Source: a virus. From it: a stretch of DNA of 64,000 nt. Numbering within the stretch: the first letter of the stretch is position 1; every line of letters begins with the position of its first letter. The stretch is from positions 3,597-67,596 of IMG/VR virus record IMGVR_UViG_3300016476_000688. One strand, given 5' to 3'. Shown in pieces: positions 1-64,000 of this stretch. The notes under the pieces were generated by a model. The model did no database searches, had not been told where the DNA came from, and saw only the letters and a program-made list of their open reading frames with translations. The translations under genes were made by a program, and so were the position numbers.

Positions 1-17
1 TCAGTCAGAGTTTTCAT
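1..17 (-). CDS. 5' fragment of a leftward gene running off the window (MKTLTD...)
   Basis: ATG at 17-15 with GGAG RBS and a cassette promoter at 42-70. Confidence 0.5.
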
Positions 18-134
18 TTGCTGCGCTCCTAGCTTATATTTTGTATAGCATAGTAGTTCTGTCCTTGCAACAGGCATTTTTTGTTTACATATCAATGAGT
101 TAAATAGCTATGCGCCGGGGTGGTTAACCCCTTG

Positions 135-767
135 TTATCTAAGCTGTTCTTGCAACTCCTCAATTCGAGCTTCAACCGCTGCACGCATCCGCGTGTTTGC
201 TTCCTCTGCGTCAAGATAGTATTCGATATTGGAGAATCCGCTTGACAGGTCAGACTTCACATACCGCCCATTACTGAGACGATACGTTGCGGGGACTCCT
301 TCCTTGTGGAAGTCATAGTAGGAAATAACCTCCTTTTCCACAGTCGAAGCAATCAGTCGCAGCGAATACGAGTCAAACTCGTAAACGCGCGTTCCGAGCG
401 CAAGCCGTTCGCCCTGCACCGGAATCATATCCGGCAGATATTGAACCTTGACCTCGGGAGTCGAAGTCAGTGCAATTTCTGCATCTTGCAGCTTGGTAAG
501 GTATCGCTGCACATTTTCACGCAGTCGGCTGTTCCACAGCGAGCGAATCCGCAGAATACGCAGCGCAAACGGCGTTGTGCGGTGTTTCAGTTCCAGGTAG
601 TCCCGATGCAGCCGAATCGTTTGCAGATTCTGAGCGTGCGCGATAGCATCAGCTTTCCGAAGAAAATAGCTGCTATCTCCTTCCACGATTTCACCGACAC
701 GTTCTTCGATGTTTCCAGCATATGCCCACCAGTAGGTCGGCAGTTCAGATTTCGGAACAGTAAACAT
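135..767 (-). CDS. hypothetical protein (210 aa)
   Basis: ORF 135-800 trimmed to the ATG at 767 behind AAGGAG and the cassette promoter. Confidence 0.8.
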   Translation of the reverse strand: MFTVPKSELPTYWWAYAGNIEERVGEIVEGDSSYFLRKADAIAHAQNLQTIRLHRDYLELKHRTTPFALRILRIRSLWNSRLRENVQRYLTKLQDAEIALTSTPEVKVQYLPDMIPVQGERLALGTRVYEFDSYSLRLIASTVEKEVISYYDFHKEGVPATYRLSNGRYVKSDLSSGFSNIEYYLDAEEANTRMRAAVEARIEELQEQLR

Positions 768-899
768 TAGTATCTCCTTTGCTTTCCTGATGTATCGCAT
801 AATACGCTGAGTGTTGCAAGAGATAAATTACTGTGGATTTTCAAAGTGCTACGTGCCTAGGCGCCGCGGCCCCTAACTACTTGAAGTTAGGGGCTTTTT

Positions 900-1127
900 T
901 CATATCACCTCGAAGTGCGGGATTTTCGTGCAGGTAGCTTGCTCCATTTCGATCAGTTGATCGCCTTCGATGCCGAACAGGTGCCACGGCTCACGAAACT
1001 CCCAGTCGTCGCGGTCCAAATCCCCGTTTGCCCACAGGGTATGAACCTTTGCGTTGATTTCGTCAATGCTGCCTTGCAGGTATTGCGGCATATTCTCCGA
1101 ATCGACGTAGATCAAAACGTATCTCAC
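900..1127 (-). CDS. small acidic hypothetical protein
   Basis: ORF track; overlaps the upstream gene stop (GTGA coupling). Confidence 0.75.
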   Translation of the reverse strand: MRYVLIYVDSENMPQYLQGSIDEINAKVHTLWANGDLDRDDWEFREPWHLFGIEGDQLIEMEQATCTKIPHFEVI

Positions 1128-1357
1128 AGCACGCTCTCCAGTCTTCCCTTGACCACATCCAGCAGATCATACCCGCTGGTCAACAGTTCGGCAATAGCCT
1201 GAATCCGATCAGCCTCGTCCCATTGTGCATACTCGACTTCTGCGGCACGATGCACCCAGTAGACGCTAGGCAGATCATGCGGTTCGTCGATGGTCTGGAC
1301 CTCGGTGAACATGAAGTCGTCACCGCTATCGCGCCAGATTACGGTATAGGTTTGCAT
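1124..1357 (-). CDS. small acidic hypothetical protein
   Basis: ORF track; AAAGGA RBS. Confidence 0.75.
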   Translation of the reverse strand: MQTYTVIWRDSGDDFMFTEVQTIDEPHDLPSVYWVHRAAEVEYAQWDEADRIQAIAELLTSGYDLLDVVKGRLESVL

Positions 1358-1368
1358 CTCTTTTCCTT

Positions 1369-1470
1369 TCAGAGTGTATGGGGCGGGGGAACCGGGATAT
1401 TGCGCCCGTAGATATAACCGATTACGAACGGCATAACCACGATGCCGATAAGTGCCGCGAGAGTCGTCAT
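1369..1470 (-). CDS. 33-aa hydrophobic peptide (MTTLAALIGIVVMPFVIGYIYGRNIPVPPPHTL)
   Basis: Manual translation; fills the gap in the operon. Confidence 0.55.
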   Translation of the reverse strand: MTTLAALIGIVVMPFVIGYIYGRNIPVPPPHTL

Positions 1471-1471
1471 T

Positions 1472-1600
1472 TCAGTCTCCGATGATGGCGAGCGATTCGC
1501 TCGTAGAACCAGTATTGCGGAATTTGTAATCGAAGTCAACAAGTTCCTGCAAGAACAGGTGATTGATGAAGTCGATATATTCTTCGAACGTTACGTCCAT
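1472..1600 (-). CDS. 42-aa hypothetical protein
   Basis: Manual translation; GAGGG RBS directly after the promoter at 1624-1652. Confidence 0.6.
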   Translation of the reverse strand: MDVTFEEYIDFINHLFLQELVDFDYKFRNTGSTSESLAIIGD

Positions 1601-1718
1601 GATGTTTTCCCTCTTGATGATTATGTATAGCGCGATTCGTGCTGATGTGCAATAACAAAAAACGCTGTAGAATCAATGTGTTAGACCCTACAGCGCCGGG
1701 GCGGCTAACCCCTTGTTT

Positions 1719-1910
1719 TTATTCCTTTTTTGCGATCACAACCTCTGGGTTAGTAATGATCTCCCATTTATCTAAGCTGCTTTCTTGCTTAGACCAGGTA
1801 TTACCAAAGATTGTTGCCGCTCTTATAGACTTAAAAGGCCCGTTCAGAATGATTTGTCCATAGCGTGTGACGACTAGCACGTAAGGACCTTCGCCTACGA
1901 GAATTTTCAT
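1719..1910 (-). CDS. hypothetical protein (63 aa)
   Basis: ORF trimmed to the ATG overlapping the upstream stop. Confidence 0.65.
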   Translation of the reverse strand: MKILVGEGPYVLVVTRYGQIILNGPFKSIRAATIFGNTWSKQESSLDKWEIITNPEVVIAKKE

Positions 1911-2107
1911 AGGACAACCGTCAGAGTTTGCCACGAAAAATATCCGTCGGCGAAGCAGCTTTCGATACAGGCTTCAACACTTGCGCGATCCTCGCGGGCA
2001 ATCTCCGCAACGTGCGGATTATTGCGAAGCCATTCGAGTCCCGCGTCGGTAGTGGCGAAGATGATTCCATCCTCGCCAATACCCCATTCGCTCCACAGAC
2101 GAAACAT
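1907..2107 (-). CDS. hypothetical protein (66 aa)
   Basis: ORF track; TAATG coupling. Confidence 0.75.
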   Translation of the reverse strand: MFRLWSEWGIGEDGIIFATTDAGLEWLRNNPHVAEIAREDRASVEACIESCFADGYFSWQTLTVVL

Positions 2108-2238
2108 TATTTTTTCTCCGGTTTCGCGGTCAGGGTCCAGTGGCTGCCGCTGGTTTGCATTTTCGTCACGACCTGAGAAGCCTTGATGCGAGAAGCAATC
2201 TCAGCCTCATCACGGGCTTCCGTAATCTTGTCAGTCAT
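2107..2238 (-). CDS. 43-aa hypothetical protein
   Basis: Manual translation; AAGGAG RBS after promoter. Confidence 0.65.
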   Translation of the reverse strand: MTDKITEARDEAEIASRIKASQVVTKMQTSGSHWTLTAKPEKK

Positions 2239-2343
2239 GTCGTTCTCCTTTGCTGATAAATATTTATAGACCGATTCGTGTTGCATAACAAATGCAAAAT
2301 GTGTAGTAATATCAATAGTTTACGTGTTGTAGCGCCGGGGCGG

Positions 2344-2592
2344 CTAACCCCTTGTTTCTGCTACGGTTTTTCCATTCTCTAGCCGCACCTCGTTAAGGTT
2401 TGCCGGATAGCTTCCTAAGCTGTCAAGCCAGTCTAGGTCAGGAAATAGAGTCTCGCTGCTATCAAAGACTTGATACAGCATAAGCCGCATAATATCGTGA
2501 CCTGTTATGCTATGGTCTTCCATAACAAGCTTGTCATTGATATAAAGGCCTTGCCAATCGTCGCCTTTAACCAAGGTAATTTGGTTTGCCAT
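2344..2592 (-). CDS. hypothetical protein (82 aa)
   Basis: ORF track. Confidence 0.75.
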   Translation of the reverse strand: MANQITLVKGDDWQGLYINDKLVMEDHSITGHDIMRLMLYQVFDSSETLFPDLDWLDSLGSYPANLNEVRLENGKTVAETRG

Positions 2593-2593
2593 A

Positions 2594-2824
2594 TCAGACC
2601 GCCGAGATTTCGAGAATGTCAGAATTGAAATGGCTTTGCAGCGTAGCTACCACGGTTTCCCAGTCTGCAAAACCTTCTCCAGTAGCGGGATCGCCATCGC
2701 ACCACACATCATCATCGCATTCATCGTCGCAGACGACGCTGAAATTGCTATCTTCTTCCAGAGTGCCGTAGCATTCGACGTCGCGGCCTTCGAAGTGGAC
2801 GACATAGACATGAGGGGCTTCCAT
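2594..2824 (-). CDS. acidic hypothetical protein (76 aa)
   Basis: Trimmed to the ATG at 2824 behind AAGGAG. Confidence 0.75.
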   Translation of the reverse strand: MEAPHVYVVHFEGRDVECYGTLEEDSNFSVVCDDECDDDVWCDGDPATGEGFADWETVVATLQSHFNSDILEISAV

Positions 2825-2975
2825 ATGTTTTCTCCTTTGATGATTAACAATAACCCGAATCGCCAGCATAATGCAAGCGCTATTTTGCTGTGTGTTCTCA
2901 ATAGCTTAGCCCATACCGCGCCCCGCGCGCTAAGTGCTTGATATTGCTGCATAATTTCCGTGTTGTTTATGCAAC

Positions 2976-3035
2976 AAAAAAGCCCCTGCCTTGCGGCAGG
3001 GGCTTGACAAGCTAGCCCCAGATCAGGGCTAGCTT
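2976..3035 (-). terminator. Intrinsic terminator (GC stem, GCAA loop, T-run) preceded by a second hairpin
   Basis: agcccctgcc-ttgc-ggcaggggct with A6 on its left; aagctagccc...gggctagctt. Confidence 0.8.
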
Positions 3036-3049
3036 ACCGATTCGGGCGA

Positions 3050-3370
3050 TTACTCGCCCTGCGGTTTCAGGTGGTCGATGAGAGCCTGAATCGCCTCCTT
3101 GGTGGCGTTCATGAACCCGTCCACGGCGAAAGGGGCGACAGCCTCCAGTTCCCGCATGAGTTCCTTCTTGGTCGGCCCTTCGACCTTTTCAGCCTTGGCA
3201 GGCTTTTCAGCCGCCACATACACACCCTCGCGCACGAGTTTCGAGCGCACCGAGCGGACGGCCTTGCCGATCGACTCAGCGATCGTTTCGACCGATTCCC
3301 CGGCCTGATACCGTTCCACGATGGAAGCGGTCAGTTCCTCGGTGTAGTTCACTTTACGTTCAGCAGCCAT
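3050..3370 (-). CDS. A2: T5 A2-like HTH DNA-binding protein, paralog 1 (106 aa)
   Basis: YTEE...IAESIGKAVRSVRSKLVREGVYV; the SVRSKL motif is recalled from T5 A2; near-identical to 7589-7948. Confidence 0.65.
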   Translation of the reverse strand: MAAERKVNYTEELTASIVERYQAGESVETIAESIGKAVRSVRSKLVREGVYVAAEKPAKAEKVEGPTKKELMRELEAVAPFAVDGFMNATKEAIQALIDHLKPQGE

Positions 3371-3544
3371 ATCTCTATCTCCTTTAGCTGGCGTTGCTTT
3401 CCTCTTCAGTGATTCTGTTATACGCGATTCGCAGGCAGTCAGCAACCGTATTTTTCGCTTGACACGCACAAAATCGTATTTTCTTCTGAGAAAAATTGTG
3501 AGCAAAATCAATGGGTTAGGGCCGGGGGCGCCACCCCCTGCAAC

Positions 3545-3772
3545 TCATTGAGCTGCAAGGGTTTTTTCTGCATCATACCAGCCGCGCCACCAGCATCTAG
3601 CGTAAACGTGTCCAGCCTTGTAAGGGCAGGTTTTGGCCCACCCTTTCAAGCGCATATCTCGCCCCGCATTATAGGCGACCTGTTTATTTATTGCAAGTCG
3701 CTCTGTTTCTGTTTTATTGCGAATATGCAATTTGCAACAGACTCGATCCGGTGGACGATTGCGGGAAAGCAA
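3545..3772 (-). CDS. Rmf/CrpP-fold protein (start uncertain)
   Basis: AYNAG..G...CPY......R.WW.GW..A resembles ribosome modulation factor. Confidence 0.5.
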   Translation of the reverse strand: MLSRNRPPDRVCCKLHIRNKTETERLAINKQVAYNAGRDMRLKGWAKTCPYKAGHVYARCWWRGWYDAEKTLAAQ

Positions 3773-3905
3773 TCACATCCCCACGCGGATACGGGCAGCC
3801 CTCCACACCACAAGGCCATACGCTCGGCTGACCTTTTGTTTCAGCCCAGCAATTGATCCCGCAGGTTTTGCAGGTTCCAGTTTTGGTCATAGGTTTTTTT
3901 GCCAT
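3714..3905 (-). CDS. Cys-rich small protein, possible zinc binder
   Basis: CKTC..C...PCGVEGCPY; coupled to the upstream stop. Confidence 0.6.
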   Translation of the reverse strand: MAKKPMTKTGTCKTCGINCWAETKGQPSVWPCGVEGCPYPRGDVIAFPQSSTGSSLLQIAYSQ

Positions 3906-4108
3906 CAGAATCCCTCCTCGGCTGTGTTTTCTCTCACGGTTTGGCGTTGCGTCGCTTTTGAGACATATACGCCTTCCCGCACCAACTTTGACCGAACTAC
4001 AGCCTCGCTGCGACTGATAGTCGCCCCGATCATAGCAGGCGTTGCGCCTTGCTTATATGCTGCGATTATTGCCTCGGTCAACCATTGCGGCCATTGTTTC
4101 CAGATCAT
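3905..4108 (-). CDS. Short A2-like HTH protein, paralog 2 (67 aa, HTH only)
   Basis: IIAAYKQG.T...IG.TISRSEAVVRSKLVREGVYV; true ATG at 4108 behind GAGGG. Confidence 0.7.
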   Translation of the reverse strand: MIWKQWPQWLTEAIIAAYKQGATPAMIGATISRSEAVVRSKLVREGVYVSKATQRQTVRENTAEEGF

Positions 4109-4231
4109 TGCGCCCTCTTGCTGATAACTGTATATCGCATGATTCGCTGTGCATTGCAACACAATAAAAACGTGCAAAATCAATCGGTTAGTGCGATGGG
4201 CGCCCCACCCGCTAAGTGATTGATATTGCTC

Positions 4232-4260
4232 AAAAAAATGTGGGGGCTTACGCCCCCACA
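4232..4260 (-). terminator. Intrinsic terminator (GTAA loop, T7)
   Basis: tgtgggggc-gtaa-gcccccaca-ttttttt on the minus strand. Confidence 0.8.
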
Positions 4261-4991
4261 ACTTCCGTTTCCGGCTTGACATATTGCGGCAAAAATGCCT
4301 TGCCGTCGATCCCGAGTCGGGTGTTGATTTTTTTCCACACCGCGCCAGCAAGTTCCGCAGGGGACTTGACAACGGGCAGACGTTTCTTGCGGGAAAGCGC
4401 CTTGACCAGAATATCCGATTCGATTTCCACGTCGGACCACGCGATATGGCGCTCCTGAAAATCGGCATTGACAAACTCGTAACGATATGCTTCCTCGGCA
4501 GAGGTCGAAACGAATCGGCCAGACGCGCTCGGAGTCGCCACCTTTGCAAAGTGACGCGGGACCGATTCGCCCCAATAATCCCAAATGTCAAGCAATTCCA
4601 CGCGATGTTGCAGCCACCGCGTCACATTGCCGCCCGTCAGAACCGAAACGGTTTCGGGCAAGTATTTGAAATCAAAGGCGGAATTGTAGGCGCAGCAGAT
4701 CATCCGATGGCCCGCCTGTTGCAATTCTGCAATCTGGCGGTTATATTCGCGCCGAACGTCGAGAATCCCAGCCGGACGAATCAGATGCCCATAGGCGTCG
4801 TCAAAATAGTGGCCCAGCTTTTCCGCAAAGAACGGCACATCATGGCGGAAAGCCTCGCGAATCACATACGATCCGCGGCCATACTCGCGCCCGCGCTTGT
4901 CAATAGTTTTCCAAGCAATATCGAACGCGATACGCTTTTTCATCGTGGTTTCAATGTCCGTAACAACGAACAGAGTCGGGGCCTTAGCCAT
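4248..4991 (-). CDS. DEDDh (DnaQ-like) 3'-5' exonuclease (247 aa)
   Basis: ExoI DIET, ExoII AYNSAFD, ExoIII HIAWSDVE motifs. Confidence 0.85.
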   Translation of the reverse strand: MAKAPTLFVVTDIETTMKKRIAFDIAWKTIDKRGREYGRGSYVIREAFRHDVPFFAEKLGHYFDDAYGHLIRPAGILDVRREYNRQIAELQQAGHRMICCAYNSAFDFKYLPETVSVLTGGNVTRWLQHRVELLDIWDYWGESVPRHFAKVATPSASGRFVSTSAEEAYRYEFVNADFQERHIAWSDVEIESDILVKALSRKKRLPVVKSPAELAGAVWKKINTRLGIDGKAFLPQYVKPETEVVGA

Positions 4992-5123
4992 GTTGCAGGT
5001 GTCCTTTGTTTTCTGCTTCCGTGCATTCTGTATCGCATGATTCGCAGACGGTTGCAAGCACAAAAAACGCAGTAAAATCAATAGGTTAGCGGCGGGGGCG
5101 CTGCGGCACCTAAGTGCCTGATT

Positions 5124-5309
5124 TTACTCCTCAATTTCGACGGTCAGACTCAACCGTTCGCACATCGCATCCCACAGACCGATTCGCATCTCTTCAAGAT
5201 ATTCCTCAATCGCTGAGTCTCCTTTTGCGATTACCTCTTCAGGTATTTCTTCGGTCCATGTAGAGTCCGTTCCGGCGAATCCGTAAGACTCGTAAACTTT
5301 AATCTTCAT
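5124..5309 (-). CDS. acidic hypothetical protein (61 aa)
   Basis: Trimmed to MKIKVYESYG, overlapping the upstream stop. Confidence 0.7.
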   Translation of the reverse strand: MKIKVYESYGFAGTDSTWTEEIPEEVIAKGDSAIEEYLEEMRIGLWDAMCERLSLTVEIEE

Positions 5310-5766
5310 CTTCTTCTTGCTCCTCAAGTTCCATGTCAAGCAGGTCTTGGCAGTGGTGGCAGACAGGCTCTGAGCTGAGTTCGTGCGATTCGAGGTTGTC
5401 AACGTGCCAGTGCCAGCCGCAATGCCCACAAGAGGCAATTGCATCCCAGACCAGAGAGTCAATCTTGGATTGATCCTCGATTGAGAGAGCAGAATATTCT
5501 TCACCCCATTCCACATTGAACGATCCGTCAGAATCGCTGATGATTTCTTCCGCGATTTCTTCCAGACTCTTCACATACGCCGGAACGGTGAAAGCATCCA
5601 GAACCGACCGAGTCGTGATTCTCGATACGATCTTATATTTTTGAGCTTCTGTCTCCCTTGTTTCGGTAGCATACTTTTTTGCCAGCATTTCGCTGTCAAA
5701 TACTCCGACCAGTATTTGAGAGTCATCGTCATAGTAGAGTTCGAATTTGATTTCCGTGTCAGACAT
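5299..5766 (-). CDS. acidic protein with C-terminal zinc ribbon (155 aa)
   Basis: CGHCGW...CHHC; AGGAGG RBS. Confidence 0.75.
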   Translation of the reverse strand: MSDTEIKFELYYDDDSQILVGVFDSEMLAKKYATETRETEAQKYKIVSRITTRSVLDAFTVPAYVKSLEEIAEEIISDSDGSFNVEWGEEYSALSIEDQSKIDSLVWDAIASCGHCGWHWHVDNLESHELSSEPVCHHCQDLLDMELEEQEEDED

Positions 5767-5896
5767 TGCAGCCTCCTGAGTTACCCTCTTATTGCATAAT
5801 TTACAGGCCAGCACAAGAGGAAAATGTTGTTAGTTTTCAAAGGTTTAAGGCGCTGGGCGCCGCCCTGCATAACCTATTGATTATGCAGGGGTTTTT

Positions 5897-6025
5897 TCAA
5901 GGCTTGCCGTAAATCTCCTTAAACCGCTTCCAATCGTAACCCGCTTCTTTAAAGCGGATTGCCGGGTCATATCTGTTGGGGCATATTACCAGCCCCACGC
6001 AAATTGCAAATAGCAGATATTCCAT
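5897..6025 (-). CDS. 42-aa peptide with hydrophobic N-terminus
   Basis: Manual translation MEYLLFAICVGLVICPNRYDPAIRFKE...; TAATG coupling. Confidence 0.55.
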   Translation of the reverse strand: MEYLLFAICVGLVICPNRYDPAIRFKEAGYDWKRFKEIYGKP

Positions 6026-6315
6026 TAATATCCTTTCCCGTCGATAATTCCCTGATACACCCCGCCATTTTCTTCGATTTTACGGTCCTCATAAGGACCG
6101 ATAATAACGCGGTTCAGTTCCATTTTAGCGCATTCAAGCGCGCCCACCATTTCATTCACCACGGCGTATTTCAGCCCTTTGCGGCGAATGTAATTGGCAA
6201 CGAACGTGGACACCAGAAAATTCAATTCTCCGGCATTTTCAGGAGTCCAAAGCGTTCCTTCCACCATCAAATCGTCGTGAATGTCGGTGCGTTGCTGTTG
6301 CGGGATGTAGGGCAT
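6025..6315 (-). CDS. DUF6899-like phage protein (96 aa)
   Basis: MPYI...GELNFLV...GALECAKMEL.R....YED.KI.ENG.VY pattern. Confidence 0.7.
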   Translation of the reverse strand: MPYIPQQQRTDIHDDLMVEGTLWTPENAGELNFLVSTFVANYIRRKGLKYAVVNEMVGALECAKMELNRVIIGPYEDRKIEENGGVYQGIIDGKGY

Positions 6316-6316
6316 T

Positions 6317-6757
6317 TTAGGCGACCTTTTGCAGAGTTTCACGGCCACGACGGCCAAGTTGCGAAGCGATAGCGAAGAAAGCACCTTTTACCAGATTGTC
6401 GGTATCCAGCCACGTCCAGAGGTGGTGATGCGTAAATGCCACATCAGAAATACCGTTCGGGCAGATCGAGCCGCACTTGCCGACGGCATACACGGGCTTG
6501 CCCATACCATAGGCCATTCCGACTTCCACGAGCGCACCGCGCTGTTCTTCGGATTGATCCTCACTGTAGAGCAGAACGAAATCGGAATCGCGCACATCTT
6601 CGTAGCACATTTGCCACAGCAGACGCTTGTTATCCGTAACAATCGGATTGTTACTGTCGAGGTCAATCCACCGCGCTTGCACCGGAAGGCCCAGTGTATC
6701 ACGCAGCATCTTGAATTTGTCAGCGTGCCAGATTTTGCCAGCGGTATAGAATTTCAT
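6317..6757 (-). CDS. Nucleoside 2-deoxyribosyltransferase / dNMP N-glycosidase-like protein (146 aa)
   Basis: FYTAG...D.RDSDFVL...GALVEVGMAYGMGKPVY, the NDT/RCL family signature. Confidence 0.75.
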   Translation of the reverse strand: MKFYTAGKIWHADKFKMLRDTLGLPVQARWIDLDSNNPIVTDNKRLLWQMCYEDVRDSDFVLLYSEDQSEEQRGALVEVGMAYGMGKPVYAVGKCGSICPNGISDVAFTHHHLWTWLDTDNLVKGAFFAIASQLGRRGRETLQKVA

Positions 6758-6866
6758 GGCTTTGTTCCTCTCTTGCCGATGATTATGTATCGCATGATTC
6801 GCCAATCATTACAAGAGAAAAGAATTGTTATTTTTCAATGGGTTAGCGGCGGGGGCGCCTCGCCCT

Positions 6867-7076
6867 CTAAGCATCTGATGTTATTGGTTTTTTCGCTGCT
6901 AGTTCGCAAAATCTCAAAACATGGTCGAGTTCCGAAGCAAATTGAATAGCTTGCGGATTGCCTTTGTCAATCTCCCGTTGCACGTCTTCTAGCATGAATC
7001 TAATTTGCAAGAATGCAACACCGCCATCAGAGTTGACAATCTCAACAAGCTTCATTAGTTTTTGCGTAAGTGTCAT
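6867..7076 (-). CDS. hypothetical helical protein (69 aa)
   Basis: ORF; AGGA RBS. Confidence 0.7.
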   Translation of the reverse strand: MTLTQKLMKLVEIVNSDGGVAFLQIRFMLEDVQREIDKGNPQAIQFASELDHVLRFCELAAKKPITSDA

Positions 7077-7127
7077 ATTCAATTCCTAAAATGTGGCAAT
7101 AGCGGGGGTGGCCACCCCCGCTATCAC

Positions 7128-7320
7128 TTCTTACACCTGTCCGATGGACCGGAGCAGTTTTGGCTGATTAGGCCCAACTCACGCACGTTGTCGCTAGTAT
7201 GTTCTCCGTGTAACATACAACCACACTCCGTTTGCCGGAAAACGGAGTAGAAAGCCTCGGCAGCCAACCCTACCGCTGGTATCTCAGTAACTTCCAGTAA
7301 TCACTCTTTCCGTCCTTCGA
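7128..7320 (-). ncRNA. candidate structured non-coding RNA with its own promoter
   Basis: Promoter TTGCAC-N17-TATATT at 7356-7328, no real ORF, several stems, ends in a perfect palindrome at 7099-7124. Confidence 0.5.
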
Positions 7321-7463
7321 TATAAACAATATAAGCGATTCGAAGACAACGTGCAAGCGTAAAGTGAAGGCGACTAGCAAAATAATGTGTAATGAAATCA
7401 ATCATTTAGCGCTGGGCGCGCCCCACCCCCTAACCCCTTGATTTCAAAGGGTTTTTAGGTGAG

Positions 7464-7553
7464 TGACCCGCTGAGGACTTGAACCTCACACCCCCTCTGC
7501 AAAGTTGTCAAGTAGTTGCAGCTACCTTGACAGGGTGGCACCGTGCGCGGGCC
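7464..7553 (-). ncRNA. tRNA-like RNA (canonical acceptor stem and T arm, aberrant core)
   Basis: GGCCCGC/GCGGGTC-A acceptor, TGAGG-TTCAAGT-CCTCA T arm, 10-bp stem with CTGCAA loop. Confidence 0.65.
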
Positions 7554-7588
7554 GTAGGGGCTAGGCGGTTTCCCGCCTAGCCTATCGT

Positions 7589-7948
7589 TCAGGCAGCTTC
7601 CGCAGCCGCTTCATCCTCAGCCGGAGCTTCCGCTTCCGTCTCCAGATGGGCGATCAGAGCCGACAGAGCTTCCTTCGTCGCATTGACGAAGCCGTCAATC
7701 GGCAGATGCGGAGCCAGACCTTCGAGGTCGCGCAGAAGTTCCTTTTTCGTCGGACCTTCCTCGCGCTTCGCTTTCACGGGCTTTTCAGCCGCGACGTAGA
7801 CGCCCTCACGGACCAGCTTGGACCGGACCGAACGGACCGCCTTGCCGATGGACTCGGCAATGGCTTCGACGGTTTCACCCGCCTGATACCGCTCGACGAT
7901 AGCCGCCGTCAGTTCTTCGCTGTAGTTCACTTTCGCTTCCTTAGCCAT
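7589..7948 (-). CDS. A2: T5 A2-like HTH DNA-binding protein, paralog 3 (119 aa)
   Basis: Same motif as 3050-3370; acidic Ala-rich tail. Confidence 0.65.
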   Translation of the reverse strand: MAKEAKVNYSEELTAAIVERYQAGETVEAIAESIGKAVRSVRSKLVREGVYVAAEKPVKAKREEGPTKKELLRDLEGLAPHLPIDGFVNATKEALSALIAHLETEAEAPAEDEAAAEAA

Positions 7949-8128
7949 ATCTCACTCCTATGTGCTGGCTTGTTTCTCTTTCAGTAAGATATGTATAACG
8001 CGACTCACGACGATTCGGCAAGCGAAAAAAGCAGAAAAAGAAGCCTCAAATCGAAAAAAGTTTTGTGTGTTTTCAATGGGTTAGCGGAGGGGGCGCTGGG
8101 CTGGTTAAGCCCTTGATTTACTTTGTCT

Positions 8129-8329
8129 TTAAGCCTCGTCAATATAATCGTCGTCTTCCCAGCCAGCGCTTAGCAGACATTCGTCTGCGCCTTCTTCCGG
8201 GCTCAGACCTTCTTCGTAGGCGTCTCGACTCAGCCAGTCAGGCAACATGCCTTGATCGAGTCCGCCAGTTTTCTTGAGCAGGATTTTATCTACAGCTTTC
8301 ATCCATTGTTCATAGGTCATAGCTTGCAT
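8129..8329 (-). CDS. small acidic phage protein (DUF5419-like, 66 aa)
   Basis: TYEQWMKAVD...LPDW..RDAYE.GLSP.E pattern. Confidence 0.65.
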   Translation of the reverse strand: MQAMTYEQWMKAVDKILLKKTGGLDQGMLPDWLSRDAYEEGLSPEEGADECLLSAGWEDDDYIDEA

Positions 8330-8347
8330 AGTGTTCTCCTGATTTAT

Positions 8348-8423
8348 TGGTAGGCGCGGTCGGACTCGAACCGACAGCTTAAGCATTTTAAGTGCTCTGC
8401 GTTTACCTTTTCGCCACGCGCCC
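8348..8423 (-). tRNA. trnL: tRNA-Leu(UAA), 76 nt, short variable loop, encoded CCA
   Basis: GGGCGCG/CGCGCCT acceptor, GCG/CGC D stem, GAGCA-CTTAAAA-TGCTT anticodon arm, GTCGG-TTCGAGT-CCGAC T arm, ACCA end; own promoter at 8436-8464. Confidence 0.9.
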
Positions 8424-8544
8424 GTTGTTTAATTATTTATAGCTGATTCGCATCCACGCAGCAAGCAATAATTTATTGTGTATTATCAATGGTTTAATGC
8501 GCTGGGCGCCGTGCCTGCTAACCTTTTGAGTTAGCAGGCTTTTT

Positions 8545-8886
8545 CTAGTTGCAGCTTGCGCTGAGAATGTTCCGATACCACGACAGAAGCGGAACGCGCC
8601 AGCCCGTGACCGTAAAGTCACACGTTGCCCCTTCTTTGATGCTTCCGTAGAGGTCGGAAGAATTGAATTTCATTGCCAGAAGGGAGTCGGTGTTCTCGAA
8701 AGTTTCCCGATCAGTAAAGATCAGGTATTTCGATTCTTGTGTCTGGCCTGTGCCAGTCATGATTCGTTCCTTGTCCTGAATCACGACGCCGGACACCGTG
8801 TCCATAGTGGCGAAATGAATCCAGATCTTGGCCGGAACGACGATCAGAAGAAGGCCCACAAAGAGCCAGATATATGCGCGTGTCAT
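8545..8886 (-). CDS. membrane-anchored protein, DUF1523-like (113 aa)
   Basis: N-terminal TM; V.GWR.P.LS.Y.NI motif. Confidence 0.7.
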   Translation of the reverse strand: MTRAYIWLFVGLLLIVVPAKIWIHFATMDTVSGVVIQDKERIMTGTGQTQESKYLIFTDRETFENTDSLLAMKFNSSDLYGSIKEGATCDFTVTGWRVPLLSWYRNILSASCN

Positions 8887-8898
8887 GTGTTTTCCTTA

Positions 8899-9207
8899 TC
8901 AGTGAAGTTTGTGTTCGCGGTCGTCCGAATGTCCACCATTCGAATCGCCACCGTTATCATCGCTTTGACCGCCCTTCGACTTGCCGCCGTTGCTGTCGCC
9001 GCTCGAATCGCCGCCATTCGAATCATCACCGTTGTCGGTCGAATCATCACCGCTGGTAGCCGAAGCGGTTTCACGCCCACCATCTTCCGAAAAGGCGTTG
9101 TTGCTGTAGCACTCCGAGTAAACGGGTTTGCCGTTCACATAGACCACGCAATCCGGCTTAACGCAAGCCATGAGAGCGAGAGGCAGAGAGAGAAGAAGAT
9201 ATTTCAT
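8899..9207 (-). CDS. putative lipoprotein with acidic GDDSNG-repeat tail
   Basis: Signal peptide ending LALMA-C; D/G/S/N low-complexity tail. Confidence 0.7.
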   Translation of the reverse strand: MKYLLLSLPLALMACVKPDCVVYVNGKPVYSECYSNNAFSEDGGRETASATSGDDSTDNGDDSNGGDSSGDSNGGKSKGGQSDDNGGDSNGGHSDDREHKLH

Positions 9208-9246
9208 GTTTTGTTCCTCAGTTCACAAGTCAACTTATGACTTGTT

Positions 9247-9456
9247 TTAGTTGATTTCGAGTTCGAGCTTTTCAAAGCCCTGTTGCACCGTCTGGACGCT
9301 TTCGTGAACCCCGTCAGGGAACACGACGAACATTTCTGTGTAGATCGTTCCGTTGCTGAGAATCTCCGATTCAGCCACGATCCCGCCGACAACCGATTCG
9401 TAAATGGTCGTCTTGAATGTTTGTCCGATCAAGTCAGTCAGCTTGGGCTTGTTCAT
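9247..9456 (-). CDS. hypothetical protein (69 aa)
   Basis: Trimmed to MNKPKL behind GGAGG. Confidence 0.7.
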   Translation of the reverse strand: MNKPKLTDLIGQTFKTTIYESVVGGIVAESEILSNGTIYTEMFVVFPDGVHESVQTVQQGFEKLELEIN

Positions 9457-9567
9457 GGCTGCCTCCGTTTCCGATGATTCTGTATCGCATATACCAGCAG
9501 CAAACACAAGCACAAAAATATCGTTATAAATCAAAGGCTTAGGCCGTGCGGCGCCGCCCCTCCTAAC

Positions 9568-9660
9568 TCATTGATAATAAATGAGAATTTGAAGGGTCAG
9601 GATTGCGACCGGAACCCCGGTGCGAATCAGTTCCATCAGGAAACGAATCTTATTCATCAT
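9568..9660 (-). CDS. 30-aa hydrophobic peptide (MMNKIRFLMELIRTGVPVAILTLQILIYYQ)
   Basis: Manual translation; GGAGG upstream. Confidence 0.5.
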   Translation of the reverse strand: MMNKIRFLMELIRTGVPVAILTLQILIYYQ

Positions 9661-9661
9661 G

Positions 9662-10141
9662 TCAAGCCTCCATCAGCTTTTTGTTGACTTTGATTGCGTT
9701 AAGACACGCGACCCCGATTTTCCGCATTTCTGCAATTACAGGTTTAGCGTCGTCGAACATCACAACCGGAAGGTGTGCGAATTGACGCAGATTGCGGAGA
9801 CGCTGAATCTTGCGGCGCTTGAGTTTAGCGTCCTTGATGTGATTCTCGGACCCGTCGAGAGGACGGCACAGAATCTTGTGCGCGTCAAGCCCGTGGTGGG
9901 CAAGAAAATCGTAATCGTCCTGATTCATTGCACGCGCCGTGCAAATCACGATATAGTTTTCAGAACGATTTAGGCGCTTGAAGGTTTCGGCCAGCGGCAG
10001 GAGCGTATCCCGGAAAATGCTTTCCCGATTCTTCATCGCAAAATATTTTTCGAGGTCCAGAGTCCCGTCAGGTTTGTTCGGGGTCCGATGAGCCGAGTCG
10101 ATGATCGTTTCATCAAGGTCGAAAACTACGATACGCTTCAT
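9662..10141 (-). CDS. HAD-superfamily phosphatase (159 aa)
   Basis: VVFDLDETI (DxDxT), ICTAR, K, MFDD motifs. Confidence 0.85.
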   Translation of the reverse strand: MKRIVVFDLDETIIDSAHRTPNKPDGTLDLEKYFAMKNRESIFRDTLLPLAETFKRLNRSENYIVICTARAMNQDDYDFLAHHGLDAHKILCRPLDGSENHIKDAKLKRRKIQRLRNLRQFAHLPVVMFDDAKPVIAEMRKIGVACLNAIKVNKKLMEA

Positions 10142-10271
10142 GTGAGCCTCCTTTGATGATTCTTTATCGCACGATTCGACGGGGAACGCAACAGGAAAAT
10201 ATCGTTTAGTTTCAAGGGGTTAGCCAACGCGGCGGCCCCCTTGCTAACGCATTGATTAGCAAGGGTTTTTC

Positions 10272-10466
10272 TTACAGCGGCTGCCACACGATGGAGTTGA
10301 TGACAAGGCAAGTCCCGTTATCGTCCGGCGACAGATCGCCGTGGTGAAGGGTGAAGTATGCGACGGCATCTTGAAGGCTTTTGCCATAGATGGTCTGCTC
10401 GTAGCGACCTTCGATAATGCCAGTGGCAGCGACCGCAGTCCAGATGAAGTGGTAGTTGCCTTCCAT
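10272..10466 (-). CDS. hypothetical protein (64 aa)
   Basis: Trimmed to MEGNYHF behind GGAGGA. Confidence 0.7.
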   Translation of the reverse strand: MEGNYHFIWTAVAATGIIEGRYEQTIYGKSLQDAVAYFTLHHGDLSPDDNGTCLVINSIVWQPL

Positions 10467-10614
10467 AGCGCGTCCTCCTTGTTTCGGTGAGACTGTTATG
10501 CCGCGATTCGCAGAGCGTGTCAAGTAGCTAAAAAAATGCTGTAAAATCAACGGTTTGGCTGGCCGGGCGCCCCGTCGCGTAACCTATTGATTACGCTAGG
10601 GTTTTCTCTAAAAA

Positions 10615-10795
10615 TTAAGCATCTAAAATCACATCTTACCATTAGAAACAAGGGCTAAGATGTGTGCGGTGTTGTGACGGTCCGCTAACCTTCGTTACAC
10701 TGCCAAGTCATGAGTATATTATCCAACTAGGTTCCTTGTCCGCTTTTTTAGATCAACCAAACAGCGCCGTTTACGGCGAGTCTCGAGATTTAATC
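10615..10795 (-). ncRNA. candidate structured RNA in a 3' intergenic gap
   Basis: No ORF; ATCTAAAA/TTTTAGAT closing stem, CACATCTTA/TAAGATGTG hairpin, CGCCG-TAAA-CGGCG hairpin. Confidence 0.4.
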
Positions 10796-10800
10796 ATTTG

Positions 10801-11001
10801 CTAGCTTCCCAGCCCAAAAAGGGCAAACCCTGCCACCACAATATTCGTTACCAGCAACGGGTTATCGTGCTGTTTGATAGCATGGCCGATCCATGCTGCA
10901 CACGCCACCAAACCCACGCCCATAGTCAGCTTGACGCTGAACCCCGTAGACAGAAGCGCCATTTGACAAACAACGCCGATTGTCCCGATAATTCCGAACA
11001 T
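10801..11001 (-). CDS. small multi-pass membrane protein (66 aa)
   Basis: Three hydrophobic segments; AAGGAA RBS. Confidence 0.7.
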   Translation of the reverse strand: MFGIIGTIGVVCQMALLSTGFSVKLTMGVGLVACAAWIGHAIKQHDNPLLVTNIVVAGFALFGLGS

Positions 11002-11016
11002 GCTTGATTCCTTGTA

Positions 11017-11250
11017 TTAGTCGCGCACGCCGTAGGCGCGACGCATGTGAGCGTCCTGCACGCCCTTTTCCCATTCCGCGTAGGCCCGATCACCAGCCGC
11101 AACCGAGTCAGCCACGGCACGCTTGCCCTCGCGCATCGCACGGTAGATCGTGCGGTCGCTCTCAATCGCGCGAGTCCCCTGCGCGATCACCGTCGCCTTG
11201 CCGCCGCGGGCGGCGAATTCTGCTTTCAGAGCTTCGAGGTCGAGGGCCAT
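11017..11250 (-). CDS. hypothetical protein (77 aa)
   Basis: ORF; AAGGAG RBS. Confidence 0.75.
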   Translation of the reverse strand: MALDLEALKAEFAARGGKATVIAQGTRAIESDRTIYRAMREGKRAVADSVAAGDRAYAEWEKGVQDAHMRRAYGVRD

Positions 11251-11382
11251 GTCTATCTCCTTTGCTGATGATTATGTATAGCGTGATTCTATGCAGGCAT
11301 CAAGAACAAAAAATGCTGTAAGATCAATGGGTTAGCGCCGGGGGCGCCGCCTAGCGTAACCTATTGATTACGCTAGGATTTT

Positions 11383-11682
11383 TCATTGATTGCAGATCAA
11401 CACCTCCACCAGTTCTTTGGCTTCTTTCAGCCCCAGACGCTGAGAAAAAGCATCGCGCAGAATCTTGATAGCGGCGATGCGATTGCCGATCTGAGCCTCA
11501 CGCCGCGCGTCACGAAGTCGGTCAGCGTTGTAGCCCGGCGCGTAGACAACCCCGACCTGCATAGACGGGAGTTCGCCAACAAGCTGAGCAGCTTCGGTCA
11601 ATGTTTTGGTAATATAAGCCTTGCCGTGATCATCCACCAAAACAAAGCCGTTCTGGGCGACAGTGATTTCTTCGATACGCAT
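11383..11682 (-). CDS. protein with C-terminal ribosomal bL12-like domain (99 aa)
   Basis: IAAIKILRDAFSQRLGLKEAKELVE resembles the L7/L12 motif KIAVIK.VR..TGLGLKEAK.LVE. Confidence 0.7.
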   Translation of the reverse strand: MRIEEITVAQNGFVLVDDHGKAYITKTLTEAAQLVGELPSMQVGVVYAPGYNADRLRDARREAQIGNRIAAIKILRDAFSQRLGLKEAKELVEVLICNQ

Positions 11683-11804
11683 AGCATTCTCCTTTGCTGA
11701 TGATTCTTTATATCCTGCATTGCAGTTACTTACAACAAGAAAAAAATACATATAATCAAAGACTTAGCCTACGGGGCGCTGGGCTGGCTAAGCCCTTGTT
11801 TTGA

Positions 11805-11981
11805 TTACATTTTCCTCAACTTGTTGACAATCACATAGGCGTTTGCTTGATCCGGGCCGTTTGCAACCCAGTTGCGGATACGACGACCGCTGGCATAGGT
11901 GACATAAGATGCCACAACCCAAACACCGTTCTCGCATTCAACCTCATAGCAGGTATCAATTACAGCGCCGTTGTTAAACAT
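11805..11981 (-). CDS. hypothetical protein (58 aa)
   Basis: Manual translation MFNNGAVIDTCYEVECENGVWVVASYVTY...; GGGAG RBS. Confidence 0.65.
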   Translation of the reverse strand: MFNNGAVIDTCYEVECENGVWVVASYVTYASGRRIRNWVANGPDQANAYVIVNKLRKM

Positions 11982-12263
11982 CTCTGTTCTCCCTTTTGAT
12001 AATTAATACTAGCATACGAATCACCACGTAGCAACACGATTCTTTCCTTGGAATCTCAATGACTTACGTGTTGCTGCGCCACTTACTGCAAGCCATTGAT
12101 TTTGCACGATTTTACAGTTCTGCACAAACCATAAAATAATGCGTTCCAGCCAGAATCTCACTTTTCCAGTCTCGCACCATTGCCAAAAAGCAACTATAGT
12201 GCGCTTCTGTATGTCGCCTGTCTACTGTTCGCACGATATAGATCATTTTTTAACTTCGGTTTA

Positions 12264-12608
12264 TTACTTGATCCGCTTGAGGGTCTTGGCGACGCTCCCC
12301 TCCTTCACCCCAAGGGTGAAGGCGACGGCGACGATTTTCTGATTCACCGCCCAGACCGAGTCAGCGACGGCGGAGTCGCGCTTGGCAAATTCCCAGTTAT
12401 TGCCCGTCTTGGCAATGTTGCAGCCTTTGCAAAGGCATTGCAGATTGTCCGCCGTAGCCTTGCCGCCTTTGCTTTCCGCGATAATATGGTCGCAATCAAG
12501 GAACGGGGCATAATGCGCGCCGCCACCGAACCCGCAAGCGCGGCAGATATACCCGTCACGGGCCAGAACCGTTGCGCGAACCGAGGACGAGATTGCAGCT
12601 TTTGCCAT
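12264..12608 (-). CDS. HNH endonuclease (114 aa)
   Basis: CRAC...DCDHII..SKGG....NLQCLCKGCN..K. Confidence 0.85.
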   Translation of the reverse strand: MAKAAISSSVRATVLARDGYICRACGFGGGAHYAPFLDCDHIIAESKGGKATADNLQCLCKGCNIAKTGNNWEFAKRDSAVADSVWAVNQKIVAVAFTLGVKEGSVAKTLKRIK

Positions 12609-12787
12609 GTTGGCCTCCTGTGCCTATGCCTTACAATCGCGCATTTTCTCGCGATTCGCAAGACATAAACAACGGATAGACCAAAATAAGTTTTGGCCCG
12701 CGTCAACGATTCCGCTTGACTACGCCCAGGGTTCTGTGCTACCCTGCTGGCGCCAGGTGTGGCTGATTCGCCACACCCTCTTTTTAT

Positions 12788-13030
12788 TTACGCCACCAGC
12801 TTGACTTTCGCGGCAAACTCATCTTCGACCGTCAACGAGAATGGAAGGCCGATTCGCTCTCCGTCCTGAGCCGTGCGGATCGTGACGCCCATCAGGTCCA
12901 GTTCCGACGCCGCGAGGATCTTACGACGCGGCACCCACAGCGGGCGAACCCCATCCTTGCCAGCATCCGCCTGCGACACGAAGGCCACCGCCGCTTCAGT
13001 TTCCCGAACCACGAACCCTTGGACCTGCAT
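12788..13030 (-). CDS. hypothetical protein (80 aa), paralog of 14607-14846
   Basis: G(F/Y)VVR.T.AAVAFV...GV.PLW.PR.KI...TAQDGER.G.P shared. Confidence 0.8.
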   Translation of the reverse strand: MQVQGFVVRETEAAVAFVSQADAGKDGVRPLWVPRRKILAASELDLMGVTIRTAQDGERIGLPFSLTVEDEFAAKVKLVA

Positions 13031-13183
13031 CTCTATCTCTCCTCTGTTTCGATGATTCTTTATCGCATAGTCTGGCCTGATTCGCAAGAGCCTAGACTGT
13101 ATAAAGTTTTGTTTCAGCGCACATTATGCGCTTGACAACGAACATGATTCGGGTGTAAAATACTGGCGCGTGATTCGGGCGAA

Positions 13184-13339
13184 TCACTCTTCCTCCTCTT
13201 TCTCGTCAATGAGTTCTTTAACCTCTTCAACGCTGTTTCCGTTCACCTGCCATTCCTGCGACTCGCCGTCAAACCGATCGTTGTGGGTCGCCACGAACCC
13301 GATCCAAGCATCTGCGATGGTCCAACCACGGTATTGCAT
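13184..13339 (-). CDS. acidic 51-aa protein
   Basis: Manual translation MQYRGWTIADAW...VEEVKELIDEKEEEE; AAGGAG RBS. Confidence 0.7.
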   Translation of the reverse strand: MQYRGWTIADAWIGFVATHNDRFDGESQEWQVNGNSVEEVKELIDEKEEEE

Positions 13340-13402
13340 CTGTCTCTCCTTTGTTCCGATGATTCTTTATCGCATGCTTTGCCGTGATTCGCAAGAGAAA
13401 TC

Positions 13403-13618
13403 TTAGATGCGGGCCAGCCTTTCCCGCAGCATGGCATCATTCCATGCATCCCAGAGTTGATTCACGGTCTGGTTCATCTGGTCATATGCGCGTTCCAGAC
13501 CAGCGATCAGCAGAGGATTCGCATTGCGCGCACGAGCCTTGAGCAGCTTGGCATACAGCGAGTCGGCGCGGGCAGCGGCTTTGAGCATGGCGGCGTTGGT
13601 TTCTTGCGACAGGTTCAT
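13403..13618 (-). CDS. helical hypothetical protein (71 aa)
   Basis: ORF; AAGGAG RBS. Confidence 0.75.
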   Translation of the reverse strand: MNLSQETNAAMLKAAARADSLYAKLLKARARNANPLLIAGLERAYDQMNQTVNQLWDAWNDAMLRERLARI

Positions 13619-13749
13619 GGCTATCTCCTTCTGTTAATTATATATCGCATAGCGCCGCATGATTCGCAACAGAAAAAAATCGTTGTAAATCAAGGGCTTA
13701 GCCCGGAGGGCGCGGCCCCTGCTAAATGCTTGATTTAGCAGGGTTTTTC

Positions 13750-13938
13750 TCAGTCCTCGAACACGTCGTCCATCTCGCAGGACAAGGCAAAGTCTGCCGG
13801 ATGGAATGTTTGTTCCAGAAGGCGTTGATGCTTTTCCAGCGCCTCGATACAGGCCACGCCGGACATACCCACATCCACCGCATAGTGATAGTCGGGGGCG
13901 TCGATACCGAACATGGTGAGGATCAGAACGAATTTCAT
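13750..13938 (-). CDS. hypothetical protein (62 aa)
   Basis: Trimmed to MKFVLIL behind GGAG. Confidence 0.65.
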   Translation of the reverse strand: MKFVLILTMFGIDAPDYHYAVDVGMSGVACIEALEKHQRLLEQTFHPADFALSCEMDDVFED

Positions 13939-13939
13939 A

Positions 13940-14080
13940 TCAGTTGACTCCAGCGGCTGCGTTGGCGATTTTGGTGACGACCGCGGCGGCCTCATACAGA
14001 GTCACAGCGGCGATCATGAAGAACGGGGCGATACACGCGACGATCAGGCTACCGAACAGGAACATCTGTGCGACTTTCAT
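13940..14080 (-). CDS. 46-aa membrane peptide
   Basis: Trimmed to MKVAQMFLFG behind GAGGAG. Confidence 0.6.
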   Translation of the reverse strand: MKVAQMFLFGSLIVACIAPFFMIAAVTLYEAAAVVTKIANAAAGVN

Positions 14081-14132
14081 TTTCCAACTCCTCGGTTTCA
14101 TACTGCTTTTATACTTCGATTCGGCTCTAGTG

Positions 14133-14333
14133 TCAAGCCCCTCGGGCATACCGCTTCGGCAGGGTCATGCCCGTGGTCAACTCCCGCAGGGCGCGCTGCG
14201 ACGTGGCCCGCGTGATGTGGCCTTGTGCGCCTGCCCAGCGAGTCGCCATTTCTTTGGCCTTCGGCCCGATGAACACGCCGGAAATACGGTAGTCACGATC
14301 TTTGTCCGAGACGATGTAGAACGGGGTAGCCAT
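14133..14333 (-). CDS. basic hypothetical protein (66 aa)
   Basis: Trimmed to MATPFY behind GAGGAG. Confidence 0.7.
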   Translation of the reverse strand: MATPFYIVSDKDRDYRISGVFIGPKAKEMATRWAGAQGHITRATSQRALRELTTGMTLPKRYARGA

Positions 14334-14550
14334 CTGTTGCTCTCCTCTTCTGTGATTCCTTTTTCGCATAGCGTTGTGCGATTCGCAAGAGAAAAACAAC
14401 GGCCAGACCAGATAACCTTTTGTGTCATAGCAGACTTTCCTGTTGACTCGGATACGCGAATCATGCTACCCTGCTGGCGCATGATTCGTGGTTCGTCCGG
14501 CTGGCGCCTGCCTCATCATAACATAGCGAATCACGCTATGTCAATACCCT

Positions 14551-14588
14551 AAAAACAAATAGACCGCTATCCGAAGATAGCGGCCTAG
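14551..14588 (-). terminator. terminator with cUUCGg tetraloop
   Basis: ccgctatc-ttcg-gatagcgg then tctatttgtttttag on the minus strand. Confidence 0.7.
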
Positions 14589-14606
14589 CGTCTTAGTCGC
14601 GGCGGC

Positions 14607-14846
14607 TTAGGCCGCGACTTTCGCAAGGAAGGCGTCGCACACGTCCAGCGTGTGCGGGATGCCGACCCGCTCGCCATCCTGCGCCGTGTCGATGAACACG
14701 GCCAGAGCATCGGACTCGACCATCGAGTCAATCTTTTTGCGGGGGATCCAGAGGGGCTTGACGCCTTTCGTGTTACGGTTCTCTTCTGCAACGAAGGCAA
14801 CCGCCGCATCCGTCACCCGCACCACGTATCCGATCATCTTGGCCAT
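14607..14846 (-). CDS. hypothetical protein (79 aa), paralog of 12788-13030
   Basis: Shared motifs as above. Confidence 0.8.
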   Translation of the reverse strand: MAKMIGYVVRVTDAAVAFVAEENRNTKGVKPLWIPRKKIDSMVESDALAVFIDTAQDGERVGIPHTLDVCDAFLAKVAA

Positions 14847-14999
14847 CTTTCGCTTCCCTCTGTTAGCGTTTCGATGATTCTTTATCGCATAGCGCACACC
14901 GATTCGCAAGAGAAAAGATTGTGCCTACCCCGCGCCCTAACGTATTGACACGCAAGCGGGAATCGCATAAGGTGATTCTATCAACAGAGGATGACCGCC

Positions 15000-15320
15000 A
15001 TGACCAAAGCCCGTATCCCCGCCGCCATCAAAGCCCACGTATTCGGCTCGTTCGATTGCTGCGCCGCGTGCGGCACATGGGACGCCGATGAGTGCGGCCA
15101 TCTTGTCGCAGAGTCCAAGGGCGGCGCAATGGTTGCAGAAAACTTTGTGCGCCTCTGCGGGTCGTGCAACCGGATGCAAGGGACCGCGTCGGTTGTGTTC
15201 GCCGCGTATGCCACCTACACCGAATCGCCCGCCTTGGTTCGCTCGCGTCGTGCATATTGGGCGCGCTATGTCAAGGCCGCCGCCGTCGGCATCGCCAAGC
15301 CTTACAAGCCTGTGGCCTAA
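15000..15320 (+). CDS. HNH endonuclease-like protein (106 aa)
   Basis: CAAC...ECGHLVAESKGG...N...LCGSCN; promoter TTGACA-N17-TAAGGT and AGAGGA RBS. Confidence 0.8.
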   Translation: MTKARIPAAIKAHVFGSFDCCAACGTWDADECGHLVAESKGGAMVAENFVRLCGSCNRMQGTASVVFAAYATYTESPALVRSRRAYWARYVKAAAVGIAKPYKPVA

Positions 15321-15664
15321 GGGCCACAGTCACTTTTGTATTGACAAACAGGGGAGGGCGGTTATGCGGACTTCGGTGATTCGCGAATCAGGGGGCCCTT
15401 CCGCAGAGCCTTTACCAGGGCAGTTTTGGAAAGTCCGAGCGCAGTTTGGGCGTCCTTTGAAAGGATTATCCTTATAGCGCTACTCTCCTGTGATACTCCG
15501 TATCAACCTGTATCCCTCCGTATCAATCTTACGTTACACCCACTACAGCACTCCGTGCTAGCACCTAGACTAATTACGGAACGCACCTTCAACACTCTTT
15601 CAAAAATTTTTTATATGAAAAATTGCGCTATCGCATGAGCTATCGCAGCGTTAAATAAAAAGTT

Positions 15665-15693
15665 TGGACAGAGCATACAACCTGAGCTATGAT
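15665..15693 (+). promoter_or_regulatory. late-region promoter TGGACA-N17-TATGAT
   Basis: Directly upstream of AAGGAG and the first late gene; similar elements at 28606, 32589, 34228, 51143. Confidence 0.7.
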
Positions 15694-15714
15694 TAATACA
15701 AAGGAGAATTTGTT

Positions 15715-16104
15715 ATGTCCTATTCAGTTATCGCAACACTAGTTCACGGCGAACAAATCAGACTAAGCTTTACAGTAGGTTGGATTGGTGACTTAAGTTC
15801 TTACACCGTCAGCGCTAGACTAGTTGAAGGTAATAATGACGGAGCTGGAAGTATTCCTACCGGTGAGGATGCTACGCTAGTTATTACTTCGCTACCTGTA
15901 ATAAATAAAAGCGGTAATGGATTCCAAGTTGTAATTCCTGCAACTGCTATCGACACTTGGACAGTTAAACCAGCACCGTCTAAACCAGTATATGGATTCT
16001 TTGATTTAGAAATATCTGACGCAGGAGTTGGTAACGATCAACAAATTTTTAGACCAGTACAAGGGTTAATACAGTTTAAGTATAGTCCGTTTGAGAGTGC
16101 CTAA
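15715..16104 (+). CDS. putative virion protein (beta-rich, BppU-N-like)
   Basis: ORF; position and composition. Confidence 0.7.
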   Translation: MSYSVIATLVHGEQIRLSFTVGWIGDLSSYTVSARLVEGNNDGAGSIPTGEDATLVITSLPVINKSGNGFQVVIPATAIDTWTVKPAPSKPVYGFFDLEISDAGVGNDQQIFRPVQGLIQFKYSPFESA

Positions 16105-16500
16105 ATGAGCTACGTACTTACGTTAAATACTAATGCTGGATATAGCGTGGGTATTTCATACCCAGTTGTATCACTAACTCAAAGCTCTAACGGCGAGTAC
16201 GCATTGAGTCTTGCTACCTCTACAGCTACAACCTCAGTTGGTAGCACTACCTATTCGCTAACTGCTGCACTAGTAGGTATGCAAGGTGATGTAGGGTATG
16301 TAGGTAGTGTAGGATTCACCGGTTCAGCAGGGTTCGTAGGATCAGTAGGCTTTACTGGGTCTATCGGCTCAGTAGGATTCGTAGGAAGTGCTGGTGGCGT
16401 TGGTTTTACTGGTAGCATTGGGCCTATTGGATACACTGGATCTGCAGGTGCTGGATCTGCTGTAGGATTTGAACAAAATTTTCTTCTAATGGGAGGCTAA
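16105..16500 (+). CDS. short fibre protein with GFTGS collagen-like repeat
   Basis: Gly-X-Y run GYV-GSV-GFT-GSA... Confidence 0.75.
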   Translation: MSYVLTLNTNAGYSVGISYPVVSLTQSSNGEYALSLATSTATTSVGSTTYSLTAALVGMQGDVGYVGSVGFTGSAGFVGSVGFTGSIGSVGFVGSAGGVGFTGSIGPIGYTGSAGAGSAVGFEQNFLLMGG

Positions 16501-16501
16501 T

Positions 16502-16828
16502 GTGCCAACTACTTATAAAATTCTAGGACAAGTAAATCCTAGCGCTAACAGCCTTACAACACTATACACAGTTCCCGCAGCTAACTCAGCCGTTTGCAGC
16601 ACTCTAACTGTGTGCAGTATTAGTGGTGCTGCTGCTTTTAGAGTAGCAGTAAGACCTAATGGCGAAGCTATTGCGAATAAGCACTATGTAGCTTATGACG
16701 CAGTATTAAATCAAAGTGATACTATTAGCTTGACTATTGGTATGACTTTATCAGCAAATGATGTAGTAAGTGTACACTCTACTACAGCTAATACAGTATT
16801 TAATTTATTTGGATCAGAGATTAACTAA
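16502..16828 (+). CDS. putative virion structural protein (108 aa)
   Basis: YKILGQ.NP.A...TTLYTVP pattern common in phage virion loci. Confidence 0.7.
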   Translation: MPTTYKILGQVNPSANSLTTLYTVPAANSAVCSTLTVCSISGAAAFRVAVRPNGEAIANKHYVAYDAVLNQSDTISLTIGMTLSANDVVSVHSTTANTVFNLFGSEIN

Positions 16829-19113
16829 TGGCTATTAAAGTTCTTGGCGGCGGTACTACATCACAAGCTCATAGCTTAGAATCTTCTAGGCTATCAGAAA
16901 CTAGTGACGCTGAGACTCTTTATGTTAATAATAGCTGGGTTCGTCCTGCTAACTGGCCTGCAATTGATTTAAGTAGTGGCGCTAATGCAGTAAAGATGAG
17001 CACCGCAGTATTTCCAGGAGACGGCGTTGGCAACGGTAATAACTTTTTTACCGCTAACTTTACTGGAGCTGTTACTGTAGACTTTGGAGACGGAACTGTT
17101 ACTAACTTTGCTAGTGCTACCGCAATTAACTATGAATATAATTACGCAGCTTCTGCGTTAACGGGTAGCGACGCTCCTGTAACTCTTAATGCTACTACGA
17201 GTCGTGTAGAACGAACTGCTCACGGCTATGCTAACGGCGCTAGCATTATATTATATAATTTAACTGGTACTAGCGGCTTAGTTGCAGATCGTACATACTA
17301 TGTAGTAAATGCTACTACCGACGATTTTCAGTTAGCTACTACTGTAGGCGGCTCTGCTATAACATTTGGTGGGGCAGGGACTGCCACATTGCTGCCTTAT
17401 AAAATTGCTGTGATTACAGTAACTCCGCAAGCTGGCCAAAACATTACTGCTATCACTTTAACTGCTAAACATACGCTAGCTAACTTAGTAAGTGGTTATA
17501 GCTCTGGATTACTAGAGCTAGTAATTGCACTACCGTCTCTAGTTACTATTAATATGGGTTCAAACAACCCATCAAACAGCATGCGTCATAGTTATATACA
17601 GAAGATTCATGTTGAAAATGCTGGAGCTCTTACTACACTTAGCTTTCAAAATACTTGTCCAGCAGTAGAAGAAATATATATAAATCCTTCTATTAACTTT
17701 GCTTCTCTAACTAGCTTAAGCAGTACTTTTGCAGGCTGTACTAAAGTTATAAAGATTACTATGCCTACTAATACTAGTAACGTAACTAATATTTCTAATA
17801 TGTTTGGTGGTTGTAGAAGTTTACCTTATGTACCTTTATTTGATGTATCAAAAGTTACTAACGCTTCTTTCCCCTTTATTGACTGTAGCTCGCTAATAGA
17901 ATTACCTCCTTATGAGTTTTTAGCTGATGGAGTTAGTTTTGCTAACTATGCTGCTAACTGTGGGTCATTGATCTATGCAGCTCCTATCAAAGTTACTAGA
18001 GCTTCTAGTTTTGGTGGTATGTTCTCTAGCTGTTCTAGACTTAGAAAAGTAGGATTCTTTAATACGGCCGGTGCAACTACGTATGATAACATGTTTTTAG
18101 GGTGTAACTCTTTAGAAAGTATTTTTAGTATAGATCTAAGTACTGCTACAAATACGAACAACATGTTTCAAGATTGTAGAAGACTCCGTTCTATAGACGT
18201 TCGTAACATGCAAAATGTGACAACTGCTTCTGCAATGTTTAGCGGTTGTTTTGCCCTTGCACGTATTTCACCAATGAACTTAGCCTCGTGTACTAATATG
18301 AGCACTATGTTTCAAAACTGTTCATCGCTTACGACTGCGCCAGTATTAACTAATACTAACTTAGTACAGAGCATGTCGTCTACGTTTTTAGGCTGCTCTA
18401 GAATTAGAAGTTTTCCTGCATATGATACAAGTTCAGTAACTAACTTTACTTCTACTTTTAACTCCTGTGTCAGATTGCTTGAAGGACCTGCGATTAATAC
18501 TTCTGCAGCTACTCTAATGACTTCTATGTTTAGTGGTTGTTCTAGCTTACGCTCAATACCTCTATACTCTACTGCGAGTGTTACAAACATGGCTAGTATG
18601 TTTTTAAGCTGTAGATCACTAATAGAGATACCAGAATTAAGTACTGGTGCAGTTACTACTATGGCAGATATGTTTAACGGGTGTTCATCGTTAACTAGAG
18701 TACCTAGATTAAATACCGCAGCTGTAACATCTTTCAGCAACACTTTTGTTAGCTGCACAGCGCTTACAAGAGTACCGTTCTTTGTAACCACAGCAGCCAC
18801 CAACATCTCTGGCATGTTTAACGCTTGTGTATCTTTAAAAGAAATACCAGCTTATGATTTTAGCGCAGTATCTTCTGCTGCGTCACTAACGTCTGCTTTT
18901 ACAGATTTACGTTCATTATCCAGATTCTTGGCTACTGGTATACGTTTTACCTTTTCTATTTCTAACGCTTCGCTTAGTGCCGCAGCGCTAAACGAATTGT
19001 ATACTAACTTGGCTACTATAACAGGTCAAACTGTTACTATTACAGGTAATTATGGTGCTACTGGTGATGATCCTACTATTGCTACAACTAAAGGATGGAC
19101 GGTGACAGGATGA
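16828..19113 (+). CDS. fibre/adhesin with BspA-like (DUF285-type) leucine-rich repeats
   Basis: More than 12 repeats of T(N/S)M..MF.GC.SL..(I/V)P; central HGY..G...YYV....DDFQLA domain. Confidence 0.75.
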   Translation: MAIKVLGGGTTSQAHSLESSRLSETSDAETLYVNNSWVRPANWPAIDLSSGANAVKMSTAVFPGDGVGNGNNFFTANFTGAVTVDFGDGTVTNFASATAINYEYNYAASALTGSDAPVTLNATTSRVERTAHGYANGASIILYNLTGTSGLVADRTYYVVNATTDDFQLATTVGGSAITFGGAGTATLLPYKIAVITVTPQAGQNITAITLTAKHTLANLVSGYSSGLLELVIALPSLVTINMGSNNPSNSMRHSYIQKIHVENAGALTTLSFQNTCPAVEEIYINPSINFASLTSLSSTFAGCTKVIKITMPTNTSNVTNISNMFGGCRSLPYVPLFDVSKVTNASFPFIDCSSLIELPPYEFLADGVSFANYAANCGSLIYAAPIKVTRASSFGGMFSSCSRLRKVGFFNTAGATTYDNMFLGCNSLESIFSIDLSTATNTNNMFQDCRRLRSIDVRNMQNVTTASAMFSGCFALARISPMNLASCTNMSTMFQNCSSLTTAPVLTNTNLVQSMSSTFLGCSRIRSFPAYDTSSVTNFTSTFNSCVRLLEGPAINTSAATLMTSMFSGCSSLRSIPLYSTASVTNMASMFLSCRSLIEIPELSTGAVTTMADMFNGCSSLTRVPRLNTAAVTSFSNTFVSCTALTRVPFFVTTAATNISGMFNACVSLKEIPAYDFSAVSSAASLTSAFTDLRSLSRFLATGIRFTFSISNASLSAAALNELYTNLATITGQTVTITGNYGATGDDPTIATTKGWTVTG

Positions 19114-19295
19114 GTGGTTTTTATAAAATTGACGGTGAGTTACTATACGGACCTAATTATGTACTTAATGAATCGTATCAGTTGTATAAAGAGTATAGTG
19201 ATACTTATACGTACCCAGTTGATGGGTGGTACTGGTTTGATAGTCATGAAGAGGCTTATGCTTTCTTTAACTTAGAACCTCCAGTGGTAGAGTAA
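19110..19295 (+). CDS. small fibre-associated protein (61 aa)
   Basis: ATGA overlap; YPVDGWYWF motif. Confidence 0.65.
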   Translation: MSGFYKIDGELLYGPNYVLNESYQLYKEYSDTYTYPVDGWYWFDSHEEAYAFFNLEPPVVE

Positions 19296-19666
19296 TGTTA
19301 GCTAGTAGAATATCTGTAATAGAGACAGCTCTTAGCGATATTGCTACGGTAGGTGCCGGTTTTATAGATCAAGTTAGTGATTTTCCTGCTGTTGCTTTAC
19401 TGCGTCCGAGTGTTTCTAGAGCTCATATAGGGGATCGTAGTACTATAGACGCTTTTAGTTTTATAGTTCGAGGTTATGTATTAAGTGATGAAGATTCTAT
19501 TCAAGATAGCGAGACATTAGCTAGAAACATAGAAAGAGTTATACAGTCTTTAAGTTCCCCTTTACTTTATAGCGCACGAGTAATAAGTGTTGAAACAGAT
19601 GAAGGACTATTATCACCTTATGGTATGTGTGATGTAGCCTGTGAGGTTAGTTGGATAAATGAGTAA
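19295..19666 (+). CDS. tail-terminator-like paralog A
   Basis: F.D.V.DFP...VRGYV...TDEG...PYG shared with 41203-41658. Confidence 0.7.
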   Translation: MLASRISVIETALSDIATVGAGFIDQVSDFPAVALLRPSVSRAHIGDRSTIDAFSFIVRGYVLSDEDSIQDSETLARNIERVIQSLSSPLLYSARVISVETDEGLLSPYGMCDVACEVSWINE

Positions 19667-20057
19667 GCGGTCGCAAATTATCGCAGCCTTGATTGATCAT
19701 ATTAGTAGTACTACTAACTATACTGGGTTTCGAGGTTTACGCTTTTTGCATGAAATAAATTCATTCCCGTCGTTCTATGTTCATCCTACTAATGAGCGTA
19801 GAATACATGACGGGCGTAATTCAAGACAAGCTGTTCTACAGCTTGATGTTCGTGGGTACGGTTGGAGTGATGGGCTAAGTTATATTGAGGAATTAGTACG
19901 TAATCTTGAGATAGCAGTTCAAAGCTTTCGAAGTACTCACCGATCGTTAGTGTATGAAGCTCGTGTAACTTCGTTACGAACAGATGAAGGCGCAATGGAA
20001 CCTTATTGCATATGTGACCTTACTCTAGAAATATTATATGGAATTAATGATGACTAA
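19659..20057 (+). CDS. tail-terminator-like paralog B
   Basis: RFLHEINSFPS...VRGY...TDEG..EPY shared with 41203-41658. Confidence 0.7.
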   Translation: MSKRSQIIAALIDHISSTTNYTGFRGLRFLHEINSFPSFYVHPTNERRIHDGRNSRQAVLQLDVRGYGWSDGLSYIEELVRNLEIAVQSFRSTHRSLVYEARVTSLRTDEGAMEPYCICDLTLEILYGINDD

Positions 20058-20502
20058 AGAAATTACAATTACGTCACCTACAACTACTGTTGAGGCACTA
20101 AACCGTACTCTAGAGGCTCCTCCTCTAGACCCGGTTTTGCTATCAATAGCTAACGACTATCTTGCAGGCAAAGATATAGACACAATAGCCGATGAGTACG
20201 GAATTAGTACTGACCGTGTTACTGCTGTTATAGAAAAGCGCGAGGTAAAAAGCTATATTGACAATGTGTATGCTACCCAAGGATATCTAAACCGTGGTAA
20301 GCGTATCGCACTAATCAACGCAGTTATAGATCAAAAGCTGCAAGAAGCTCTTGAGACAGGAGTTTATTCTAAGAAAGACTTGCTAGATTGGATGAAGCAC
20401 CTTGCTGATATTGAATCTACACTAAAGCCTCAACAAAAAGGTCCAGCTGTTGCAGTTCAAATTAATAACTATGACAGGCTAATGAAAGATTTATTAGAAT
20501 GA
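20047..20502 (+). CDS. terS: T5-like terminase small subunit
   Basis: N-terminal HTH, EVKSYI..., GYLNR, D(L/I)LD.MK.., QINNYD.L pattern as recalled for T5 TerS. Confidence 0.7.
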   Translation: MMTKEITITSPTTTVEALNRTLEAPPLDPVLLSIANDYLAGKDIDTIADEYGISTDRVTAVIEKREVKSYIDNVYATQGYLNRGKRIALINAVIDQKLQEALETGVYSKKDLLDWMKHLADIESTLKPQQKGPAVAVQINNYDRLMKDLLE

Positions 20503-20840
20503 GTAAGCAACCTCGTGATGATGGCAACGCAGCCATACCTGTACTAAGCTATAAACTACACGGTGGCCAAAGCATCGCTTTTGGTGGCAGTGCTTCTCGT
20601 AGTAGTGCTTTCGGTGGCGGTACTCGTGTAGTTTCGCTATACGCTACAGACAACTGCTTATTTGAGATAGGCAACGATAGTGTTGAAGCTAACGCTTCAA
20701 ATTCGCACATACTTCCTGGAGGTATGTATATAGATGTATCTCTTGGATCTGAGATTGTATCAACTCAGAATCAAAAGTATGTATCTGTGATTGGTTTAGA
20801 CGGTAGCGAAGGTACTTTATATATAAGTGAGCGTGTCTAA
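20499..20840 (+). CDS. putative virion beta-sandwich protein
   Basis: ORF; coupled. Confidence 0.65.
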   Translation: MSKQPRDDGNAAIPVLSYKLHGGQSIAFGGSASRSSAFGGGTRVVSLYATDNCLFEIGNDSVEANASNSHILPGGMYIDVSLGSEIVSTQNQKYVSVIGLDGSEGTLYISERV

Positions 20841-21073
20841 TGAGTTTGATTACGGGCTTAATACTATCTATCACGGCGCTAAACCGTAAACTACGCCCTG
20901 CCCCCCAACCGCAGGGCGAAGGATTTGATGTATTGCTCACTCAAGCAGATGATGCTATAATTGCTCAAGATAACAGATTCGTAGTTATACAACTTCAACT
21001 GTATGAACTACAGACACAAGACGGTCTGATGCTAGAAACACAATCTGGCGCTCCGATTGTAGTAGGATTCTAA
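20840..21073 (+). CDS. hypothetical protein (77 aa)
   Basis: LLTQ.DD / L.TQDG..L repeats typical of fibre anchors. Confidence 0.65.
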   Translation: MSLITGLILSITALNRKLRPAPQPQGEGFDVLLTQADDAIIAQDNRFVVIQLQLYELQTQDGLMLETQSGAPIVVGF

Positions 21074-24000
21074 TGGCAAACGTAAAGATTACCCAACTTG
21101 AGCATATCTCTAGTTCTCAGTTAGCACCTGAGGACGTTTTTGTTATTGACGATGTATCAATTTTAGCTACTAGAAAAGTTACACTTGCAAACGTAGTTCG
21201 CTATATTGGTAACGCTCATGCAGTAAGTACTAACTTAAACTCGTATGCTGCTTATGCAAATGCTAATGCAGCAGCATTAGCTAATGCCATTACAGCTCTT
21301 GGTAGTGGCGGATTCAACTTTGCAATCGTTGGTGACAGCGGTAGTGATACTGTAGTAGTTGGTATTGATTCTCTTTCTTTACTTGGAGGAAGTGGTGTTG
21401 CTACAGTAGTAAGTAATAATGCAGTCACTTTTTCACTAGAGAACACAGCAGTTAGCCCAGGTACGTATGGTGGAGTCGGTGTTACTACGGTAGTGCCAGT
21501 TATTACAATTGGCGCAGACGGTAGAATTATAAGCGCCTCAAATGCTACAGTAAGTATTGATTTATCTTCAATTGATACTAGGCTAGATAACGTTGAGAGC
21601 GCTATCGGTAACGTAATTAGTGGTGTGACCACTTTTACTAACAATATTAGCGTATCTAACGCAGTTATAGCAAATAACTATGTAGTTCGCGGATATGGTC
21701 CAGTAATTGACGTAAACGGTAACTGGGTTGGAAACCCTTCTGGACTAATTGGCTATACAGGTTCACAAGGTGATCCTGGACCTGAAGGTAACATAGGTTT
21801 TACTGGTTCTATAGGTGATACTGGTTTCGTAGGCTCACGTGGAGATAGTGGATTCACTGGTTCTATAGGATTTAGTGGGTCACGCGGTGATAGCGGGTTT
21901 ACAGGGTCAGTAGGTTTTGTAGGCTCTCAAGGTAGCGTAGGATTCACTGGGTCAATAGGATTCAGCGGTTCTCGGGGTGATAGTGGATTTACTGGTAGCG
22001 TAGGATTCGTAGGTAGCGCTGGGTCTACTGGGTTCACTGGTTCTATAGGTTTTACTGGATCACTAGGTAACACCGGTTTCGTAGGTTCCCAAGGGGGACT
22101 AGGATTTACTGGTTCTGTAGGTAATGTCGGTTTCGTAGGTTCTCGCGGTGATAGCGGATTTACTGGGTCTGTTGGATTCGTAGGTTCGCAAGGTAACGTA
22201 GGTTTCGTTGGATCACGCGGAACTACAGGCTTTACTGGTTCTGTAGGGTTTGTAGGTTCACAAGGTACTATAGGTACAACTGGTTTTACAGGGTCAGTAG
22301 GATTCACCGGGTCTGTTGGGTTTGTTGGTAGTGCTGGTACGGCTGGTGGAGCTGGTTTTACGGGTTCTATAGGCTTTACTGGTAGCGCTGGATTCGTAGG
22401 AAGTGCTGGTACGGCAGGTAATACAGGTTTTACCGGTTCAGTAGGATTCGTAGGCAGCGCCGGTACAAATGGATTCACAGGTAGCGCAGGTTTTGTAGGT
22501 TCTACTGGCGGAGTTGGCTTTACTGGTAGTGCAGGTGAGGCTGGGGCTACAGGATTCACAGGTAGTGCAGGCTTTGTTGGCTCTACTGGTGGTGTTGGTT
22601 TTACAGGTAGTGCTGGTCCATCAAATATCATAAATGCTGTTGAAGATACATCCTCTACCTCACTATATCCCGTTATGGTCGGCGCAGTAAACTCTGACCA
22701 AACTGCCAAGCTTAACTCTTATCAGTTATACTTAAATGCTGGGTCTAATACGTTCTTTGTACCAAATCTAGATGTTAGCGGTAACGTACAGATTGACGGT
22801 AGCTTAACTGTATCTGGAACTACTACTACTCTTACTGCTACAAACTTAGCTGTAGCAGATAATATGTTCTATCTTAACAACGCTATTCAAGCTACGATCC
22901 TAAATGCTACTGGTAATGGCACTGCTGTAATATACACAGCTAATAATAACTATGTACCTGGTATGGTGGTTAGCGTAACTGGTGTAAACCCTTCTAGTTT
23001 CAACGTTAGCGGAAATGCTATTATTCAAGCTAATAGTACAGCCTTTACTATTGCTAGTACTGTTACAGATACTTACATATCAGGAGGTACTGCTAGAGCA
23101 AAGTCTAACGCAAATCCCGACTTAGGATTCGCTGCTGGCTATAATGATGGTACTTACCATCATACTGGCCTATTTAGAGACGCTACAGATGGTATTTGGA
23201 AGTTCTTTAAGAATTATGAGCCTGAGCCAGATGCTAGTGTATTTATTGACACTGCACATGCAAGCTTTTCTCTAGCGCCTCTAAGCGTTGAGATGATGTA
23301 CTCTCTCAACGGTTACTATGCTGATGGAGTTCAGGTAATTGACGGATCAGGTAACTGGGTCGGTCCTAATAGTAATCTAGTTGGTTATACTGGTAGTGCT
23401 GGTGCGACCGGCTTTGTAGGAAGTGCGGGTAATAACGGCTTCACAGGCAGTGCAGGTGATGCTGGTGCTACAGGATTTACAGGTTCAGTAGGTTTTGTAG
23501 GTAGTGCTGGTACAACAGGGTTTACAGGTTCTGTAGGATTTGTAGGTAGCGCTGGAGCTACTGGATTCGTAGGCTCAGTTGGTGCAACTGGTTTTACAGG
23601 CTCAGTAGGGTTTGTCGGTAGTGCTGGTACTACAGGGTTTACTGGGTCTGTAGGATTCGTAGGCTCAGTTGGTGCTACAGGGTTTACAGGCTCTGTAGGT
23701 TTCGTAGGTTCAGTTGGTGCTACAGGCTTTACTGGTTCAGTAGGATTTGTAGGTAGTGCAGGTACTGCGGGAGATCCAGGTGCAACAGGGTTTACTGGTT
23801 CACGTGGAGATACTGGATTTGTAGGTTCAATAGGTAACACTGGGTTCACTGGTTCTGTAGGGTTTGTAGGGTCTGTAGGTAATACTGGTTTTACTGGCTC
23901 ACAAGGAGATATAGGAGCTACTGGCTTTACTGGGTCGGTAGGATTCACTGGCTCAATAGGCTTCACTGGGTCTGTAGGTTTTGCAGGTTCCAGTGGCGAT

Positions 24001-25002
24001 ATTGGTCCTACTGGTTTCACTGGTTCAGTAGGTTTTGTTGGGTCTGTAGGTGCTACAGGGTTTACAGGTTCTGTAGGTTTTGTAGGCTCTATAGGTGCTA
24101 CAGGATTTACAGGTTCAGTAGGTTTTGTAGGATCAGTAGGCGCAACAGGTTTTACAGGTTCGGTAGGGTTCGTAGGTTCTGTAGGTGCGACTGGATTTAC
24201 AGGATCAGCAGGTTTCGTAGGTTCACGCGGGGATACTGGCTTTACTGGGTCTGTAGGATTTGTAGGGTCTGTAGGCAACACAGGGTTCACTGGTTCTCAG
24301 GGTATAACTGGCTTTACAGGTTCTCAAGGTAACTTAGGTTTTACAGGTTCTATAGGCTTTACTGGATCAGTAGGTAATACAGGATTCACAGGGTCAGTCG
24401 GTTTTGTAGGCTCTCAAGGTAATGTAGGATTCACCGGATCAGTAGGTTTTGTGGGGTCTGTTGGGGCTACTGGGTTTACCGGATCTGTAGGATTTGTAGG
24501 GTCTCAGGGTAATGTCGGCTTTACAGGTTCAGTAGGTTTTGTTGGGTCTGTAGGTAATACAGGATTTACAGGCTCAGTAGGCTTTGTAGGTTCTCAAGGA
24601 AACGTAGGATTCACTGGGTCAGTAGGATTTGTGGGGTCTGTAGGTAATACAGGATTTACAGGTTCTGTTGGATTCGTTGGTTCCGTAGGCGCGGGCTTCA
24701 CAGGATCACAAGGTAATACTGGATTCACTGGTTCTGCAGGTGCTGGCGGTGGTAGCTTAGATGGGTTAAGTGATGTTATACTAGGAGTACCAAACGCAGT
24801 TACTCTTGGTGACGTTCTATATTACAACGGAACTAACTGGATTAATGATGCTGAAATTGGTGTAACGTTAGCAGACTACGTAACTAAAGTGGTTACGCCT
24901 CTAGAGAGACAAGAAGGGTCATTAACACTAGTTCCTATAACTGTTAGCACTACAGCACCTACATCACCGTCTGTTGGTGATTTATGGGTAGATACTAATT
25001 AA
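21073..25002 (+). CDS. long collagen-like (Gly-X-Y, GFT/GSV) fibre protein (1309 aa)
   Basis: Two Gly-X-Y blocks (~21760-22620, ~23380-24750); N-term ANVKITQL; C-term TTAPTSPSVGDLWVDT. Confidence 0.85.
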   Translation: MANVKITQLEHISSSQLAPEDVFVIDDVSILATRKVTLANVVRYIGNAHAVSTNLNSYAAYANANAAALANAITALGSGGFNFAIVGDSGSDTVVVGIDSLSLLGGSGVATVVSNNAVTFSLENTAVSPGTYGGVGVTTVVPVITIGADGRIISASNATVSIDLSSIDTRLDNVESAIGNVISGVTTFTNNISVSNAVIANNYVVRGYGPVIDVNGNWVGNPSGLIGYTGSQGDPGPEGNIGFTGSIGDTGFVGSRGDSGFTGSIGFSGSRGDSGFTGSVGFVGSQGSVGFTGSIGFSGSRGDSGFTGSVGFVGSAGSTGFTGSIGFTGSLGNTGFVGSQGGLGFTGSVGNVGFVGSRGDSGFTGSVGFVGSQGNVGFVGSRGTTGFTGSVGFVGSQGTIGTTGFTGSVGFTGSVGFVGSAGTAGGAGFTGSIGFTGSAGFVGSAGTAGNTGFTGSVGFVGSAGTNGFTGSAGFVGSTGGVGFTGSAGEAGATGFTGSAGFVGSTGGVGFTGSAGPSNIINAVEDTSSTSLYPVMVGAVNSDQTAKLNSYQLYLNAGSNTFFVPNLDVSGNVQIDGSLTVSGTTTTLTATNLAVADNMFYLNNAIQATILNATGNGTAVIYTANNNYVPGMVVSVTGVNPSSFNVSGNAIIQANSTAFTIASTVTDTYISGGTARAKSNANPDLGFAAGYNDGTYHHTGLFRDATDGIWKFFKNYEPEPDASVFIDTAHASFSLAPLSVEMMYSLNGYYADGVQVIDGSGNWVGPNSNLVGYTGSAGATGFVGSAGNNGFTGSAGDAGATGFTGSVGFVGSAGTTGFTGSVGFVGSAGATGFVGSVGATGFTGSVGFVGSAGTTGFTGSVGFVGSVGATGFTGSVGFVGSVGATGFTGSVGFVGSAGTAGDPGATGFTGSRGDTGFVGSIGNTGFTGSVGFVGSVGNTGFTGSQGDIGATGFTGSVGFTGSIGFTGSVGFAGSSGDIGPTGFTGSVGFVGSVGATGFTGSVGFVGSIGATGFTGSVGFVGSVGATGFTGSVGFVGSVGATGFTGSAGFVGSRGDTGFTGSVGFVGSVGNTGFTGSQGITGFTGSQGNLGFTGSIGFTGSVGNTGFTGSVGFVGSQGNVGFTGSVGFVGSVGATGFTGSVGFVGSQGNVGFTGSVGFVGSVGNTGFTGSVGFVGSQGNVGFTGSVGFVGSVGNTGFTGSVGFVGSVGAGFTGSQGNTGFTGSAGAGGGSLDGLSDVILGVPNAVTLGDVLYYNGTNWINDAEIGVTLADYVTKVVTPLERQEGSLTLVPITVSTTAPTSPSVGDLWVDTN

Positions 25003-25014
25003 TAGGGGATAATA

Positions 25015-25179
25015 ATGTTTATAACTGGACAATTTGTAAGAGTTTTAGAACCATTTGAGCGTGATTTTCCTTCTGTATATGAGATTACAGAGGTAGTAAC
25101 ACATGATGATGGTCAAGTAGTATATATTCTTGGTGACGCAGGCGGTTTTGATGAAAAATTCTTGCAGGAAGTTGCATGA
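25015..25179 (+). CDS. 54-aa hypothetical protein
   Basis: Manual translation MFITGQFVRVLEPF...; AGGGG RBS; ATGA coupling. Confidence 0.6.
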   Translation: MFITGQFVRVLEPFERDFPSVYEITEVVTHDDGQVVYILGDAGGFDEKFLQEVA

Positions 25180-26030
25180 GTATAACCTCTACTAATGAAC
25201 TAGATAGAGCGATAGATGCTTTATATACTGATTTTACTATTAGTAAAGCAGCTATAGCTAACGGAGCAGTAGGCCAGTATATATCTCTTTGGAGAGCTAC
25301 TGGTCTACCTGCGCAAGGAGCTATACCTACAGGTGTTGGGGTTGGGCCACAAACCCCTGATAACACTACTACAGGTGCTTTGAACTTTACTAACAGAACA
25401 TTACCTCAAAGATCTTATATATCTTCTATGGAAATGTCCTCTACAAACCCAATACATACTTTAGAGATACACGATAGACTTGCTCACCAAGGTGGTTTTG
25501 TTGGTAACGTTACTACTTCACAGATTGCTGCTTTTGACTTTAACGCCTTGCTGATATCACAGAACTTAGACGCCAGAAAAGGCGACACAAACTATTCTGA
25601 CATTCAATGGTGGTTAGAATGGTATACAGATACAGGTGCGACAGCATCAAACGCAACTATAAACGTTGTGTTTAATGATGGTACTTCTGGTAACTTATCT
25701 GTAGTAGCAGTAGGTGGTACTGTAAGAGCGGGTCGTATGATACCACTAAACTCCTTAATAGCCTCCGCGGATCAAGGTAAATTTATAAGAGGAGTTAATA
25801 ACATCACGCTATCTGCTTCAACTGGTACTGCAGGCAACTTCGGTATAACTGCGACTCGTTATCGCTGTTCTATACTAGCCCGCTCTGTCAACGTTAAAAA
25901 CTCAGCTTTATGGGATAAACTAGGGTTTCCTGAAATACTTGCTAGCAGTTGCTTGTTTCCTGTTACTGTGATAGGTAGCGGAACTACTAGCGGCACAGTA
26001 CAATCAAAAGTTAAAATGGTATATATGTAA
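25176..26030 (+). CDS. virion protein, triplicated family copy 1
   Basis: LEIHDRLAH.GG, LDARKGD.NYSD.QWWLE, ATRYR shared among three tandem ORFs. Confidence 0.8.
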   Translation: MSITSTNELDRAIDALYTDFTISKAAIANGAVGQYISLWRATGLPAQGAIPTGVGVGPQTPDNTTTGALNFTNRTLPQRSYISSMEMSSTNPIHTLEIHDRLAHQGGFVGNVTTSQIAAFDFNALLISQNLDARKGDTNYSDIQWWLEWYTDTGATASNATINVVFNDGTSGNLSVVAVGGTVRAGRMIPLNSLIASADQGKFIRGVNNITLSASTGTAGNFGITATRYRCSILARSVNVKNSALWDKLGFPEILASSCLFPVTVIGSGTTSGTVQSKVKMVYM

Positions 26031-26879
26031 ATGACAATAACAACTAAGGACGAATTAGAATTAGCTTTAGATTCTCGTTATACGACTCATATAGGGAGTA
26101 AGGCTTCTATCGCTAACGCTTTAGCTGGACATTTTATGTCAACTTGGCCAAGCGCGGGATTACCTTCGACCGGCGCCATACCTACTAGTACAGCCAGCGT
26201 ACTAGCTAACGGAACATTAGGTGGCTTTGTTTTTATGACTCAGACTGCCCCTCTAACTAGTTATTTAGCTGAGATTGAATATACTTCTGGCTTACAAAAT
26301 AACACTTTAGAGATACATGATAGACTAGCTCATGCAGGTGGTTTAAGCGGTACTCTTACGACTGTACAGACAGTAACTAGCTTAGACTTACTTACCTTAG
26401 CAGGAACTGCCAACATCGACGCCCGCAAAGGTGATGCTAACTACTCTGACGTACAGTGGTGGCTAGAAATATTTAGTGATCTAGGTTCTACAGGTGCGAC
26501 AGCTACTGTAAACGTTACATACAACGATGGAACGACTGGTAACTTAACTGGTACTCCGATCGGTAACAACGATAGACGTTTAGGTAGAATGATACCCCTT
26601 AATCCATTAGTACCTGTTGCAGATACTGGTAAGTTTATAAGAGGCATAAACTCTGTGCAGCTTAGTGCTTCTACTACTACTGCAGGTAACTTTGGTTTTG
26701 TAGCTACTAGATACAGAGGCAGCGTGTTCGCGGAACAAGCTAATGAACGCTACAGAAAAACTTGGACAGAGATTGGTATGCCGAATATTGTAAATAACAG
26801 TTGTTTGTTTATGATTGTTTTATGCTCTGGTACTGCGACAGGTACTACTACCGCAAAGTTAAAAATTATTTATGGATAA
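26031..26879 (+). CDS. virion protein, triplicated family copy 2
   Basis: Same motifs. Confidence 0.8.
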   Translation: MTITTKDELELALDSRYTTHIGSKASIANALAGHFMSTWPSAGLPSTGAIPTSTASVLANGTLGGFVFMTQTAPLTSYLAEIEYTSGLQNNTLEIHDRLAHAGGLSGTLTTVQTVTSLDLLTLAGTANIDARKGDANYSDVQWWLEIFSDLGSTGATATVNVTYNDGTTGNLTGTPIGNNDRRLGRMIPLNPLVPVADTGKFIRGINSVQLSASTTTAGNFGFVATRYRGSVFAEQANERYRKTWTEIGMPNIVNNSCLFMIVLCSGTATGTTTAKLKIIYG

Positions 26880-26887
26880 GGACTATA

Positions 26888-27727
26888 ATGACAATATCTA
26901 GTGTAGATCAGCTAATTAACTCTTTGGGTAATAATTCTTCGAGAATTATTATAGATAAAACATCGTTGGCTAACGCAGCGGCTGGTCAGTATTTTTCTAA
27001 ATGGCGCGCCTTGGGGTACCCAGGGCAGGGCGCTATACCTGGTGCCGCAGCTGTAACTTCTAACTCTACTACCGGGTGTTTGGGGTTTACACAACAAACA
27101 TCACCGGCAAGTAGTTATTTTGGGCACTTCGAAGCTATTGCTGCAACCGCAGGTATGACTGTAGAAATACACGATAGGCTTATGCACATGGGGGGTCTTA
27201 ACGGAACCCTTACAACTGCACAAACTGTAAACGTTGACATCAATGCTAACCTTGCTACCTCAAACCTTGATGCACGTAAAGGTGATGCTAACTATTCAGA
27301 TATTCAGTGGTGGCTAGAGTGGTACACCGATACTGGAGCTACAGCGTCAAACGCTACAGTAAACGTTACATACAATGATGGTACTTCTGGTAACTTATCA
27401 GTTGTTGCTGTTGGTGGTACTGTACGTGCTGGTCGTATGATACCTCTCAACTCATTAATTCCTTCAGCAGATTCTGGGAAATATATTCGAGACGTAAATA
27501 CGGTACAGCTATCAGCTTCCACTGGTACTGCTGGTAGCTTTGGAGTCACAGCCACGCGCTATCGTGGAGGAGTGTTTACTCCTGTTGCTAACGGTCGTTT
27601 TACTGCTACTTGGTCTGAGCTAGGTCTAACTGAAATTTTTAATAGCTCTTGCTTATTCCCTGTAGTAATAGCTAATACTACCTCTACAGGCGCTTTACGG
27701 GCTACTGGAAAAATAATACATGGCTAA
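26888..27727 (+). CDS. virion protein, triplicated family copy 3
   Basis: Same motifs; start trimmed to the ATG at 26888 behind AAGGA. Confidence 0.8.
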   Translation: MTISSVDQLINSLGNNSSRIIIDKTSLANAAAGQYFSKWRALGYPGQGAIPGAAAVTSNSTTGCLGFTQQTSPASSYFGHFEAIAATAGMTVEIHDRLMHMGGLNGTLTTAQTVNVDINANLATSNLDARKGDANYSDIQWWLEWYTDTGATASNATVNVTYNDGTSGNLSVVAVGGTVRAGRMIPLNSLIPSADSGKYIRDVNTVQLSASTGTAGSFGVTATRYRGGVFTPVANGRFTATWSELGLTEIFNSSCLFPVVIANTTSTGALRATGKIIHG

Positions 27728-28586
27728 GAGCTTTTATAGAAAAACTCAATCACCTATAACCGGCGGCGATTCTCTCTGGTTCGGACTGAACCAGTCTGGT
27801 AATATATTTGTTGATGAGTTTTTCGGACTACCTTCTACAACTGTACGATATTCAGGTCCTGTAGTACAGTCTATAGGAGATAACTCATCTTTTAGTTTCA
27901 CGGCAGACATTGACGAGTACTCTTCTGACAGAATAATCTTAATGTGTATTCTAAGTAGTCAAAGTGGCACTCAGCCTAATTTTACGTCTTGCACTATAGG
28001 CGGCGCCACTGCTACTGTTTTACAGCGAGATAACGGTACCTCAGAAGATTTACATACCTGGTTGGCAGCTACCCCAACTACTTCAGGTGTTGTACCTATT
28101 ACGTACAATGTGTCTGCTACAAGTTTTTATACGGTTGCTGCTGTGTGGGCTGTATATGGATTCGGGGACTATAGATCTATAGATTTTAACTCTGATACAG
28201 TATTCCCAGCAAACGCTGCTGTAACACCGTTAATAACTAATAACGGTGCAGTATTTGGTGCTTTCACTACTTTTACTGATCAAAATGCTCATTTTGATAT
28301 ATCTAGATTACCGCCTACAGCTACAGGTATCAGATTAGGGCCTAGAGAGTTTTACTTTGTAGATAGAGGTAGAGTCTCTGGTACAACTTTCGCACTTTTA
28401 AGTGATTCAGAACAAACATACGCGGCTTCTGCTATATCAATTAGTCCTGCAGTAGGAACTGCTGGGTACATTAAGGTGTGGACAGGTTCCACTTGGGATT
28501 TAAAACCAGTTAAATACTGGACAGGCTCTTCTTGGGTGCAAAAACCAGTTAAGTACTGGGATGGGGCTTCTTGGACACTAGCATAA
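27720..28586 (+). CDS. minor virion protein with C-terminal K(V/Y)W.G.SW repeats
   Basis: YIKVWTGSTWDLKPVKYWTGSSWVQKPVKYWDGASW. Confidence 0.7.
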   Translation: MAKSFYRKTQSPITGGDSLWFGLNQSGNIFVDEFFGLPSTTVRYSGPVVQSIGDNSSFSFTADIDEYSSDRIILMCILSSQSGTQPNFTSCTIGGATATVLQRDNGTSEDLHTWLAATPTTSGVVPITYNVSATSFYTVAAVWAVYGFGDYRSIDFNSDTVFPANAAVTPLITNNGAVFGAFTTFTDQNAHFDISRLPPTATGIRLGPREFYFVDRGRVSGTTFALLSDSEQTYAASAISISPAVGTAGYIKVWTGSTWDLKPVKYWTGSSWVQKPVKYWDGASWTLA

Positions 28587-28658
28587 TCCTTATGCAAGAA
28601 AGTTGTGGTAAAACTTAAACTACGTGTTATAATGCTATTATAATTATATGGTAACAAT

Positions 28659-30647
28659 ATGAAAATAGCTATTATTGACATTCTAGGACTAACTTACGAC
28701 GGAAACACTCTAAACAACCGCGGACTCGGTGGCTCTGAGTCTGCGGTTATTCTTATGTCACGCGAGCTTGTAAAGCTAGGTTACTCCGTAACCGTATACT
28801 GCTCGTGTATTGATTCTGAGGCTAAGCCAGGTATTTATGACGGTGTGCGTTACGTAGATCACTCCCAAGCTGATACAACTGAAAGCTACGATATTGTAAT
28901 AGCGTCTAGAACTGTAGCCCCTTTTAGAGCTACAAATAAATATGCACCCTTAGTTATGCGTGCAGCTTATAGAGTACTGTGGATGCACGATACATTTACA
29001 GACGGGGATCAAGATTTAGAAGCTATGGTAGTAGGCGGTTTTATTAATCGCATATTTACTCTTAGTGATTTTCACACCATCTACGCAACTAACTGTGATC
29101 ACGGTGCCAGACGCAATTTTGAAATGCTAAAACCTTATATATTTCAAACGCGCAACGGAGCCGTTAAGCATATTGATTACGTTGATGTAACTACTAAAGA
29201 TCGCAATCTTTTTGTATATAATGCCAGCGCTACCAAAGGGCTAATCCCACTAGTCAAAGGCGTCTGGCCTCGCGTTAAAGCAGCTATACCAGACGCTAAA
29301 CTAGTGTGTGTAGGCGGTTACTACAGGTTCAGAGAAGGATCTGAGCCTGATGCACAAGAAAAAACTGTTAGAGAACTAGTCGCAGATCCTACGCTAAAAA
29401 ATATGGATGTACGTTTTACTGGTGTTATAAAGCAGGCTGAGATAGCTCAGCTACTAGCCAGTGCGAGCTTTATGTTATATCCTACAGCTTTTCCTGAAAC
29501 ATTTGGTATTAGTTCATTAGAATCTCTACTATATCGTACACCAATTATTACAGCTAGATTTGGTGCGCTCGAAGAAACTGCAATAGACGCAGCTTGCTAC
29601 AAACTGCCGTACTCAACTACTCCTAATTCGCTATTTCCTCGCATTAATGAGAGCGCACAAATAGTTGCTTTTGTAGAAGAGACTCTACGTGCCTACTATA
29701 CTCCGTATATCCTGCAACAAAAACAACATGCGTGTGCTGTAGTTGATGACGTACATGGTTGGGATACTGTAGCTCTACAGTGGCATCAACATTTCTATCG
29801 TCAGTTTAAGCGCTTCTTACCGGTAGATCAGTTTAGAGCTGTTGATAGAATCAATACTAAAGTCTCACGAGTATTTGGTAGACGTTTTGCTAATGAGGAA
29901 AGCATCCGTAAGTATAACAGCTATGGCGCAGAGCGACGAATCGTAGTAGTATCACCGTTCTATAATGCTGAAAAGTATATTAAAGCTTGTATTGAGTCTG
30001 TAGCGCAACAAGATTATGATAATTATGTTCATTACCTAATAGATGATGTATCTACCGATAAATCATTCAGAGTTGCACTAGATACTATTGATGCTCTTCC
30101 TGCTAGAATTAAAAATCGTTTCATCTTAATGTCTAACGAAACAAAACAGTATGCAATTGGTAATCAATTTTACTGTTTTAACAAAGTTTCAGACGATGAT
30201 ATAGTAATGTTGTTGGACGGAGACGATTGGTTAGTAAACAATAATACTATATTTAAATATTATAATGATCTTTATGATCAAGGTTATGATTTTACATACG
30301 GATCTATGTGGAGTTTAGCAGATAATATACCGCTCGTAGCACAGCAGTATCCCCCAGACGTGATAAAAAACAAAACATTCTCTGATCATAAGTTTACTTG
30401 GGGTATTCCATATACTCATTTACGTACTACACTTGGATCGCACGTACGTTCGCTAGAATCTTCACTGTATAAGCGCAATGAAAAATGGTTTACCGCTGGT
30501 GCGGATAACCCTCTATTCTATGATTTAATATCACGTAGCGCAAAACCGTTAGCAGTACAAGAAATTGTGTGTAATTATAACGATTTAAACCCTTTAAATG
30601 ACTATAAAGTCAATGCTTATGAGCAAAAAATTAACTCTAGGACTTAG
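28659..30647 (+). CDS. two-domain glycosyltransferase (GT4/GT-B + GT2)
   Basis: GGSE, YPTAFPETFGISSLE (GT4); SPFYNAEKYI..CIESV..Q, IDD.S.D, LDGDD (GT2). Confidence 0.85.
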   Translation: MKIAIIDILGLTYDGNTLNNRGLGGSESAVILMSRELVKLGYSVTVYCSCIDSEAKPGIYDGVRYVDHSQADTTESYDIVIASRTVAPFRATNKYAPLVMRAAYRVLWMHDTFTDGDQDLEAMVVGGFINRIFTLSDFHTIYATNCDHGARRNFEMLKPYIFQTRNGAVKHIDYVDVTTKDRNLFVYNASATKGLIPLVKGVWPRVKAAIPDAKLVCVGGYYRFREGSEPDAQEKTVRELVADPTLKNMDVRFTGVIKQAEIAQLLASASFMLYPTAFPETFGISSLESLLYRTPIITARFGALEETAIDAACYKLPYSTTPNSLFPRINESAQIVAFVEETLRAYYTPYILQQKQHACAVVDDVHGWDTVALQWHQHFYRQFKRFLPVDQFRAVDRINTKVSRVFGRRFANEESIRKYNSYGAERRIVVVSPFYNAEKYIKACIESVAQQDYDNYVHYLIDDVSTDKSFRVALDTIDALPARIKNRFILMSNETKQYAIGNQFYCFNKVSDDDIVMLLDGDDWLVNNNTIFKYYNDLYDQGYDFTYGSMWSLADNIPLVAQQYPPDVIKNKTFSDHKFTWGIPYTHLRTTLGSHVRSLESSLYKRNEKWFTAGADNPLFYDLISRSAKPLAVQEIVCNYNDLNPLNDYKVNAYEQKINSRT

Positions 30648-30653
30648 TATAAC

Positions 30654-32564
30654 ATGTTTTCAGTAGTAACTTTGACTATGTGGCGGGCTCCAGAAGTGTT
30701 TCAGCGAGCACTAAACGGATACATCGCTCATAATTTAGTAGAAGAAATACTAATTATCAATAATGATGCTTCAAAAACTCCTGATTGGCCTCAACTTAAG
30801 CACCCAAAAGTGCGAATGTTTAACCAATCTGATAACATTAAGGTGAATCCTGGGTGGAATTTAGGTGTTGCCCTTGCAAAAAATGACAAATTGTGTATAG
30901 CAAACGATGATATTGAGTTTGATATTCGACTTTTTGACAAAATATACCACAGAGTCGTCCCAGAATTAGGTGCTCATGGTATAATTACGGGCGAAGCACA
31001 CTTTAATCAGCCGCCTACTACTGATGGTAGCATAAGTTTTAAGCGCTGGGAGCCTGGAGACATTATTCATTGCTTTGGCCAGCTAATGTTTGTGCATAGA
31101 GCCAACTGGATACCCATAAGACCTGAGTTACAAATTTATTTTGGTGATGATACAATTTTCCACTATCATTTGTATAAGGGATTAGATAACTATTTAATCT
31201 ATAACATCAATTTCTACTCACCGATGGCTGCCACAACTAGTGATTTATCAATCACGGCAGGTGTTCACGATAAAGAACTGCCGTTCTATCAAGAGTGGGC
31301 TCGAAGCTATCCAATTGATTATAGCAGATTTAGTCAGAATAAACGTATTTTAATAGCAGTTCCTACTGGTAGAAATATTGAAGCTGAAACTTTTAAGTCT
31401 ATTTATGACTTAGAAGTACCATCTGGTTATTCTACTGACTTTCAGTTCTTTTATGGTTATCAGATAGATCAGATTCGAAATCTAATTGCAGACTGGGGTA
31501 AACGTTATGATTACTTATTCTGTGTAGATAGTGATATAGTTTTACCTAGAGACACTCTAGTAAAGATGCTAGCAGCTAAAAAAGATATTGTTAGTGGTTT
31601 GTACATACAAAGAAAACCAGGACACCATATTCTTGAGATTTACAGAGATAATGAAGCAGGCGGCGTAACCAACATACCTTATGAGTTATTAAAAAATAAA
31701 GGATTAGTTGAAGTCGCTGCTTGTGGTATGGGTTGCTGTCTAATTGATAGCGAGGTCTTACGCACAATGCCGTACCCACACTTCGTATATCGTTCTGCGC
31801 TAAGTCACTTTAATACTTTTAGTGAGGATATTTACTTCTGTCTCGAAGCCAGAAAGCTAGGCTTTAAAGTATGGGCTGATACTACTATAAAGTGTGATCA
31901 TATCGGCTCTACCCGCTTTATAGTTGAACAAAAGACTATCCTAGAGCAGATTGCAGAAACTGACTTACTACCTAAAGAACATGCAGACTACTTAAAAAGT
32001 ATGAATGTAAGTCCCGCTGTAGTTTATGATATAGGAGCCTGTGTACTGCATTGGACTAGAAAAGCAAAAGAGGCCTGGCCAGGTGCTCAATACTATCTAT
32101 TTGATGCAACTAGCTCTACGATCCCATTTCATGAAAGTTCAGGGCATCCTTGGTACAACGGTGTTCTAACTGACGCAGATAACAAGTTAGTAGAGTTTTA
32201 TGAAAACTTAGACCACCCTGGAGGTAACTCTTACTACAAAGAGAATACTAGCGCATACTCTGATAAACATAAACAACTAAAGCTAGGTTATACACTTGAT
32301 ACCATTGTACAGCGTAATTACTGGCCATTCCCTGATCTAATTAAAATGGATGTTCAAGGTGCTGAGCTAGATATTTTAAAGGGTGCTTCTAACTGTCTAG
32401 CTACTTGTAAAGATATTATATTAGAAGCTCAACATGTGGACTATAACTTAGGTGCTCCAAAGATTGAAGAAATTACTAAATACCTAGAGTCTTGTGGCTT
32501 CAAATTAGTTAGCAATTTTACTAAAGGTGACGTAGACGGGGACTACCACTTTACTAAAGCCTAG
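30654..32564 (+). CDS. GT2 + GT2 + FkbM-type methyltransferase fusion
   Basis: NDDI; VDSDI...GMGCCLI...SEDIYFC; YDIGA...KMDVQGAELDILKG. Confidence 0.85.
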   Translation: MFSVVTLTMWRAPEVFQRALNGYIAHNLVEEILIINNDASKTPDWPQLKHPKVRMFNQSDNIKVNPGWNLGVALAKNDKLCIANDDIEFDIRLFDKIYHRVVPELGAHGIITGEAHFNQPPTTDGSISFKRWEPGDIIHCFGQLMFVHRANWIPIRPELQIYFGDDTIFHYHLYKGLDNYLIYNINFYSPMAATTSDLSITAGVHDKELPFYQEWARSYPIDYSRFSQNKRILIAVPTGRNIEAETFKSIYDLEVPSGYSTDFQFFYGYQIDQIRNLIADWGKRYDYLFCVDSDIVLPRDTLVKMLAAKKDIVSGLYIQRKPGHHILEIYRDNEAGGVTNIPYELLKNKGLVEVAACGMGCCLIDSEVLRTMPYPHFVYRSALSHFNTFSEDIYFCLEARKLGFKVWADTTIKCDHIGSTRFIVEQKTILEQIAETDLLPKEHADYLKSMNVSPAVVYDIGACVLHWTRKAKEAWPGAQYYLFDATSSTIPFHESSGHPWYNGVLTDADNKLVEFYENLDHPGGNSYYKENTSAYSDKHKQLKLGYTLDTIVQRNYWPFPDLIKMDVQGAELDILKGASNCLATCKDIILEAQHVDYNLGAPKIEEITKYLESCGFKLVSNFTKGDVDGDYHFTKA

Positions 32565-32675
32565 TAAGGTAATTGTACTTATAAATTTTGGACTTTGCCT
32601 TGCTATCTGTTATACTAATGAAGTGTAGTCGCTTGCGGCTATAAACTTAGTGTTCGAGAAGACTATAGGTGAAAA

Positions 32676-32975
32676 ATGGAAACAAGAGAACTTGATCAAA
32701 TTAGATCTGAGCTTAATAGTCTTCATGAAAGGTCAAACAATAATAAAATATCAATAGCGACCTTAGAGGCTGTTAATGAGCAAAGGTTCAATAATATACT
32801 AGCCTGTTTAGAGACTATGAGAAAAGAGATGGAAGTGCAGAATGCAACTATCGCTAATCTACAGTCTTTAGCTACGGAGGGCAAAACTTCGCTAAAAACT
32901 CTATTATGGATAGGTGGTTTTATAGCAAGTGCAGTAGCGTTTTTTGTAATGATTTATGACACAATTCCTAAATGA
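32676..32975 (+). CDS. coiled-coil protein with C-terminal TM (XhlA/holin-like)
   Basis: Heptad region plus one hydrophobic helix; promoter at 32589-32616. Confidence 0.6.
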   Translation: METRELDQIRSELNSLHERSNNNKISIATLEAVNEQRFNNILACLETMRKEMEVQNATIANLQSLATEGKTSLKTLLWIGGFIASAVAFFVMIYDTIPK

Positions 32976-34222
32976 GTAATAATTTCTTTAAAATACCAGT
33001 AGAAAAGCTACTATTAAAATTACCTAAACCGGTGTCTTTTAATGAAGGACAGCGGGCAATGGTTGAGGGCTTAAATAATAAAAGGTTTTGGGTACAAATT
33101 GCAGGCCGTCGTACAGGTAAATCCTATGCGGCGGCCCTTCTTGCATTTGCAAAGCTATTAGAGCCTAATCAGCAAGTAATGGTTGTAGCCCCTAACTTCA
33201 CACTGTCCTCGATTATTTGGGATTATGTTACTGATTTAATTAAACAAATGGGTATTGAGGTTGATAAGTTTAACCAAAAAGATAAGGTAGTTAAGCTTAT
33301 TAATGGGTCGATATTTAGACTTCTCTCTGCAAACAACCGTGACTCACTTGTTGGTCGTGCTGCTAATTTGCTTATTATTGACGAAGCCGCGATTATTCCA
33401 GATGATGAATATTTCTTACGAGACTTACGTCCTGCCCTATCAACGTTCACAGACTCAAGATGTTTATGGATCTCTACTCCTCGCGGTAAGGGGAACTATC
33501 TTTATAACTATTATATGAGAGGTCAAGACCCAGAGAATTATCCAGACTGGGGTTCTGCTATTTATACTTGGCGCTCAAACCCAATGTTATCAGAAAAAGA
33601 TATTGCAGAAGCTAAACGCACAATGACTAGAGCTCTATTCTTGCAAGAGTATGAGTGCGAATGGACTACTACTGAAAGTCAGATTTATGAATATCTAGAC
33701 GAGGAAAAGCATAAAGGTGATTTCCAAGCTAAAAAGTTTGTTGAGGTAATAGCTGGATTAGACGTTGGATATAGGGACGAGAACGTATTTGTAGTAATAG
33801 GTTTTGACGGACAGAACTACTATATAATAGATGAATATATCTCTAAAGAATCTACTACCTCTGAATTAGCCTCTGTAATCCAAGAAAAAATAGATGAATG
33901 GCGCATAGATACTATTTATATAGATAGTGCCGCACAACAAGTAAAAGCGGATTTCGCATATGATTACGATATTTATTGTGAGAACGCTATTAAATCTGTA
34001 AATGACGGTATTAGCTTTTTACAAGTTCTGGTAGAACAGGATAAGTTATATTTTGATAACGACGGTGCGGCACACACATTCCACGCTATGTCTTCTTATA
34101 AATGGAACCAGTCTACAGATATTCCTAAACCAGTCCACGACTGGGCCTCTCACCCATGTGACGCCGTGCGTTATGCGATATATACGCACCATAAGATGAG
34201 TTCAATATCAATTTACAATTAA
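32972..34222 (+). CDS. terL: terminase large subunit
   Basis: Walker A GRRTGKS, Walker B LLIIDEAA, GLDVG, HPCDAVRY. Confidence 0.95.
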   Translation: MSNNFFKIPVEKLLLKLPKPVSFNEGQRAMVEGLNNKRFWVQIAGRRTGKSYAAALLAFAKLLEPNQQVMVVAPNFTLSSIIWDYVTDLIKQMGIEVDKFNQKDKVVKLINGSIFRLLSANNRDSLVGRAANLLIIDEAAIIPDDEYFLRDLRPALSTFTDSRCLWISTPRGKGNYLYNYYMRGQDPENYPDWGSAIYTWRSNPMLSEKDIAEAKRTMTRALFLQEYECEWTTTESQIYEYLDEEKHKGDFQAKKFVEVIAGLDVGYRDENVFVVIGFDGQNYYIIDEYISKESTTSELASVIQEKIDEWRIDTIYIDSAAQQVKADFAYDYDIYCENAIKSVNDGISFLQVLVEQDKLYFDNDGAAHTFHAMSSYKWNQSTDIPKPVHDWASHPCDAVRYAIYTHHKMSSISIYN

Positions 34223-34257
34223 ATATTTGGACAGACTTTGAAATTTGAGATAAAGTA

Positions 34258-34635
34258 ATGACAGATTTAAAACGACTTCCAGTAAAATACGTAAGAGATT
34301 ATATCAAAAAAGATTATAAGCTACGTGACTGTTGCTATATTTGCAATTCTACTGAATCCTTAGAGTTACACCATCTTTATAGCGTTAGTGAGCTGTTTAA
34401 TAAGTGGTGTGGTTGCAATAATGTAAAAGAGATTAGTAGCGAAGAACAAATTTTAGCGTTACGAATACGTTTTGCTGAAGACTGTTCTGTAGAGCTAAGC
34501 AATGATAATTTGTTTACTCTATGTAGTGATCACCATAAAAGATTACATAATTTGTATGGACAAACCTATCCGAACTTTATGGCTCCAAAGATTAAAAGAT
34601 GGATAGAAATACAAAAGGAAAAACATGGTAACTAA
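34258..34635 (+). CDS. T5-like nicking HNH endonuclease
   Basis: KYVRD..K..Y....CYIC...LELHH...TLC..HH..LH..YG; T5 synteny between terL and portal. Confidence 0.8.
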   Translation: MTDLKRLPVKYVRDYIKKDYKLRDCCYICNSTESLELHHLYSVSELFNKWCGCNNVKEISSEEQILALRIRFAEDCSVELSNDNLFTLCSDHHKRLHNLYGQTYPNFMAPKIKRWIEIQKEKHGN

Positions 34636-35884
34636 AGAAGTGCCTCAATGGCGCCAGTGGGTAGCCGAGAAACTAAACCCTGCACAACCTTCGATTGCTT
34701 CTTTGGAGCCTTTTGCTTCTCCAGAGACTATAGTCGAGTATCAACAAGCTTATAGAGACATTGAGATCATTCATCGTTCTATAGAGCTTATTATTAATGC
34801 TTGCGTAGAAATCCCTTTAATAGTAGAAGGTGCGGGTCCAGCAAAAAAAGTTAATAAATTACTTAACATCAAACCCAATCCCTTTGAAGATAGGGTTAGA
34901 CTATTTAGACGTGCTTTCTTAGACTTTCAGCTTGATGGTAACGCTTTTTTCTACTACGATGGTGAGCATCTATATGTTCTACCGGCAAACGATGTAGAAG
35001 TAGTACCTGATGAAAAAACTTTTGTATCTCACTATAACTATCTTGTATCTAACCAACGTTCGTCTGACTACTTTGGTTATAGCAAGCAAACTAGAAAATC
35101 CCAGGCTATTCGCTTTGAGCCGCATGAGATAATTCACGTAATGGCCGAAAACGATGAGTCTATTTTTAGAGGTGTTTCCAGACTTAAATCATCATTAAGA
35201 TTAATTGAACTATATTACTATATGATTAATTTCCAACGTCAGTTCTTTAAGAACAACGCTCTACCAGGTTTTGTACTTACTACTGATAATATTCTATCTA
35301 AAAGAGTTAAAGAACGACTGTTAGAATCTTGGAGATCTACGTATACTACTATTTTTGATGGTGCTAGAAACCCAGCTATATTAGATGGCGGCTTGAAAAT
35401 TGATAGATTTTCAACTATCAATTTTGAACAACTTGATTTTGAAGGTTCTATTGAGCGTATTCAACAAGATATGTCAAAAGCTTTAGGTGTACCTTATGTA
35501 TTATTAAAGTCTGGGAATAACGCAAACATTGATGCTAACCAAAAGCTATTTTATTTACATACTGTGTTACCTATATTAAATCAATTTTCTAGTGCTTTTA
35601 CGCACTACTTCAACAATAACATAGTTGTAAGACCAGATAGATTATCAGTTCCTGCTTTACAGCCAGATAATAAAACACAAGCAACTTACTATTCAACACT
35701 CGTAAATACGGGTCTTATCACCCCTAATGAAGCTCGTGAAGGATTAAGATTTGCAAAACTTGAAGGACTTGATACAATAAGAATACCACAAAATATTACA
35801 GGAAGCGCAACAGACGCGACCCAGGGTGGTAGACCTGTAGAATCTGATGAAACTTCTACAAGCGAGGGAACAGCAAATGAGTGA
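34625..35884 (+). CDS. portal protein (HK97 family)
   Basis: GNAF, FFKN.A.PG, GLITPNEAR motifs. Confidence 0.92.
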   Translation: MVTKEVPQWRQWVAEKLNPAQPSIASLEPFASPETIVEYQQAYRDIEIIHRSIELIINACVEIPLIVEGAGPAKKVNKLLNIKPNPFEDRVRLFRRAFLDFQLDGNAFFYYDGEHLYVLPANDVEVVPDEKTFVSHYNYLVSNQRSSDYFGYSKQTRKSQAIRFEPHEIIHVMAENDESIFRGVSRLKSSLRLIELYYYMINFQRQFFKNNALPGFVLTTDNILSKRVKERLLESWRSTYTTIFDGARNPAILDGGLKIDRFSTINFEQLDFEGSIERIQQDMSKALGVPYVLLKSGNNANIDANQKLFYLHTVLPILNQFSSAFTHYFNNNIVVRPDRLSVPALQPDNKTQATYYSTLVNTGLITPNEAREGLRFAKLEGLDTIRIPQNITGSATDATQGGRPVESDETSTSEGTANE

Positions 35885-38492
35885 TAAAACATTTTATTTA
35901 AATAGTTCTTTCGAAGCAAAAGCACTATCAAAGGCAAATAAGTCTTTGAGAATTGCTGGCTACGCTAATACTACTGCTAAAGACCGAGCTGGTGATATTG
36001 TAACCGCTGAAGCTTGGGCTAAAGGTGTAGAAAACTTTAGACGCAATCCAGTTATGCTTTATCAGCATAAGCATGATTGCCCCATTGGCCGTTTTGACAA
36101 GATTACAGTCGATAAAAAAGGTATCTACGTCGAAGGAACAGTTAGTGAAGCAGCTGAGAAAAACTATGGTATACAGACTCTAATTAAGGACGGCGCTTTA
36201 AAAAGCTTTAGTGTGGGTTTTAGAGTTAAAGACGGAAAATATAACAGTAAAGACGATACTATGTTAATTACAGACGTAGAACTGTTAGAAATTTCAGTCG
36301 TAAGTGTGCCATGTAACCAGGATTCTTTATTCAGTCTCCGCAAGAGTTTTGAAGGAACAGATGAAGAATATCGTTCATTCTTACAAAACTTTGAAGAAGC
36401 GACTGAAGAAGAAACTAAAATGATGCGCGGTATAAAAGCCGGTATCACAGATATGTGTGAAGGTCATTATCATACTCTAGAGTTAGATGAAAACGGTAAT
36501 GGTGTTACAACCTATGCGTCTCATATGGCTAACCATGCACACAGAGTAGTAAATGGTATTGTATTAGAAGCTGAAGGCCACACACATAATATTAGTATGG
36601 TAGGAGTACCGCCTATGAATATGGAAGAAGCTGAAACTACTAGCACTCGTCCATTATCTCCTTCTGAAGAGCAGGCTATCTCTGGCAAAGCTGTAGATAC
36701 TGCCACTATCGAAGAAGTTACAGAGGATGCAGTAGAGAAATCAGTTGATACAGCAGTAGAAAAATCACAAGAAGATGTAAGCTCTGAGGCTTCTGAAGAA
36801 GAGGAAGAAGTGCTTACTAGAGACCCTAACGAGGCAATTCCTTTTGTGAATTTACTATCTGTACCAACACTAACAAACGGAGACCTAGTAAATTACAAAG
36901 AAAAAATGTATAAGGTCCTTGAAATCCCAACTGCCCAAAGCCCAATCTTTAAATTTTTAGAAGTTGACGCTGACGGAAAAGACTGTGATAATACTATTAA
37001 TGTGAATACAGAAGAAATTTCACAAGTCGTAAAAACACAAGAGACTACAAGTGAAGACGAGATTACAGAAAAAAATCTTAACGAAGAGCTTCACGAAGAT
37101 TCAACAAAGGAGAACGACAAAATGGCTGAACAAGTCGTAGATTCAATCGACCTTAGCACAGTAAAGACTGAGCAGGTTGAGACTAAAAAAGACGTAGCTA
37201 CAGCTACTGTCTCAGCGCCTAGAGTTGCTGATCTAGTTGAAAAAACTGGTGAAGCTATTATTAAAGAAGCTGATGCAAAAGACAAGTACGGTGAATATAC
37301 ACCAGTACAGACAGAGGAAGTAGCTGAGCTAAAGTCTCAGATTTCCAAGTATAAGGACGAGATCAAAGCTCTTCAAAATAGCAAAATGCTATATGCAGAA
37401 AATTCTCGTACTTCCCACCAATTCTCTGAGAAGGAAATGGCAAACGCTGTGCTTCTAGCAAAGATGCTTAACAAGCGCGACGTTTTCGACACTAAGTACG
37501 GTAATCGTATGAAAGCTGTTACAACTGTAGATCAGTTCCTATCTAACTTCTCTCAAAATATTTACACTGAAATGGAACAGCAACTAGTTATTGCTCCAAT
37601 GTTCACACGTCTACCTGTAGACGCTAAGACATTCCGCGTTCCAGTAGCAGATGAAGATACTGATGGCGATGTAGCAATGTTCCGTTCTGGCACATATGCA
37701 ACAGGTATTGCTGACACTACAAACGTACCAGCATCCAACCAGCACTCTATCTCCGCAGTTGAGTTCACACCACACAAGTTCATGGCTACAACTCACCTAG
37801 CAAAAGATGAAGAAGAAGATACAGTTCTACCATTACTAGACTTCCTACGTAATGCAGCTACTCGTCGTCTAGCCCGTGCTATTGACAAGTCCATTCTTCG
37901 TGGTACTGGAGCCCTAACTGGCTTTACTGCTTCTCCAACAAACTCTATCGTAGCTGGTACTGGTTATGCTTCTGTTATTGAAGGTATCACAAACCTAACT
38001 GCTGATGCTTCTCTAACAGTTCCAACTGGTTCTTCAACTGATAAAGCAGACCCATCTGATATCGCAGCAGCACGTACTGCTATGGGTAAGTATGGTCTAC
38101 AACTAGGTAACGATCTAGTATACATTACTTCTATTGAAGGTTATAACAACCTAGTAACAACAGCAGACTTCCGTACTGTTGATAAGTTTGGTCCAAACGC
38201 TACTTATCTAACAGGTTCCGTAGGTGCTGTATACGGTATTCCAATCGCTATCTCTGAGTTCTTAGATAACGTTGGTTCTACTGGTAACCACCTAGGTGTT
38301 CTACTTTACAAGCCAGGCTTCATGATTGCTGAACGTCGTGGTATTGAGATTGAAAGTGAATACGAGCCACGTCAGCAAGTAACTGCTATGTACATGAGCA
38401 CTCGTTTTGATTTCAAGGCTCTAACTACAAACTCCGGTGCTGCTCTAGATAGTTCTAAGTATGCATACGCAGTTACAGTAACTGCTGGTTAA
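35877..38492 (+). CDS. prohead protease-linker-major capsid protein fusion (HK97 fold), with probable internal MCP start at 37122
   Basis: GYANT...DRAGD, LYQH, SFSVGF, EISVVSVP.N protease motifs; C-terminal capsid; AAGGAG-N9-ATG in frame at 37122. Confidence 0.88.
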   Translation: MSDKTFYLNSSFEAKALSKANKSLRIAGYANTTAKDRAGDIVTAEAWAKGVENFRRNPVMLYQHKHDCPIGRFDKITVDKKGIYVEGTVSEAAEKNYGIQTLIKDGALKSFSVGFRVKDGKYNSKDDTMLITDVELLEISVVSVPCNQDSLFSLRKSFEGTDEEYRSFLQNFEEATEEETKMMRGIKAGITDMCEGHYHTLELDENGNGVTTYASHMANHAHRVVNGIVLEAEGHTHNISMVGVPPMNMEEAETTSTRPLSPSEEQAISGKAVDTATIEEVTEDAVEKSVDTAVEKSQEDVSSEASEEEEEVLTRDPNEAIPFVNLLSVPTLTNGDLVNYKEKMYKVLEIPTAQSPIFKFLEVDADGKDCDNTINVNTEEISQVVKTQETTSEDEITEKNLNEELHEDSTKENDKMAEQVVDSIDLSTVKTEQVETKKDVATATVSAPRVADLVEKTGEAIIKEADAKDKYGEYTPVQTEEVAELKSQISKYKDEIKALQNSKMLYAENSRTSHQFSEKEMANAVLLAKMLNKRDVFDTKYGNRMKAVTTVDQFLSNFSQNIYTEMEQQLVIAPMFTRLPVDAKTFRVPVADEDTDGDVAMFRSGTYATGIADTTNVPASNQHSISAVEFTPHKFMATTHLAKDEEEDTVLPLLDFLRNAATRRLARAIDKSILRGTGALTGFTASPTNSIVAGTGYASVIEGITNLTADASLTVPTGSSTDKADPSDIAAARTAMGKYGLQLGNDLVYITSIEGYNNLVTTADFRTVDKFGPNATYLTGSVGAVYGIPIAISEFLDNVGSTGNHLGVLLYKPGFMIAERRGIEIESEYEPRQQVTAMYMSTRFDFKALTTNSGAALDSSKYAYAVTVTAG

Positions 38493-38517
38493 TAATCAGT
38501 AAAATAGATGAACTACA

Positions 38518-38546
38518 AAGGGGGAGGCGGTCAAACGCCTCCCCTT
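38518..38546 (+). terminator. GC hairpin after the capsid gene (terminator or stabiliser)
   Basis: aagggggaggcg-gtcaaa-cgcctcccctt. Confidence 0.6.
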
Positions 38547-38567
38547 ATTCAATAAAGGCGGACAATC

Positions 38568-39902
38568 ATGGTTGATAGTTTTGAGGAATCTCTTGGAAAA
38601 AACGCATATATTACCTTAGCGCAAGTTAAGGATTACTTAAGCATATCTAGTAATACTCAAGATGCTAGATTATCAAACATAATTTCTTATGCGACAGGTG
38701 TTATTGAGCACTATATTGGTCAAGAAGTGTTAGCAAATGACTATGTAGAGGTGTTTGATGGTGGTGTATCTTCCGTATATGTTAGCAGATTACCCTTAAA
38801 TGCTGTTTACCAAGTATCCGAATTTAATGGTAATGAGCATATTATTTTAGCAGACCCAAGCGCTTATGGAACGCCAGTAAGCTCTATTGGTACGTCTATA
38901 TCATTTGAGTTTGTTAATAATGCTGTTGTTACTGAGAAATCTAAAAAATTTGGTAAATCTAGTCTAAAGCTAGATACACCAGACTATTTAGTCTCGCACA
39001 TAGTACCAGAGAGACTACAGTTTAGCGATAGCGACTTCACTATTGAAATGTTTGTTAGAGTAGACGAACCAGTATTAACAGACAATACGGTTTTTGAAAT
39101 TTCTTCTGATACTAACAATTACTTAGCCCTTAAGCTCGCAAACCAAAGAGGATTATCTTTTACTAGTGCTGTAGCTAACGTAATTACTACAGTGTCTGGC
39201 TCAAATACTCTTGTTGAATCTCAACAGTTTAGTAGAAAACGATGGGCGCATATTGCAGTTACGAGAGAGTATAGCAATGAAAGACTAAAATTATTCTATA
39301 ACGGCAATACCATTGCCTCTGCTAGCTATACAGTAGATGATTTAAGCTTTGATAATACTATATCTATAGGTAGTACTTTTAAAGGCTATATAGATGAAGT
39401 TAGAGTATCTGATGTAGCTCGTTATTCCTCTAATTTCACAGTGCCTACTCAACGTTTCAGACCTGATAAAGACACTGCAATGTTAGTACACTTTGATACT
39501 AAGCATAATTCCACTATTGCTAAAGACGTACATAATTTACCTGCTGAGTATAACTTTACAAGGGATACTGGCGAAATAACAAAAGATACTGGTAGTGTCG
39601 GCTTAACAGGAAACTTCACTTCTATAAGAAAAAGCTATCCATCATTAACTATTTCTGGACCACAAACCTTTCAACCATTTCCCAGTGCTGTTGAGGTTAC
39701 TTACAGAGCCGGATATGAAGCATCTTCTGTTCCGTTAGATTTACAGGTTGCTACATTAGACTACGTTAAATTATTATATAAACAAGATCAAGAAAAGAAA
39801 GGGTTTAGTTTCGAGGGCGAGCGCGGTGATCAATTCCCTCTAGCCGGTAACTTCCCTCCACATATTCGTAGAATACTTGATCTATATAGGATAATAGATT
39901 AA
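38568..39902 (+). CDS. head-tail connector (gp6-like) with inserted LamG/concanavalin domain
   Basis: YITLAQVKDYL...IE.Y N-term; DFTIE.F...W.HIAV.R...GYIDEVR.S..ARY insert; V.Y.AGY...P.D...A C-term. Confidence 0.8.
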   Translation: MVDSFEESLGKNAYITLAQVKDYLSISSNTQDARLSNIISYATGVIEHYIGQEVLANDYVEVFDGGVSSVYVSRLPLNAVYQVSEFNGNEHIILADPSAYGTPVSSIGTSISFEFVNNAVVTEKSKKFGKSSLKLDTPDYLVSHIVPERLQFSDSDFTIEMFVRVDEPVLTDNTVFEISSDTNNYLALKLANQRGLSFTSAVANVITTVSGSNTLVESQQFSRKRWAHIAVTREYSNERLKLFYNGNTIASASYTVDDLSFDNTISIGSTFKGYIDEVRVSDVARYSSNFTVPTQRFRPDKDTAMLVHFDTKHNSTIAKDVHNLPAEYNFTRDTGEITKDTGSVGLTGNFTSIRKSYPSLTISGPQTFQPFPSAVEVTYRAGYEASSVPLDLQVATLDYVKLLYKQDQEKKGFSFEGERGDQFPLAGNFPPHIRRILDLYRIID

Positions 39903-41206
39903 TGTTAGAAGTTAAAATTACTTCTTCCGTAGAAGCAGATAACTCTGCTCTACGGGTTTTTAAAGATACACCTTTAGCTTTACAAGATGCGCTTAAACTA
40001 GCGCAACAGTTTTATGGTGCCTCTAGAATTAATAGTCAGTATAAAAGTACTCTTACTTCAGTAGCTAAAAGATTAAATACTAAGGTAGAAGAAGCTATAT
40101 CTAAGGCATTAGGTGGTGTCCCTATAAAAGAAGGCACTGGTGGTTTTTATCCAGACTTTTATATATACGATAAAGAGACTGGTGAATTTAGTTTTCAGGA
40201 ACAAAAACTAGTTACAACTACAGAAAAAGAAGGAAGATTCAGTCGAGCCAAGCCTATTAGCTTAGCTGGTGGTGAAGGGATCACTATTTCTAGAGGTACA
40301 AGAAAGGTATTAACTGGATTTGATACTAGCGGTAAAAAGCCTAAACCGACTTTTGAGCAGATTTTTACTTCTAGATTTGTAAATGATTTATTGTCTGCCA
40401 AAGACAAACCAGCAGAACTTATTAGAATCCTTAATGGTAGAGGTAAAGCTGCTACGGCCTTCAGAAATACCTTATCTATAAAAGCAAACGCTATTAATAT
40501 TCCTACAGTATCTCAAGGCGTGCTTCAAAATAGAACTATACGTTTTACGTGGAAAGACATACAAGAAGCTGTTCTTTCTAAAAAAATGACCATTGCTATT
40601 AGCGAAACTGCAAACGGTGTTAAATTAAATCTTTACTTTTCTTCTGCGATAATTAATAAAGCACTGAACGATGCCAGCAAAGTGATTATAAAAGAGATAC
40701 AGGGAGAATTAGGTCGCGAAATACTTACAGCGCTCTCTGCAGTAATGTCCCTACCTTCAGGGTCTTCTCCTGCTGATCTAAAAGCGTTTCTAAAAACCTT
40801 AAATTTTGAACATGCTGCTGAGTACGTTGTTGGGTCTGCGATCATTGCTAGAGGCGTTATTGCTTCTCCGAAGCAAGGAAAGCAACAAGATAAAGAAGAT
40901 AAGCAGAGATTTATCTCTGGTATACAATGGACTGTGCTTACACAAAAAAGACTAGGCGAAACAATGCTTAGATTAGGCGATCCAGAGCCTCCAAATCTTA
41001 AAGAAAGAACCGGAAGATTCCGTGGTAGCGTACAAGTTATACCAAATTATAGAACCATGACTTTACAGTATTTATATAACCCTTTATATAGATCACTAGA
41101 GAGATATGGGTATAATCCTAATATGCAAGTAGAAACTGCTATACGAGAAGTAGCCCAATCACTATTTGCTCAGAAGTTTAATATAGTAAGAGGCAATAGA
41201 GTATGA
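39902..41206 (+). CDS. tail completion protein (T5 p143-like C-terminus)
   Basis: Synteny; RTGRF..SV..., Y.Y.P.Y motif. Confidence 0.6.
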   Translation: MLEVKITSSVEADNSALRVFKDTPLALQDALKLAQQFYGASRINSQYKSTLTSVAKRLNTKVEEAISKALGGVPIKEGTGGFYPDFYIYDKETGEFSFQEQKLVTTTEKEGRFSRAKPISLAGGEGITISRGTRKVLTGFDTSGKKPKPTFEQIFTSRFVNDLLSAKDKPAELIRILNGRGKAATAFRNTLSIKANAINIPTVSQGVLQNRTIRFTWKDIQEAVLSKKMTIAISETANGVKLNLYFSSAIINKALNDASKVIIKEIQGELGREILTALSAVMSLPSGSSPADLKAFLKTLNFEHAAEYVVGSAIIARGVIASPKQGKQQDKEDKQRFISGIQWTVLTQKRLGETMLRLGDPEPPNLKERTGRFRGSVQVIPNYRTMTLQYLYNPLYRSLERYGYNPNMQVETAIREVAQSLFAQKFNIVRGNRV

Positions 41207-41658
41207 TTTTTAATAGACGTACAGAAATAATAGAGTTTCTAATTACAAATCTAAAAAATATAAACGGTGGTATCTCTACTTATGATAATACTTATCAATA
41301 TAACCACAACGTGTTTAACAACGTATTCAGAAAAATTAAGTTTCTCGACGAAGTAAACGATTTTCCATCAATATATTTATCTGCCGGAACCGAAATTAGA
41401 AATTTTCAATCAGAAAATTTGACGGTAGCTATTTTAAACGTTATCATAAGAGCATACGTATATGGAGAAGATAATTCTCAAACTGCAGCAGATAATTTGG
41501 CTGAAGATATTGAGCATGTTATATATAGTATAGGCGACGAACCTGAAAAAGGAATATTGGACATAACTATAGAAAATATTTCAGCAGATGAAGGTTTAGC
41601 GTTTCCTTACGGCGTGGCAGAGTTAGAATTATCCGTAGTCTATAGACTAGAATATTAA
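41203..41658 (+). CDS. tail terminator (T5 p142-like)
   Basis: Synteny before tail tube; KFLDEVNDFPSIY, DEG...PYG. Confidence 0.8.
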   Translation: MIFNRRTEIIEFLITNLKNINGGISTYDNTYQYNHNVFNNVFRKIKFLDEVNDFPSIYLSAGTEIRNFQSENLTVAILNVIIRAYVYGEDNSQTAADNLAEDIEHVIYSIGDEPEKGILDITIENISADEGLAFPYGVAELELSVVYRLEY

Positions 41659-41670
41659 GGAGAATAAAAT

Positions 41671-42939
41671 ATGACATCTCTTAATTTACAAAGAAATTCT
41701 GAGGTATTCTTCTCTACTGTTGACCTAGTTAATGGTGGGGCAGTCACTTCTATGACGCCTTCTAATACTTGGAAGTTAGAGGTGTTAGCTGGTTTTGCCG
41801 TAAGTGCTTCATCCGCAACTCAGGACATTACTTCTTTAGAATCAGGTTCAACTCCTGATAGATCACAACAAAGATTCAATACTGCTATTAACCCAGTAGA
41901 GTGGAACTTCCAAGTTTACCTACGCCCGACTGGTGTAGAAACTGGTGCTACTGCTGGCGGTTCTGCCGCAGCTACTACGAATAGCGGTAACGTTAAGCCA
42001 ACTGCTGACTGGTTCATGTGGCAGGCTCTTGTATCTAATACAAAACCTTCTAACGGTACTGCAGAACAGTCTGTATGGGAAACAGGTGGTAAGCTAAGAA
42101 CAACTAACGTAGCTGCTGGTGTAGGTTCTCACAGCACTCGCTCTAACTTCTCTACTGCTCAAGAAAATCACCTATACTTCAAACTAGATAACATTATTTA
42201 TCAGGTATCTAATGCTACAGTTAACCAAGCTACTGTAGATGCTGGTATTGAAGAAATAGCTACTGTTACTTGGGCGGGTCTAGGTACTACTATGCGTGAG
42301 CTAACTGGTACACCTAGAAACAACGCTGTATCTGTTTTTGGTGGTATTCTGAATACTGGAGCAGTTGTTACTGCAAACGCAAATGCTCTAAACCTAAGCA
42401 ACGTTGCTTGCTATCACCCATACAACCAGATGAACGTAGCTGGTTCTCTTGCAACTAACTCATTCATCAAGAATAGACTTAGTGCAATTAACTTCCAACA
42501 CGCTGCTTCAGCTTCTGCTACTGGTAATACTTATACATTCCCAGTAACAGCTCTTACTTTCGAGTATAACAATAATATCACTTACCTAACACCAGAAGAG
42601 CTAAGTGCTCTAAATGAGCCTATCGGTCAGTTTACAGGTACTAGAGGTGTAAGTGGCTCCGCAACTATGTATCTACGTGCTGGGGATTCACAATCAGCTC
42701 AGTTCCTACGTAACATCGCGCAGGATTCACGTACTTCTTCTGCTCAAACTTCTAATGCTAACCTAATTATCGGTGGTACTACTGCTCCTTACGTAGCTTT
42801 CGCACTACCAGCAGTTCAGTTTGAGTTCCCACAGGTAGCTGTTGAAGATGTACTATCTGTAAGTGTTAACTTCGTAGCACAAGAACCAAACGCTACAAAA
42901 GGTCAAGGCGGTGAAGTAACAATTTTTGCCGATAAATAA
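41671..42939 (+). CDS. major tail tube protein (T5 pb6-like)
   Basis: MTSLNLQRNSEVFFST resembles T5 pb6 MSLQLLRNTRIFVST; NP.EW.F..Y.RP. Confidence 0.85.
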   Translation: MTSLNLQRNSEVFFSTVDLVNGGAVTSMTPSNTWKLEVLAGFAVSASSATQDITSLESGSTPDRSQQRFNTAINPVEWNFQVYLRPTGVETGATAGGSAAATTNSGNVKPTADWFMWQALVSNTKPSNGTAEQSVWETGGKLRTTNVAAGVGSHSTRSNFSTAQENHLYFKLDNIIYQVSNATVNQATVDAGIEEIATVTWAGLGTTMRELTGTPRNNAVSVFGGILNTGAVVTANANALNLSNVACYHPYNQMNVAGSLATNSFIKNRLSAINFQHAASASATGNTYTFPVTALTFEYNNNITYLTPEELSALNEPIGQFTGTRGVSGSATMYLRAGDSQSAQFLRNIAQDSRTSSAQTSNANLIIGGTTAPYVAFALPAVQFEFPQVAVEDVLSVSVNFVAQEPNATKGQGGEVTIFADK

Positions 42940-43069
42940 TTAACTATTTCTGAGGGGAAATAATTAACTATTCAACCAGAGAGCGTCTATCGACTTGCGA
43001 AACAAGGTTTCCCCTCACCTTTGTAAGCAGATATGTCGATGGACGCTCACTTTTATATAGAGGGATCTA

Positions 43070-43501
43070 ATGAGTAAATTAAAATCAATGCTGGTCAAAG
43101 ACTCTTCTACTTGGGTAGAGTTTCCAGATATTCCAGGCTTTAAGGTAAATCTTCGTTTCGTTTCACGCGAAGACTTACTAAAAATTCGTAGTGCTAGCTT
43201 AACTTATAAATTTAATAAGCGCACTCGTCAACGTGAAGAAGAAGTAGATACTGTAAAGTTCTTAGAGCACTATGCTGAAAAAGCAATTGCAGACTGGAGC
43301 GGTTTAAAGGTTAAGCACCTACCATCTCTTCTTCCGGTCGATATTTCTGGAATGAATCCAGAAGAAGCAGTAGATTTTACAACAGAAGATGCTATAGAAC
43401 TTCTACGTAACTCTCCTGTATTTGACCAATTTGTTACAGATACGCTAAATGACTTTGAGCAGTTTTCACTAAAGAAAAAAGAAGATAGCGTAAAAAACTA
43501 A
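43070..43501 (+). CDS. tail assembly chaperone (G-like)
   Basis: Position; ends at a slippery site. Confidence 0.8.
   Translation: MSKLKSMLVKDSSTWVEFPDIPGFKVNLRFVSREDLLKIRSASLTYKFNKRTRQREEEVDTVKFLEHYAEKAIADWSGLKVKHLPSLLPVDISGMNPEEAVDFTTEDAIELLRNSPVFDQFVTDTLNDFEQFSLKKKEDSVKN
43492..43498 (+). other. -1 programmed frameshift heptamer A AAA AAC
   Basis: The -1 frame is open (KKLTEYLRQS...) and continuous with ORF 43561-43866. Confidence 0.85.
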
Positions 43502-43560
43502 CTGAATACCTCCGTCAGAGTTTAAATGGCGGAGGTATAACTACAGAACAGTACCTATTA

Positions 43561-43866
43561 ATGTGTGAGCAAATGGGTTGGGAACCATCAGAAGAAGAAA
43601 TGCCTTTAGACGCAGCTTCTTTAGATATAAACGCGCAATATGCTCTTATATTACTTAATAACTTACCTGATAAGTGGGAAGGCATGAGCGGTACTTGGAT
43701 GGGAAAAGACTATAGCGGATTAGCTGCTATAATGGATATATACGAAATAGAAAATAGACGAGAGGTATTTGAGCTGTTAAAGGTTGCCGAAGATGAGTTA
43801 GGCAAATACTACAGACAAAAACAAAAAGAGCAAGAAAGTTTAGCTAAAGCAAAGAGAGCAAGATAA
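43561..43866 (+). CDS. tail assembly chaperone (T-like), reached by -1 frameshift
   Basis: Frame -1 relative to 43070. Confidence 0.8.
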   Translation: MCEQMGWEPSEEEMPLDAASLDINAQYALILLNNLPDKWEGMSGTWMGKDYSGLAAIMDIYEIENRREVFELLKVAEDELGKYYRQKQKEQESLAKAKRAR

Positions 43867-46800
43867 GTGGCTACTATTACCAATGTAATAAATACCAATT
43901 TTAAAAGTACTGGTGCCGATAAAGTTGCAAAAGATGTTGATACTTTAAGTAGATCAACTACGCGACTTGGTCAAAGCAGCGCAGGTAATGCACGTCAGTT
44001 TGCCGCTCAAGCGTCTGGCTTAGGCGGTTTAGTAGCAGCATACGCTGGTGCTGCGGCAACTATCTTTGCTTTACAAGCTTCTTTTGATGCGCTCGCACGA
44101 AGTGCACGCGCTATACAAACTCTTGAAGGATTAGGTGCTTTAGCCAACACTTTTGGTCAAAATGCAAACGACTTACTAAGTAGTGTGCGTGATATAACAA
44201 AAGGTCAGTTAACTATTGCAGAAACTGCTCAACAAATTAACCTTTCCCTTAGCGCAGGTTTTAATACTGAGCAAATTGAGGGATTAGCTGGTGTAGCACT
44301 CAAAGCATCTAGAGCCTTAGGTCGTGACTTATCTGATTCATTTACTCGCGTAGTCAGAGGTTCTGCTAAGTTAGAAACCGAACTACTAGACGAACTTGGT
44401 ATTTTTACTAAGATCGAACCAGCTACTGCTGCCTATGCTGCTCAACTAGGTAAAAGTAGACTTGAGCTAACTGAATTTGAGCGTCGTCAAGCCTTCGTAA
44501 ATTCTGTTATTGCAGAGGGTGAGCGAAAATTCAGTTCTATAAATACCACTTTACCTACTACTGCTGAGCAGATTGAGGCTTTTGGTGTAAAGATTATAGA
44601 CCTAGCTACTCAAATAGGTGGGCTTCTAGCTGAGACTCTTGCGCCTCTCACTAACTTTTTAACTAACAACCTAGCTGGGGCCTTTGCGGCTGTAGGTACA
44701 GTGGCCGGTCTTGTGGCTGCTAAAGGTATCTCTTTACTTAAAGGTTCTTTAGATGAGTTTGCGCAAACCTCAGTGACTCGCGGTGCGCAAGTAGAGCAAT
44801 TCTTTTTAAGATATAGTGCTGCTGCTAGAGCCGCTAGAGAAGAAGCACAAAAAGATATAACAGCAATCAATCTTACTAAAGGTCTAGAAAGACCTTTACA
44901 AAAAGAACTAGGCCAGCTTAAAGAAGCTGCGGCTGTACGTACTCTTACAGGTGCTGAACTTGATAGAGTTAAAAGCATACTAGAGCAAAGACAAGCTAAT
45001 TTACTAGCACGTAAAGAACAAGAATCAGCAGCTTTAAAAACAGCAGCTACTACAGAAGAAATAAAAAAGCAAACTACTGCTCTGAATAACACTAATTTAA
45101 GATTAGAGCAAACTGCTAAGTCTCTTAAGTTACTAGAAGCTTCTTCTGCTGGCGCTGCATCGGCTATAGCTAAAACGGCTTCTACAGCCGTTACAGGATT
45201 CATTAATCTTGGGGCAGGTATTGCTAGAACTGGTGCTAGTTTAGTAGGCTTTGCCGGTAACGCGTTAAGTGTAGTATCTGTCTTGAGCTTAGTAGGAGCT
45301 AGTATTGCTTCTGCTATAGGTAAGCAAGAAGAGTATAATGCTGTTCTAGCTAAGTTTGGTAGTTTAATAACAAACTTTTTTACATCAAAAGCTGGCAGAT
45401 CTATAGAAAAAGGATTGTTATCAATTTCTGCAGATGTTCTATCAGATTTAGAAAAAGTTGACCCAGAGTTAAAAGCTATAGAAGAATTTAGATTCAGCAC
45501 AAAGTTTCTAGGCGTAGAAATTGATGTAGTTAAAACTAAGGAAGATTTAATCAGAGAAGTAAGCGCTGCATTAGCAGAAGCCGCTCAGGCAGGTAGCAAA
45601 ACTTTTGGTGAACAATTAAGTGATAATATAGTAGGTGTTGGTGCTGGGGCACTAATCGGACAATCTCTAGGAACTGGCATAGGTACAGCTGCAGGAATTG
45701 CTATAACTGCAAAACTCGGCGGTACTCTAGGCGCTACTTTAGGGTCTATAGCAGGGCCTATCGGTACTGCTGTTGGTGCTTTATTAGGTGCGGGTATTGG
45801 CTTTGGTGTAAGCAAATTTTTTGGAGAAAATGAATTATTACCAGAAGATGTTAAAAAACAACTAGAAGTACAGTTTGGCGCTAATATATTTGCAGGTGAT
45901 CAAGGAGCACAATTAGCAATTGCTCTTCAAAAAATAGAAGAGCAAGCAGGTGCAGCAAAGAATTTATCTTTTGAAGGTAGAAAGTACTATGAAACTCAAG
46001 TAGAGTTAGCTGTACAGCTTAGCTCTAATCTAGGCATGATCAGAGAACAACAACAGCTAGCTGAAAAGCTAGGTGTCGAGCTTTCTTTATTTAAAGATAG
46101 ATTCGAGATTGAAGTAACAGATGGTGTACTTAAATTAGATCCTAAGCTAAAATTAGACATACCTATTAGTTTTAAAATTATAGACCAAGAAGAAGTAATA
46201 AAAGCGGCTGATAGGATCACAGAAATAGCAAATAAAGCTAGAGAATCTGCTGCAGGCACACCAGAACGTGTAGTTAAAACACCAAGAGGTACTTTTACAG
46301 TACCAGCACAACTATCAGAATTTGAGCAAAAACTAAAAGAAATAAATAGTTTACAAACAAGACTTATTGCTGCCCAGAATGAGGCGGCTAATCAGACTGT
46401 GGATTTCACTAACTATGAATCACTAGGAATATCTATGGGTACAGCAGCAGAGGAGGTAGCTTACTTAACTAATCAACTAGCTGCTGCCGAAAAAGAATTA
46501 GGTATGCTAGGGGCTAAAAAAGAACTAACCGAAGCTCTTGTAACTACTTTAGGTAGTTTGTCTAGTGCTGCTCTTGATGCCGGCGATTCATTACTAAGAG
46601 CGCAAACATCTGCTTTACAGACTGAGTCAGCTTTGGCTACTTTAGATGAAGGTATAAGTAATGGCACACTAAGCTTAGAAACTTTAGCACAAGCTGAAGG
46701 ATCAGTAGTCAGTGCCTTATCCCGCACAGAAACGCAGGTCGAAGCTAGTGCGGCAAAATTAGCTAGCTTAATAAAGCTAAGAAATACGGCTGAAAAACAA

Positions 46801-49092
46801 GGCGCAAGTACTGAGGTTCTTACTTTACTAGACGGTGAAATAGCAAGAATTTCTACTCTACAAAACGAACTAAATACTAACATAATTCTACAACAGCGCC
46901 GATACGAAGCTGTAAGAGAAGTAGCTAGAGCATATGAAGAAGAGATCAAAGCTATTGACGCTATCAAACGTACATTTGGGGATTTAGTTAACTTGCCTCT
47001 AGCAAAGCTAGGTGATTTAGACGCACAAGGTAACTATATACTTGGCGTGCAAAATAGACAGATTGCACAGTATCAGCAATTAAACGAAGCTTTTAGACAA
47101 GCTGCTGATAAAAAAGCTGCTGCCGATGCAACTTTAGAAAAAGTAAGAAGTGTGCAGACTGGTGCAGATTTTATTGCAACTGCAGAGGCAGACGCTGCTA
47201 AAGCAGGAGAAGTTTACAACTCTATACTCAACGTAAGAATTAATTTAGCTAGACAAGTAGGCGATGAACTAGTTGCTGGAATAGAAAAGTTTGAGAATAC
47301 TGTTAGCAGTTTAGCCGAAGAGACTAATAATAAGCTAGCGGAGATAGCTCGTAACGAAACTATAGCAAAGATTAATTTTGAAATTGATAAAGCAGATATA
47401 GCCTTACAAGGCGTAGAGGCTGCTGCAGCTTTTGAGCAAGCTTTTAGAGAAAATCAAATTAAGCTTATCGAACTGCAAGTAGATAATAAAAAACTAGAAC
47501 CTGTAGACGGCGCAACACAGGTTAATGCGCTAAAGCAAGAAATTCAAAATATACAATCTAATCTGCTAGCTGATCAAAGAATGATGGCAGCAGAACAATA
47601 TTCTAGACAGCAAGCTCTATTAGGTGAAGAGTACAGAGCCAAAATTGCACAAATAGATTTAGAGGCTAAACAGTCAGCACAAAAAATACAAGCAGAATAT
47701 CAAGTGTTAGCTGATACTGCTACTACTTATAATAGTTTAACAAGCCAACTACAGCAAGCTGCAGTTGATGGTGGTAATGCTATGGGTAGAAGCATAATAA
47801 ACGCTATCAATGCAGGTGTTAAAGCCTTTGTAGGGTCTTTTGGAAAACTAGGTGGTATGTTAGGATTAACCGCTCAAGAAGCTTCTTTTGCCCCTGCCGA
47901 GGTATCCGCTCCACAAATGGTAGACCTACCTAGCGGTCAAAAGATTAGCGAGTTTGACCTAATGCTAGGTAAATTAGAAGGTAATTTAACTACTGCTACT
48001 AATTCAATAGAGCTACTAGCTGAAACTCAAAGAGAAACTGCTCTTGAGAGTTATACCAGAGATACTATTCTAGCAGCCAAGCGAAGAGAATTAGAAATAG
48101 CAGAGTTTGAACGTAAAGTAGCTTTACTAGCTCAGGAAGAAAATATTTCAAAAGAGCAAGCAGAAAAGCGACTACGTGACGCAAAACAAGCAGGTGGTGG
48201 AGATAAAGACCGTGAGCTAACTGCATTAGAAGAAAGACTAAAAGCTCTATTTAGTGCTATTAAAGGTAATATAGAAAACACTCTTATGAGTCTTAATAAC
48301 TTAATTTTCTACGGTGAAGGCAACTTTAAAGAAATTATGGGTAGCTTCTTTAAGAATCTACAACAAGATTTCTTTAAGACAACTGTGGCTGAGCCTGTAT
48401 CAGACTTTTTAACTACTAGCTTATTTAGCGCTTTAGGAGTTGAAGGTGCTGGAGTCAAAAAAGGAACTAAAGGACTTACTTATGATGGTAATTCACTATT
48501 AGTTCGTGTTACAAACGCTTTTGATTTTATGAATCCAGCTGCTGACGCAATAAATGTATCAGATACCGTAGGAGAAAAAGGTAAAGGCATATTCGGAGGT
48601 TTCTTCGATCAAATTACTGGCCTATTTGGTAAGATTTTTGGTCAAGGCGGTTTTCTATCTAAGCTGTTCGGAAACTTATTTGGAAATGGCGGTATACTAT
48701 CTGGTCTATTTAAAGGAGTAGGTGGTTTATTTACTAGCTTACTTGGGTTTTCACAAGGAGGCTTGGTACATCTAGCTGCAGGCGGTGCGGCAGCCTCTGC
48801 CACAATAAATCGTGACCGAGTTCCTGCAATGCTTGAGCCTGGCGAATTTGTAATTCGCAAACAGTCTGCTCAAAAAATAGGTATGCCCGCACTTCAAGCT
48901 ATGAATGCAACAGGTAATAGCTCAGGTAATAACGCAGTTTATGTAAACGTAAACAACGAAGGCACACCTAAGAATGTTGAACAATCACAACCTCGTTTTG
49001 ATGGTGAAAAATATGTTATTGATATTGTTATGAGAGATATAGCAAATAATGGTCCTATTCGTAGATCACTACGTGGACGTGGAGGGTTATAA
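43867..49092 (+). CDS. tape measure protein (1741 aa)
   Basis: Ala/Leu helical; T5 pb2-like GLV..YA..AA.IFAL; C-term D.VPAML.PGEFVI. Confidence 0.92.
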   Translation: MATITNVINTNFKSTGADKVAKDVDTLSRSTTRLGQSSAGNARQFAAQASGLGGLVAAYAGAAATIFALQASFDALARSARAIQTLEGLGALANTFGQNANDLLSSVRDITKGQLTIAETAQQINLSLSAGFNTEQIEGLAGVALKASRALGRDLSDSFTRVVRGSAKLETELLDELGIFTKIEPATAAYAAQLGKSRLELTEFERRQAFVNSVIAEGERKFSSINTTLPTTAEQIEAFGVKIIDLATQIGGLLAETLAPLTNFLTNNLAGAFAAVGTVAGLVAAKGISLLKGSLDEFAQTSVTRGAQVEQFFLRYSAAARAAREEAQKDITAINLTKGLERPLQKELGQLKEAAAVRTLTGAELDRVKSILEQRQANLLARKEQESAALKTAATTEEIKKQTTALNNTNLRLEQTAKSLKLLEASSAGAASAIAKTASTAVTGFINLGAGIARTGASLVGFAGNALSVVSVLSLVGASIASAIGKQEEYNAVLAKFGSLITNFFTSKAGRSIEKGLLSISADVLSDLEKVDPELKAIEEFRFSTKFLGVEIDVVKTKEDLIREVSAALAEAAQAGSKTFGEQLSDNIVGVGAGALIGQSLGTGIGTAAGIAITAKLGGTLGATLGSIAGPIGTAVGALLGAGIGFGVSKFFGENELLPEDVKKQLEVQFGANIFAGDQGAQLAIALQKIEEQAGAAKNLSFEGRKYYETQVELAVQLSSNLGMIREQQQLAEKLGVELSLFKDRFEIEVTDGVLKLDPKLKLDIPISFKIIDQEEVIKAADRITEIANKARESAAGTPERVVKTPRGTFTVPAQLSEFEQKLKEINSLQTRLIAAQNEAANQTVDFTNYESLGISMGTAAEEVAYLTNQLAAAEKELGMLGAKKELTEALVTTLGSLSSAALDAGDSLLRAQTSALQTESALATLDEGISNGTLSLETLAQAEGSVVSALSRTETQVEASAAKLASLIKLRNTAEKQGASTEVLTLLDGEIARISTLQNELNTNIILQQRRYEAVREVARAYEEEIKAIDAIKRTFGDLVNLPLAKLGDLDAQGNYILGVQNRQIAQYQQLNEAFRQAADKKAAADATLEKVRSVQTGADFIATAEADAAKAGEVYNSILNVRINLARQVGDELVAGIEKFENTVSSLAEETNNKLAEIARNETIAKINFEIDKADIALQGVEAAAAFEQAFRENQIKLIELQVDNKKLEPVDGATQVNALKQEIQNIQSNLLADQRMMAAEQYSRQQALLGEEYRAKIAQIDLEAKQSAQKIQAEYQVLADTATTYNSLTSQLQQAAVDGGNAMGRSIINAINAGVKAFVGSFGKLGGMLGLTAQEASFAPAEVSAPQMVDLPSGQKISEFDLMLGKLEGNLTTATNSIELLAETQRETALESYTRDTILAAKRRELEIAEFERKVALLAQEENISKEQAEKRLRDAKQAGGGDKDRELTALEERLKALFSAIKGNIENTLMSLNNLIFYGEGNFKEIMGSFFKNLQQDFFKTTVAEPVSDFLTTSLFSALGVEGAGVKKGTKGLTYDGNSLLVRVTNAFDFMNPAADAINVSDTVGEKGKGIFGGFFDQITGLFGKIFGQGGFLSKLFGNLFGNGGILSGLFKGVGGLFTSLLGFSQGGLVHLAAGGAAASATINRDRVPAMLEPGEFVIRKQSAQKIGMPALQAMNATGNSSGNNAVYVNVNNEGTPKNVEQSQPRFDGEKYVIDIVMRDIANNGPIRRSLRGRGGL

Positions 49093-49508
49093 TGGCGAGT
49101 TATCCAACAGACGCTACTAGCCTATTTACTACGGCTACTTTTACTTCTATGGCTGATAGAAAGCCAGACACAGGCTATTCCACTCAGAATGAATTTAATA
49201 CCATACTATTTGAAACAGAGAGCGGATATGAGAAACGCAGACTCCGCTCTCGCAGATCAAAACGAACTTATGAGCTAAGGTATACGAAAGTTACAGGTCT
49301 AGAAAAATACGCAATTGAGAATTTTTATCGTAGTCGTAGCGGTAGTTACGAGGCGTTTTATCTAGACCTGTCTCATGTTAATGATGTAGGTACGGTAAGA
49401 GTTAGGTTCGATGGACCTCTTAAAGTAGACCACGTACTAAGTGCCGGGTCTAATGTATTACAGAATTTTTATAGTGTATCGTTTACACTAAAAGAAACAT
49501 ACGATTAA
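49092..49508 (+). CDS. distal tail protein (gpM/Dit-like)
   Basis: FET.SGYE.R, F...R.G..EAF, VRF.GPL. Confidence 0.75.
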   Translation: MASYPTDATSLFTTATFTSMADRKPDTGYSTQNEFNTILFETESGYEKRRLRSRRSKRTYELRYTKVTGLEKYAIENFYRSRSGSYEAFYLDLSHVNDVGTVRVRFDGPLKVDHVLSAGSNVLQNFYSVSFTLKETYD

Positions 49509-49520
49509 AAGGAAACCTCT

Positions 49521-51089
49521 GTGACAGCTAGAAATTATGACGTAATACTTAGAGTATCTAATGCTACTAGGTTTACTACTGGTAATATAGTAGTAGGTAA
49601 TACTACACAAACTGTTGGTATTATAGCTGGAAAAGACACAGCAAATAATATACTAAAAGTAAAACTAGCTAACTTACTGCAAGAGTTTAGCAGCACAGAA
49701 TCTATACACTCTAACATTATTAGCATATCTGGTACTGCTAACGGTGCTATTAATAACGCTTCTGCTTTACCTTTTAGAGCTAACGTTATGAGCGGTAATG
49801 TTACTACTGCGGCAGCTAATATCACGTCTATTAGTCCTAGCGCTTTTATAGCTGAGAAAAACGCTTTTACTCAGAATCCAATAGTTAGGTTATACTCTTT
49901 ATATTATCCAGGAGACTGGTATCCACCAAATGAATATGATAACCCAACAGAAGGTGGAGAAGGCAGAGCCTGGCCTACGGATTTTCCAATCCGCTTTGCA
50001 GAAATAGTAGGCGATATCAGTGATGATATAAGCTATAATGTTAGTTACGGCGGCACAACCTATTTGCCGTTCCCAGTATCAATAACAGGCATAGAACAGA
50101 GTTCTGATGGCAAAATAAATGAGCTATCTGTTACTATGTTCAACGTTGATAACATTATTTCTCGACTGGTAGAAGACCCATATCTAGCTGGTAATAATAT
50201 ATCTAATGCTACGATGGCTCACATTAATGGTGAATTAGTACATGGAATAGATCCAAGAACTGTTGATATAACAATCGCACAAGCAAACGCTATAAGTGTA
50301 GAATTTGGTTCTACTCTATCAAGAGCCCGCTCAAACGGTTTAGTATTCAACCTAGACGTAGTAGCTGAGTATGGAAAACAAAACGCTGCATTTACCTATG
50401 AACAAACTAAATCAGTTAATGGTATATGGCAACCATATAAAGAGGATTCTAGAGACTTATTAGGTGGTGTAGTAGATATAAAAACTACTTTTGCTAATTT
50501 CCTTGATTACTGGCCTGAGTATAGTTTAATTGAGACTGTTGCTTCTAACGTAATAACGGTTAGAAACTCTACTCCATACAGAGTTGGAGATAATGTGCGA
50601 TCTTCTAAGGGCGCAACGGAAGCAACTATTCAACAAATAGACTTAGATCATACTATATATCTAACAAACTCTGTACACCCAGCTACTGTTACTGGTGATC
50701 CGCTTTATATTATTAATCCAGAGGCTGATAGTGATAGCTATGTACAAGATAAGTTTAAGATAGACCAATTAGAAAGTTTATCTGATCACGTAGCTACTTT
50801 CTCTCTAGTATCTTGGTTACAGTACTTTAAAGTAATTGTTCCTAAAAGAAAGTTTTATAAGAACACTTGTCAGTGGGTATATAAAGGACCTGAATGTCAA
50901 TATCCAGGTCCGGGAGGCTTACCGATTCCTGGCACTACCTTAGTATCAAACACTAACTCTATAGGTGCAGACAATCAAATATCCTCTCAAGACGTCTGCT
51001 CTAAGTCTCTAACCGCTTGTACAGTCCGTAATAACCAAATTCACTTTGGTGGATTCCCGGGTGTAGGGCGTTCAGTGCCTCGTGCATAA
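49521..51089 (+). CDS. lambda gpL-like tail tip protein with Fe-S cysteines
   Basis: C-term CQWVYKGPECQY...CSKSLTAC....HFGGFPG. Confidence 0.8.
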   Translation: MTARNYDVILRVSNATRFTTGNIVVGNTTQTVGIIAGKDTANNILKVKLANLLQEFSSTESIHSNIISISGTANGAINNASALPFRANVMSGNVTTAAANITSISPSAFIAEKNAFTQNPIVRLYSLYYPGDWYPPNEYDNPTEGGEGRAWPTDFPIRFAEIVGDISDDISYNVSYGGTTYLPFPVSITGIEQSSDGKINELSVTMFNVDNIISRLVEDPYLAGNNISNATMAHINGELVHGIDPRTVDITIAQANAISVEFGSTLSRARSNGLVFNLDVVAEYGKQNAAFTYEQTKSVNGIWQPYKEDSRDLLGGVVDIKTTFANFLDYWPEYSLIETVASNVITVRNSTPYRVGDNVRSSKGATEATIQQIDLDHTIYLTNSVHPATVTGDPLYIINPEADSDSYVQDKFKIDQLESLSDHVATFSLVSWLQYFKVIVPKRKFYKNTCQWVYKGPECQYPGPGGLPIPGTTLVSNTNSIGADNQISSQDVCSKSLTACTVRNNQIHFGGFPGVGRSVPRA

Positions 51090-51189
51090 AACAAAAGACA
51101 CTAGTTTATTAGCCACTTCGGAAGAGTTCTTAAAATAAAATATGGTAAGAATTTAGTAAATCTCCTATACTAATAATAGGAGGTTTATT

Positions 51190-51825
51190 ATGATAGATAC
51201 CGATTTTGATATAAATACTTATAAGCAATGGTTATTATCCATTATTAAGGATTTTACTTTTTCAGATAAAGACCGTTACATAGAAGCTCTTTTACAGTTT
51301 GATATAGCGCCAGGTACGTACCTGAACAAAAAAGATTGTACATTTGGTTATAAAAAGCTGTTTGGGGATTTCTATAAAACAAAACCTACGTCTGTTTGGC
51401 TAAATAGATGGTTACTTCAACAATATGGCGACTATAAGTTTTGTAAAAAATGCCAGAAAATACACTCTAAAGATGAGTTTTTATATTCTAGTAAGTTATG
51501 GGATAACCTTAGATCAGAGTGCAAGACGCAGGAAAAGTTTTATGAAACTAGTAGAGACAGATTAAAGCGCAGATACAGGGATTCTATTAGACGCGTAGAA
51601 AAAGAAAACCGAACACCTGAATGGTTGACTTTTGAACAAAAATTAGAAATAGAGTGTTTCTATTATAAAGCATTGCGTTATGAAGAAGAGTATGGCGTTA
51701 AATATCACGTAGATCATATTATACCATTAAACGGAGAAAATGTATGTGGATTACATGTGCCGTGGAACTTACAGGTATTACCTGCTAAAGAAAACTTACG
51801 TAAAAGTAATAAATATGATAGATAG
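51190..51825 (+). mobile_element. free-standing HNH homing endonuclease
   Basis: CKKC..C, YHVDHIIPL.G..VCGLHVPWNLQ.L...EN..KSN; RBS in a hairpin. Confidence 0.85.
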
Positions 51826-52204
51826 ATACTTAGGTATAAAACATGACTACGGTAAGTACGATTGTGTCACCTTAGTACAACAGTTCTACGAGCAAGAACT
51901 TGGTTGTAGTTTTAACTTACCGGCGTACCCCCATTCAAGGCTTTGGATGAAACAGTATACGGTAGATTTCTTAGACGAGTGGGCATCTAAATATGGAAAA
52001 AAAGTTTCATTGACGGACGCTCAAAATTATGATTTAATTAGTTTTAAGTCGAAGAAATCTAATTTATTAATTCATTTTGGTTTATATTTAAAACCAAATC
52101 GTATGCTGCATGTTGAAGAGGGGAAAACTTCGCAGGTAGAGCAGTTATCAGACTACTGGTTACAGCATTTACACGCGATATATCGTCATGACAAATTGGT
52201 ATGA
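51815..52204 (+). CDS. NlpC/P60 tail protein 1
   Basis: YDCVTLV..FY; IHFGLY...MLH; start trimmed to 51815. Confidence 0.8.
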   Translation: MIDRYLGIKHDYGKYDCVTLVQQFYEQELGCSFNLPAYPHSRLWMKQYTVDFLDEWASKYGKKVSLTDAQNYDLISFKSKKSNLLIHFGLYLKPNRMLHVEEGKTSQVEQLSDYWLQHLHAIYRHDKLV

Positions 52205-52610
52205 CAAGTATATAAATATTCCTTATAAACATTTGGGTAATGATCCCATTAGCGGCATGGATTGTTTCAATCTGTGCCGTTACGTTTATAAAGAAGAAAC
52301 AGGTATAGAAATACCTCATTTATCTTTTGAGCACTGTAATATAGTAGATGTTGATTGGTATAATAAGACTACAGATCAATATTTTGAAACGGCAGTGCTA
52401 GAAGATAAAAGGTGTGTAAAAGTATCTGAGCCAAAACGCTTAGACTTTATTTTTATAAGTATAGGTTCTACAAACGTAACTAACCATTGTGCTATATATG
52501 TAGATAGGAATAAAATTCTACATACTATGATAAATAGGCCAAGCTGGGTAAGCCCTTATGGAAGTTACTATAAACAATACACTACAGGTATATATAGATG
52601 GACTATGTAA
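52188..52610 (+). CDS. NlpC/P60 tail protein 2
   Basis: GMDCFNL...Y; NHCAIY...ILH. Confidence 0.8.
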   Translation: MTNWYDKYINIPYKHLGNDPISGMDCFNLCRYVYKEETGIEIPHLSFEHCNIVDVDWYNKTTDQYFETAVLEDKRCVKVSEPKRLDFIFISIGSTNVTNHCAIYVDRNKILHTMINRPSWVSPYGSYYKQYTTGIYRWTM

Positions 52611-52972
52611 AATTACTAGAAGATATGAATAATCATGCTCTTAAGGAATACCCAAGAGAGTGTGTAGGTATTATTACTACTGATTTTACTTATATTCCTT
52701 GTAAAAATATCAGTGATAATCCTAAAAACACTTTCTTTTTAGATCCTGCTGATCTAGTTAAGCATGACGGTAACATTTGGGGTATATTTCACTCACATCC
52801 TGGATCAGATAATCCTCTTCCTAGTTCTGAAGACAAAGTAAGTGCTGCTTTTTCTGAATATAAGTTCTTAGTAGGTTTTAACAATAAGTTTTATACTTAC
52901 TGGTATGATAAAAATGTAGATGCACTAAAATTTGAAAAACTAGAGGAAAAACACTTTGTTAGTAACAATTAA
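52598..52972 (+). CDS. JAB/MPN metalloprotease (gpK N-terminal-like)
   Basis: ECVG; HSHP; PS..D. Confidence 0.85.
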   Translation: MDYVKLLEDMNNHALKEYPRECVGIITTDFTYIPCKNISDNPKNTFFLDPADLVKHDGNIWGIFHSHPGSDNPLPSSEDKVSAAFSEYKFLVGFNNKFYTYWYDKNVDALKFEKLEEKHFVSNN

Positions 52973-53723
52973 GCCTCATTCTTCTTTTAGAAAGTTCTTT
53001 TCTGAGAAAGAGTATATCGCAGATTTAAAAACATATAACGACATACTGTTTTATTTAAACGGTATGCACAAAAAGTTTATAAACTACTTAAGACTGCAAA
53101 AAGCTCAAGGAGTAGAAGAGAGTTTTGTATTTCTAGATAAAAACTTAAAGATTATCAGCCCTGATCAGCTTCAGATTAAGCACGCAAAAGATGGTGATGT
53201 TATTCACATAGTGCCTGCTGTTGTGGGTGGCGGTGGAAAAAGAGGTGGTATACTTGCAGTAATCGCTTTAGCTTTCTTCGTTTTCGCTCCTATCGCTGCC
53301 GGTGCTGCTGCTAGCGGTGCAGCAGCTCCTGGTGTTGCTGGTGCTGTAGGTTCGGCTGCTGGTAGTGGCGGTTTATTTGCTGGTAAGTTAGGTGGTTTTT
53401 TACAAAATCTAGTAGTAAATATTGGTTTAGCTCTGCTTTCATCTCTATTTGCGACAAAGCCTAGTGAGGAAAATACACGACAAAACGATATGTTTGGTTC
53501 CTTAACTAACTCAACAAGTTCTGGTACCCCGATTGGGTTAAATTATGGTATGATCAGAGTTGCTGGACAACTTGTTAGTGGTTATGTACTAAGTATTGGG
53601 CACGCAAAAACACAAAACATGAATATATACGGCGAAGTTATAGATTCGTCCACTTCTACTGCTGTAGCAGAGCAAGAAGCTACTAGAGCCCAGTTCTTAT
53701 CTGGATTTAATAGCTTTACGTGA
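52956..53723 (+). CDS. gpI-like ubiquitin-fold tail assembly protein
   Basis: IHIVPAVVGGGG motif, hydrophobic linker, P..L.YG..RV.G C-term. Confidence 0.75.
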   Translation: MLVTIKPHSSFRKFFSEKEYIADLKTYNDILFYLNGMHKKFINYLRLQKAQGVEESFVFLDKNLKIISPDQLQIKHAKDGDVIHIVPAVVGGGGKRGGILAVIALAFFVFAPIAAGAAASGAAAPGVAGAVGSAAGSGGLFAGKLGGFLQNLVVNIGLALLSSLFATKPSEENTRQNDMFGSLTNSTSSGTPIGLNYGMIRVAGQLVSGYVLSIGHAKTQNMNIYGEVIDSSTSTAVAEQEATRAQFLSGFNSFT

Positions 53724-53730
53724 GGAATTA

Positions 53731-56700
53731 ATGAGAAAATTTATTAGACATTCTGGTAAAGACGTACCGATAATAACAGGTGCTGGTGGAGGCAAAGGCG
53801 GAGGCTCTATTGCTCCTAACTCTTTATTCTCAACTGACATTTTATATGTCACTACTGCTCTAGGTGAGGGACCGATTTACCGTATTAATCCCAATGGCCC
53901 ACAGGACATTGAGATTCAGGACGGAGCTATTGATGATCTAATTAACCTAGATAGTAACGGTCTTGAGAATACTGATAAGTTTCTTACGGTTACTACTACA
54001 GGTACTGTTACACAAGACCCGTTACCTAAATTTGGTGACGAGATTGTTACACCTCAAGTCTTCGCATCTCAAGTTACTCTTAAAAAAGGTAACTTAACAG
54101 GTATACCGCCTTCTAGTATCACGCTGCAAGAAACAAGCGCTAATGATTGGGATGCCTTACGTTTTACCTTTATTATTGAAGAGTTATTCACAGCAGACAC
54201 TGCAGGTAACGTATCTTCTAGATCCGTTACATACAGAATTAGAATTTACGATAGCCTAGGTAGTACTCTAATTACTACTGTTGAAAAAACTATTACAGAA
54301 AAAACAGATAGTGCTTACAAGTTTAGTGAGACTATTACTATACCTCCTGCTTCCAGATCGCCAAACGGTTATCGTTTTAGCATAGATAAAACAAGCGATG
54401 ATACTGACAGCCCTCGTCTACGTGATACAATCAAAGTTGTAGGATGGGACGAGCTTAAATACACGCCTCAAGCATATCCTCGTACTGCTTTAATTGGTTA
54501 CGCACTTAAAGCTATGAATGAACATACTGGTGGTGTGCCTAACTTTACCAGTCTAGTTAAAGGCTTACTAGTCAAAGTACCGTCAAACTATAATCAGCCG
54601 ATTCTAGAAAATGGCGATATTGATTGGAGACAGTTAGAAGTTGGTGAATCAAACTATACTTTCTATGGTTATCGACTACAGCGTCCAGGCACTGGTACGG
54701 TGTTAAATGGTGTAAATCCTCAAATTTACACTGGTACGTGGGATGGTACTTTTGTTTACGCATGGACTCAGAACCCTGTGTGGATTATATACGACATTCT
54801 TACTAACAAAGCGTATGGATTAGGCATCCCAGAAGATAATATTGATAAATACAAGTTTTACCAAGTAGCTCAGTATTGTGATGCTTGTGATAGTACTACA
54901 GGTCGTTTTATTGGTGTAGATGCTATAGCGGATGGGTCTTTCCGCTATAAACCTAGAGGCACACTTACAAGAGTACGAGAAAATCAGGTTGGGCTTATAA
55001 AGGGTACGCCAGTAAAAGAGCGTCGTTTTATAATGGACGTTACCATATCTGACCAAGAAAAGGCTATGGACTTACTAAATAAGCTAACTGCTACTTTCCG
55101 TAGTATGTTAGTTTATGCTGGTGGTAAAATTAGTCTTGCGGTTGATATGCCTGACGAATACCCAGTAATGTTGTTTAATGAGACTAATACTAAGCAAGGG
55201 TCTTTTCAAATCTCAGGTGTAAAAGAAAGTGAAATTTATACCGGCGTAGATATAACCTACGTAGAACCTACTAACCATTATAAGAGAGAAGTTGTGCGTT
55301 TAGATCTAGCTGAGTCTAACGACGGTAGAACTGTGCAAGCAGTAGAGAACATAGCCTCTCTTGATCTAACAGGAGTGACTAGAAGAAGTCAGGCAATTCG
55401 TTTAGGCCAGTACCAACTAGCTGCTTCTCGCTACTTACGCCGCAATATTAGTTTTACTACTAGCACAGAAGCACTAAGTCTTGCACCTGGTGATGTTATA
55501 TCTGTAGCTATGAATGGTACAGGAGTAGCTTATGGTTATGGTGGTAAAGTTGCAAGTAACTCTGTTACGGGGTCCGCGTCTAATACTAATGTGGTACTAG
55601 AGCACTATACTGTTCCAAGCTTAAGTACCAGTGTCTTTACTGCAAATACCTATCCTTTAGCGCTGCGTATAATCAAAGCAAACAGCGACAGAATGGACCT
55701 GTACCTGATAAGCAATAGTATTTTTAGCTTATCTACTACTTCAAACGTATCTTCTGGCATAGACTTAGCGACTGTTCAAATTATAAGCAGATTCAACCCA
55801 CAAACTAAGACATTAGTACCTCTATCTTCTGGATTCTCAGCCAATAACGTACCTCTAGAGGGCGATTTATGGACTCTTGGGGAATTTGAAAATCCTTCTA
55901 ACTATTACTCAAATAAATCAGGTAAACTATTTAAAGTAACTGGTGTAAAAAGAGAAGCCAATGAAGATGAAATTATTGTATCTGCAATAGAATACATTTC
56001 TAACGTATATGTAGATTCTGATACCTTTATTAACTATGAGCCTACTTCCTATGTCGATGTAACTAGTCCGTTTACTACGCCTCCTGCTCCAGTATTTACG
56101 TTTACAGTAAGTCCAAGAACCAAGGTAGATGGTACTGTAGTTTTTGACGGTATTTTAAATAATAGAACTGAATCCTTAGGGTATGGTCAGAAATTCCAAA
56201 CTGAATACTATGTAGCTAAGCCAGACGCTATTGTACCGCTATCAAATGTTGTTTCTCAAGCTCCCTTACGTTTTATAGCTTCAGATGCTTCTGCTCTTTC
56301 TAATGGTATTTTAAGCTGTATAGTGTCTGGTAAGAATGGATTTACTACTCCTGCAGGCGAGATTCGTCTACTATGTAATGCTATTAGTACGTCTACCCCT
56401 GGTTCTATTGTTATGACCTTAGAGGGCTTAAGACTGTGTATTGACGAAAACTTCAACCAACACGTACTACAAGTTAATGACGGCGTAACAGTACCTACAT
56501 TACAGGGTATTGATCAAATTAACATACCTGTACGAGAAAAATCAAATGTACAAGGTATTATTAACTTTGTTGGATACCAATCTGACGTTACAGCGGTTAC
56601 CAGAGAAATAGTATCATATAACTTAAGCACTGATACTGTAACTATATCTGATGCAGTAGCTGGTATGTCGACTCTAAGTTCTGCTCTATTAACTCCTCCT

Positions 56701-59391
56701 TTCTACGTAAGTTTAAATCAAATATTAGCCAAAGAGTACTATGCTAATAATAGTATTTATGTTAAAGGTACTGAACTAGTACAAGTAGTGGATGGTGCTA
56801 TTAACACATCCACATCTATCAATACTATTCAACTACCTTCTAAGCCCAGAAATGCAAGCTTTGTGAAGTTTTATGTAGACGGTGTAGAAAAAGCAGCAGG
56901 TCAGTTTACAGTTAATTTAAACAGAACATTAGGTATTGCAGCCAATATTCAGTATACTCGTTCTCCTTCTGATACGGTGTATAGAGCAGAAGTCACAAAC
57001 TATGCTGTACCTACTATAGAAGTTGGTGACAGGCTAGAAGTCAATTACGGTAACACATTTACTGTAATCAACACTAGTTATGATATTACTAGCGCTAAGT
57101 ATAATGCTGCTTTAACTAGTAACTCTATATTTAGAATACAGTTAGACACTGCTCCTAACTTAGACTTATCTGGTTACTCTTTTATCAATACTACACAAGA
57201 TCCAGTAGGCACGGTTACTAATGTTCTTGGTAACGCATTTACTCTATCCTATAACGCAAACACGTACCCTGGTACTTATAAATTAGCAAATTCAGGCGTG
57301 TATGCTATTGAGTTAGCTTCCGCCTATGAGCGTGTATTTTTAACTGACGATTTACGTCTACCTGAGCTACCTTTAGGAGTGACTTCTGTTAGAGCAAGAA
57401 ATAAAAACACACTAGGCAGAACCAGTCCTTATGTAACCAAATCTGTACTAGTCGAGCAGCTACCTATTCAAAAAGTAGAAAACCTAGAACTAGTGGAATC
57501 TCTATATAGAGAACAAACTGGTGGTGTAGCTGTGCGTGTTACTTGTGCTTTTGATCATATCGAAGGCCAAGAAGTTACTGACTATGAAATATCTTATAAA
57601 CTTACAAGTATCGCTAACGTTGGTTCTGACGACGGTGGTAGCCCTCTAACATCTTTTAACACTGTTAAAATCCCAGCAACCGGGGTAGATACAGACAATA
57701 AAATAAGATTTACTATCAATAATATAAATAGAGGGCCGAATCCTGAATCTAACTCTATTATAGTACGAGTAACTCCCCTTAACAAAGCTATTAGAGGTAT
57801 TACCGCAGTAGCCGAGAAAACTATTATTGGTAAAACTGCTGCTCCTTTTAACATTACAGGTTTTACGGGCGGACAGCAAAACGAAGTAATTACTTTCTTC
57901 TGGAACTATGTAAGAGAAAATGGGGATCTAGTCGACCTAGACCTGAAAGAAGTAGTTATTCATAGAGCACCAGGAGAAGTAGCTGCAACACTTGAAAACT
58001 TCTTGTCAGCAAACCCTCTGGTTACAGTATCAGTACCATCTGCACGTAAGTCAGTACCTATTGATACTTATGGTACTTTTACTTATTTAGCAAGAACTAG
58101 AGATACTAGCGGTAATCTAAGTACTGATGTAGTATCTACTGTTATATCTACTACTAGAGCACAACGCTCTACTACAGTAGCCGCATATAATGAAGATAAC
58201 CCAACCGAAGTCTATATGGATGGGTTAACTAATAGAAATTCTACTGAGTTTTACTTTACTTCATTTGCTAACTCTAATACTGGTGGTTTAGCCTACTCTT
58301 ACACTAGTGCTACAGATAATGCAAACGGGTCTAGTACTGGTTGGAGTATCGTGGCAGGTTTACCAACAAACTTGTTAGCTCCGGCAAATGCTACTTACAT
58401 TACGCGTATTCGAGATTTCGGTCAGGAAGTAACCGGTCAAATTAATATAGAACTTGATGCGACTCAAGAAGTTCAGACTACGTATAATGACCAGCATGAG
58501 CGCTACTTAGAGGGAGTTACAGATACATCCGCCGTCGCTAACGTATTAATTGACACCAGTTTTGGTGGTATAGGGCATGTATTAGGCTTTGCTAACGCCA
58601 GTGTAACTACGGGTCGTTATGATGCTAATAACCGTACATGGATGACTGGGCCAGCAAACGGTAACGTTTGGGCTATCTGGAATCATGGCCAGTTTGTAGG
58701 TGACGTAGCTAATGCTAATTCTTATGCGCTTATTGCTGGGTTAATTAACGCTAATGCTATTGCGTTAGGAAATACCTACTTTGCAAATGGCCAGTCAACT
58801 GGCAGCAATTCGTTTGCAAACGTAACTTCTGGTAGTGATGCCTATACGTTAGTAAACATGATACAATATAGTGATACAGGTAGTGCTACTTATGCGGGAA
58901 CACTAGGGTCAGTTACTACACAAACCTATGTTCGCACCACTACAGCAAATCCATACTATGCAAACGGTAACGTCAACGTATCTGCCTTCAGCTTAACTGG
59001 TGATGGGTGGATACCTTATGAAGTAGGCACGAAGACTTTTAGGTACTTCCAAATAAAATATGTAGTAACTAACTCAAGGCCTGACGAATTTGACTTTACT
59101 TTAGATAAATTTAGGTATAGTATAGATAAAGAGCAAACAGTCTTTACTACTACTGTTGTATTTGATGCTAACCCAAAAACTGTTGATATGACTTCTGCGA
59201 AGTTTTTATCAAGACCTGTAATAAACTACACTATTCTAGACCAAAAAGATGCTGAAGCTAATCCTGCAGTAGTGGTCACTACAGCCGCGTCTAATACATC
59301 ACTTTCCTTTAGATTGGTTGCTAGCGACGGTACAGGTCTATATCAAGCAAATAGTACTGCTAACGTTATGATAACGGCAATCGGAGTATAA
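53731..59391 (+). CDS. gpJ-like central tail fibre / host-specificity protein (1886 aa)
   Basis: LGEGPI, YPRTAL.G, W..NP.WI.YD.LTN..YGLG, YCD motifs; FNIII-like segments. Confidence 0.88.
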   Translation: MRKFIRHSGKDVPIITGAGGGKGGGSIAPNSLFSTDILYVTTALGEGPIYRINPNGPQDIEIQDGAIDDLINLDSNGLENTDKFLTVTTTGTVTQDPLPKFGDEIVTPQVFASQVTLKKGNLTGIPPSSITLQETSANDWDALRFTFIIEELFTADTAGNVSSRSVTYRIRIYDSLGSTLITTVEKTITEKTDSAYKFSETITIPPASRSPNGYRFSIDKTSDDTDSPRLRDTIKVVGWDELKYTPQAYPRTALIGYALKAMNEHTGGVPNFTSLVKGLLVKVPSNYNQPILENGDIDWRQLEVGESNYTFYGYRLQRPGTGTVLNGVNPQIYTGTWDGTFVYAWTQNPVWIIYDILTNKAYGLGIPEDNIDKYKFYQVAQYCDACDSTTGRFIGVDAIADGSFRYKPRGTLTRVRENQVGLIKGTPVKERRFIMDVTISDQEKAMDLLNKLTATFRSMLVYAGGKISLAVDMPDEYPVMLFNETNTKQGSFQISGVKESEIYTGVDITYVEPTNHYKREVVRLDLAESNDGRTVQAVENIASLDLTGVTRRSQAIRLGQYQLAASRYLRRNISFTTSTEALSLAPGDVISVAMNGTGVAYGYGGKVASNSVTGSASNTNVVLEHYTVPSLSTSVFTANTYPLALRIIKANSDRMDLYLISNSIFSLSTTSNVSSGIDLATVQIISRFNPQTKTLVPLSSGFSANNVPLEGDLWTLGEFENPSNYYSNKSGKLFKVTGVKREANEDEIIVSAIEYISNVYVDSDTFINYEPTSYVDVTSPFTTPPAPVFTFTVSPRTKVDGTVVFDGILNNRTESLGYGQKFQTEYYVAKPDAIVPLSNVVSQAPLRFIASDASALSNGILSCIVSGKNGFTTPAGEIRLLCNAISTSTPGSIVMTLEGLRLCIDENFNQHVLQVNDGVTVPTLQGIDQINIPVREKSNVQGIINFVGYQSDVTAVTREIVSYNLSTDTVTISDAVAGMSTLSSALLTPPFYVSLNQILAKEYYANNSIYVKGTELVQVVDGAINTSTSINTIQLPSKPRNASFVKFYVDGVEKAAGQFTVNLNRTLGIAANIQYTRSPSDTVYRAEVTNYAVPTIEVGDRLEVNYGNTFTVINTSYDITSAKYNAALTSNSIFRIQLDTAPNLDLSGYSFINTTQDPVGTVTNVLGNAFTLSYNANTYPGTYKLANSGVYAIELASAYERVFLTDDLRLPELPLGVTSVRARNKNTLGRTSPYVTKSVLVEQLPIQKVENLELVESLYREQTGGVAVRVTCAFDHIEGQEVTDYEISYKLTSIANVGSDDGGSPLTSFNTVKIPATGVDTDNKIRFTINNINRGPNPESNSIIVRVTPLNKAIRGITAVAEKTIIGKTAAPFNITGFTGGQQNEVITFFWNYVRENGDLVDLDLKEVVIHRAPGEVAATLENFLSANPLVTVSVPSARKSVPIDTYGTFTYLARTRDTSGNLSTDVVSTVISTTRAQRSTTVAAYNEDNPTEVYMDGLTNRNSTEFYFTSFANSNTGGLAYSYTSATDNANGSSTGWSIVAGLPTNLLAPANATYITRIRDFGQEVTGQINIELDATQEVQTTYNDQHERYLEGVTDTSAVANVLIDTSFGGIGHVLGFANASVTTGRYDANNRTWMTGPANGNVWAIWNHGQFVGDVANANSYALIAGLINANAIALGNTYFANGQSTGSNSFANVTSGSDAYTLVNMIQYSDTGSATYAGTLGSVTTQTYVRTTTANPYYANGNVNVSAFSLTGDGWIPYEVGTKTFRYFQIKYVVTNSRPDEFDFTLDKFRYSIDKEQTVFTTTVVFDANPKTVDMTSAKFLSRPVINYTILDQKDAEANPAVVVTTAASNTSLSFRLVASDGTGLYQANSTANVMITAIGV

Positions 59392-59392
59392 T

Positions 59393-60592
59393 ATGTCATT
59401 AACTAATTCAAATACCTATACAGAGCCTACAGCAGGCACGTCTCTGAATACTGCACGTTTACAGCAGAATGATACTTTTAGAACGCTATTAACCAACTTT
59501 AAGTCAACGTCTCCTCCTACAGGCGTTAACATAGTGGTAAACGGTGCTTCTTTAGGCGAGCAGGACGGTATGTTATATCGAAGTGCTACTACTAATGCTT
59601 TATACATTTCTGATACTATTCATAAGAAGACTTCCCCAGTAGGAGGTAACTTTACAAGAATTGGTATTGGTAATAGAGTTGAAAACGGCATAGTAGCTCT
59701 AGGGGCTAATGCTCTATCTTACGAAATCGGTGAATTAGTAGCTACTGTTTCTGAAAATGGTACTTTAGGTTCTAACGCAAGACTTTACCTATGTGTTTCC
59801 AACACAGCAGCTGCTGGCTCTACTGCCAGGTTCTTAGACGTCGGTGCACCGCAAGGTTATTCTATAGGTGCACTAAATAACGTTACATTCTCAGGCCAAA
59901 GTATCTCTGCTATTACTATCAGAGCGACAGCTAACGTCGGTATTAATACAGTTTCGCCTCTAGAAGCTCTACACGTTGTTGGTAATGCTATTTTTGCTAG
60001 TAACACTTATATCAGAGTCCCTATCGGTACTACCGCTCAGAGACCTGCATCACCAGCTACAGGTATGTTTAGATACAACACTACAAACGTTACGTTTGAG
60101 GGCTATACTGGTACTGCGTGGTCCAGACTTGGAAGTACTAGTATAACCAATGACACTACTACCAATGCTACTAGATATGTACCATTTATTGATGTTACTA
60201 GCGGTGATATCAGTAACGCAGCAGTAGCCTCGTCTAAGCTATTCTTTAACCCATCAACTGGCAGATTAACAGCTACAGACTTTAACTCACTGTCTGATAT
60301 TAGAGTTAAGAGTAATGTTCATACCATTGATAACGCATTAACTAAGGTGCTATCACTAAGAGGTACTTATTTTGATATACACGGTAATAGATCAATAGGT
60401 GTGATTGCTCAAGAAATAGAAAAAGTACTCCCAGAAGTTGTTGCTGATGGGGAGTATAAGACTGTTTCTTATGGTAATATAGTAGCTGTTCTTATAGAAG
60501 CCGTAAAAGAACTAAAAGTAGAAGTTGAAGAGCTACAAAAGCATAAAAATAAATCATTATTGACAAAAATCAAAGAATGGTTTACTATCTAA
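59393..60592 (+). CDS. tail fibre with C-terminal peptidase S74 intramolecular chaperone
   Basis: SD.R.K.N...I..AL.KV..L.G, GVIAQE.E.V.PE.V, V.YG..VAVLIEA.KEL. Confidence 0.85.
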   Translation: MSLTNSNTYTEPTAGTSLNTARLQQNDTFRTLLTNFKSTSPPTGVNIVVNGASLGEQDGMLYRSATTNALYISDTIHKKTSPVGGNFTRIGIGNRVENGIVALGANALSYEIGELVATVSENGTLGSNARLYLCVSNTAAAGSTARFLDVGAPQGYSIGALNNVTFSGQSISAITIRATANVGINTVSPLEALHVVGNAIFASNTYIRVPIGTTAQRPASPATGMFRYNTTNVTFEGYTGTAWSRLGSTSITNDTTTNATRYVPFIDVTSGDISNAAVASSKLFFNPSTGRLTATDFNSLSDIRVKSNVHTIDNALTKVLSLRGTYFDIHGNRSIGVIAQEIEKVLPEVVADGEYKTVSYGNIVAVLIEAVKELKVEVEELQKHKNKSLLTKIKEWFTI

Positions 60593-60608
60593 CCATAGGA
60601 GAATAATA

Positions 60609-60836
60609 ATGGCTTTTTTACTTAACGGCGTGAATGTAATTGATGACTCACGTAATGCGAATAACTTGGGCTTTGTTACTCAATCATCATCTACACCTTT
60701 CTGGTTAAATAAAGCTAACGTAATGGCTAGCTTTACTATTCCAGACGGCTTTAATGCGATGAGTATAGGACCTATAACTATAGATAACGGAGTGAACGTG
60801 ACTATAGGCACCGGAGAATCCTGGACAATACTATGA
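60609..60836 (+). CDS. small fibre-associated protein
   Basis: NAMSIGPITI..GV.VT(I)..G..W motif. Confidence 0.7.
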   Translation: MAFLLNGVNVIDDSRNANNLGFVTQSSSTPFWLNKANVMASFTIPDGFNAMSIGPITIDNGVNVTIGTGESWTIL

Positions 60837-61204
60837 GTACACTTATAGCTAACGTTTTACTGAGTTATGACAAAGAATCTTGCTATTTTGCCGATTTGGT
60901 AGAAGGACCTAGCAAAGGCTGGGTTACTGTTAATATTGCAGCAGGAGTACCTAGCGTAAATAACTCTTTCAGCGTAAGTTCTATACAAGATCTAGGAGTA
61001 GGTTTGTATAAAGGTGTTTCCTCTGTAGCACTGCCTGGATCAAACGGGTCTAGAGCAGTTGGTATAGGCCATGCAAGTTTACTGAACGTAACAGGGTTTT
61101 ACTATCAGTGTGCTGTTTATGACGGTACTGTAGGCTCTTCTGGAATACGTATGGGTATAAGTACTGAGTCGAACCCGCTTTATGTACACGGAGTTATATT
61201 CTAA
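60833..61204 (+). CDS. fibre-tip-like paralog 1
   Basis: KGWV...S.SVSSI.D.G.G.Y. Confidence 0.65.
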   Translation: MSTLIANVLLSYDKESCYFADLVEGPSKGWVTVNIAAGVPSVNNSFSVSSIQDLGVGLYKGVSSVALPGSNGSRAVGIGHASLLNVTGFYYQCAVYDGTVGSSGIRMGISTESNPLYVHGVIF

Positions 61205-61578
61205 TGTCATCTTTATTATACGCAGATAACGTATCCGACGGTACTAGAAGTAATAGTGTAAATAATCTGTATAATGGTATGGCCAAGCTTATGATCCAAT
61301 ATACAACAATAACAGCTCCGTACCTTGCTTCTATAGAAAAATCTATTGGAGTATCTAGTGTTACTGATATACAGACAGGTATTCAAGAGTTCACACCGTC
61401 TATAAATCTTGGTGTTATTATTAATAGTAGACCTCTTATATGTGGAGTATCTACAGATGTTGCTGCTACTAGCTTTGGTTATCATGGTGCTTTATTTACT
61501 ACCTACGGTAGATATAGATTTGGCTATTATACTACTGGTTGGTCTGCTGCAAACTATATAAGCTGTATGGGGTTTTAG
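61204..61578 (+). CDS. fibre-tip-like paralog 2
   Basis: S.GVSSVTD..TG. Confidence 0.65.
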   Translation: MSSLLYADNVSDGTRSNSVNNLYNGMAKLMIQYTTITAPYLASIEKSIGVSSVTDIQTGIQEFTPSINLGVIINSRPLICGVSTDVAATSFGYHGALFTTYGRYRFGYYTTGWSAANYISCMGF

Positions 61579-61579
61579 A

Positions 61580-61978
61580 ATGAGCTTTGCAAAAATTGAT
61601 AGAATTAAAAGTTTATCCAATACAGCCTTCGAAATACCCGTTAAATACGCTGTACATAATACTAAGTTTTGGTGTGCTTTAAATGCTAGTAACGGTACAC
61701 CAGTAGTATCGAATTCTTATTCTACGGGTTCTGTTATTGATCTTGCTGTAGGCAGATATATAGTAAATCCTGACGCATTTACGGCTGCAAATACCTCTAC
61801 TATTATGCTTGGTCATGGTTGCTACGCTGTAGATTATAACGTCGCTACTAAAAGCGGTACTGTAGGTTTTGTGGGTGCTAATGCTCAAGCGAGGGTTAGC
61901 ACATATACCGCAGGTGTAGGATTTGTTGATGCTCTTGCAGTATCTGTTATTGCTTCTTACGAAAGAATTATAAAATGA
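61580..61978 (+). CDS. fibre-tip-like paralog 3
   Basis: KFW...SYS..SV.D...G.Y. Confidence 0.65.
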   Translation: MSFAKIDRIKSLSNTAFEIPVKYAVHNTKFWCALNASNGTPVVSNSYSTGSVIDLAVGRYIVNPDAFTAANTSTIMLGHGCYAVDYNVATKSGTVGFVGANAQARVSTYTAGVGFVDALAVSVIASYERIIK

Positions 61979-62373
61979 GTAGATATGAAACTGAGTATGT
62001 AGTAGTATATGAAGATGGTGAAAAAACAAAAATTAATAATGGTTTAGAGGAGTATGATGCTCCTGCTAAAGTAATGATACCTACTCCAGAGTGGATGTAC
62101 GAAGCTATGTCTGGCGGTATTTTGTTACCTATCTGGGCGCATTTTAAGCTTAGAGAAGAGCTTAGTTTAGAGGAACGAGCCGATATTATTTTTAATACCC
62201 CTAAACTCGGACCACTAACTGAAGAGCAAGCTATAGCTTACCTGATAATGAAAGATATTCCAGAGCATGTATGGTCTGATAAATCAACTAACATGCCTAA
62301 ATATAAAATAGCGAAACGTAGCCAGCTACCTGATAGTAGAGAGTGGCGTAACGCTTGGAGATTAGCCGTATGA
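61975..62373 (+). CDS. fibre assembly-associated protein
   Basis: TEEQAI.YL..KD.P, LP..R.WRNAW. Confidence 0.65.
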   Translation: MSRYETEYVVVYEDGEKTKINNGLEEYDAPAKVMIPTPEWMYEAMSGGILLPIWAHFKLREELSLEERADIIFNTPKLGPLTEEQAIAYLIMKDIPEHVWSDKSTNMPKYKIAKRSQLPDSREWRNAWRLAV

Positions 62374-62747
62374 GTACTTTAAAAGTAGATAATCTACAAA
62401 CAACTGCTGGTATTGGTATGTATACCTTACGAGCGTATATAAACTATAATCCTACTACCACTGTACCGACTATACGTGCTAATGGCGGTTTTACTTCTTC
62501 TATAACAGATAACGCTATCGGTGATCAAACTCTTACTTTTTCTACAGCTATAGGAGATATAAACTATACTTGGAGTGGTAGTGCTGGTTATGATGGTACA
62601 AACCAGCATGCGTGGGTAGGTGGGCCGAACTCAACCATACTAACTAACTGGAAGACTAGTACTTTTTTACGTATTAATACTATATACGCCAACACAGGTA
62701 AAAGTACTGTCGATCCTGTAGACGTATCAGTAATATTAATGAGATAA
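62370..62747 (+). CDS. fibre-tip-like paralog 4
   Basis: MSTLKVDNLQ; RAYINY...SSITD..IG...TF..A. Confidence 0.7.
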   Translation: MSTLKVDNLQTTAGIGMYTLRAYINYNPTTTVPTIRANGGFTSSITDNAIGDQTLTFSTAIGDINYTWSGSAGYDGTNQHAWVGGPNSTILTNWKTSTFLRINTIYANTGKSTVDPVDVSVILMR

Positions 62748-62757
62748 AGGAAATTAA

Positions 62758-63111
62758 ATGTCAGTATTAATAAAAATAGGCGGAAACTTATACGATTCTT
62801 CCTTATATGAATTACCAGATGAGCGCTTGTTTAGAGATGCATGGACGGCTGATCCTAATGCTGGCGTTATATCTGTAGATATGAATCTAGCTAGAGACGT
62901 CTGGCGTGATAAGATTAGAAGAGCTCGCGCTCCAAGATTACAAGAGCTAGATGCTGAGTTTATGAAAGCATTAGAAACAGGTGCTAGTACTACTGCTATT
63001 GTCGCAGAAAAACAAGCATTACGTGATGCTCCTGCACACCCAGACATCCTTACTGCGCAAACGCCTGAGGCTCTTAAGTTAGTTAAACCTGCGGGACTAA
63101 ACGTAGAATAA
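62758..63111 (+). CDS. tail fibre assembly chaperone-like protein
   Basis: FRDAW; IR..R...L..LD..FMKA.E...KQALRD.P. Confidence 0.7.
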   Translation: MSVLIKIGGNLYDSSLYELPDERLFRDAWTADPNAGVISVDMNLARDVWRDKIRRARAPRLQELDAEFMKALETGASTTAIVAEKQALRDAPAHPDILTAQTPEALKLVKPAGLNVE

Positions 63112-63113
63112 TT

Positions 63114-63914
63114 ATGAAGATAAGTTCTTTAGGCATAGATCTTGAAGACGGAGTCTCATTACCTCTGAGTTTTCTTCAGGGTGCTAACGCATTTAACCAG
63201 GTATTATTCGTTAATACGCAGGCCAGACGCACGGTTGATAGTGAAAGAGGCTTCTGGGTTGAGGGCGTCTTTAAAGCTGACGGATTACTTAGTTATAAGA
63301 ATAAAAATGACGTAGCTACTACTTATCAAGCATTTGCTTCTTCTGGTACTTTTACAGTACCTGCAGGAGTTACTGCTGTTAGAGTACTAATTTGTGGTGC
63401 CGGAGGCTCTAGTGGAAACAACACTAGTATCCCTCCTAACCCGGATGGTACAGGTGGCGGCACTAACCCTGGCGGACCTGGTGGTTACGGCGGTATTGTC
63501 TATGCACAAGTACCTACTACCCCTGGAGCAAATATGACAGTAACTGTAGGTGCTGCTGTAACAAACGGGGCTGGCGGTAGCTCAACGTTTAGTGACTACA
63601 CAGCTACAGGTGGTGCTAGAGGCGGTAATGGCGGAGGTGTAGGTGCTGACGGTGATGGCAATGGTCCAGCAGTCATCTTTAGAGGTAATGCAGGAGACTG
63701 GTTAGGCCTATTCCCAACATACTTTGATCATCGTATACTTACTACTTATGATTCGTATAATATGTATCAAAAAAGAACTCAGGCAAATGTACAGACTGTA
63801 GACACTACTGCTATAGCTTGGAGTTTTGCTGGATCATTTTGTCCAGGCGCTAAAGGCGGTGCTGGTAACCAAAGAGCTGGAGTAGGGGGCGCAGTTATTG
63901 TGTTTTGGTCATGA
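63114..63914 (+). CDS. glycine-rich tail-associated protein
   Basis: FTVPAGVT.V.V...GAGG; ATGG.GG. Confidence 0.75.
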   Translation: MKISSLGIDLEDGVSLPLSFLQGANAFNQVLFVNTQARRTVDSERGFWVEGVFKADGLLSYKNKNDVATTYQAFASSGTFTVPAGVTAVRVLICGAGGSSGNNTSIPPNPDGTGGGTNPGGPGGYGGIVYAQVPTTPGANMTVTVGAAVTNGAGGSSTFSDYTATGGARGGNGGGVGADGDGNGPAVIFRGNAGDWLGLFPTYFDHRILTTYDSYNMYQKRTQANVQTVDTTAIAWSFAGSFCPGAKGGAGNQRAGVGGAVIVFWS

Positions 63915-64000
63915 TTTTACCTTATGCTATTGTAGAAAACAACAAGATTATAAATATAATTAATATTGATGATAACGAAGTAGAACTAATATCTGCTTTA
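63911..64000 (+). CDS. 5' part of a gene running off the window (MILPYAIVENNKIINII...)
   Basis: ATGA overlap; YA.VEN..I.N.I motif. Confidence 0.6.
   Translation, partial: MILPYAIVENNKIINIINIDDNEVELISAL

Follow-up and report, generated by a model that had tools for sequence, protein, structure and literature searches.

A mirror-symmetric dyad of IHF-type half-sites precedes almost every early gene cassette in a family of uncultured T5-like freshwater phages

Among the closest described counterparts of the element reported here are the PeSLs of T4-like phages. These are composite intergenic repeats of about 100 to 170 bp in which a G-then-C stem-loop is combined with AT-rich DNA and with a strong sigma-70-type early promoter plus Shine-Dalgarno (SD) sequence. 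They border the small, mostly uncharacterized genes of a variable region and are points at which recombination adds or removes cassettes (PMC2839356, PMC4122927). The H'-type IHF sites of lambda attP consist of an A6 run, 8 bp, and WWTCAR-N4-TTR, with CA and TT invariant and W or R at the degenerate positions 1, 6, and 13; the IHF consensus WATCAANNNNTTR has CA and TT as core elements, and affinity depends on flanking A/T elements (PMC10380432). The RIB/RIP (BIME-1) elements of E. coli, located at the 3' ends of transcription units, have two inverted REP palindromes with an IHF site between them (Boccard & Prentki 1993, cited in PMC4550694). The first-step-transfer (pre-early) region of T5 is a leftward arm of small genes with dmp and A2 (bioRxiv 10.1101/866236; AY543070), and integron attC sites are imperfect inverted repeats with GTTAGC / GCTAAC-like boxes that bound small gene cassettes.

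The DNA analyzed was a window of 64,000 nucleotides, bases 3597 to 67596 of a viral contig of 74,644 bp, and in the phage family to which it belongs, uncultured and from freshwater, a mirror-symmetric dyad precedes almost every early gene cassette. The dyad modules resemble the PeSLs in the traits listed above, but there is no apparent sequence homology, and by its head and tail genes the phage is a T5-like one and not a T4-like myovirus. Moreover, the dyad is rigid and carries IHF-type boxes, a feature with which PeSLs are not described, its clear hairpins face antisense, and recombination is deduced from metagenome contigs. Each half has the H'-type arrangement at the same spacing, but the predicted sites always point toward one another with a GC-rich spacer of fixed length, 22 bp, in between, occur as more than 20 pairs per genome, and adjoin promoters instead of a recombination site. 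With the RIB/RIP elements, the dyads share a repeated, extragenic occurrence at the ends of genes and the combination of IHF-type sites and palindromic, GC-rich DNA; the order is IHF, GC-rich DNA, IHF here and REP, IHF, REP there, and those elements are chromosomal and lack promoter coupling, whereas the dyads are phage-borne and promoter-coupled. The arm shares with the T5 region the leftward small genes, a dmp homologue, A2-like DNA-binding proteins, the accompanying T5-like head and tail genes, and a non-coding repeat region past the end of the gene array. The T5 region, which contains an injection stop signal, has in contrast paired DnaA boxes and long inverted repeats that are clustered in untranslated regions and not present once per promoter. 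The dyads also resemble attC sites as inverted repeats with similar boxes that bound small cassettes, but attC sites are variable in length, are folded single strands, bound promoterless cassettes, and require the integron integrase, whereas the dyad is of fixed length, its halves do not covary, each cassette has a promoter, and no integrase was found in the contig.

A search of the window with WWTCAA-N4-TTR-N22-YAA-N4-TTGAWW yielded 8 exact matches, compared to none in 100 shuffles. Allowing up to 2 mismatches resulted in 20 dyads between 90 and 13735 (Table 1), at coordinates identical to those in a first-pass annotation of this DNA, while the matches with 3 mismatches, at 28617 and 48259, were at chance level (2.06 expected). 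The array is larger than first noted. Three more dyads left of the window (contig positions 2351, 2477, and 3176) result in a contig total of 23, and about 31 related IMG/VR contigs contain about 190 distinct dyads, always in arrays. A profile HMM found no dyads beyond the 23 on the 74.6-kb contig, and, in line with the confinement suggested earlier, all 23 were within one 15-kb arm of small leftward genes on the minus strand, every dyad in the same orientation relative to these genes. The spacer of 22 bp, claimed to be invariant, was present in 20 of 20 window copies and retained in 94 of 97 strict half-site pairs of the relatives. Contigs bearing dyads came from freshwater metagenomes, and bacterial genomes (596 Gb; 185,579 species genomes) contained a single match only, an isolated copy. 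The earlier observation is confirmed by these data, and its interpretation is partly supported, as outlined below.

Table 1. Dyads and dyad-less promoter repeats in the window, with the genes that they head and signals nearby
Feature	Position	Gene(s) headed	Other signals
Dyad 1	90..137	129-aa gene, start at 17	short + strand hairpin 117-131 in right half
Dyad 2	839..886	210-aa gene 135-767 (-)	+ strand terminator-like hairpin 868-895
Dyad 3	1671..1718	four small genes in a run, 900-1600 (-)	
Dyad 4	2310..2357	small genes 1719-2238 (-)	
Dyad 5	2896..2943	76-aa gene 2594-2824 (-)	separate upstream sense terminator 3005-2980
Dyad 6	3506..3553	A2-like HTH gene 3050-3370 (-)	-35 hexamer at +61
Dyad 7	4178..4225	cassette including 63-aa Cys-rich gene 3714-3905 (-)	bidirectional terminator just upstream, 4239-4260
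Dyad 8	5076..5123	conserved 247-aa gene 4248-4991 (-)	
Dyad 9	5835..5882	155-aa gene 5299-5766 (-)	+ strand terminator-like hairpin 5863-5890
Dyad 10	6833..6880	146-aa gene 6317-6757 (-)	
Dyad 11	7396..7443		-35 hexamer at +40; no RBS-linked ORF after it
Dyad 12	8071..8118	second A2-like HTH gene 7589-7948 (-)	
Dyad 13	8484..8531	tRNA-Leu 8348-8423 (-)	
Dyad 14	9529..9576	three-gene cassette 8545-9456 (-)	
Dyad 15	10210..10257	Dmp-like HAD phosphatase gene 9662-10141 (-)	GCGG center; + strand terminator-like hairpin 10238-10265
Dyad 16	10545..10592	64-aa gene 10272-10466 (-)	
Dyad 17	11322..11369	genes 10801-11250 (-)	+ strand terminator-like hairpin 11350-11377
Dyad 18	11754..11801	99-aa gene 11383-11682 (-)	
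Dyad 19	12054..12101	58-aa gene 11805-11981 (-)	
Dyad 20	13688..13735	71-aa gene 13403-13618 (-)	+ strand terminator-like hairpin 13717-13743
Dyad-less leftward promoter repeats	12636..14912 (-)		near 12636, 13062, 13369, 14363, 14884; repeat families D7, D8, D15

The full unit comprises 76 bp, A6-N8-WWTCAR-N4-TTAG-(GC-rich 22 bp)-CTAA-N4-YTGAWW-N8-T6, because the symmetry reaches outward to an A-run at -13 to -8 and a T-run at +9 to +14. Both halves follow one common profile, flanks included, and the conserved blocks are centered about -20, -12, 0, +12, and +20 bp from the axis, near whole helical turns. The N positions had been regarded as freely drifting, but the spacer possesses 86% G+C and the N4 are G-rich. 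An axial GCGC (element positions 23 to 26) was recovered in the 19 window copies for which it had been reported, as was the one deviating center (Table 1). It is nevertheless clade-specific and no general feature of the dyad: 127 of 188 distinct dyads possess it, one clade retains a GGCGCC center, and in a sister clade GGGGCCCC-type centers replace the GCGC, and the G/C boundary is displaced by 1 bp.

Half-sites were scored only when they had been found through the partner half, so that the values are without selection bias. Conservation was 0.99 for C4, 1.00 for A5, 0.99 for R6, 0.96 for T11, 1.00 for T12, 0.99 for R13, 0.93 for W1, and 0.81 for T3. Judged by sequence, each half matches the IHF consensus down to the degeneracies at W1, R6, and R13, which agrees with the first-pass annotation, and so does the lambda H'-like A-tract: A/T-runs are present 8 bp outside the core in both halves, the H'-type distance. 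These runs persist in copies without a hairpin (3.4 of 6 positions, background 1.5) and in those without a nearby -35 hexamer (4.1 of 6 positions). Strict IHF-consensus sites numbered 28 in the 16-kb arm versus 2 in the other 56.6 kb. The first 12 kb of T5 contain no IHF-consensus site, which indicates that use of IHF is no general trait of T5-like phages. The predicted binder of the dyad is most likely host IHF, with the presence of IHF in the host being assumed. Binding of IHF does not explain the constant inverted pairing at a fixed distance, nor the selected G+C richness of the spacer and the GGCGCC center of the one clade.

The proposed linkage of dyad and promoter was borne out by a rigid spacing to the -35 hexamer. 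A TTGnnn motif was located 18 to 19 bp from the near end of the dyad in about 65% of copies, and the hexamer was at +19/+20 in 95 of 155 distinct copies. On the contig, the automatic call placed such a motif 18 to 19 bp past the promoter-side box in 15 of the 23 dyads, to which a few that the script had put elsewhere can be added; the earlier count was 16. The start codon followed about 72 nt after the dyad (+68 to +80). For the minor -35 classes, at about +31, +40, and +62, the offset from the main class was close to a whole number of helical turns. The +62 class, however, is made up of promoters that different phages have for their A2-like HTH gene and that are orthologous to each other (this applies to at least 2 members), and the argument from helical phasing has therefore few independent cases; at dyad 6, the distant hexamer is due to a conserved insert of about 43 bp between it and the dyad. 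The promoter downstream of dyad 17 may serve as an example, with -35 TTGATG at 11298-11303, the -10-like hexamer TATACA at 11275-11280, and the ATG at 11248-11250. Since the -10-like hexamers end in A and not T, promoters are assigned at the level of the pattern only. A promoter is lacking at two dyads of the array end, which, together with the dyad-less promoters (Table 1), indicates that dyad and promoter are separable.

The constant pairing could also mean that the dyad is the operator of a phage regulator, for instance, of the A2-like HTH paralogues in the arm, bound as an oligomer on one face of the helix. The phage would then switch off or coordinate all early promoters together, and the match to IHF would be a coincidence. 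This reading is possible but rather unlikely. An oligomeric regulator would explain pairs at fixed spacing, with blocks near whole helical turns, better than two independent IHF dimers, and the TTGA of the outer boxes corresponds to the beginning of a -35 hexamer as recognized by sigma region 4. The arm encodes a dmp homologue of T5 in addition to A2-like HTH genes, so a "pre-early-like" label for it is reasonable. The A2-like HTH genes are its most widely shared genes (19 of 22 loci), with weak matches to HTH_58, sigma-70 region 4, and a PHROG "DNA binding protein" family, and shut-off of pre-early genes in T5 requires a phage gene, A1 (GenBank gene note). T5, however, possesses A2 yet has no such sites. 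The half-site is asymmetric, with TCAR in its outer and TTAG in its inner part. It has exactly the degeneracies of IHF and the A-tract at the H' distance, and a chance match of this kind would be rare. Phage operators usually drift along with their regulators, but the boxes are constant across clades whose arm proteins share only 40 to 80% identity. The sister clade does not conserve the center, where a symmetric oligomer would be expected to touch the DNA, and a site centered near -78 would be unusual for a repressor.

A mirror-symmetric element may also be folded as RNA or cruciform. Pairing of mirror positions was no more common than predicted by column composition, no column pairs covaried, and the 48-mers of the dyads had no folding advantage over chimeras of unrelated halves (-15.6 versus -16.0 kcal/mol). 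The lack of covariation between the halves fits a protein site better than a hairpin, and the dyad is most likely a site in double-stranded DNA, each half of which would be read separately by protein. The distal half behaves differently from the proximal half: together with its flank, it folds better than chimeras (-9.35 versus -6.04 kcal/mol), whereas the proximal half gains nothing (-3.17 versus -3.16 kcal/mol). Here, the distal N positions pair with the flank into a hairpin in about 40 to 55% of copies, in several registers.

These hairpins lend some weight to the improbable alternative that the dyad is primarily a terminator, an attenuator, or an RNA-stabilizing PeSL-type stem-loop that ends each cassette, with the boxes being features of loop and tail. 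A scan of 16.5 kb found 34 terminator-like sites, compared to 19.5 expected, and 11 of them overlap dyads; in this independent scan, 11 of the 20 dyads in the window had the antisense-direction pattern. Of 155 copies, 63 possess a hairpin with a U-run after it, and PeSL stem-loops are likewise poly-G then poly-C, beside an AT-rich stretch and an early promoter (PMC2839356). All 63, however, point in the antisense direction, which is wrong for the preceding genes, and only 13 copies have the pattern in the sense direction; on the contig, dyad 3 is the sole one of the 23 with a clear sense-direction hairpin and U-run as well. Incomplete occurrence and differing registers also argue against this alternative, as does the proximal half, which is conserved as well as the distal half despite having no folding signal. 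The spacer folds like shuffles of the same composition (-7.31 versus -7.25 kcal/mol), terminators need neither a conserved loop sequence nor a rigid length, and no Rfam family matches the dyad.

Cassette gain and loss joints in other metagenomes cluster at dyads. Within 12 bp of a dyad were 18 of 44 joint ends versus 9% expected (p about 1e-8), in short assembled contigs at 85% likeness and with repeats that themselves attract alignment ends; the enrichment survived removal of possibly multi-mapped ends (p = 0.006). A 119-bp module with dyad 13 (8430-8548) was missing in contigs of three other sequencing runs, the cassette of dyad 16 was absent from a contig of run X2, with a hybrid dyad at the junction, and several hybrid dyads switch partner at or near the center. 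Alignment ends from blastn against the relatives were not enriched at dyads (19% versus 18% expected).

The joints at or near the center would also be compatible with a target of a site-specific recombinase or a T5-type nickase at the axial GCGC. Cassettes would then be actively moved or exchanged by this enzyme, and the IHF-type sites would be accessory sites for bending, as in lambda attP. Known recombination systems have IHF sites next to their core sites. The major nick consensus of T5 is R/GCGCRGG (PMC3517423), and the arm encodes an HNH endonuclease (12264-12608). Such an enzyme target is nevertheless improbable. The GCGC is missing from the GGGGCCCC-type centers and thus not general, the center is palindromic whereas T5 nicks are single-stranded, and the RGG part of the consensus is unmatched. 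The unenriched blastn ends argue against it too, and some center joints can be explained by a distal-half variant (repeat family D13) common to several dyads. No tyrosine recombinase, other recombinase, or integrase was found in the contig, and ordinary homologous recombination between repeats of 120 to 170 bp suffices for the joints. Of the "landing pad" for recombination suggested earlier, the passive, homologous form is supported by cassette indels that break at dyads, and an active form is not.

The reading preferred here, to which about even chances are given, is that of a putative PeSL-like composite regulatory cassette with a double IHF-type architectural site. The dyad is the upstream part of an intergenic cassette of about 170 bp. 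In the order of transcription on the minus strand, this cassette comprises the previous stop codon, the A-run, a first IHF-type site WWTCAR-N4-TTAG, often within a hairpin, a stiff 22-bp spacer of about 86% G+C, the second, inverted IHF-type site, the T-run, the sigma-70-type -35 hexamer at 18 to 19 bp, the -10-like hexamer, the SD sequence, and the start codon about 72 nt past the element. One IHF heterodimer may bind per half and bend the DNA sharply on both sides of the GC-rich rod, with the promoter-side site abutting the -35 region. In about 40% of copies, the distal half may act in addition as an intrinsic terminator against antisense (divergent) transcription into the upstream gene.

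A promoter architecture with a paired IHF-like dyad has not been described. For these phages, it would mean that each early promoter is activated and/or insulated by an architectural element upstream of it, and since the arm contains no repeated DNA other than the dyad modules, these may also be the places at which homologous recombination adds, deletes, and swaps cassettes.

A scan of the window that permitted up to two mismatches to the element, WWTCAA-N4-TTR and YAA-N4-TTGAWW separated by a 22-bp spacer, identified 20 dyads, which were the same 20 at the same coordinates as in the first-pass annotation. The complete pattern, WWTCAA-N4-TTR-N22-YAA-N4-TTGAWW, was matched exactly eight times in the window and never in 100 dinucleotide-preserving shuffles, and the hits with three mismatches at positions 28617 and 48259 were at chance level (2.06 expected). 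The spacer had its length of 22 bp in all 20 copies and GCGC occupied the axis at element positions 23 to 26 in 19 of them, with GCGG in copy 10210 (dyads are named by their start in the window), both as had been described. Three extra dyads just left of the window raise the number in the contig to 23, all located within contig positions 2351 to 17331. With these 23 copies as its input, a profile HMM found no additional copy in the contig, so that the confinement to one arm, which the first-pass annotation had proposed to look for across the whole genome, was indeed found. All 23 dyads have the same orientation because the HMM score of every copy was higher on the plus strand.

The source contig, an IMG/VR record from freshwater metagenomes, is linear with a size of 74,644 bp (the window being bases 3597 to 67596) and a CheckV completeness of 65%. 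Outside the arm, which is the block of about 15 kb of small leftward genes carrying all dyads, the window contains a siphovirus structural module with a protease-capsid fusion, L- and J-type tail proteins, and a 1741-aa ORF without a Pfam match at the position of the tape-measure protein. The closest cultured relatives are T5-like Demerecviridae with about 33% capsid identity, the hosts of which are Gammaproteobacteria. Megablast and blastn revealed no similarity of the arm to GenBank phages at the nucleotide level, and a search for glycosyltransferase and host-like genes was uninformative for host inference. The G+C content changes in a sharp step from about 50% in the arm (window 1 to 16000) to about 38% in the structural part (16000 to 64000). 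This contrast was rejected as a family trait: the arrays of relatives have 41% to 52% G+C and differ little from their surroundings, so the step is specific to the phage of this contig.

The arm genes lie on the minus strand, and their products, listed in the table, include a homologue of T5 Dmp and two proteins with weak similarity to T5 A2; tblastn found no homologue of T5 A1. From this gene content, a label “pre-early-like”, close to the “pre-early” of the first-pass annotation, appears reasonable for the arm. Arm proteins are 40 to 80% identical among relatives. The core that the arms share comprises the HTH proteins, the Dmp-like protein, and a 247-aa protein, and many of the remaining cassettes vary. 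Homologues of the 247-aa protein with 63 to 85% identity are encoded in 27 IMG/VR contigs, and a 28th has an end fragment; Pfam gave no match for this protein, and its sole hit was PHROG 20187 of unknown function. Directly upstream of dyad 7396, ARAGORN called a tRNA-like gene of 91 nt with undetermined anticodon (7463 to 7553, minus strand), which scored below the threshold of the Rfam tRNA model.

Features of the arm, joints of its cassettes in contigs of other metagenome runs, and base frequencies in the half-site of the dyad. Positions are window coordinates or, in the last nine rows, positions within the half-site.
Feature	Position	Strand	Observation
T5 Dmp homologue	arm		32% identity, E = 4e-16
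Two A2-like HTH proteins	arm		weak hits: T5 A2, HTH_58, PHROG 1725
HNH endonuclease, tRNA-Leu, many small proteins without known function	arm
247-aa protein	4248-4991	-	most conserved arm gene; begins with DIETT motif
119-bp dyad and promoter module before tRNA-Leu	8430-8548		absent in three other runs, 9 nt instead
64-aa cassette	between dyads 10210 and 10545		absent; junction has hybrid dyad
Promoter regions adjoining two dyads	dyads 6833 and 11322		joined together in two runs
Dyad 8071	8071		joined straight to tRNA gene end
Half-site	1		W 0.93
Half-site	2		A 0.60, T 0.29
Half-site	3		T 0.81
Half-site	4		C 0.99
Half-site	5		A 1.00
Half-site	6		A 0.89, G 0.10 (R 0.99)
Half-site	11		T 0.96
Half-site	12		T 1.00
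Half-site	13		A 0.91, G 0.08 (R 0.99)

The array is not restricted to this contig. A search of IMG/VR with the pattern including the central GCGC yielded 22 loci from 19 contigs, and relaxed scans of these loci and of five whole records revealed arrays of 8 to 19 copies, confined in each record to a single block of about 10 kb. With the 247-aa protein as query, 12 further contigs were found, which form a sister clade. Conservation of the spacer in relatives, the second point that had been proposed for examination, was observed in 94 of 97 strict half-site pairs. The sister clade also keeps the half-sites and the 22-bp spacer, with a GGGGCCCC-like center in which the G/C boundary is shifted by one base. 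The axial GCGC, correctly described for the window, did not hold for the family, in which it was present in 127 of 188 distinct dyads. This clade specificity weakens two readings of the center, as a site for a center-binding protein and as a nick site. The consensus of the major nicks of T5, R/GCGCRGG on one strand (PMC3517423), does not agree with a center that is the palindrome GGCGCC without RGG in one clade and of the GGGGCCCC type in the other. Among 185,579 bacterial and archaeal genomes, one per species, there was one isolated single match, in Spirosoma. Overall, the array is real and far from random, and it is conserved across a family of uncultured phages.

The symmetry reaches beyond the element given in the first-pass annotation: an A-run at −13 to −8 and a T-run at +9 to +14 bring it to 76 bp, and the two halves, including their flanks, share one position profile. 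The spacer has 86% G+C, with G enriched toward the 5′ side of either strand. A TTGnnn hexamer begins 19 to 20 nt after the element (+19/+20) in 95 of 155 distinct copies family-wide and in 15 of 23 in the contig, followed 17 bp later by a −10-like hexamer TATAAA, TATACA, or GATAAA. Shine-Dalgarno sequences in the arm are strong, and most dyads have an AGGAG-type ribosome-binding site linked to a start codon 68 to 80 nt to their left (+68 to +80). Minor classes of −35 spacing were located at about +31, +40, and +62, with offsets from the main class near whole helical turns; the +62 cases are not independent because they include orthologous HTH-gene promoters of different phages.

Dyads and promoters do not always occur together. 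The last two dyads of the array, at its far end, lack a promoter, and several window promoters at 12.6 to 14.9 kb lack a dyad. These are five leftward promoter repeats (window 12636 to 14912), and the small genes that they head include two paralogs of about 80 aa; the arm therefore has two promoter classes. To the left of most dyads, for instance at window 11275 to 11303, the −10-like hexamers end in A and not in T, and the promoter spacer repeatedly contains GAATC/GATTC. Such promoters are an unusual class, which may hint at the host or at an additional factor. The promoters of the A2-like HTH genes contain a conserved insert between dyad and −35 site, which is about 43 bp long at window 3440 to 3505 and a little shorter before the second HTH gene (window 7990 to 8070); it is also present at about 1200 to 1265 of locus L003. 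TTTTGTGCGTGTCAAGCGAAAAAT occurs in the insert at 3440 to 3505 and in L003, and the insert may be an autoregulatory operator. At the end of the array, left of the window (locus L026, 1900 to 2540 of the source contig), the promoter-less dyads at contig positions 2351 and 2477 are 126 bp apart, and beyond them follows a non-coding stretch with a direct repeat of about 30 nt in two copies. Such a terminal pair also exists in a relative (locus L012, 5232 and 5350). The stretch with the direct repeat could be the counterpart of the untranslated repeat regions of T5.

A symmetrical element may act as a folded strand or as a protein-binding site in duplex DNA. Across the 155 distinct copies, mirror positions (i, 49−i) paired exactly as often as predicted by the column composition, and the 48-mers folded with −15.6 kcal/mol versus −16.0 kcal/mol for chimeras of unrelated halves, which rules out a hairpin or cruciform of the whole dyad. 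No pair of columns stood out in an all-against-all scan. A selected stem-loop in the spacer was also ruled out, with −7.31 kcal/mol for the real spacers compared to −7.25 kcal/mol for shuffles of the same composition. Of the Rfam covariance models run on window 1 to 16500, only that for tRNA-Leu produced a score, and the dyads matched no family. Since there was neither covariation nor excess folding, the boxes of one half are read independently of those of the other, and the simplest reader would be a protein bound to duplex DNA; a duplex-DNA protein site coupled to a promoter is, with good confidence, what the element is.

The distal half, which points away from the promoter, behaved differently when taken with its flank: it folded with −9.35 kcal/mol versus −6.04 kcal/mol for chimeras, compared to −3.17 versus −3.16 kcal/mol for the promoter-side half. 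About 40 to 55% of the copies have such hairpins in at least two registers, the flank pairing with TTAG and the spacer or the N4 stretch pairing with the spacer, and a fixed register was ruled out because only 12 of 155 copies had the hairpin in one register. Judged by pattern only, hairpin and A-run read as an intrinsic terminator for the strand opposite to the genes in 63 of 155 copies and for the sense strand in 13, and an independent scan found the antisense pattern in 11 of the 20 window copies. Such hairpins would keep divergent or antisense transcription out of the upstream gene. The A- and T-runs are part of the dyad itself because they are kept in copies without a hairpin and in copies without a nearby promoter or −35 hexamer. 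Their distance of 8 bp from the core agrees with the A-tract about 8 bp from the box in the first-pass annotation, and they place it on both sides.

The protein proposed to bind the boxes was IHF, the consensus of which is WATCAANNNNTTR with CA and TT as conserved core and with flanking A/T elements that set the affinity (PMC10380432). Circularity was avoided by locating dyads with one half and the center and subsequently scoring the other half. The frequencies obtained in this way (see table) reproduce WATCAANNNNTTR including its degeneracies, which argues for the proposed match at the level of sequence; of 178 halves, 70 fit the strict consensus in full and 169 its CA..TT core. Strict consensus sites numbered 28 in the 16-kb arm versus 2 in the remaining 56.6 kb, and none was present in the first 12 kb of T5. 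The A6-N8 arrangement of the halves is that of the high-affinity lambda H′ site, a comparison also drawn in the first-pass annotation; the H′ site extends over 35 bp in the crystal structure. By this extent, two sites would occupy about −17 to +17 and 32 to 66 with 14 bp free between them, and the putative promoter-side site would abut the −35 hexamer. IHF does not explain the obligatory pairing, the fixed distance, or the selected G+C richness of the spacer. No phage-borne HU/IHF gene was found in six partial genomes, the source contig and five relatives. Taken together, the chances that IHF binds the dyads appear evenly balanced.

In make-up and evolutionary role, the closest known system is that of the PeSLs of T4-like phages. 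A PeSL joins a strong early promoter to an AT-rich stretch and a stem-loop in which a G-rich part precedes a C-rich one, and shuffling of modules is mediated by these elements (PMC2839356, PMC4122927). Both have a sigma-70-like promoter, an AT-rich stretch upstream, and a Shine-Dalgarno sequence, and both recur among the small genes of a variable region. The dyad element differs by its rigid dyad with IHF-type boxes, by hairpins that face antisense, and by its occurrence in a phage whose head and tail genes are T5-like. A PeSL-style stem-loop that terminates upstream transcription does not fit the predominantly antisense pattern and the shuffle-like folding of the spacer. RIB/RIP elements of E. 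coli are similar in composition, but they are arranged as REP-IHF-REP at the 3′ ends of operons, which is the reverse of the dyad arrangement. The element is absent from T5, in which the injection stop region is made of long inverted repeats and paired DnaA boxes (bioRxiv 10.1101/866236) and differs from the dyad array.

Indications of cassette exchange came from contigs of four other metagenome runs aligned to the arm at 85% likeness. The one run labeled RNA is probably DNA. Cassettes were skipped or re-ordered at joints in these contigs (see table), and the module before tRNA-Leu, being replaced by a few nucleotides, was therefore gained or lost as a unit. Ends of joints were within 12 bp of a dyad in 18 of 44 cases compared to 9% expected (p about 1e-8), a number to be read with the shortness of the contigs and the attraction of alignment ends by repeats in mind; when ends were excluded whose mapping may have been misled by a repeated variant of the distal half, 8 of 32 were still near dyads (p = 0.006). 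The ends of blastn alignments with more distant relatives were not enriched at dyads, which is a weak test because these relatives are only 65 to 80% identical. An integron attC site was ruled out since the halves had no pairing excess, the length is fixed, and the search for an integrase or recombinase gave no PF00589 match. Homologous recombination between the repeats of 120 to 170 bp is enough to explain the joints.

The best-supported reading is that of a composite early regulatory cassette with a putative double IHF-type architectural site as its upstream part, every functional step of which we infer from the sequence. As such, the element would belong to known kinds, IHF-dependent promoter architecture and PeSL-like mobile regulatory cassettes, and is not a categorically new system. 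A more far-reaching and rather improbable proposal is that the paired sites form an obligate two-bend unit at each early-cassette boundary, which would act as topological and transcriptional insulator and enhancer and allow about 20 strong promoters to fire independently on freshly injected, unconstrained linear DNA. Being portable, this unit would make the cassettes freely exchangeable between co-infecting phages, and it would represent a new class of phage promoter architecture with a host nucleoid protein as fixed structural part.

If IHF or another protein binds the dyads, the early promoters of this phage family would be standardized around a rigid two-bend module, and no such module is known from T5, T4, or lambda-type phages. 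With its 76 bp, invariant contacts, and fixed spacer, the element is suited to studies of the ways in which promoters packed closely together are activated or insulated by architectural proteins. It would also be an independent case of the PeSL principle, by which composite regulatory repeats both express and shuffle accessory early genes, and would suggest that large lytic phages generally arrive at this solution. As a practical marker for the early arm in a group of uncultured freshwater phages, the motif can serve to find more members of the group.

Follow-up and report, generated by a model that had tools for sequence, protein, structure and literature searches.

Most promoters in the early-gene block of what is, by its structural genes, a distant T5-like phage carry a GANTC box at one of two fixed upstream positions, and the core, the flanks and both positions of these boxes agree with the published GcrA site. 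We consider regulation by host GcrA and the methylase CcrM the most likely reading of the boxes, but it is unproven and we put its probability at roughly 0.5. If this reading is true, the first genes of the phage would be switched on through the host cofactor GcrA, and judged by sequence the boxes are a T5-like phage case of GcrA-type promoter sites.

GANTC boxes in the early-block promoters

In the window, the whole stretch of 64,000 nucleotides analysed, we curated 26 sigma70-type promoters of the form TTGnnn-N17-[G/T]ATAnA. Start sites were predicted, promoter positions carry an error of ±1, and box positions were counted with the -10 hexamer set as -12..-7. Class I boxes, with GANTC at -21..-17 (±1), were present in 15/26 promoters and class II boxes, with GANTC at -31..-27 as TTGCGAATC, in 7/26; one promoter (8021) has both. 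The box centres lie at -19/-18 and -29 relative to the predicted starts. A GANTC box upstream of the -10 was found in 21/26 promoters, the five without one being those at 11735, 9509, 5816, 819 and 70, and any GANTC from -35 to +1 in 23/26; the initial annotation had given about 20 of 27 promoters with GANTC. All 18 sites that it cited were present, displaced by at most one base, and its list had missed the boxes at 11285 and 2857 (GATTC) as well as the plus-strand promoter at 14944-14972 (box 14960). The sequence of nearly all boxes is cGAATC[g/a], corresponding to YGATTCG on the opposite strand; the early genes and their promoters lie on the minus strand, and the plus strand of the window therefore shows YGATTCG. 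The promoters are as follows.

14881..14909, minus: class II TTGCGA-N17-GATAAA; box GAATC 14901-14905 (-31..-27), second GAATC 14876-14880 (-6..-2)
14360..14388, minus: class II TTGCGA-N17-GAAAAA; box 14380-14384, GAATC 14354-14358 past the -10
14108..14136, minus: class I TTGACA-N17-TATAAA; box 14118-14122 (-21..-17)
13641..13669, minus: class II TTGCGA-N17-GATATA; box 13661-13665
13366..13394, minus: class II TTGCGA-N17-GATAAA; box 13386-13390, GAATC 13361-13365 (-6..-2)
13059..13087, minus: class II TTGCGA-N17-GATAAA; box 13079-13083, GAATC 13054-13058 (-6..-2)
12633..12661, minus: class II TTGCGA-N17-GATTGT, HNH endonuclease gene; box 12653-12657
11707..11735, minus: TTGTAA-N17-TATAAA, no upstream box; GAATC 11702-11706 (-6..-2)
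11275..11303, minus: class I TTGATG-N17-TATACA; box aGAATCa 11285-11289
10495..10523, minus: class I TTGACA-N17-CATAAC; box 10505-10509
10163..10191, minus: class I TTGCGT-N17-GATAAA, HAD phosphatase gene; box 10173-10177, GAATC 10158-10162 (-6..-2)
9481..9509, minus: TTGTGT-N17-GATACA, no upstream box; GAATC 9476-9480 (-6..-2)
8436..8464, minus: class I TTGCTG-N17-TATAAA, 5' of tRNA-Leu(taa); box 8445-8449, 1 base closer to the -10
7992..8021, minus: TTGCCG-N18-TATACA, HTH paralogue gene; GAGTC 8002-8006 (class I place) and GAATC 8012-8016 (class II place)
7328..7356, minus: class I TTGCAC-N17-TATATT, no ORF downstream (structured RNA or odd tRNA); box 7337-7341
6786..6814, minus: class I TTGTAA-N17-GATACA; box 6796-6800
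5788..5816, minus: TTGTGC-N17-AATAAG, no GANTC at all
5029..5057, minus: class I TTGCAA-N17-GATACA, 247-aa DEDD-like exonuclease gene; box 5039-5043
4131..4159, minus: class I TTGCAA-N17-GATATA; box 4141-4145
3417..3445, minus: class I TTGCTG-N17-TATAAC, HTH paralogue gene; box 3426-3430, GAATC 3411-3415 past the -10
2847..2876, minus: TTGCAT-N18-TATTGT; flipped box cGATTCg 2857-2861
2263..2291, minus: class I TTGTTA-N17-TATAAA; box 2273-2277
1624..1652, minus: class I TTGCAC-N17-TATACA; box 1634-1638
791..819, minus: TTGCAA-N17-GATACA, no GANTC
42..70, minus: TTGCAA-N17-TATACA, no GANTC
14944..14972, plus: divergent rightward TTGACA-N17-TAAGGT; GAATC 14960-14964 in the spacer, GATTC 14974-14978 past the -10

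GAATC or GATTC was also found at -6..-2 in 9/26 promoters, and this is the actual place of what had been annotated as a site, GAATCATC at +1. This site probably serves as a discriminator or start-site element rather than a GcrA box, because the core conserved in it is AATCATC, TAATC occurs there as often as GAATC, and the site falls outside the published GcrA range.

Enrichment and conservation of the boxes

Exact class I geometry was observed 9 times (0.14 expected) and class II geometry 7 times (1.77 expected); as the promoters are related cassettes, these chance figures rest on non-independent draws. GAATC/GATTC was the top over-represented 5-mer of the early block (113 vs 48 expected, z 9.4), and among the 16 xyNy'x' words GANTC showed the highest enrichment in the block (O/E 2.06). 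Broken down by region, a comparison suggested in the initial annotation, promoters held 31 GANTC per 1,170 bp (~6-fold) and early-block coding sequence 83 per 9,855 bp (~1.9-fold), the latter with no strand bias. The ~1.9-fold excess inside early coding sequence is left unexplained by a GcrA model.

Given the non-independence of the cassettes, box conservation in orthologous promoters is the stronger evidence. Among 69 distinct promoters from the phage and four close relatives, 51 had an upstream GANTC, starting only at -31 (10), -21 (26) or -20 (16). The 7-mers were CGAATCA (20), CGAATCG (19), AGAATCA (5) and AGAATCG (4), which read TGATTCG, CGATTCG, TGATTCT and CGATTCT on the opposite strand. 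The box was kept in 22/25 orthologous promoter pairs across the four close relatives, with neighbouring spacer positions only 24-52% identical; that of the promoter at 5029..5057, for example, was retained in its orthologues from L200, L209 and L227. Its centre base differed in 7 of the 22 pairs (A/G/T, flipped GATTC included), so selection acts on GA.TC, and from this pattern of retention we conclude that the boxes are under purifying selection in that form. In more distant relatives the homologous promoters have no box at all. The phages with the box fall into a single clade, at 5.5-6.5 GANTC per kb vs 1.2-2.0 elsewhere; in the sister clades that lack it, no xyNy'x' word is more depleted than GANTC (O/E 0.58 and 0.62). 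GANTC being purged in these sister clades, the hosts of the phage family would therefore act on it; GANTC depletion is also seen in CcrM-bearing genomes (PMC3973325).

The phage and its early block

The phage record, from a freshwater metagenome, is a linear fragment estimated as 65% complete by CheckV, and no relatives were found among the 185,579 species genomes searched. Its terminase, portal, protease-capsid and tail genes are homologous to those of T5-like phages (Demerecviridae), which also gave the best matches, at identities that indicate distant kinship (TerL 40%, capsid/protease ~33%). On this homology the phage is a distant member of that group, and its nearest cultured relatives are T5-like phages with Gammaproteobacteria hosts. 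The early block spans ~18 kb at ~50% G+C, vs 37% in the structural genes. Familiar freshwater alphaproteobacteria have a higher G+C than the 37-50% of the phage, and this range counts against reading the host as alphaproteobacterial, as does the infection of Gammaproteobacteria by all known cultured T5-like phages. Made up of small leftward genes, the block adjoins the structural module, and its products include an HNH endonuclease, a dmp-like HAD phosphatase and small HTH proteins. Nearly all of the genes are preceded by a promoter of their own, which follows an IHF-like dyad. The label "pre-early" is given by analogy, from gene content and position.

GcrA sites, core promoters and a possible mechanism

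The published GcrA consensus is TGATTCG/YGAKTCK, with regulon sites narrowly centred at about -20 (PMC4647560). GcrA boxes mostly have their centre at -20±1 and -30±2, the active form of GcrA is a monomer, and PcsM has the box Gm6AATC at -22..-18 (PMC9976885). The core promoters of the phage, in addition, look alphaproteobacterial from their base composition, with rare -7T and conserved G-14 and C-13. The -7 base is A in 19 of the 26 promoters and T in 3, and -7T occurs in 25/153 promoters (16%) across the phage family; it is found in 90-99% of non-alphaproteobacterial vs 30-43% of alphaproteobacterial promoters (PMC7703639, PMC8407463). The conserved G-14 (22/26) and C-13 (19/26) agree with GCtANAWC, the -10 consensus of Caulobacter RpoD (PMC8144410).

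The initial annotation had proposed that the takeover genes are wired to host GcrA and methylation state. The site match, the selection on GA.TC and the alphaproteobacterial-like core promoters speak for this proposal, while the search for a CcrM-like methylase or GcrA homologue that it recommended yielded neither: CcrM-type methylase (PF01555) was not found in the phage record or five related contigs (59-78 kb), nor was GcrA (PF07750) in the same contigs or the six frames of the record. With no phage methylase found, GANTC methylation would depend wholly on host CcrM. In Caulobacter, CcrM occurs for only a short part of the cell cycle. That the phage might sense cell-cycle stage through the boxes, as had also been suggested, is pure speculation.

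Three HTH paralogues were examined as possible members of the GcrA family and rejected, as neither sequence nor fold matched the DNA-binding domain of GcrA. They gave only sub-threshold HTH_58 and sigma70_r4 matches in Pfam and no GcrA in PDB sequence and profile searches; a structural model (pLDDT 78) searched with Foldseek matched generic HTH folds only, none at E<=1e-3 and with no GcrA in the top 50. Their recognition helix is invariant in relatives with and without boxes. The earlier alternative of a phage reader of the motif is weakened, since these proteins do not co-vary with the box and have only a generic HTH fold.

Under the GcrA reading, the boxes would be GcrA-type sites that form part of the host-type (sigma70) promoters in the early-gene block. 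The host would be an alphaproteobacterium that has both CcrM, an orphan methylase, and GcrA, a cofactor bound to sigma70; virion DNA would carry N6-methyladenine at GANTC, placed there by host CcrM in the previous infection. Two further steps draw support from the present data: RNA polymerase carrying GcrA would find the entering promoters by a box centred at ~-19 or -29, on the DNA face opposite the polymerase, and a GcrA monomer on the box, still attached to sigma region 2, would help loading and opening at -10 elements without -7T. About 20 small early genes might then be expressed fast and strongly, scaled to GcrA level and methylation state.

Alternative explanations

The box could instead be the operator of another monomer-binding protein, either a host factor or a phage shut-off repressor, acting independently of methylation in any proteobacterial host and resembling the GcrA site by coincidence. 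We regard this as unlikely, though several observations suit it: the boxes overlap the spacer or the -35, the usual place of a repressor operator; T5 pre-early genes are shut off by a phage function, with A1 annotated as required; the hosts of the cultured relatives are Gammaproteobacteria; and the record and related contigs yielded no phage methylase. However, the free centre base and fixed GA.TC better suit a GANTC-specific reader or methylase, and the box is allowed at two positions, separated by one helical turn, which are those of the two GcrA classes. The HTH paralogues, with their invariant helix, are the only obvious DNA-binding candidates of the phage, no clade-specific early protein emerged from an incomplete comparison, and pre-early promoters have to fire ahead of any phage protein.

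Selection on a methylatable word, and its purging in sister clades, comparable to the purging of E. coli restriction and methylation words from the first-step-transfer (FST) region of T5, would also be expected if methylation acted without GcrA. In such a system CcrM or a HinfI-type methylase, from the host or a plasmid, would mark the spacer or -35 and alter promoter strength, directly or via another m6A reader, telling incoming (methylated) from new (unmethylated) phage DNA and timing early shut-off. This is quite improbable: the YGATTCG flanks and -20/-30 placement are GcrA-specific rather than methylase-specific, and a direct methyl effect needs no flanking bases or fixed helical face. We know of no example of such a non-GcrA m6A promoter reader. 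It is very improbable indeed that the box is a functionless passenger of a promoter cassette spread by duplication and recombination in the early block. The promoters are clearly related cassettes (T-run, TTGC, aTGC-GATAcA and AATCATC in common), five presumably work without an upstream box, and the homologous promoters of distant relatives lack it. Against this, the box is retained between orthologues while the flanking spacer is near random, the same word appears in two registers with a centre base that turns over, and the box-bearing phages are one GANTC-rich clade.

Comparison with known systems

The GcrA-activated, CcrM-methylated sigma70 promoters of Caulobacter crescentus, such as PcsM (PMC4647560, PMC5887438, PMC9976885), resemble the phage promoters in their GANTC core, TGATTCG/YGAKTCK flanks, single (monomer) site near -20 or -30 on one DNA face, and weak -10 without -7T. 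They differ in that the present cases are phage promoters, not those of a cell-cycle gene, and are known from sequence alone. The phage has the box in ~80% of the promoters of one block, whereas in Caulobacter a minority of promoters have it; we saw no downstream (+5..+30) boxes in the phage, and GAATC occurs at -6..-2, where Caulobacter has almost none.

The T5 pre-early (FST) region, whose host-RNAP promoters are strong, is similar in its homologous structural genes, its small leftward genes beside the structural module, and its dmp-like HAD phosphatase, HNH endonuclease and small HTH proteins. In T5 as in the phage family, the early block is depleted of words targeted by the host: T5 has purged E. 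coli-specific words, with restriction/methylation words at 0.15 (CCNGG) and 0.05 (GGNCC) in its FST region. GANTC is neutral in T5 (O/E 1.25), in contrast to its enrichment in the early block of the phage, and the T5 pre-early promoters examined have -7T (TAAAAT, TATAAT), which most promoters of the present phage lack. Also unlike T5 are the individual promoters behind IHF-like dyads and the difference in G+C between early block and structural genes. Finally, the box-less relatives, with GANTC at O/E ~0.6, are like genomes avoiding the restriction sites of HinfI-type GANTC systems; the phage is the opposite, its GANTC being 2-fold enriched and positioned in promoters.

Promoter architecture of the early block

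The best-supported mechanism for the GANTC boxes in the early promoters is that they are read by GcrA, the sigma70-bound cofactor that recognizes GANTC methylated by the alphaproteobacterial orphan methylase CcrM, and we assign this reading a probability of about 0.5. All of the GANTC sites cited in the initial annotation are present in the sequence of the promoters. Read in the coding direction, i.e., on the minus strand, they conform to TTGnnn-N17-[G/T]ATAnA, and in our curated set of 26 a TGC usually precedes the -10 hexamer (an extended -10) and a T-run lies upstream. GANTC occupies -21 to -17 (±1), within the spacer, in 15 of the 26 (class I) and, as TTGCGAATC, -31 to -27, overlapping the -35, in 7 (class II); one promoter has both upstream boxes and five have neither. 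The exact class I geometry was seen 9 times against 0.14 expected, and that of class II 7 times against 1.77.

The early block as a whole is rich in this word: GAATC/GATTC is its top over-represented 5-mer (113 vs 48), and GANTC is the most enriched of 16 interrupted palindromes of the form xyNy'x' (observed/expected ratio, O/E, 2.06). Promoter DNA holds 31 GANTC per 1,170 bp, an approximately 6-fold enrichment, and early coding DNA (window 1-14990) holds 83 in 9.9 kb, approximately 1.9-fold. The coding-sequence enrichment involves all four variants without strand bias, and the promoter model gives no explanation for it. Beyond the early block CGAATC[AG] is rare, with seven sites counting both strands. 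Additional cGAATCa words (e.g., 13146, 13172 and 14483) sit in rightward, antisense promoter-like modules amid the class II promoters (window 12700-14550, plus strand).

A further GAATC/GATTC lies at -6 to -2 in 9 of the 26 promoters, and the initial annotation had placed it at the predicted +1. Here the conserved core is AATCATC, and relatives without upstream boxes carry GAnTTATC at the same place. We did not adopt this site as a third GcrA box because it falls outside the published range, Caulobacter having almost no GcrA sites there, and because TAATC is as frequent as GAATC; more probably it is a discriminator or an element of the start site.

Around 20 intergenic dyads lie just upstream of most promoters (window 90-13735, e.g., 5848-5900, 10223-10265 and 11335-11377), with the sequence AATCAAT-n-GGTTAGC ... 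GGCGCC ... GCTAACC-n-ATTGATT and then a T-run. The two arms of the dyad match the IHF consensus WATCAANNNNTTR in inverted orientation about a GC-rich centre, and the dyads additionally score as terminator-like hairpins in both directions. In every relative, whether or not it has GANTC boxes, ATCAA is among the most enriched 5-mers, and an IMG/VR pattern scan with the dyad word returned mostly single chance matches.

Conservation of the boxes in related phages

We retrieved 28 related loci with a 247-aa early protein (window 4248-4991, minus strand), which is present in all of them. It has no Pfam match and is probably a DEDD-type 3'-5' exonuclease, because its DIETT, NAAFD and H-x4-D motifs are invariant. 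The boxes are common to four close relatives (L200/L201, L202, L209 and L227), and in this box-bearing clade 51 of 69 distinct promoters have GANTC between -35 and -13, starting only at -31 (10), -21 (26) or -20 (16) and mostly within the 7-mers CGAATCA (20), CGAATCG (19) and AGAATCA/G (9). Among 25 orthologous promoter pairs the box was kept in 22, six of these shifted by one base, while the spacer positions flanking it showed only 24-52% identity. The centre base differed in 7 of the 22 kept pairs; the promoter of one helix-turn-helix (HTH) gene, for example, has GAGTC in the window phage, GAATC in L200 and L209, GATTC in L202 and GAGTC in L227. The constrained word is therefore GA.TC and not merely GAATC, and GA.TC is the specificity of CcrM/HinfI-type enzymes. 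These alignments indicate that the boxes are under selection as GANTC.

More distant relatives have plainly homologous promoters before the same genes, with GANTC in only 2 of 72. In the box-less loci (L203-L208 and L210-L226) none of the 16 interrupted palindromes is more depleted than GANTC (O/E 0.58 and 0.62), and in L203 we counted 9 GAATC against 34.5 expected. The exonuclease tree unites the box-bearing phages in a single clade (support 90/93) with 5.5-6.5 GANTC per kb vs 1.2-2.0 elsewhere; L212 and L215 are intermediate, with decayed boxes. As a control, the first-step-transfer region of T5 is neutral for GANTC (O/E 1.25) and purged of CCNGG (0.15) and GGNCC (0.05), which we take to be words that E. 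coli systems act on, so the O/E statistic seems to report words acted on by the host. The hosts of this T5-like family thus seem to act on GANTC, and the box-less sister clades resemble CcrM-bearing genomes, for which GANTC depletion has been reported (PMC3973325). Separately, GTAC (8 vs 37 expected) and CCNGG (21 vs 52) are strongly depleted in the record's early block (1-18600), as they are in the early block of close relatives, which may represent restriction avoidance.

Genome layout and clues to the host group

The IMG/VR record is 74,644 bp long and 65% complete (CheckV), the window being its bases 3597-67596. The early block (window 1 to ~14,900) holds ~40 small minus-strand genes at ~50% G+C; beyond a divergent point at ~14,900-14,970 the genes run rightward and include, at ~37% G+C, a structural module of terminase, portal, protease-capsid fusion, tail tube, tape measure and gpJ-like protein. 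The jump in G+C spans window 1-15000 (~50%) vs 21000-64000 (~37%). A chimeric assembly was ruled out because an independent 78-kb contig, G001, has the same layout, with a low-G+C structural module adjoining a GANTC-rich early block of 50% G+C. Between the two phages, identity is 85% for the early exonuclease and falls to 59% for the terminase, a difference indicative of mosaicism. ARAGORN predicted a tRNA-Leu(taa) at window 8348-8423 (minus strand) and, at 7463-7553 (minus strand), an unusual tRNA-like gene whose "anticodon" has 2 bases; each of them follows a class I promoter of its own.

For both terminase (40%) and capsid (33%), the best hits lie in T5-like phages (Demerecviridae) that infect Gammaproteobacteria, and by megablast the early block has no DNA match in any cultured phage. 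Alignment of the terminase large subunit and exonuclease to 185,579 species genomes found no relative of the phage. The DNA derives from a freshwater metagenome, and the runs listed by a sequencing-run search were mostly freshwater metagenomes, with no RNA runs among them. That cultured T5-like phages infect Gammaproteobacteria speaks against an alphaproteobacterial host. The phage's G+C is also low for familiar freshwater alphaproteobacteria, which counts against the GcrA/CcrM reading.

The promoters themselves point, indirectly, to an alphaproteobacterial host. T occurs at -7 in 3 of 26 promoters in the window and in 25 of 153 when the whole phage family is counted; published surveys report it in 30-43% of alphaproteobacterial promoters, compared with 90-99% of those from other bacteria (PMC7703639; PMC8407463). 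Unlike most window promoters, both of the annotated T5 pre-early promoters whose -10 hexamer is clear carry this T. G at -14 (22 of 26) and C at -13 (19 of 26) are conserved, the same preference as in the Caulobacter RpoD -10 consensus GCtANAWC (PMC8144410). The depletion of GANTC in the sister clades is a further indirect clue to such a host.

Candidate readers and alternative readings

The search for a CcrM-like methylase or GcrA homologue elsewhere in the phage genome, suggested earlier, gave nothing: no PF01555 methylase or PF07750 GcrA was found in six frames of the 74.6-kb record or of five related contigs, two of which belong to the box-bearing clade and reach 40-60 kb beyond the early block. 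Methylation would consequently rest on host CcrM alone, a point that also weighs against the GcrA/CcrM reading. The initial annotation had also suggested a phage reader of the motif, for which the early block offers three HTH paralogues:

Window 7589-7948, minus strand: HTH paralogue with invariant motif VRSVRSKLVREGVY
Window 3050-3370, minus strand: HTH paralogue with invariant motif VRSVRSKLVREGVY
Window 3905-4108, minus strand: HTH paralogue with invariant motif VRSVRSKLVREGVY

Every relative has 2-4 copies. The paralogues weakly resemble the "D5 protein" of a Vibrio phage of the T5-like group (E 5e-3, 51% over 44 aa). We ruled these proteins out as GcrA-like readers: they do not match GcrA by Pfam, PDB sequence or profile, a Foldseek search of PDB with an AlphaFold model (pLDDT 78) retrieved nothing beyond generic HTH folds, none at E ≤ 1e-3, and the presumed recognition helix is the same whether or not a relative has boxes. 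They are poor candidates, and a presence/absence table of 38 early ORFs in partial loci revealed no clean clade-specific alternative. That some protein other than GcrA reads the box is rather unlikely in our estimation. We consider it less likely still that methylation of the box acts without GcrA; the GA.TC constraint would suit such an effect, and the fixed positions of the boxes are those of GcrA sites. Passenger sequence is very improbable, with the box kept in 22 of 25 orthologous pairs amid diverged flanks.

Returning to GcrA and CcrM, a broader reading can be put forward tentatively. This T5-like lineage would infect alphaproteobacteria that carry CcrM and GcrA, although the family is not known from such hosts, and its sister clades would have taken opposing courses: one purges GANTC from early DNA, and the other would have put consensus GcrA boxes in ~80% of immediate-early promoters, gating take-over transcription by methylation of the incoming genome and a host cell-cycle cofactor. 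If true, a virulent phage activates its first genes via a host epigenetic reader, which would connect phage take-over to bacterial epigenetics in a new way, and infection success would depend on host cell-cycle stage (GcrA level) and on virion DNA methylation by the previous host. We found no paper describing phage promoters that carry GcrA boxes. The combination of GANTC boxes with promoters lacking -7T could serve as a sequence-only host marker for uncultured phages, and the contrast of box-bearing with GANTC-purged sister clades is a natural experiment in the acquisition or avoidance of host regulatory words by phages. As compact, strong-looking parts, the promoters could also be tried in alphaproteobacterial genetics.

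Comparison with known GcrA sites

By sequence, the phage boxes match GcrA sites in core, flanks and both positions. The GcrA consensus is TGATTCG, more broadly YGAKTCK (Haakonsen et al., PMC4647560), and the phage word on the window plus strand is YGATTCG. Regulon sites are "narrowly centered around -20" and at +2 to +30, with almost none at -10 (PMC4647560), and Wu et al. describe GcrA boxes as "mostly centered at -20+/-1 and -30+/-2", a restriction ascribed to the need for the DNA-binding domain to lie on the DNA face opposite RNA polymerase (PMC9976885). Phage boxes centre at -19/-18 and -29, counted from predicted starts with the -10 hexamer taken as -12 to -7; the PcsM promoter has its Gm6AATC box at -22 to -18 (PMC9976885). 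GcrA works as a monomer (PMC9976885), and the phage boxes are likewise single, their two classes lying one helical turn apart.
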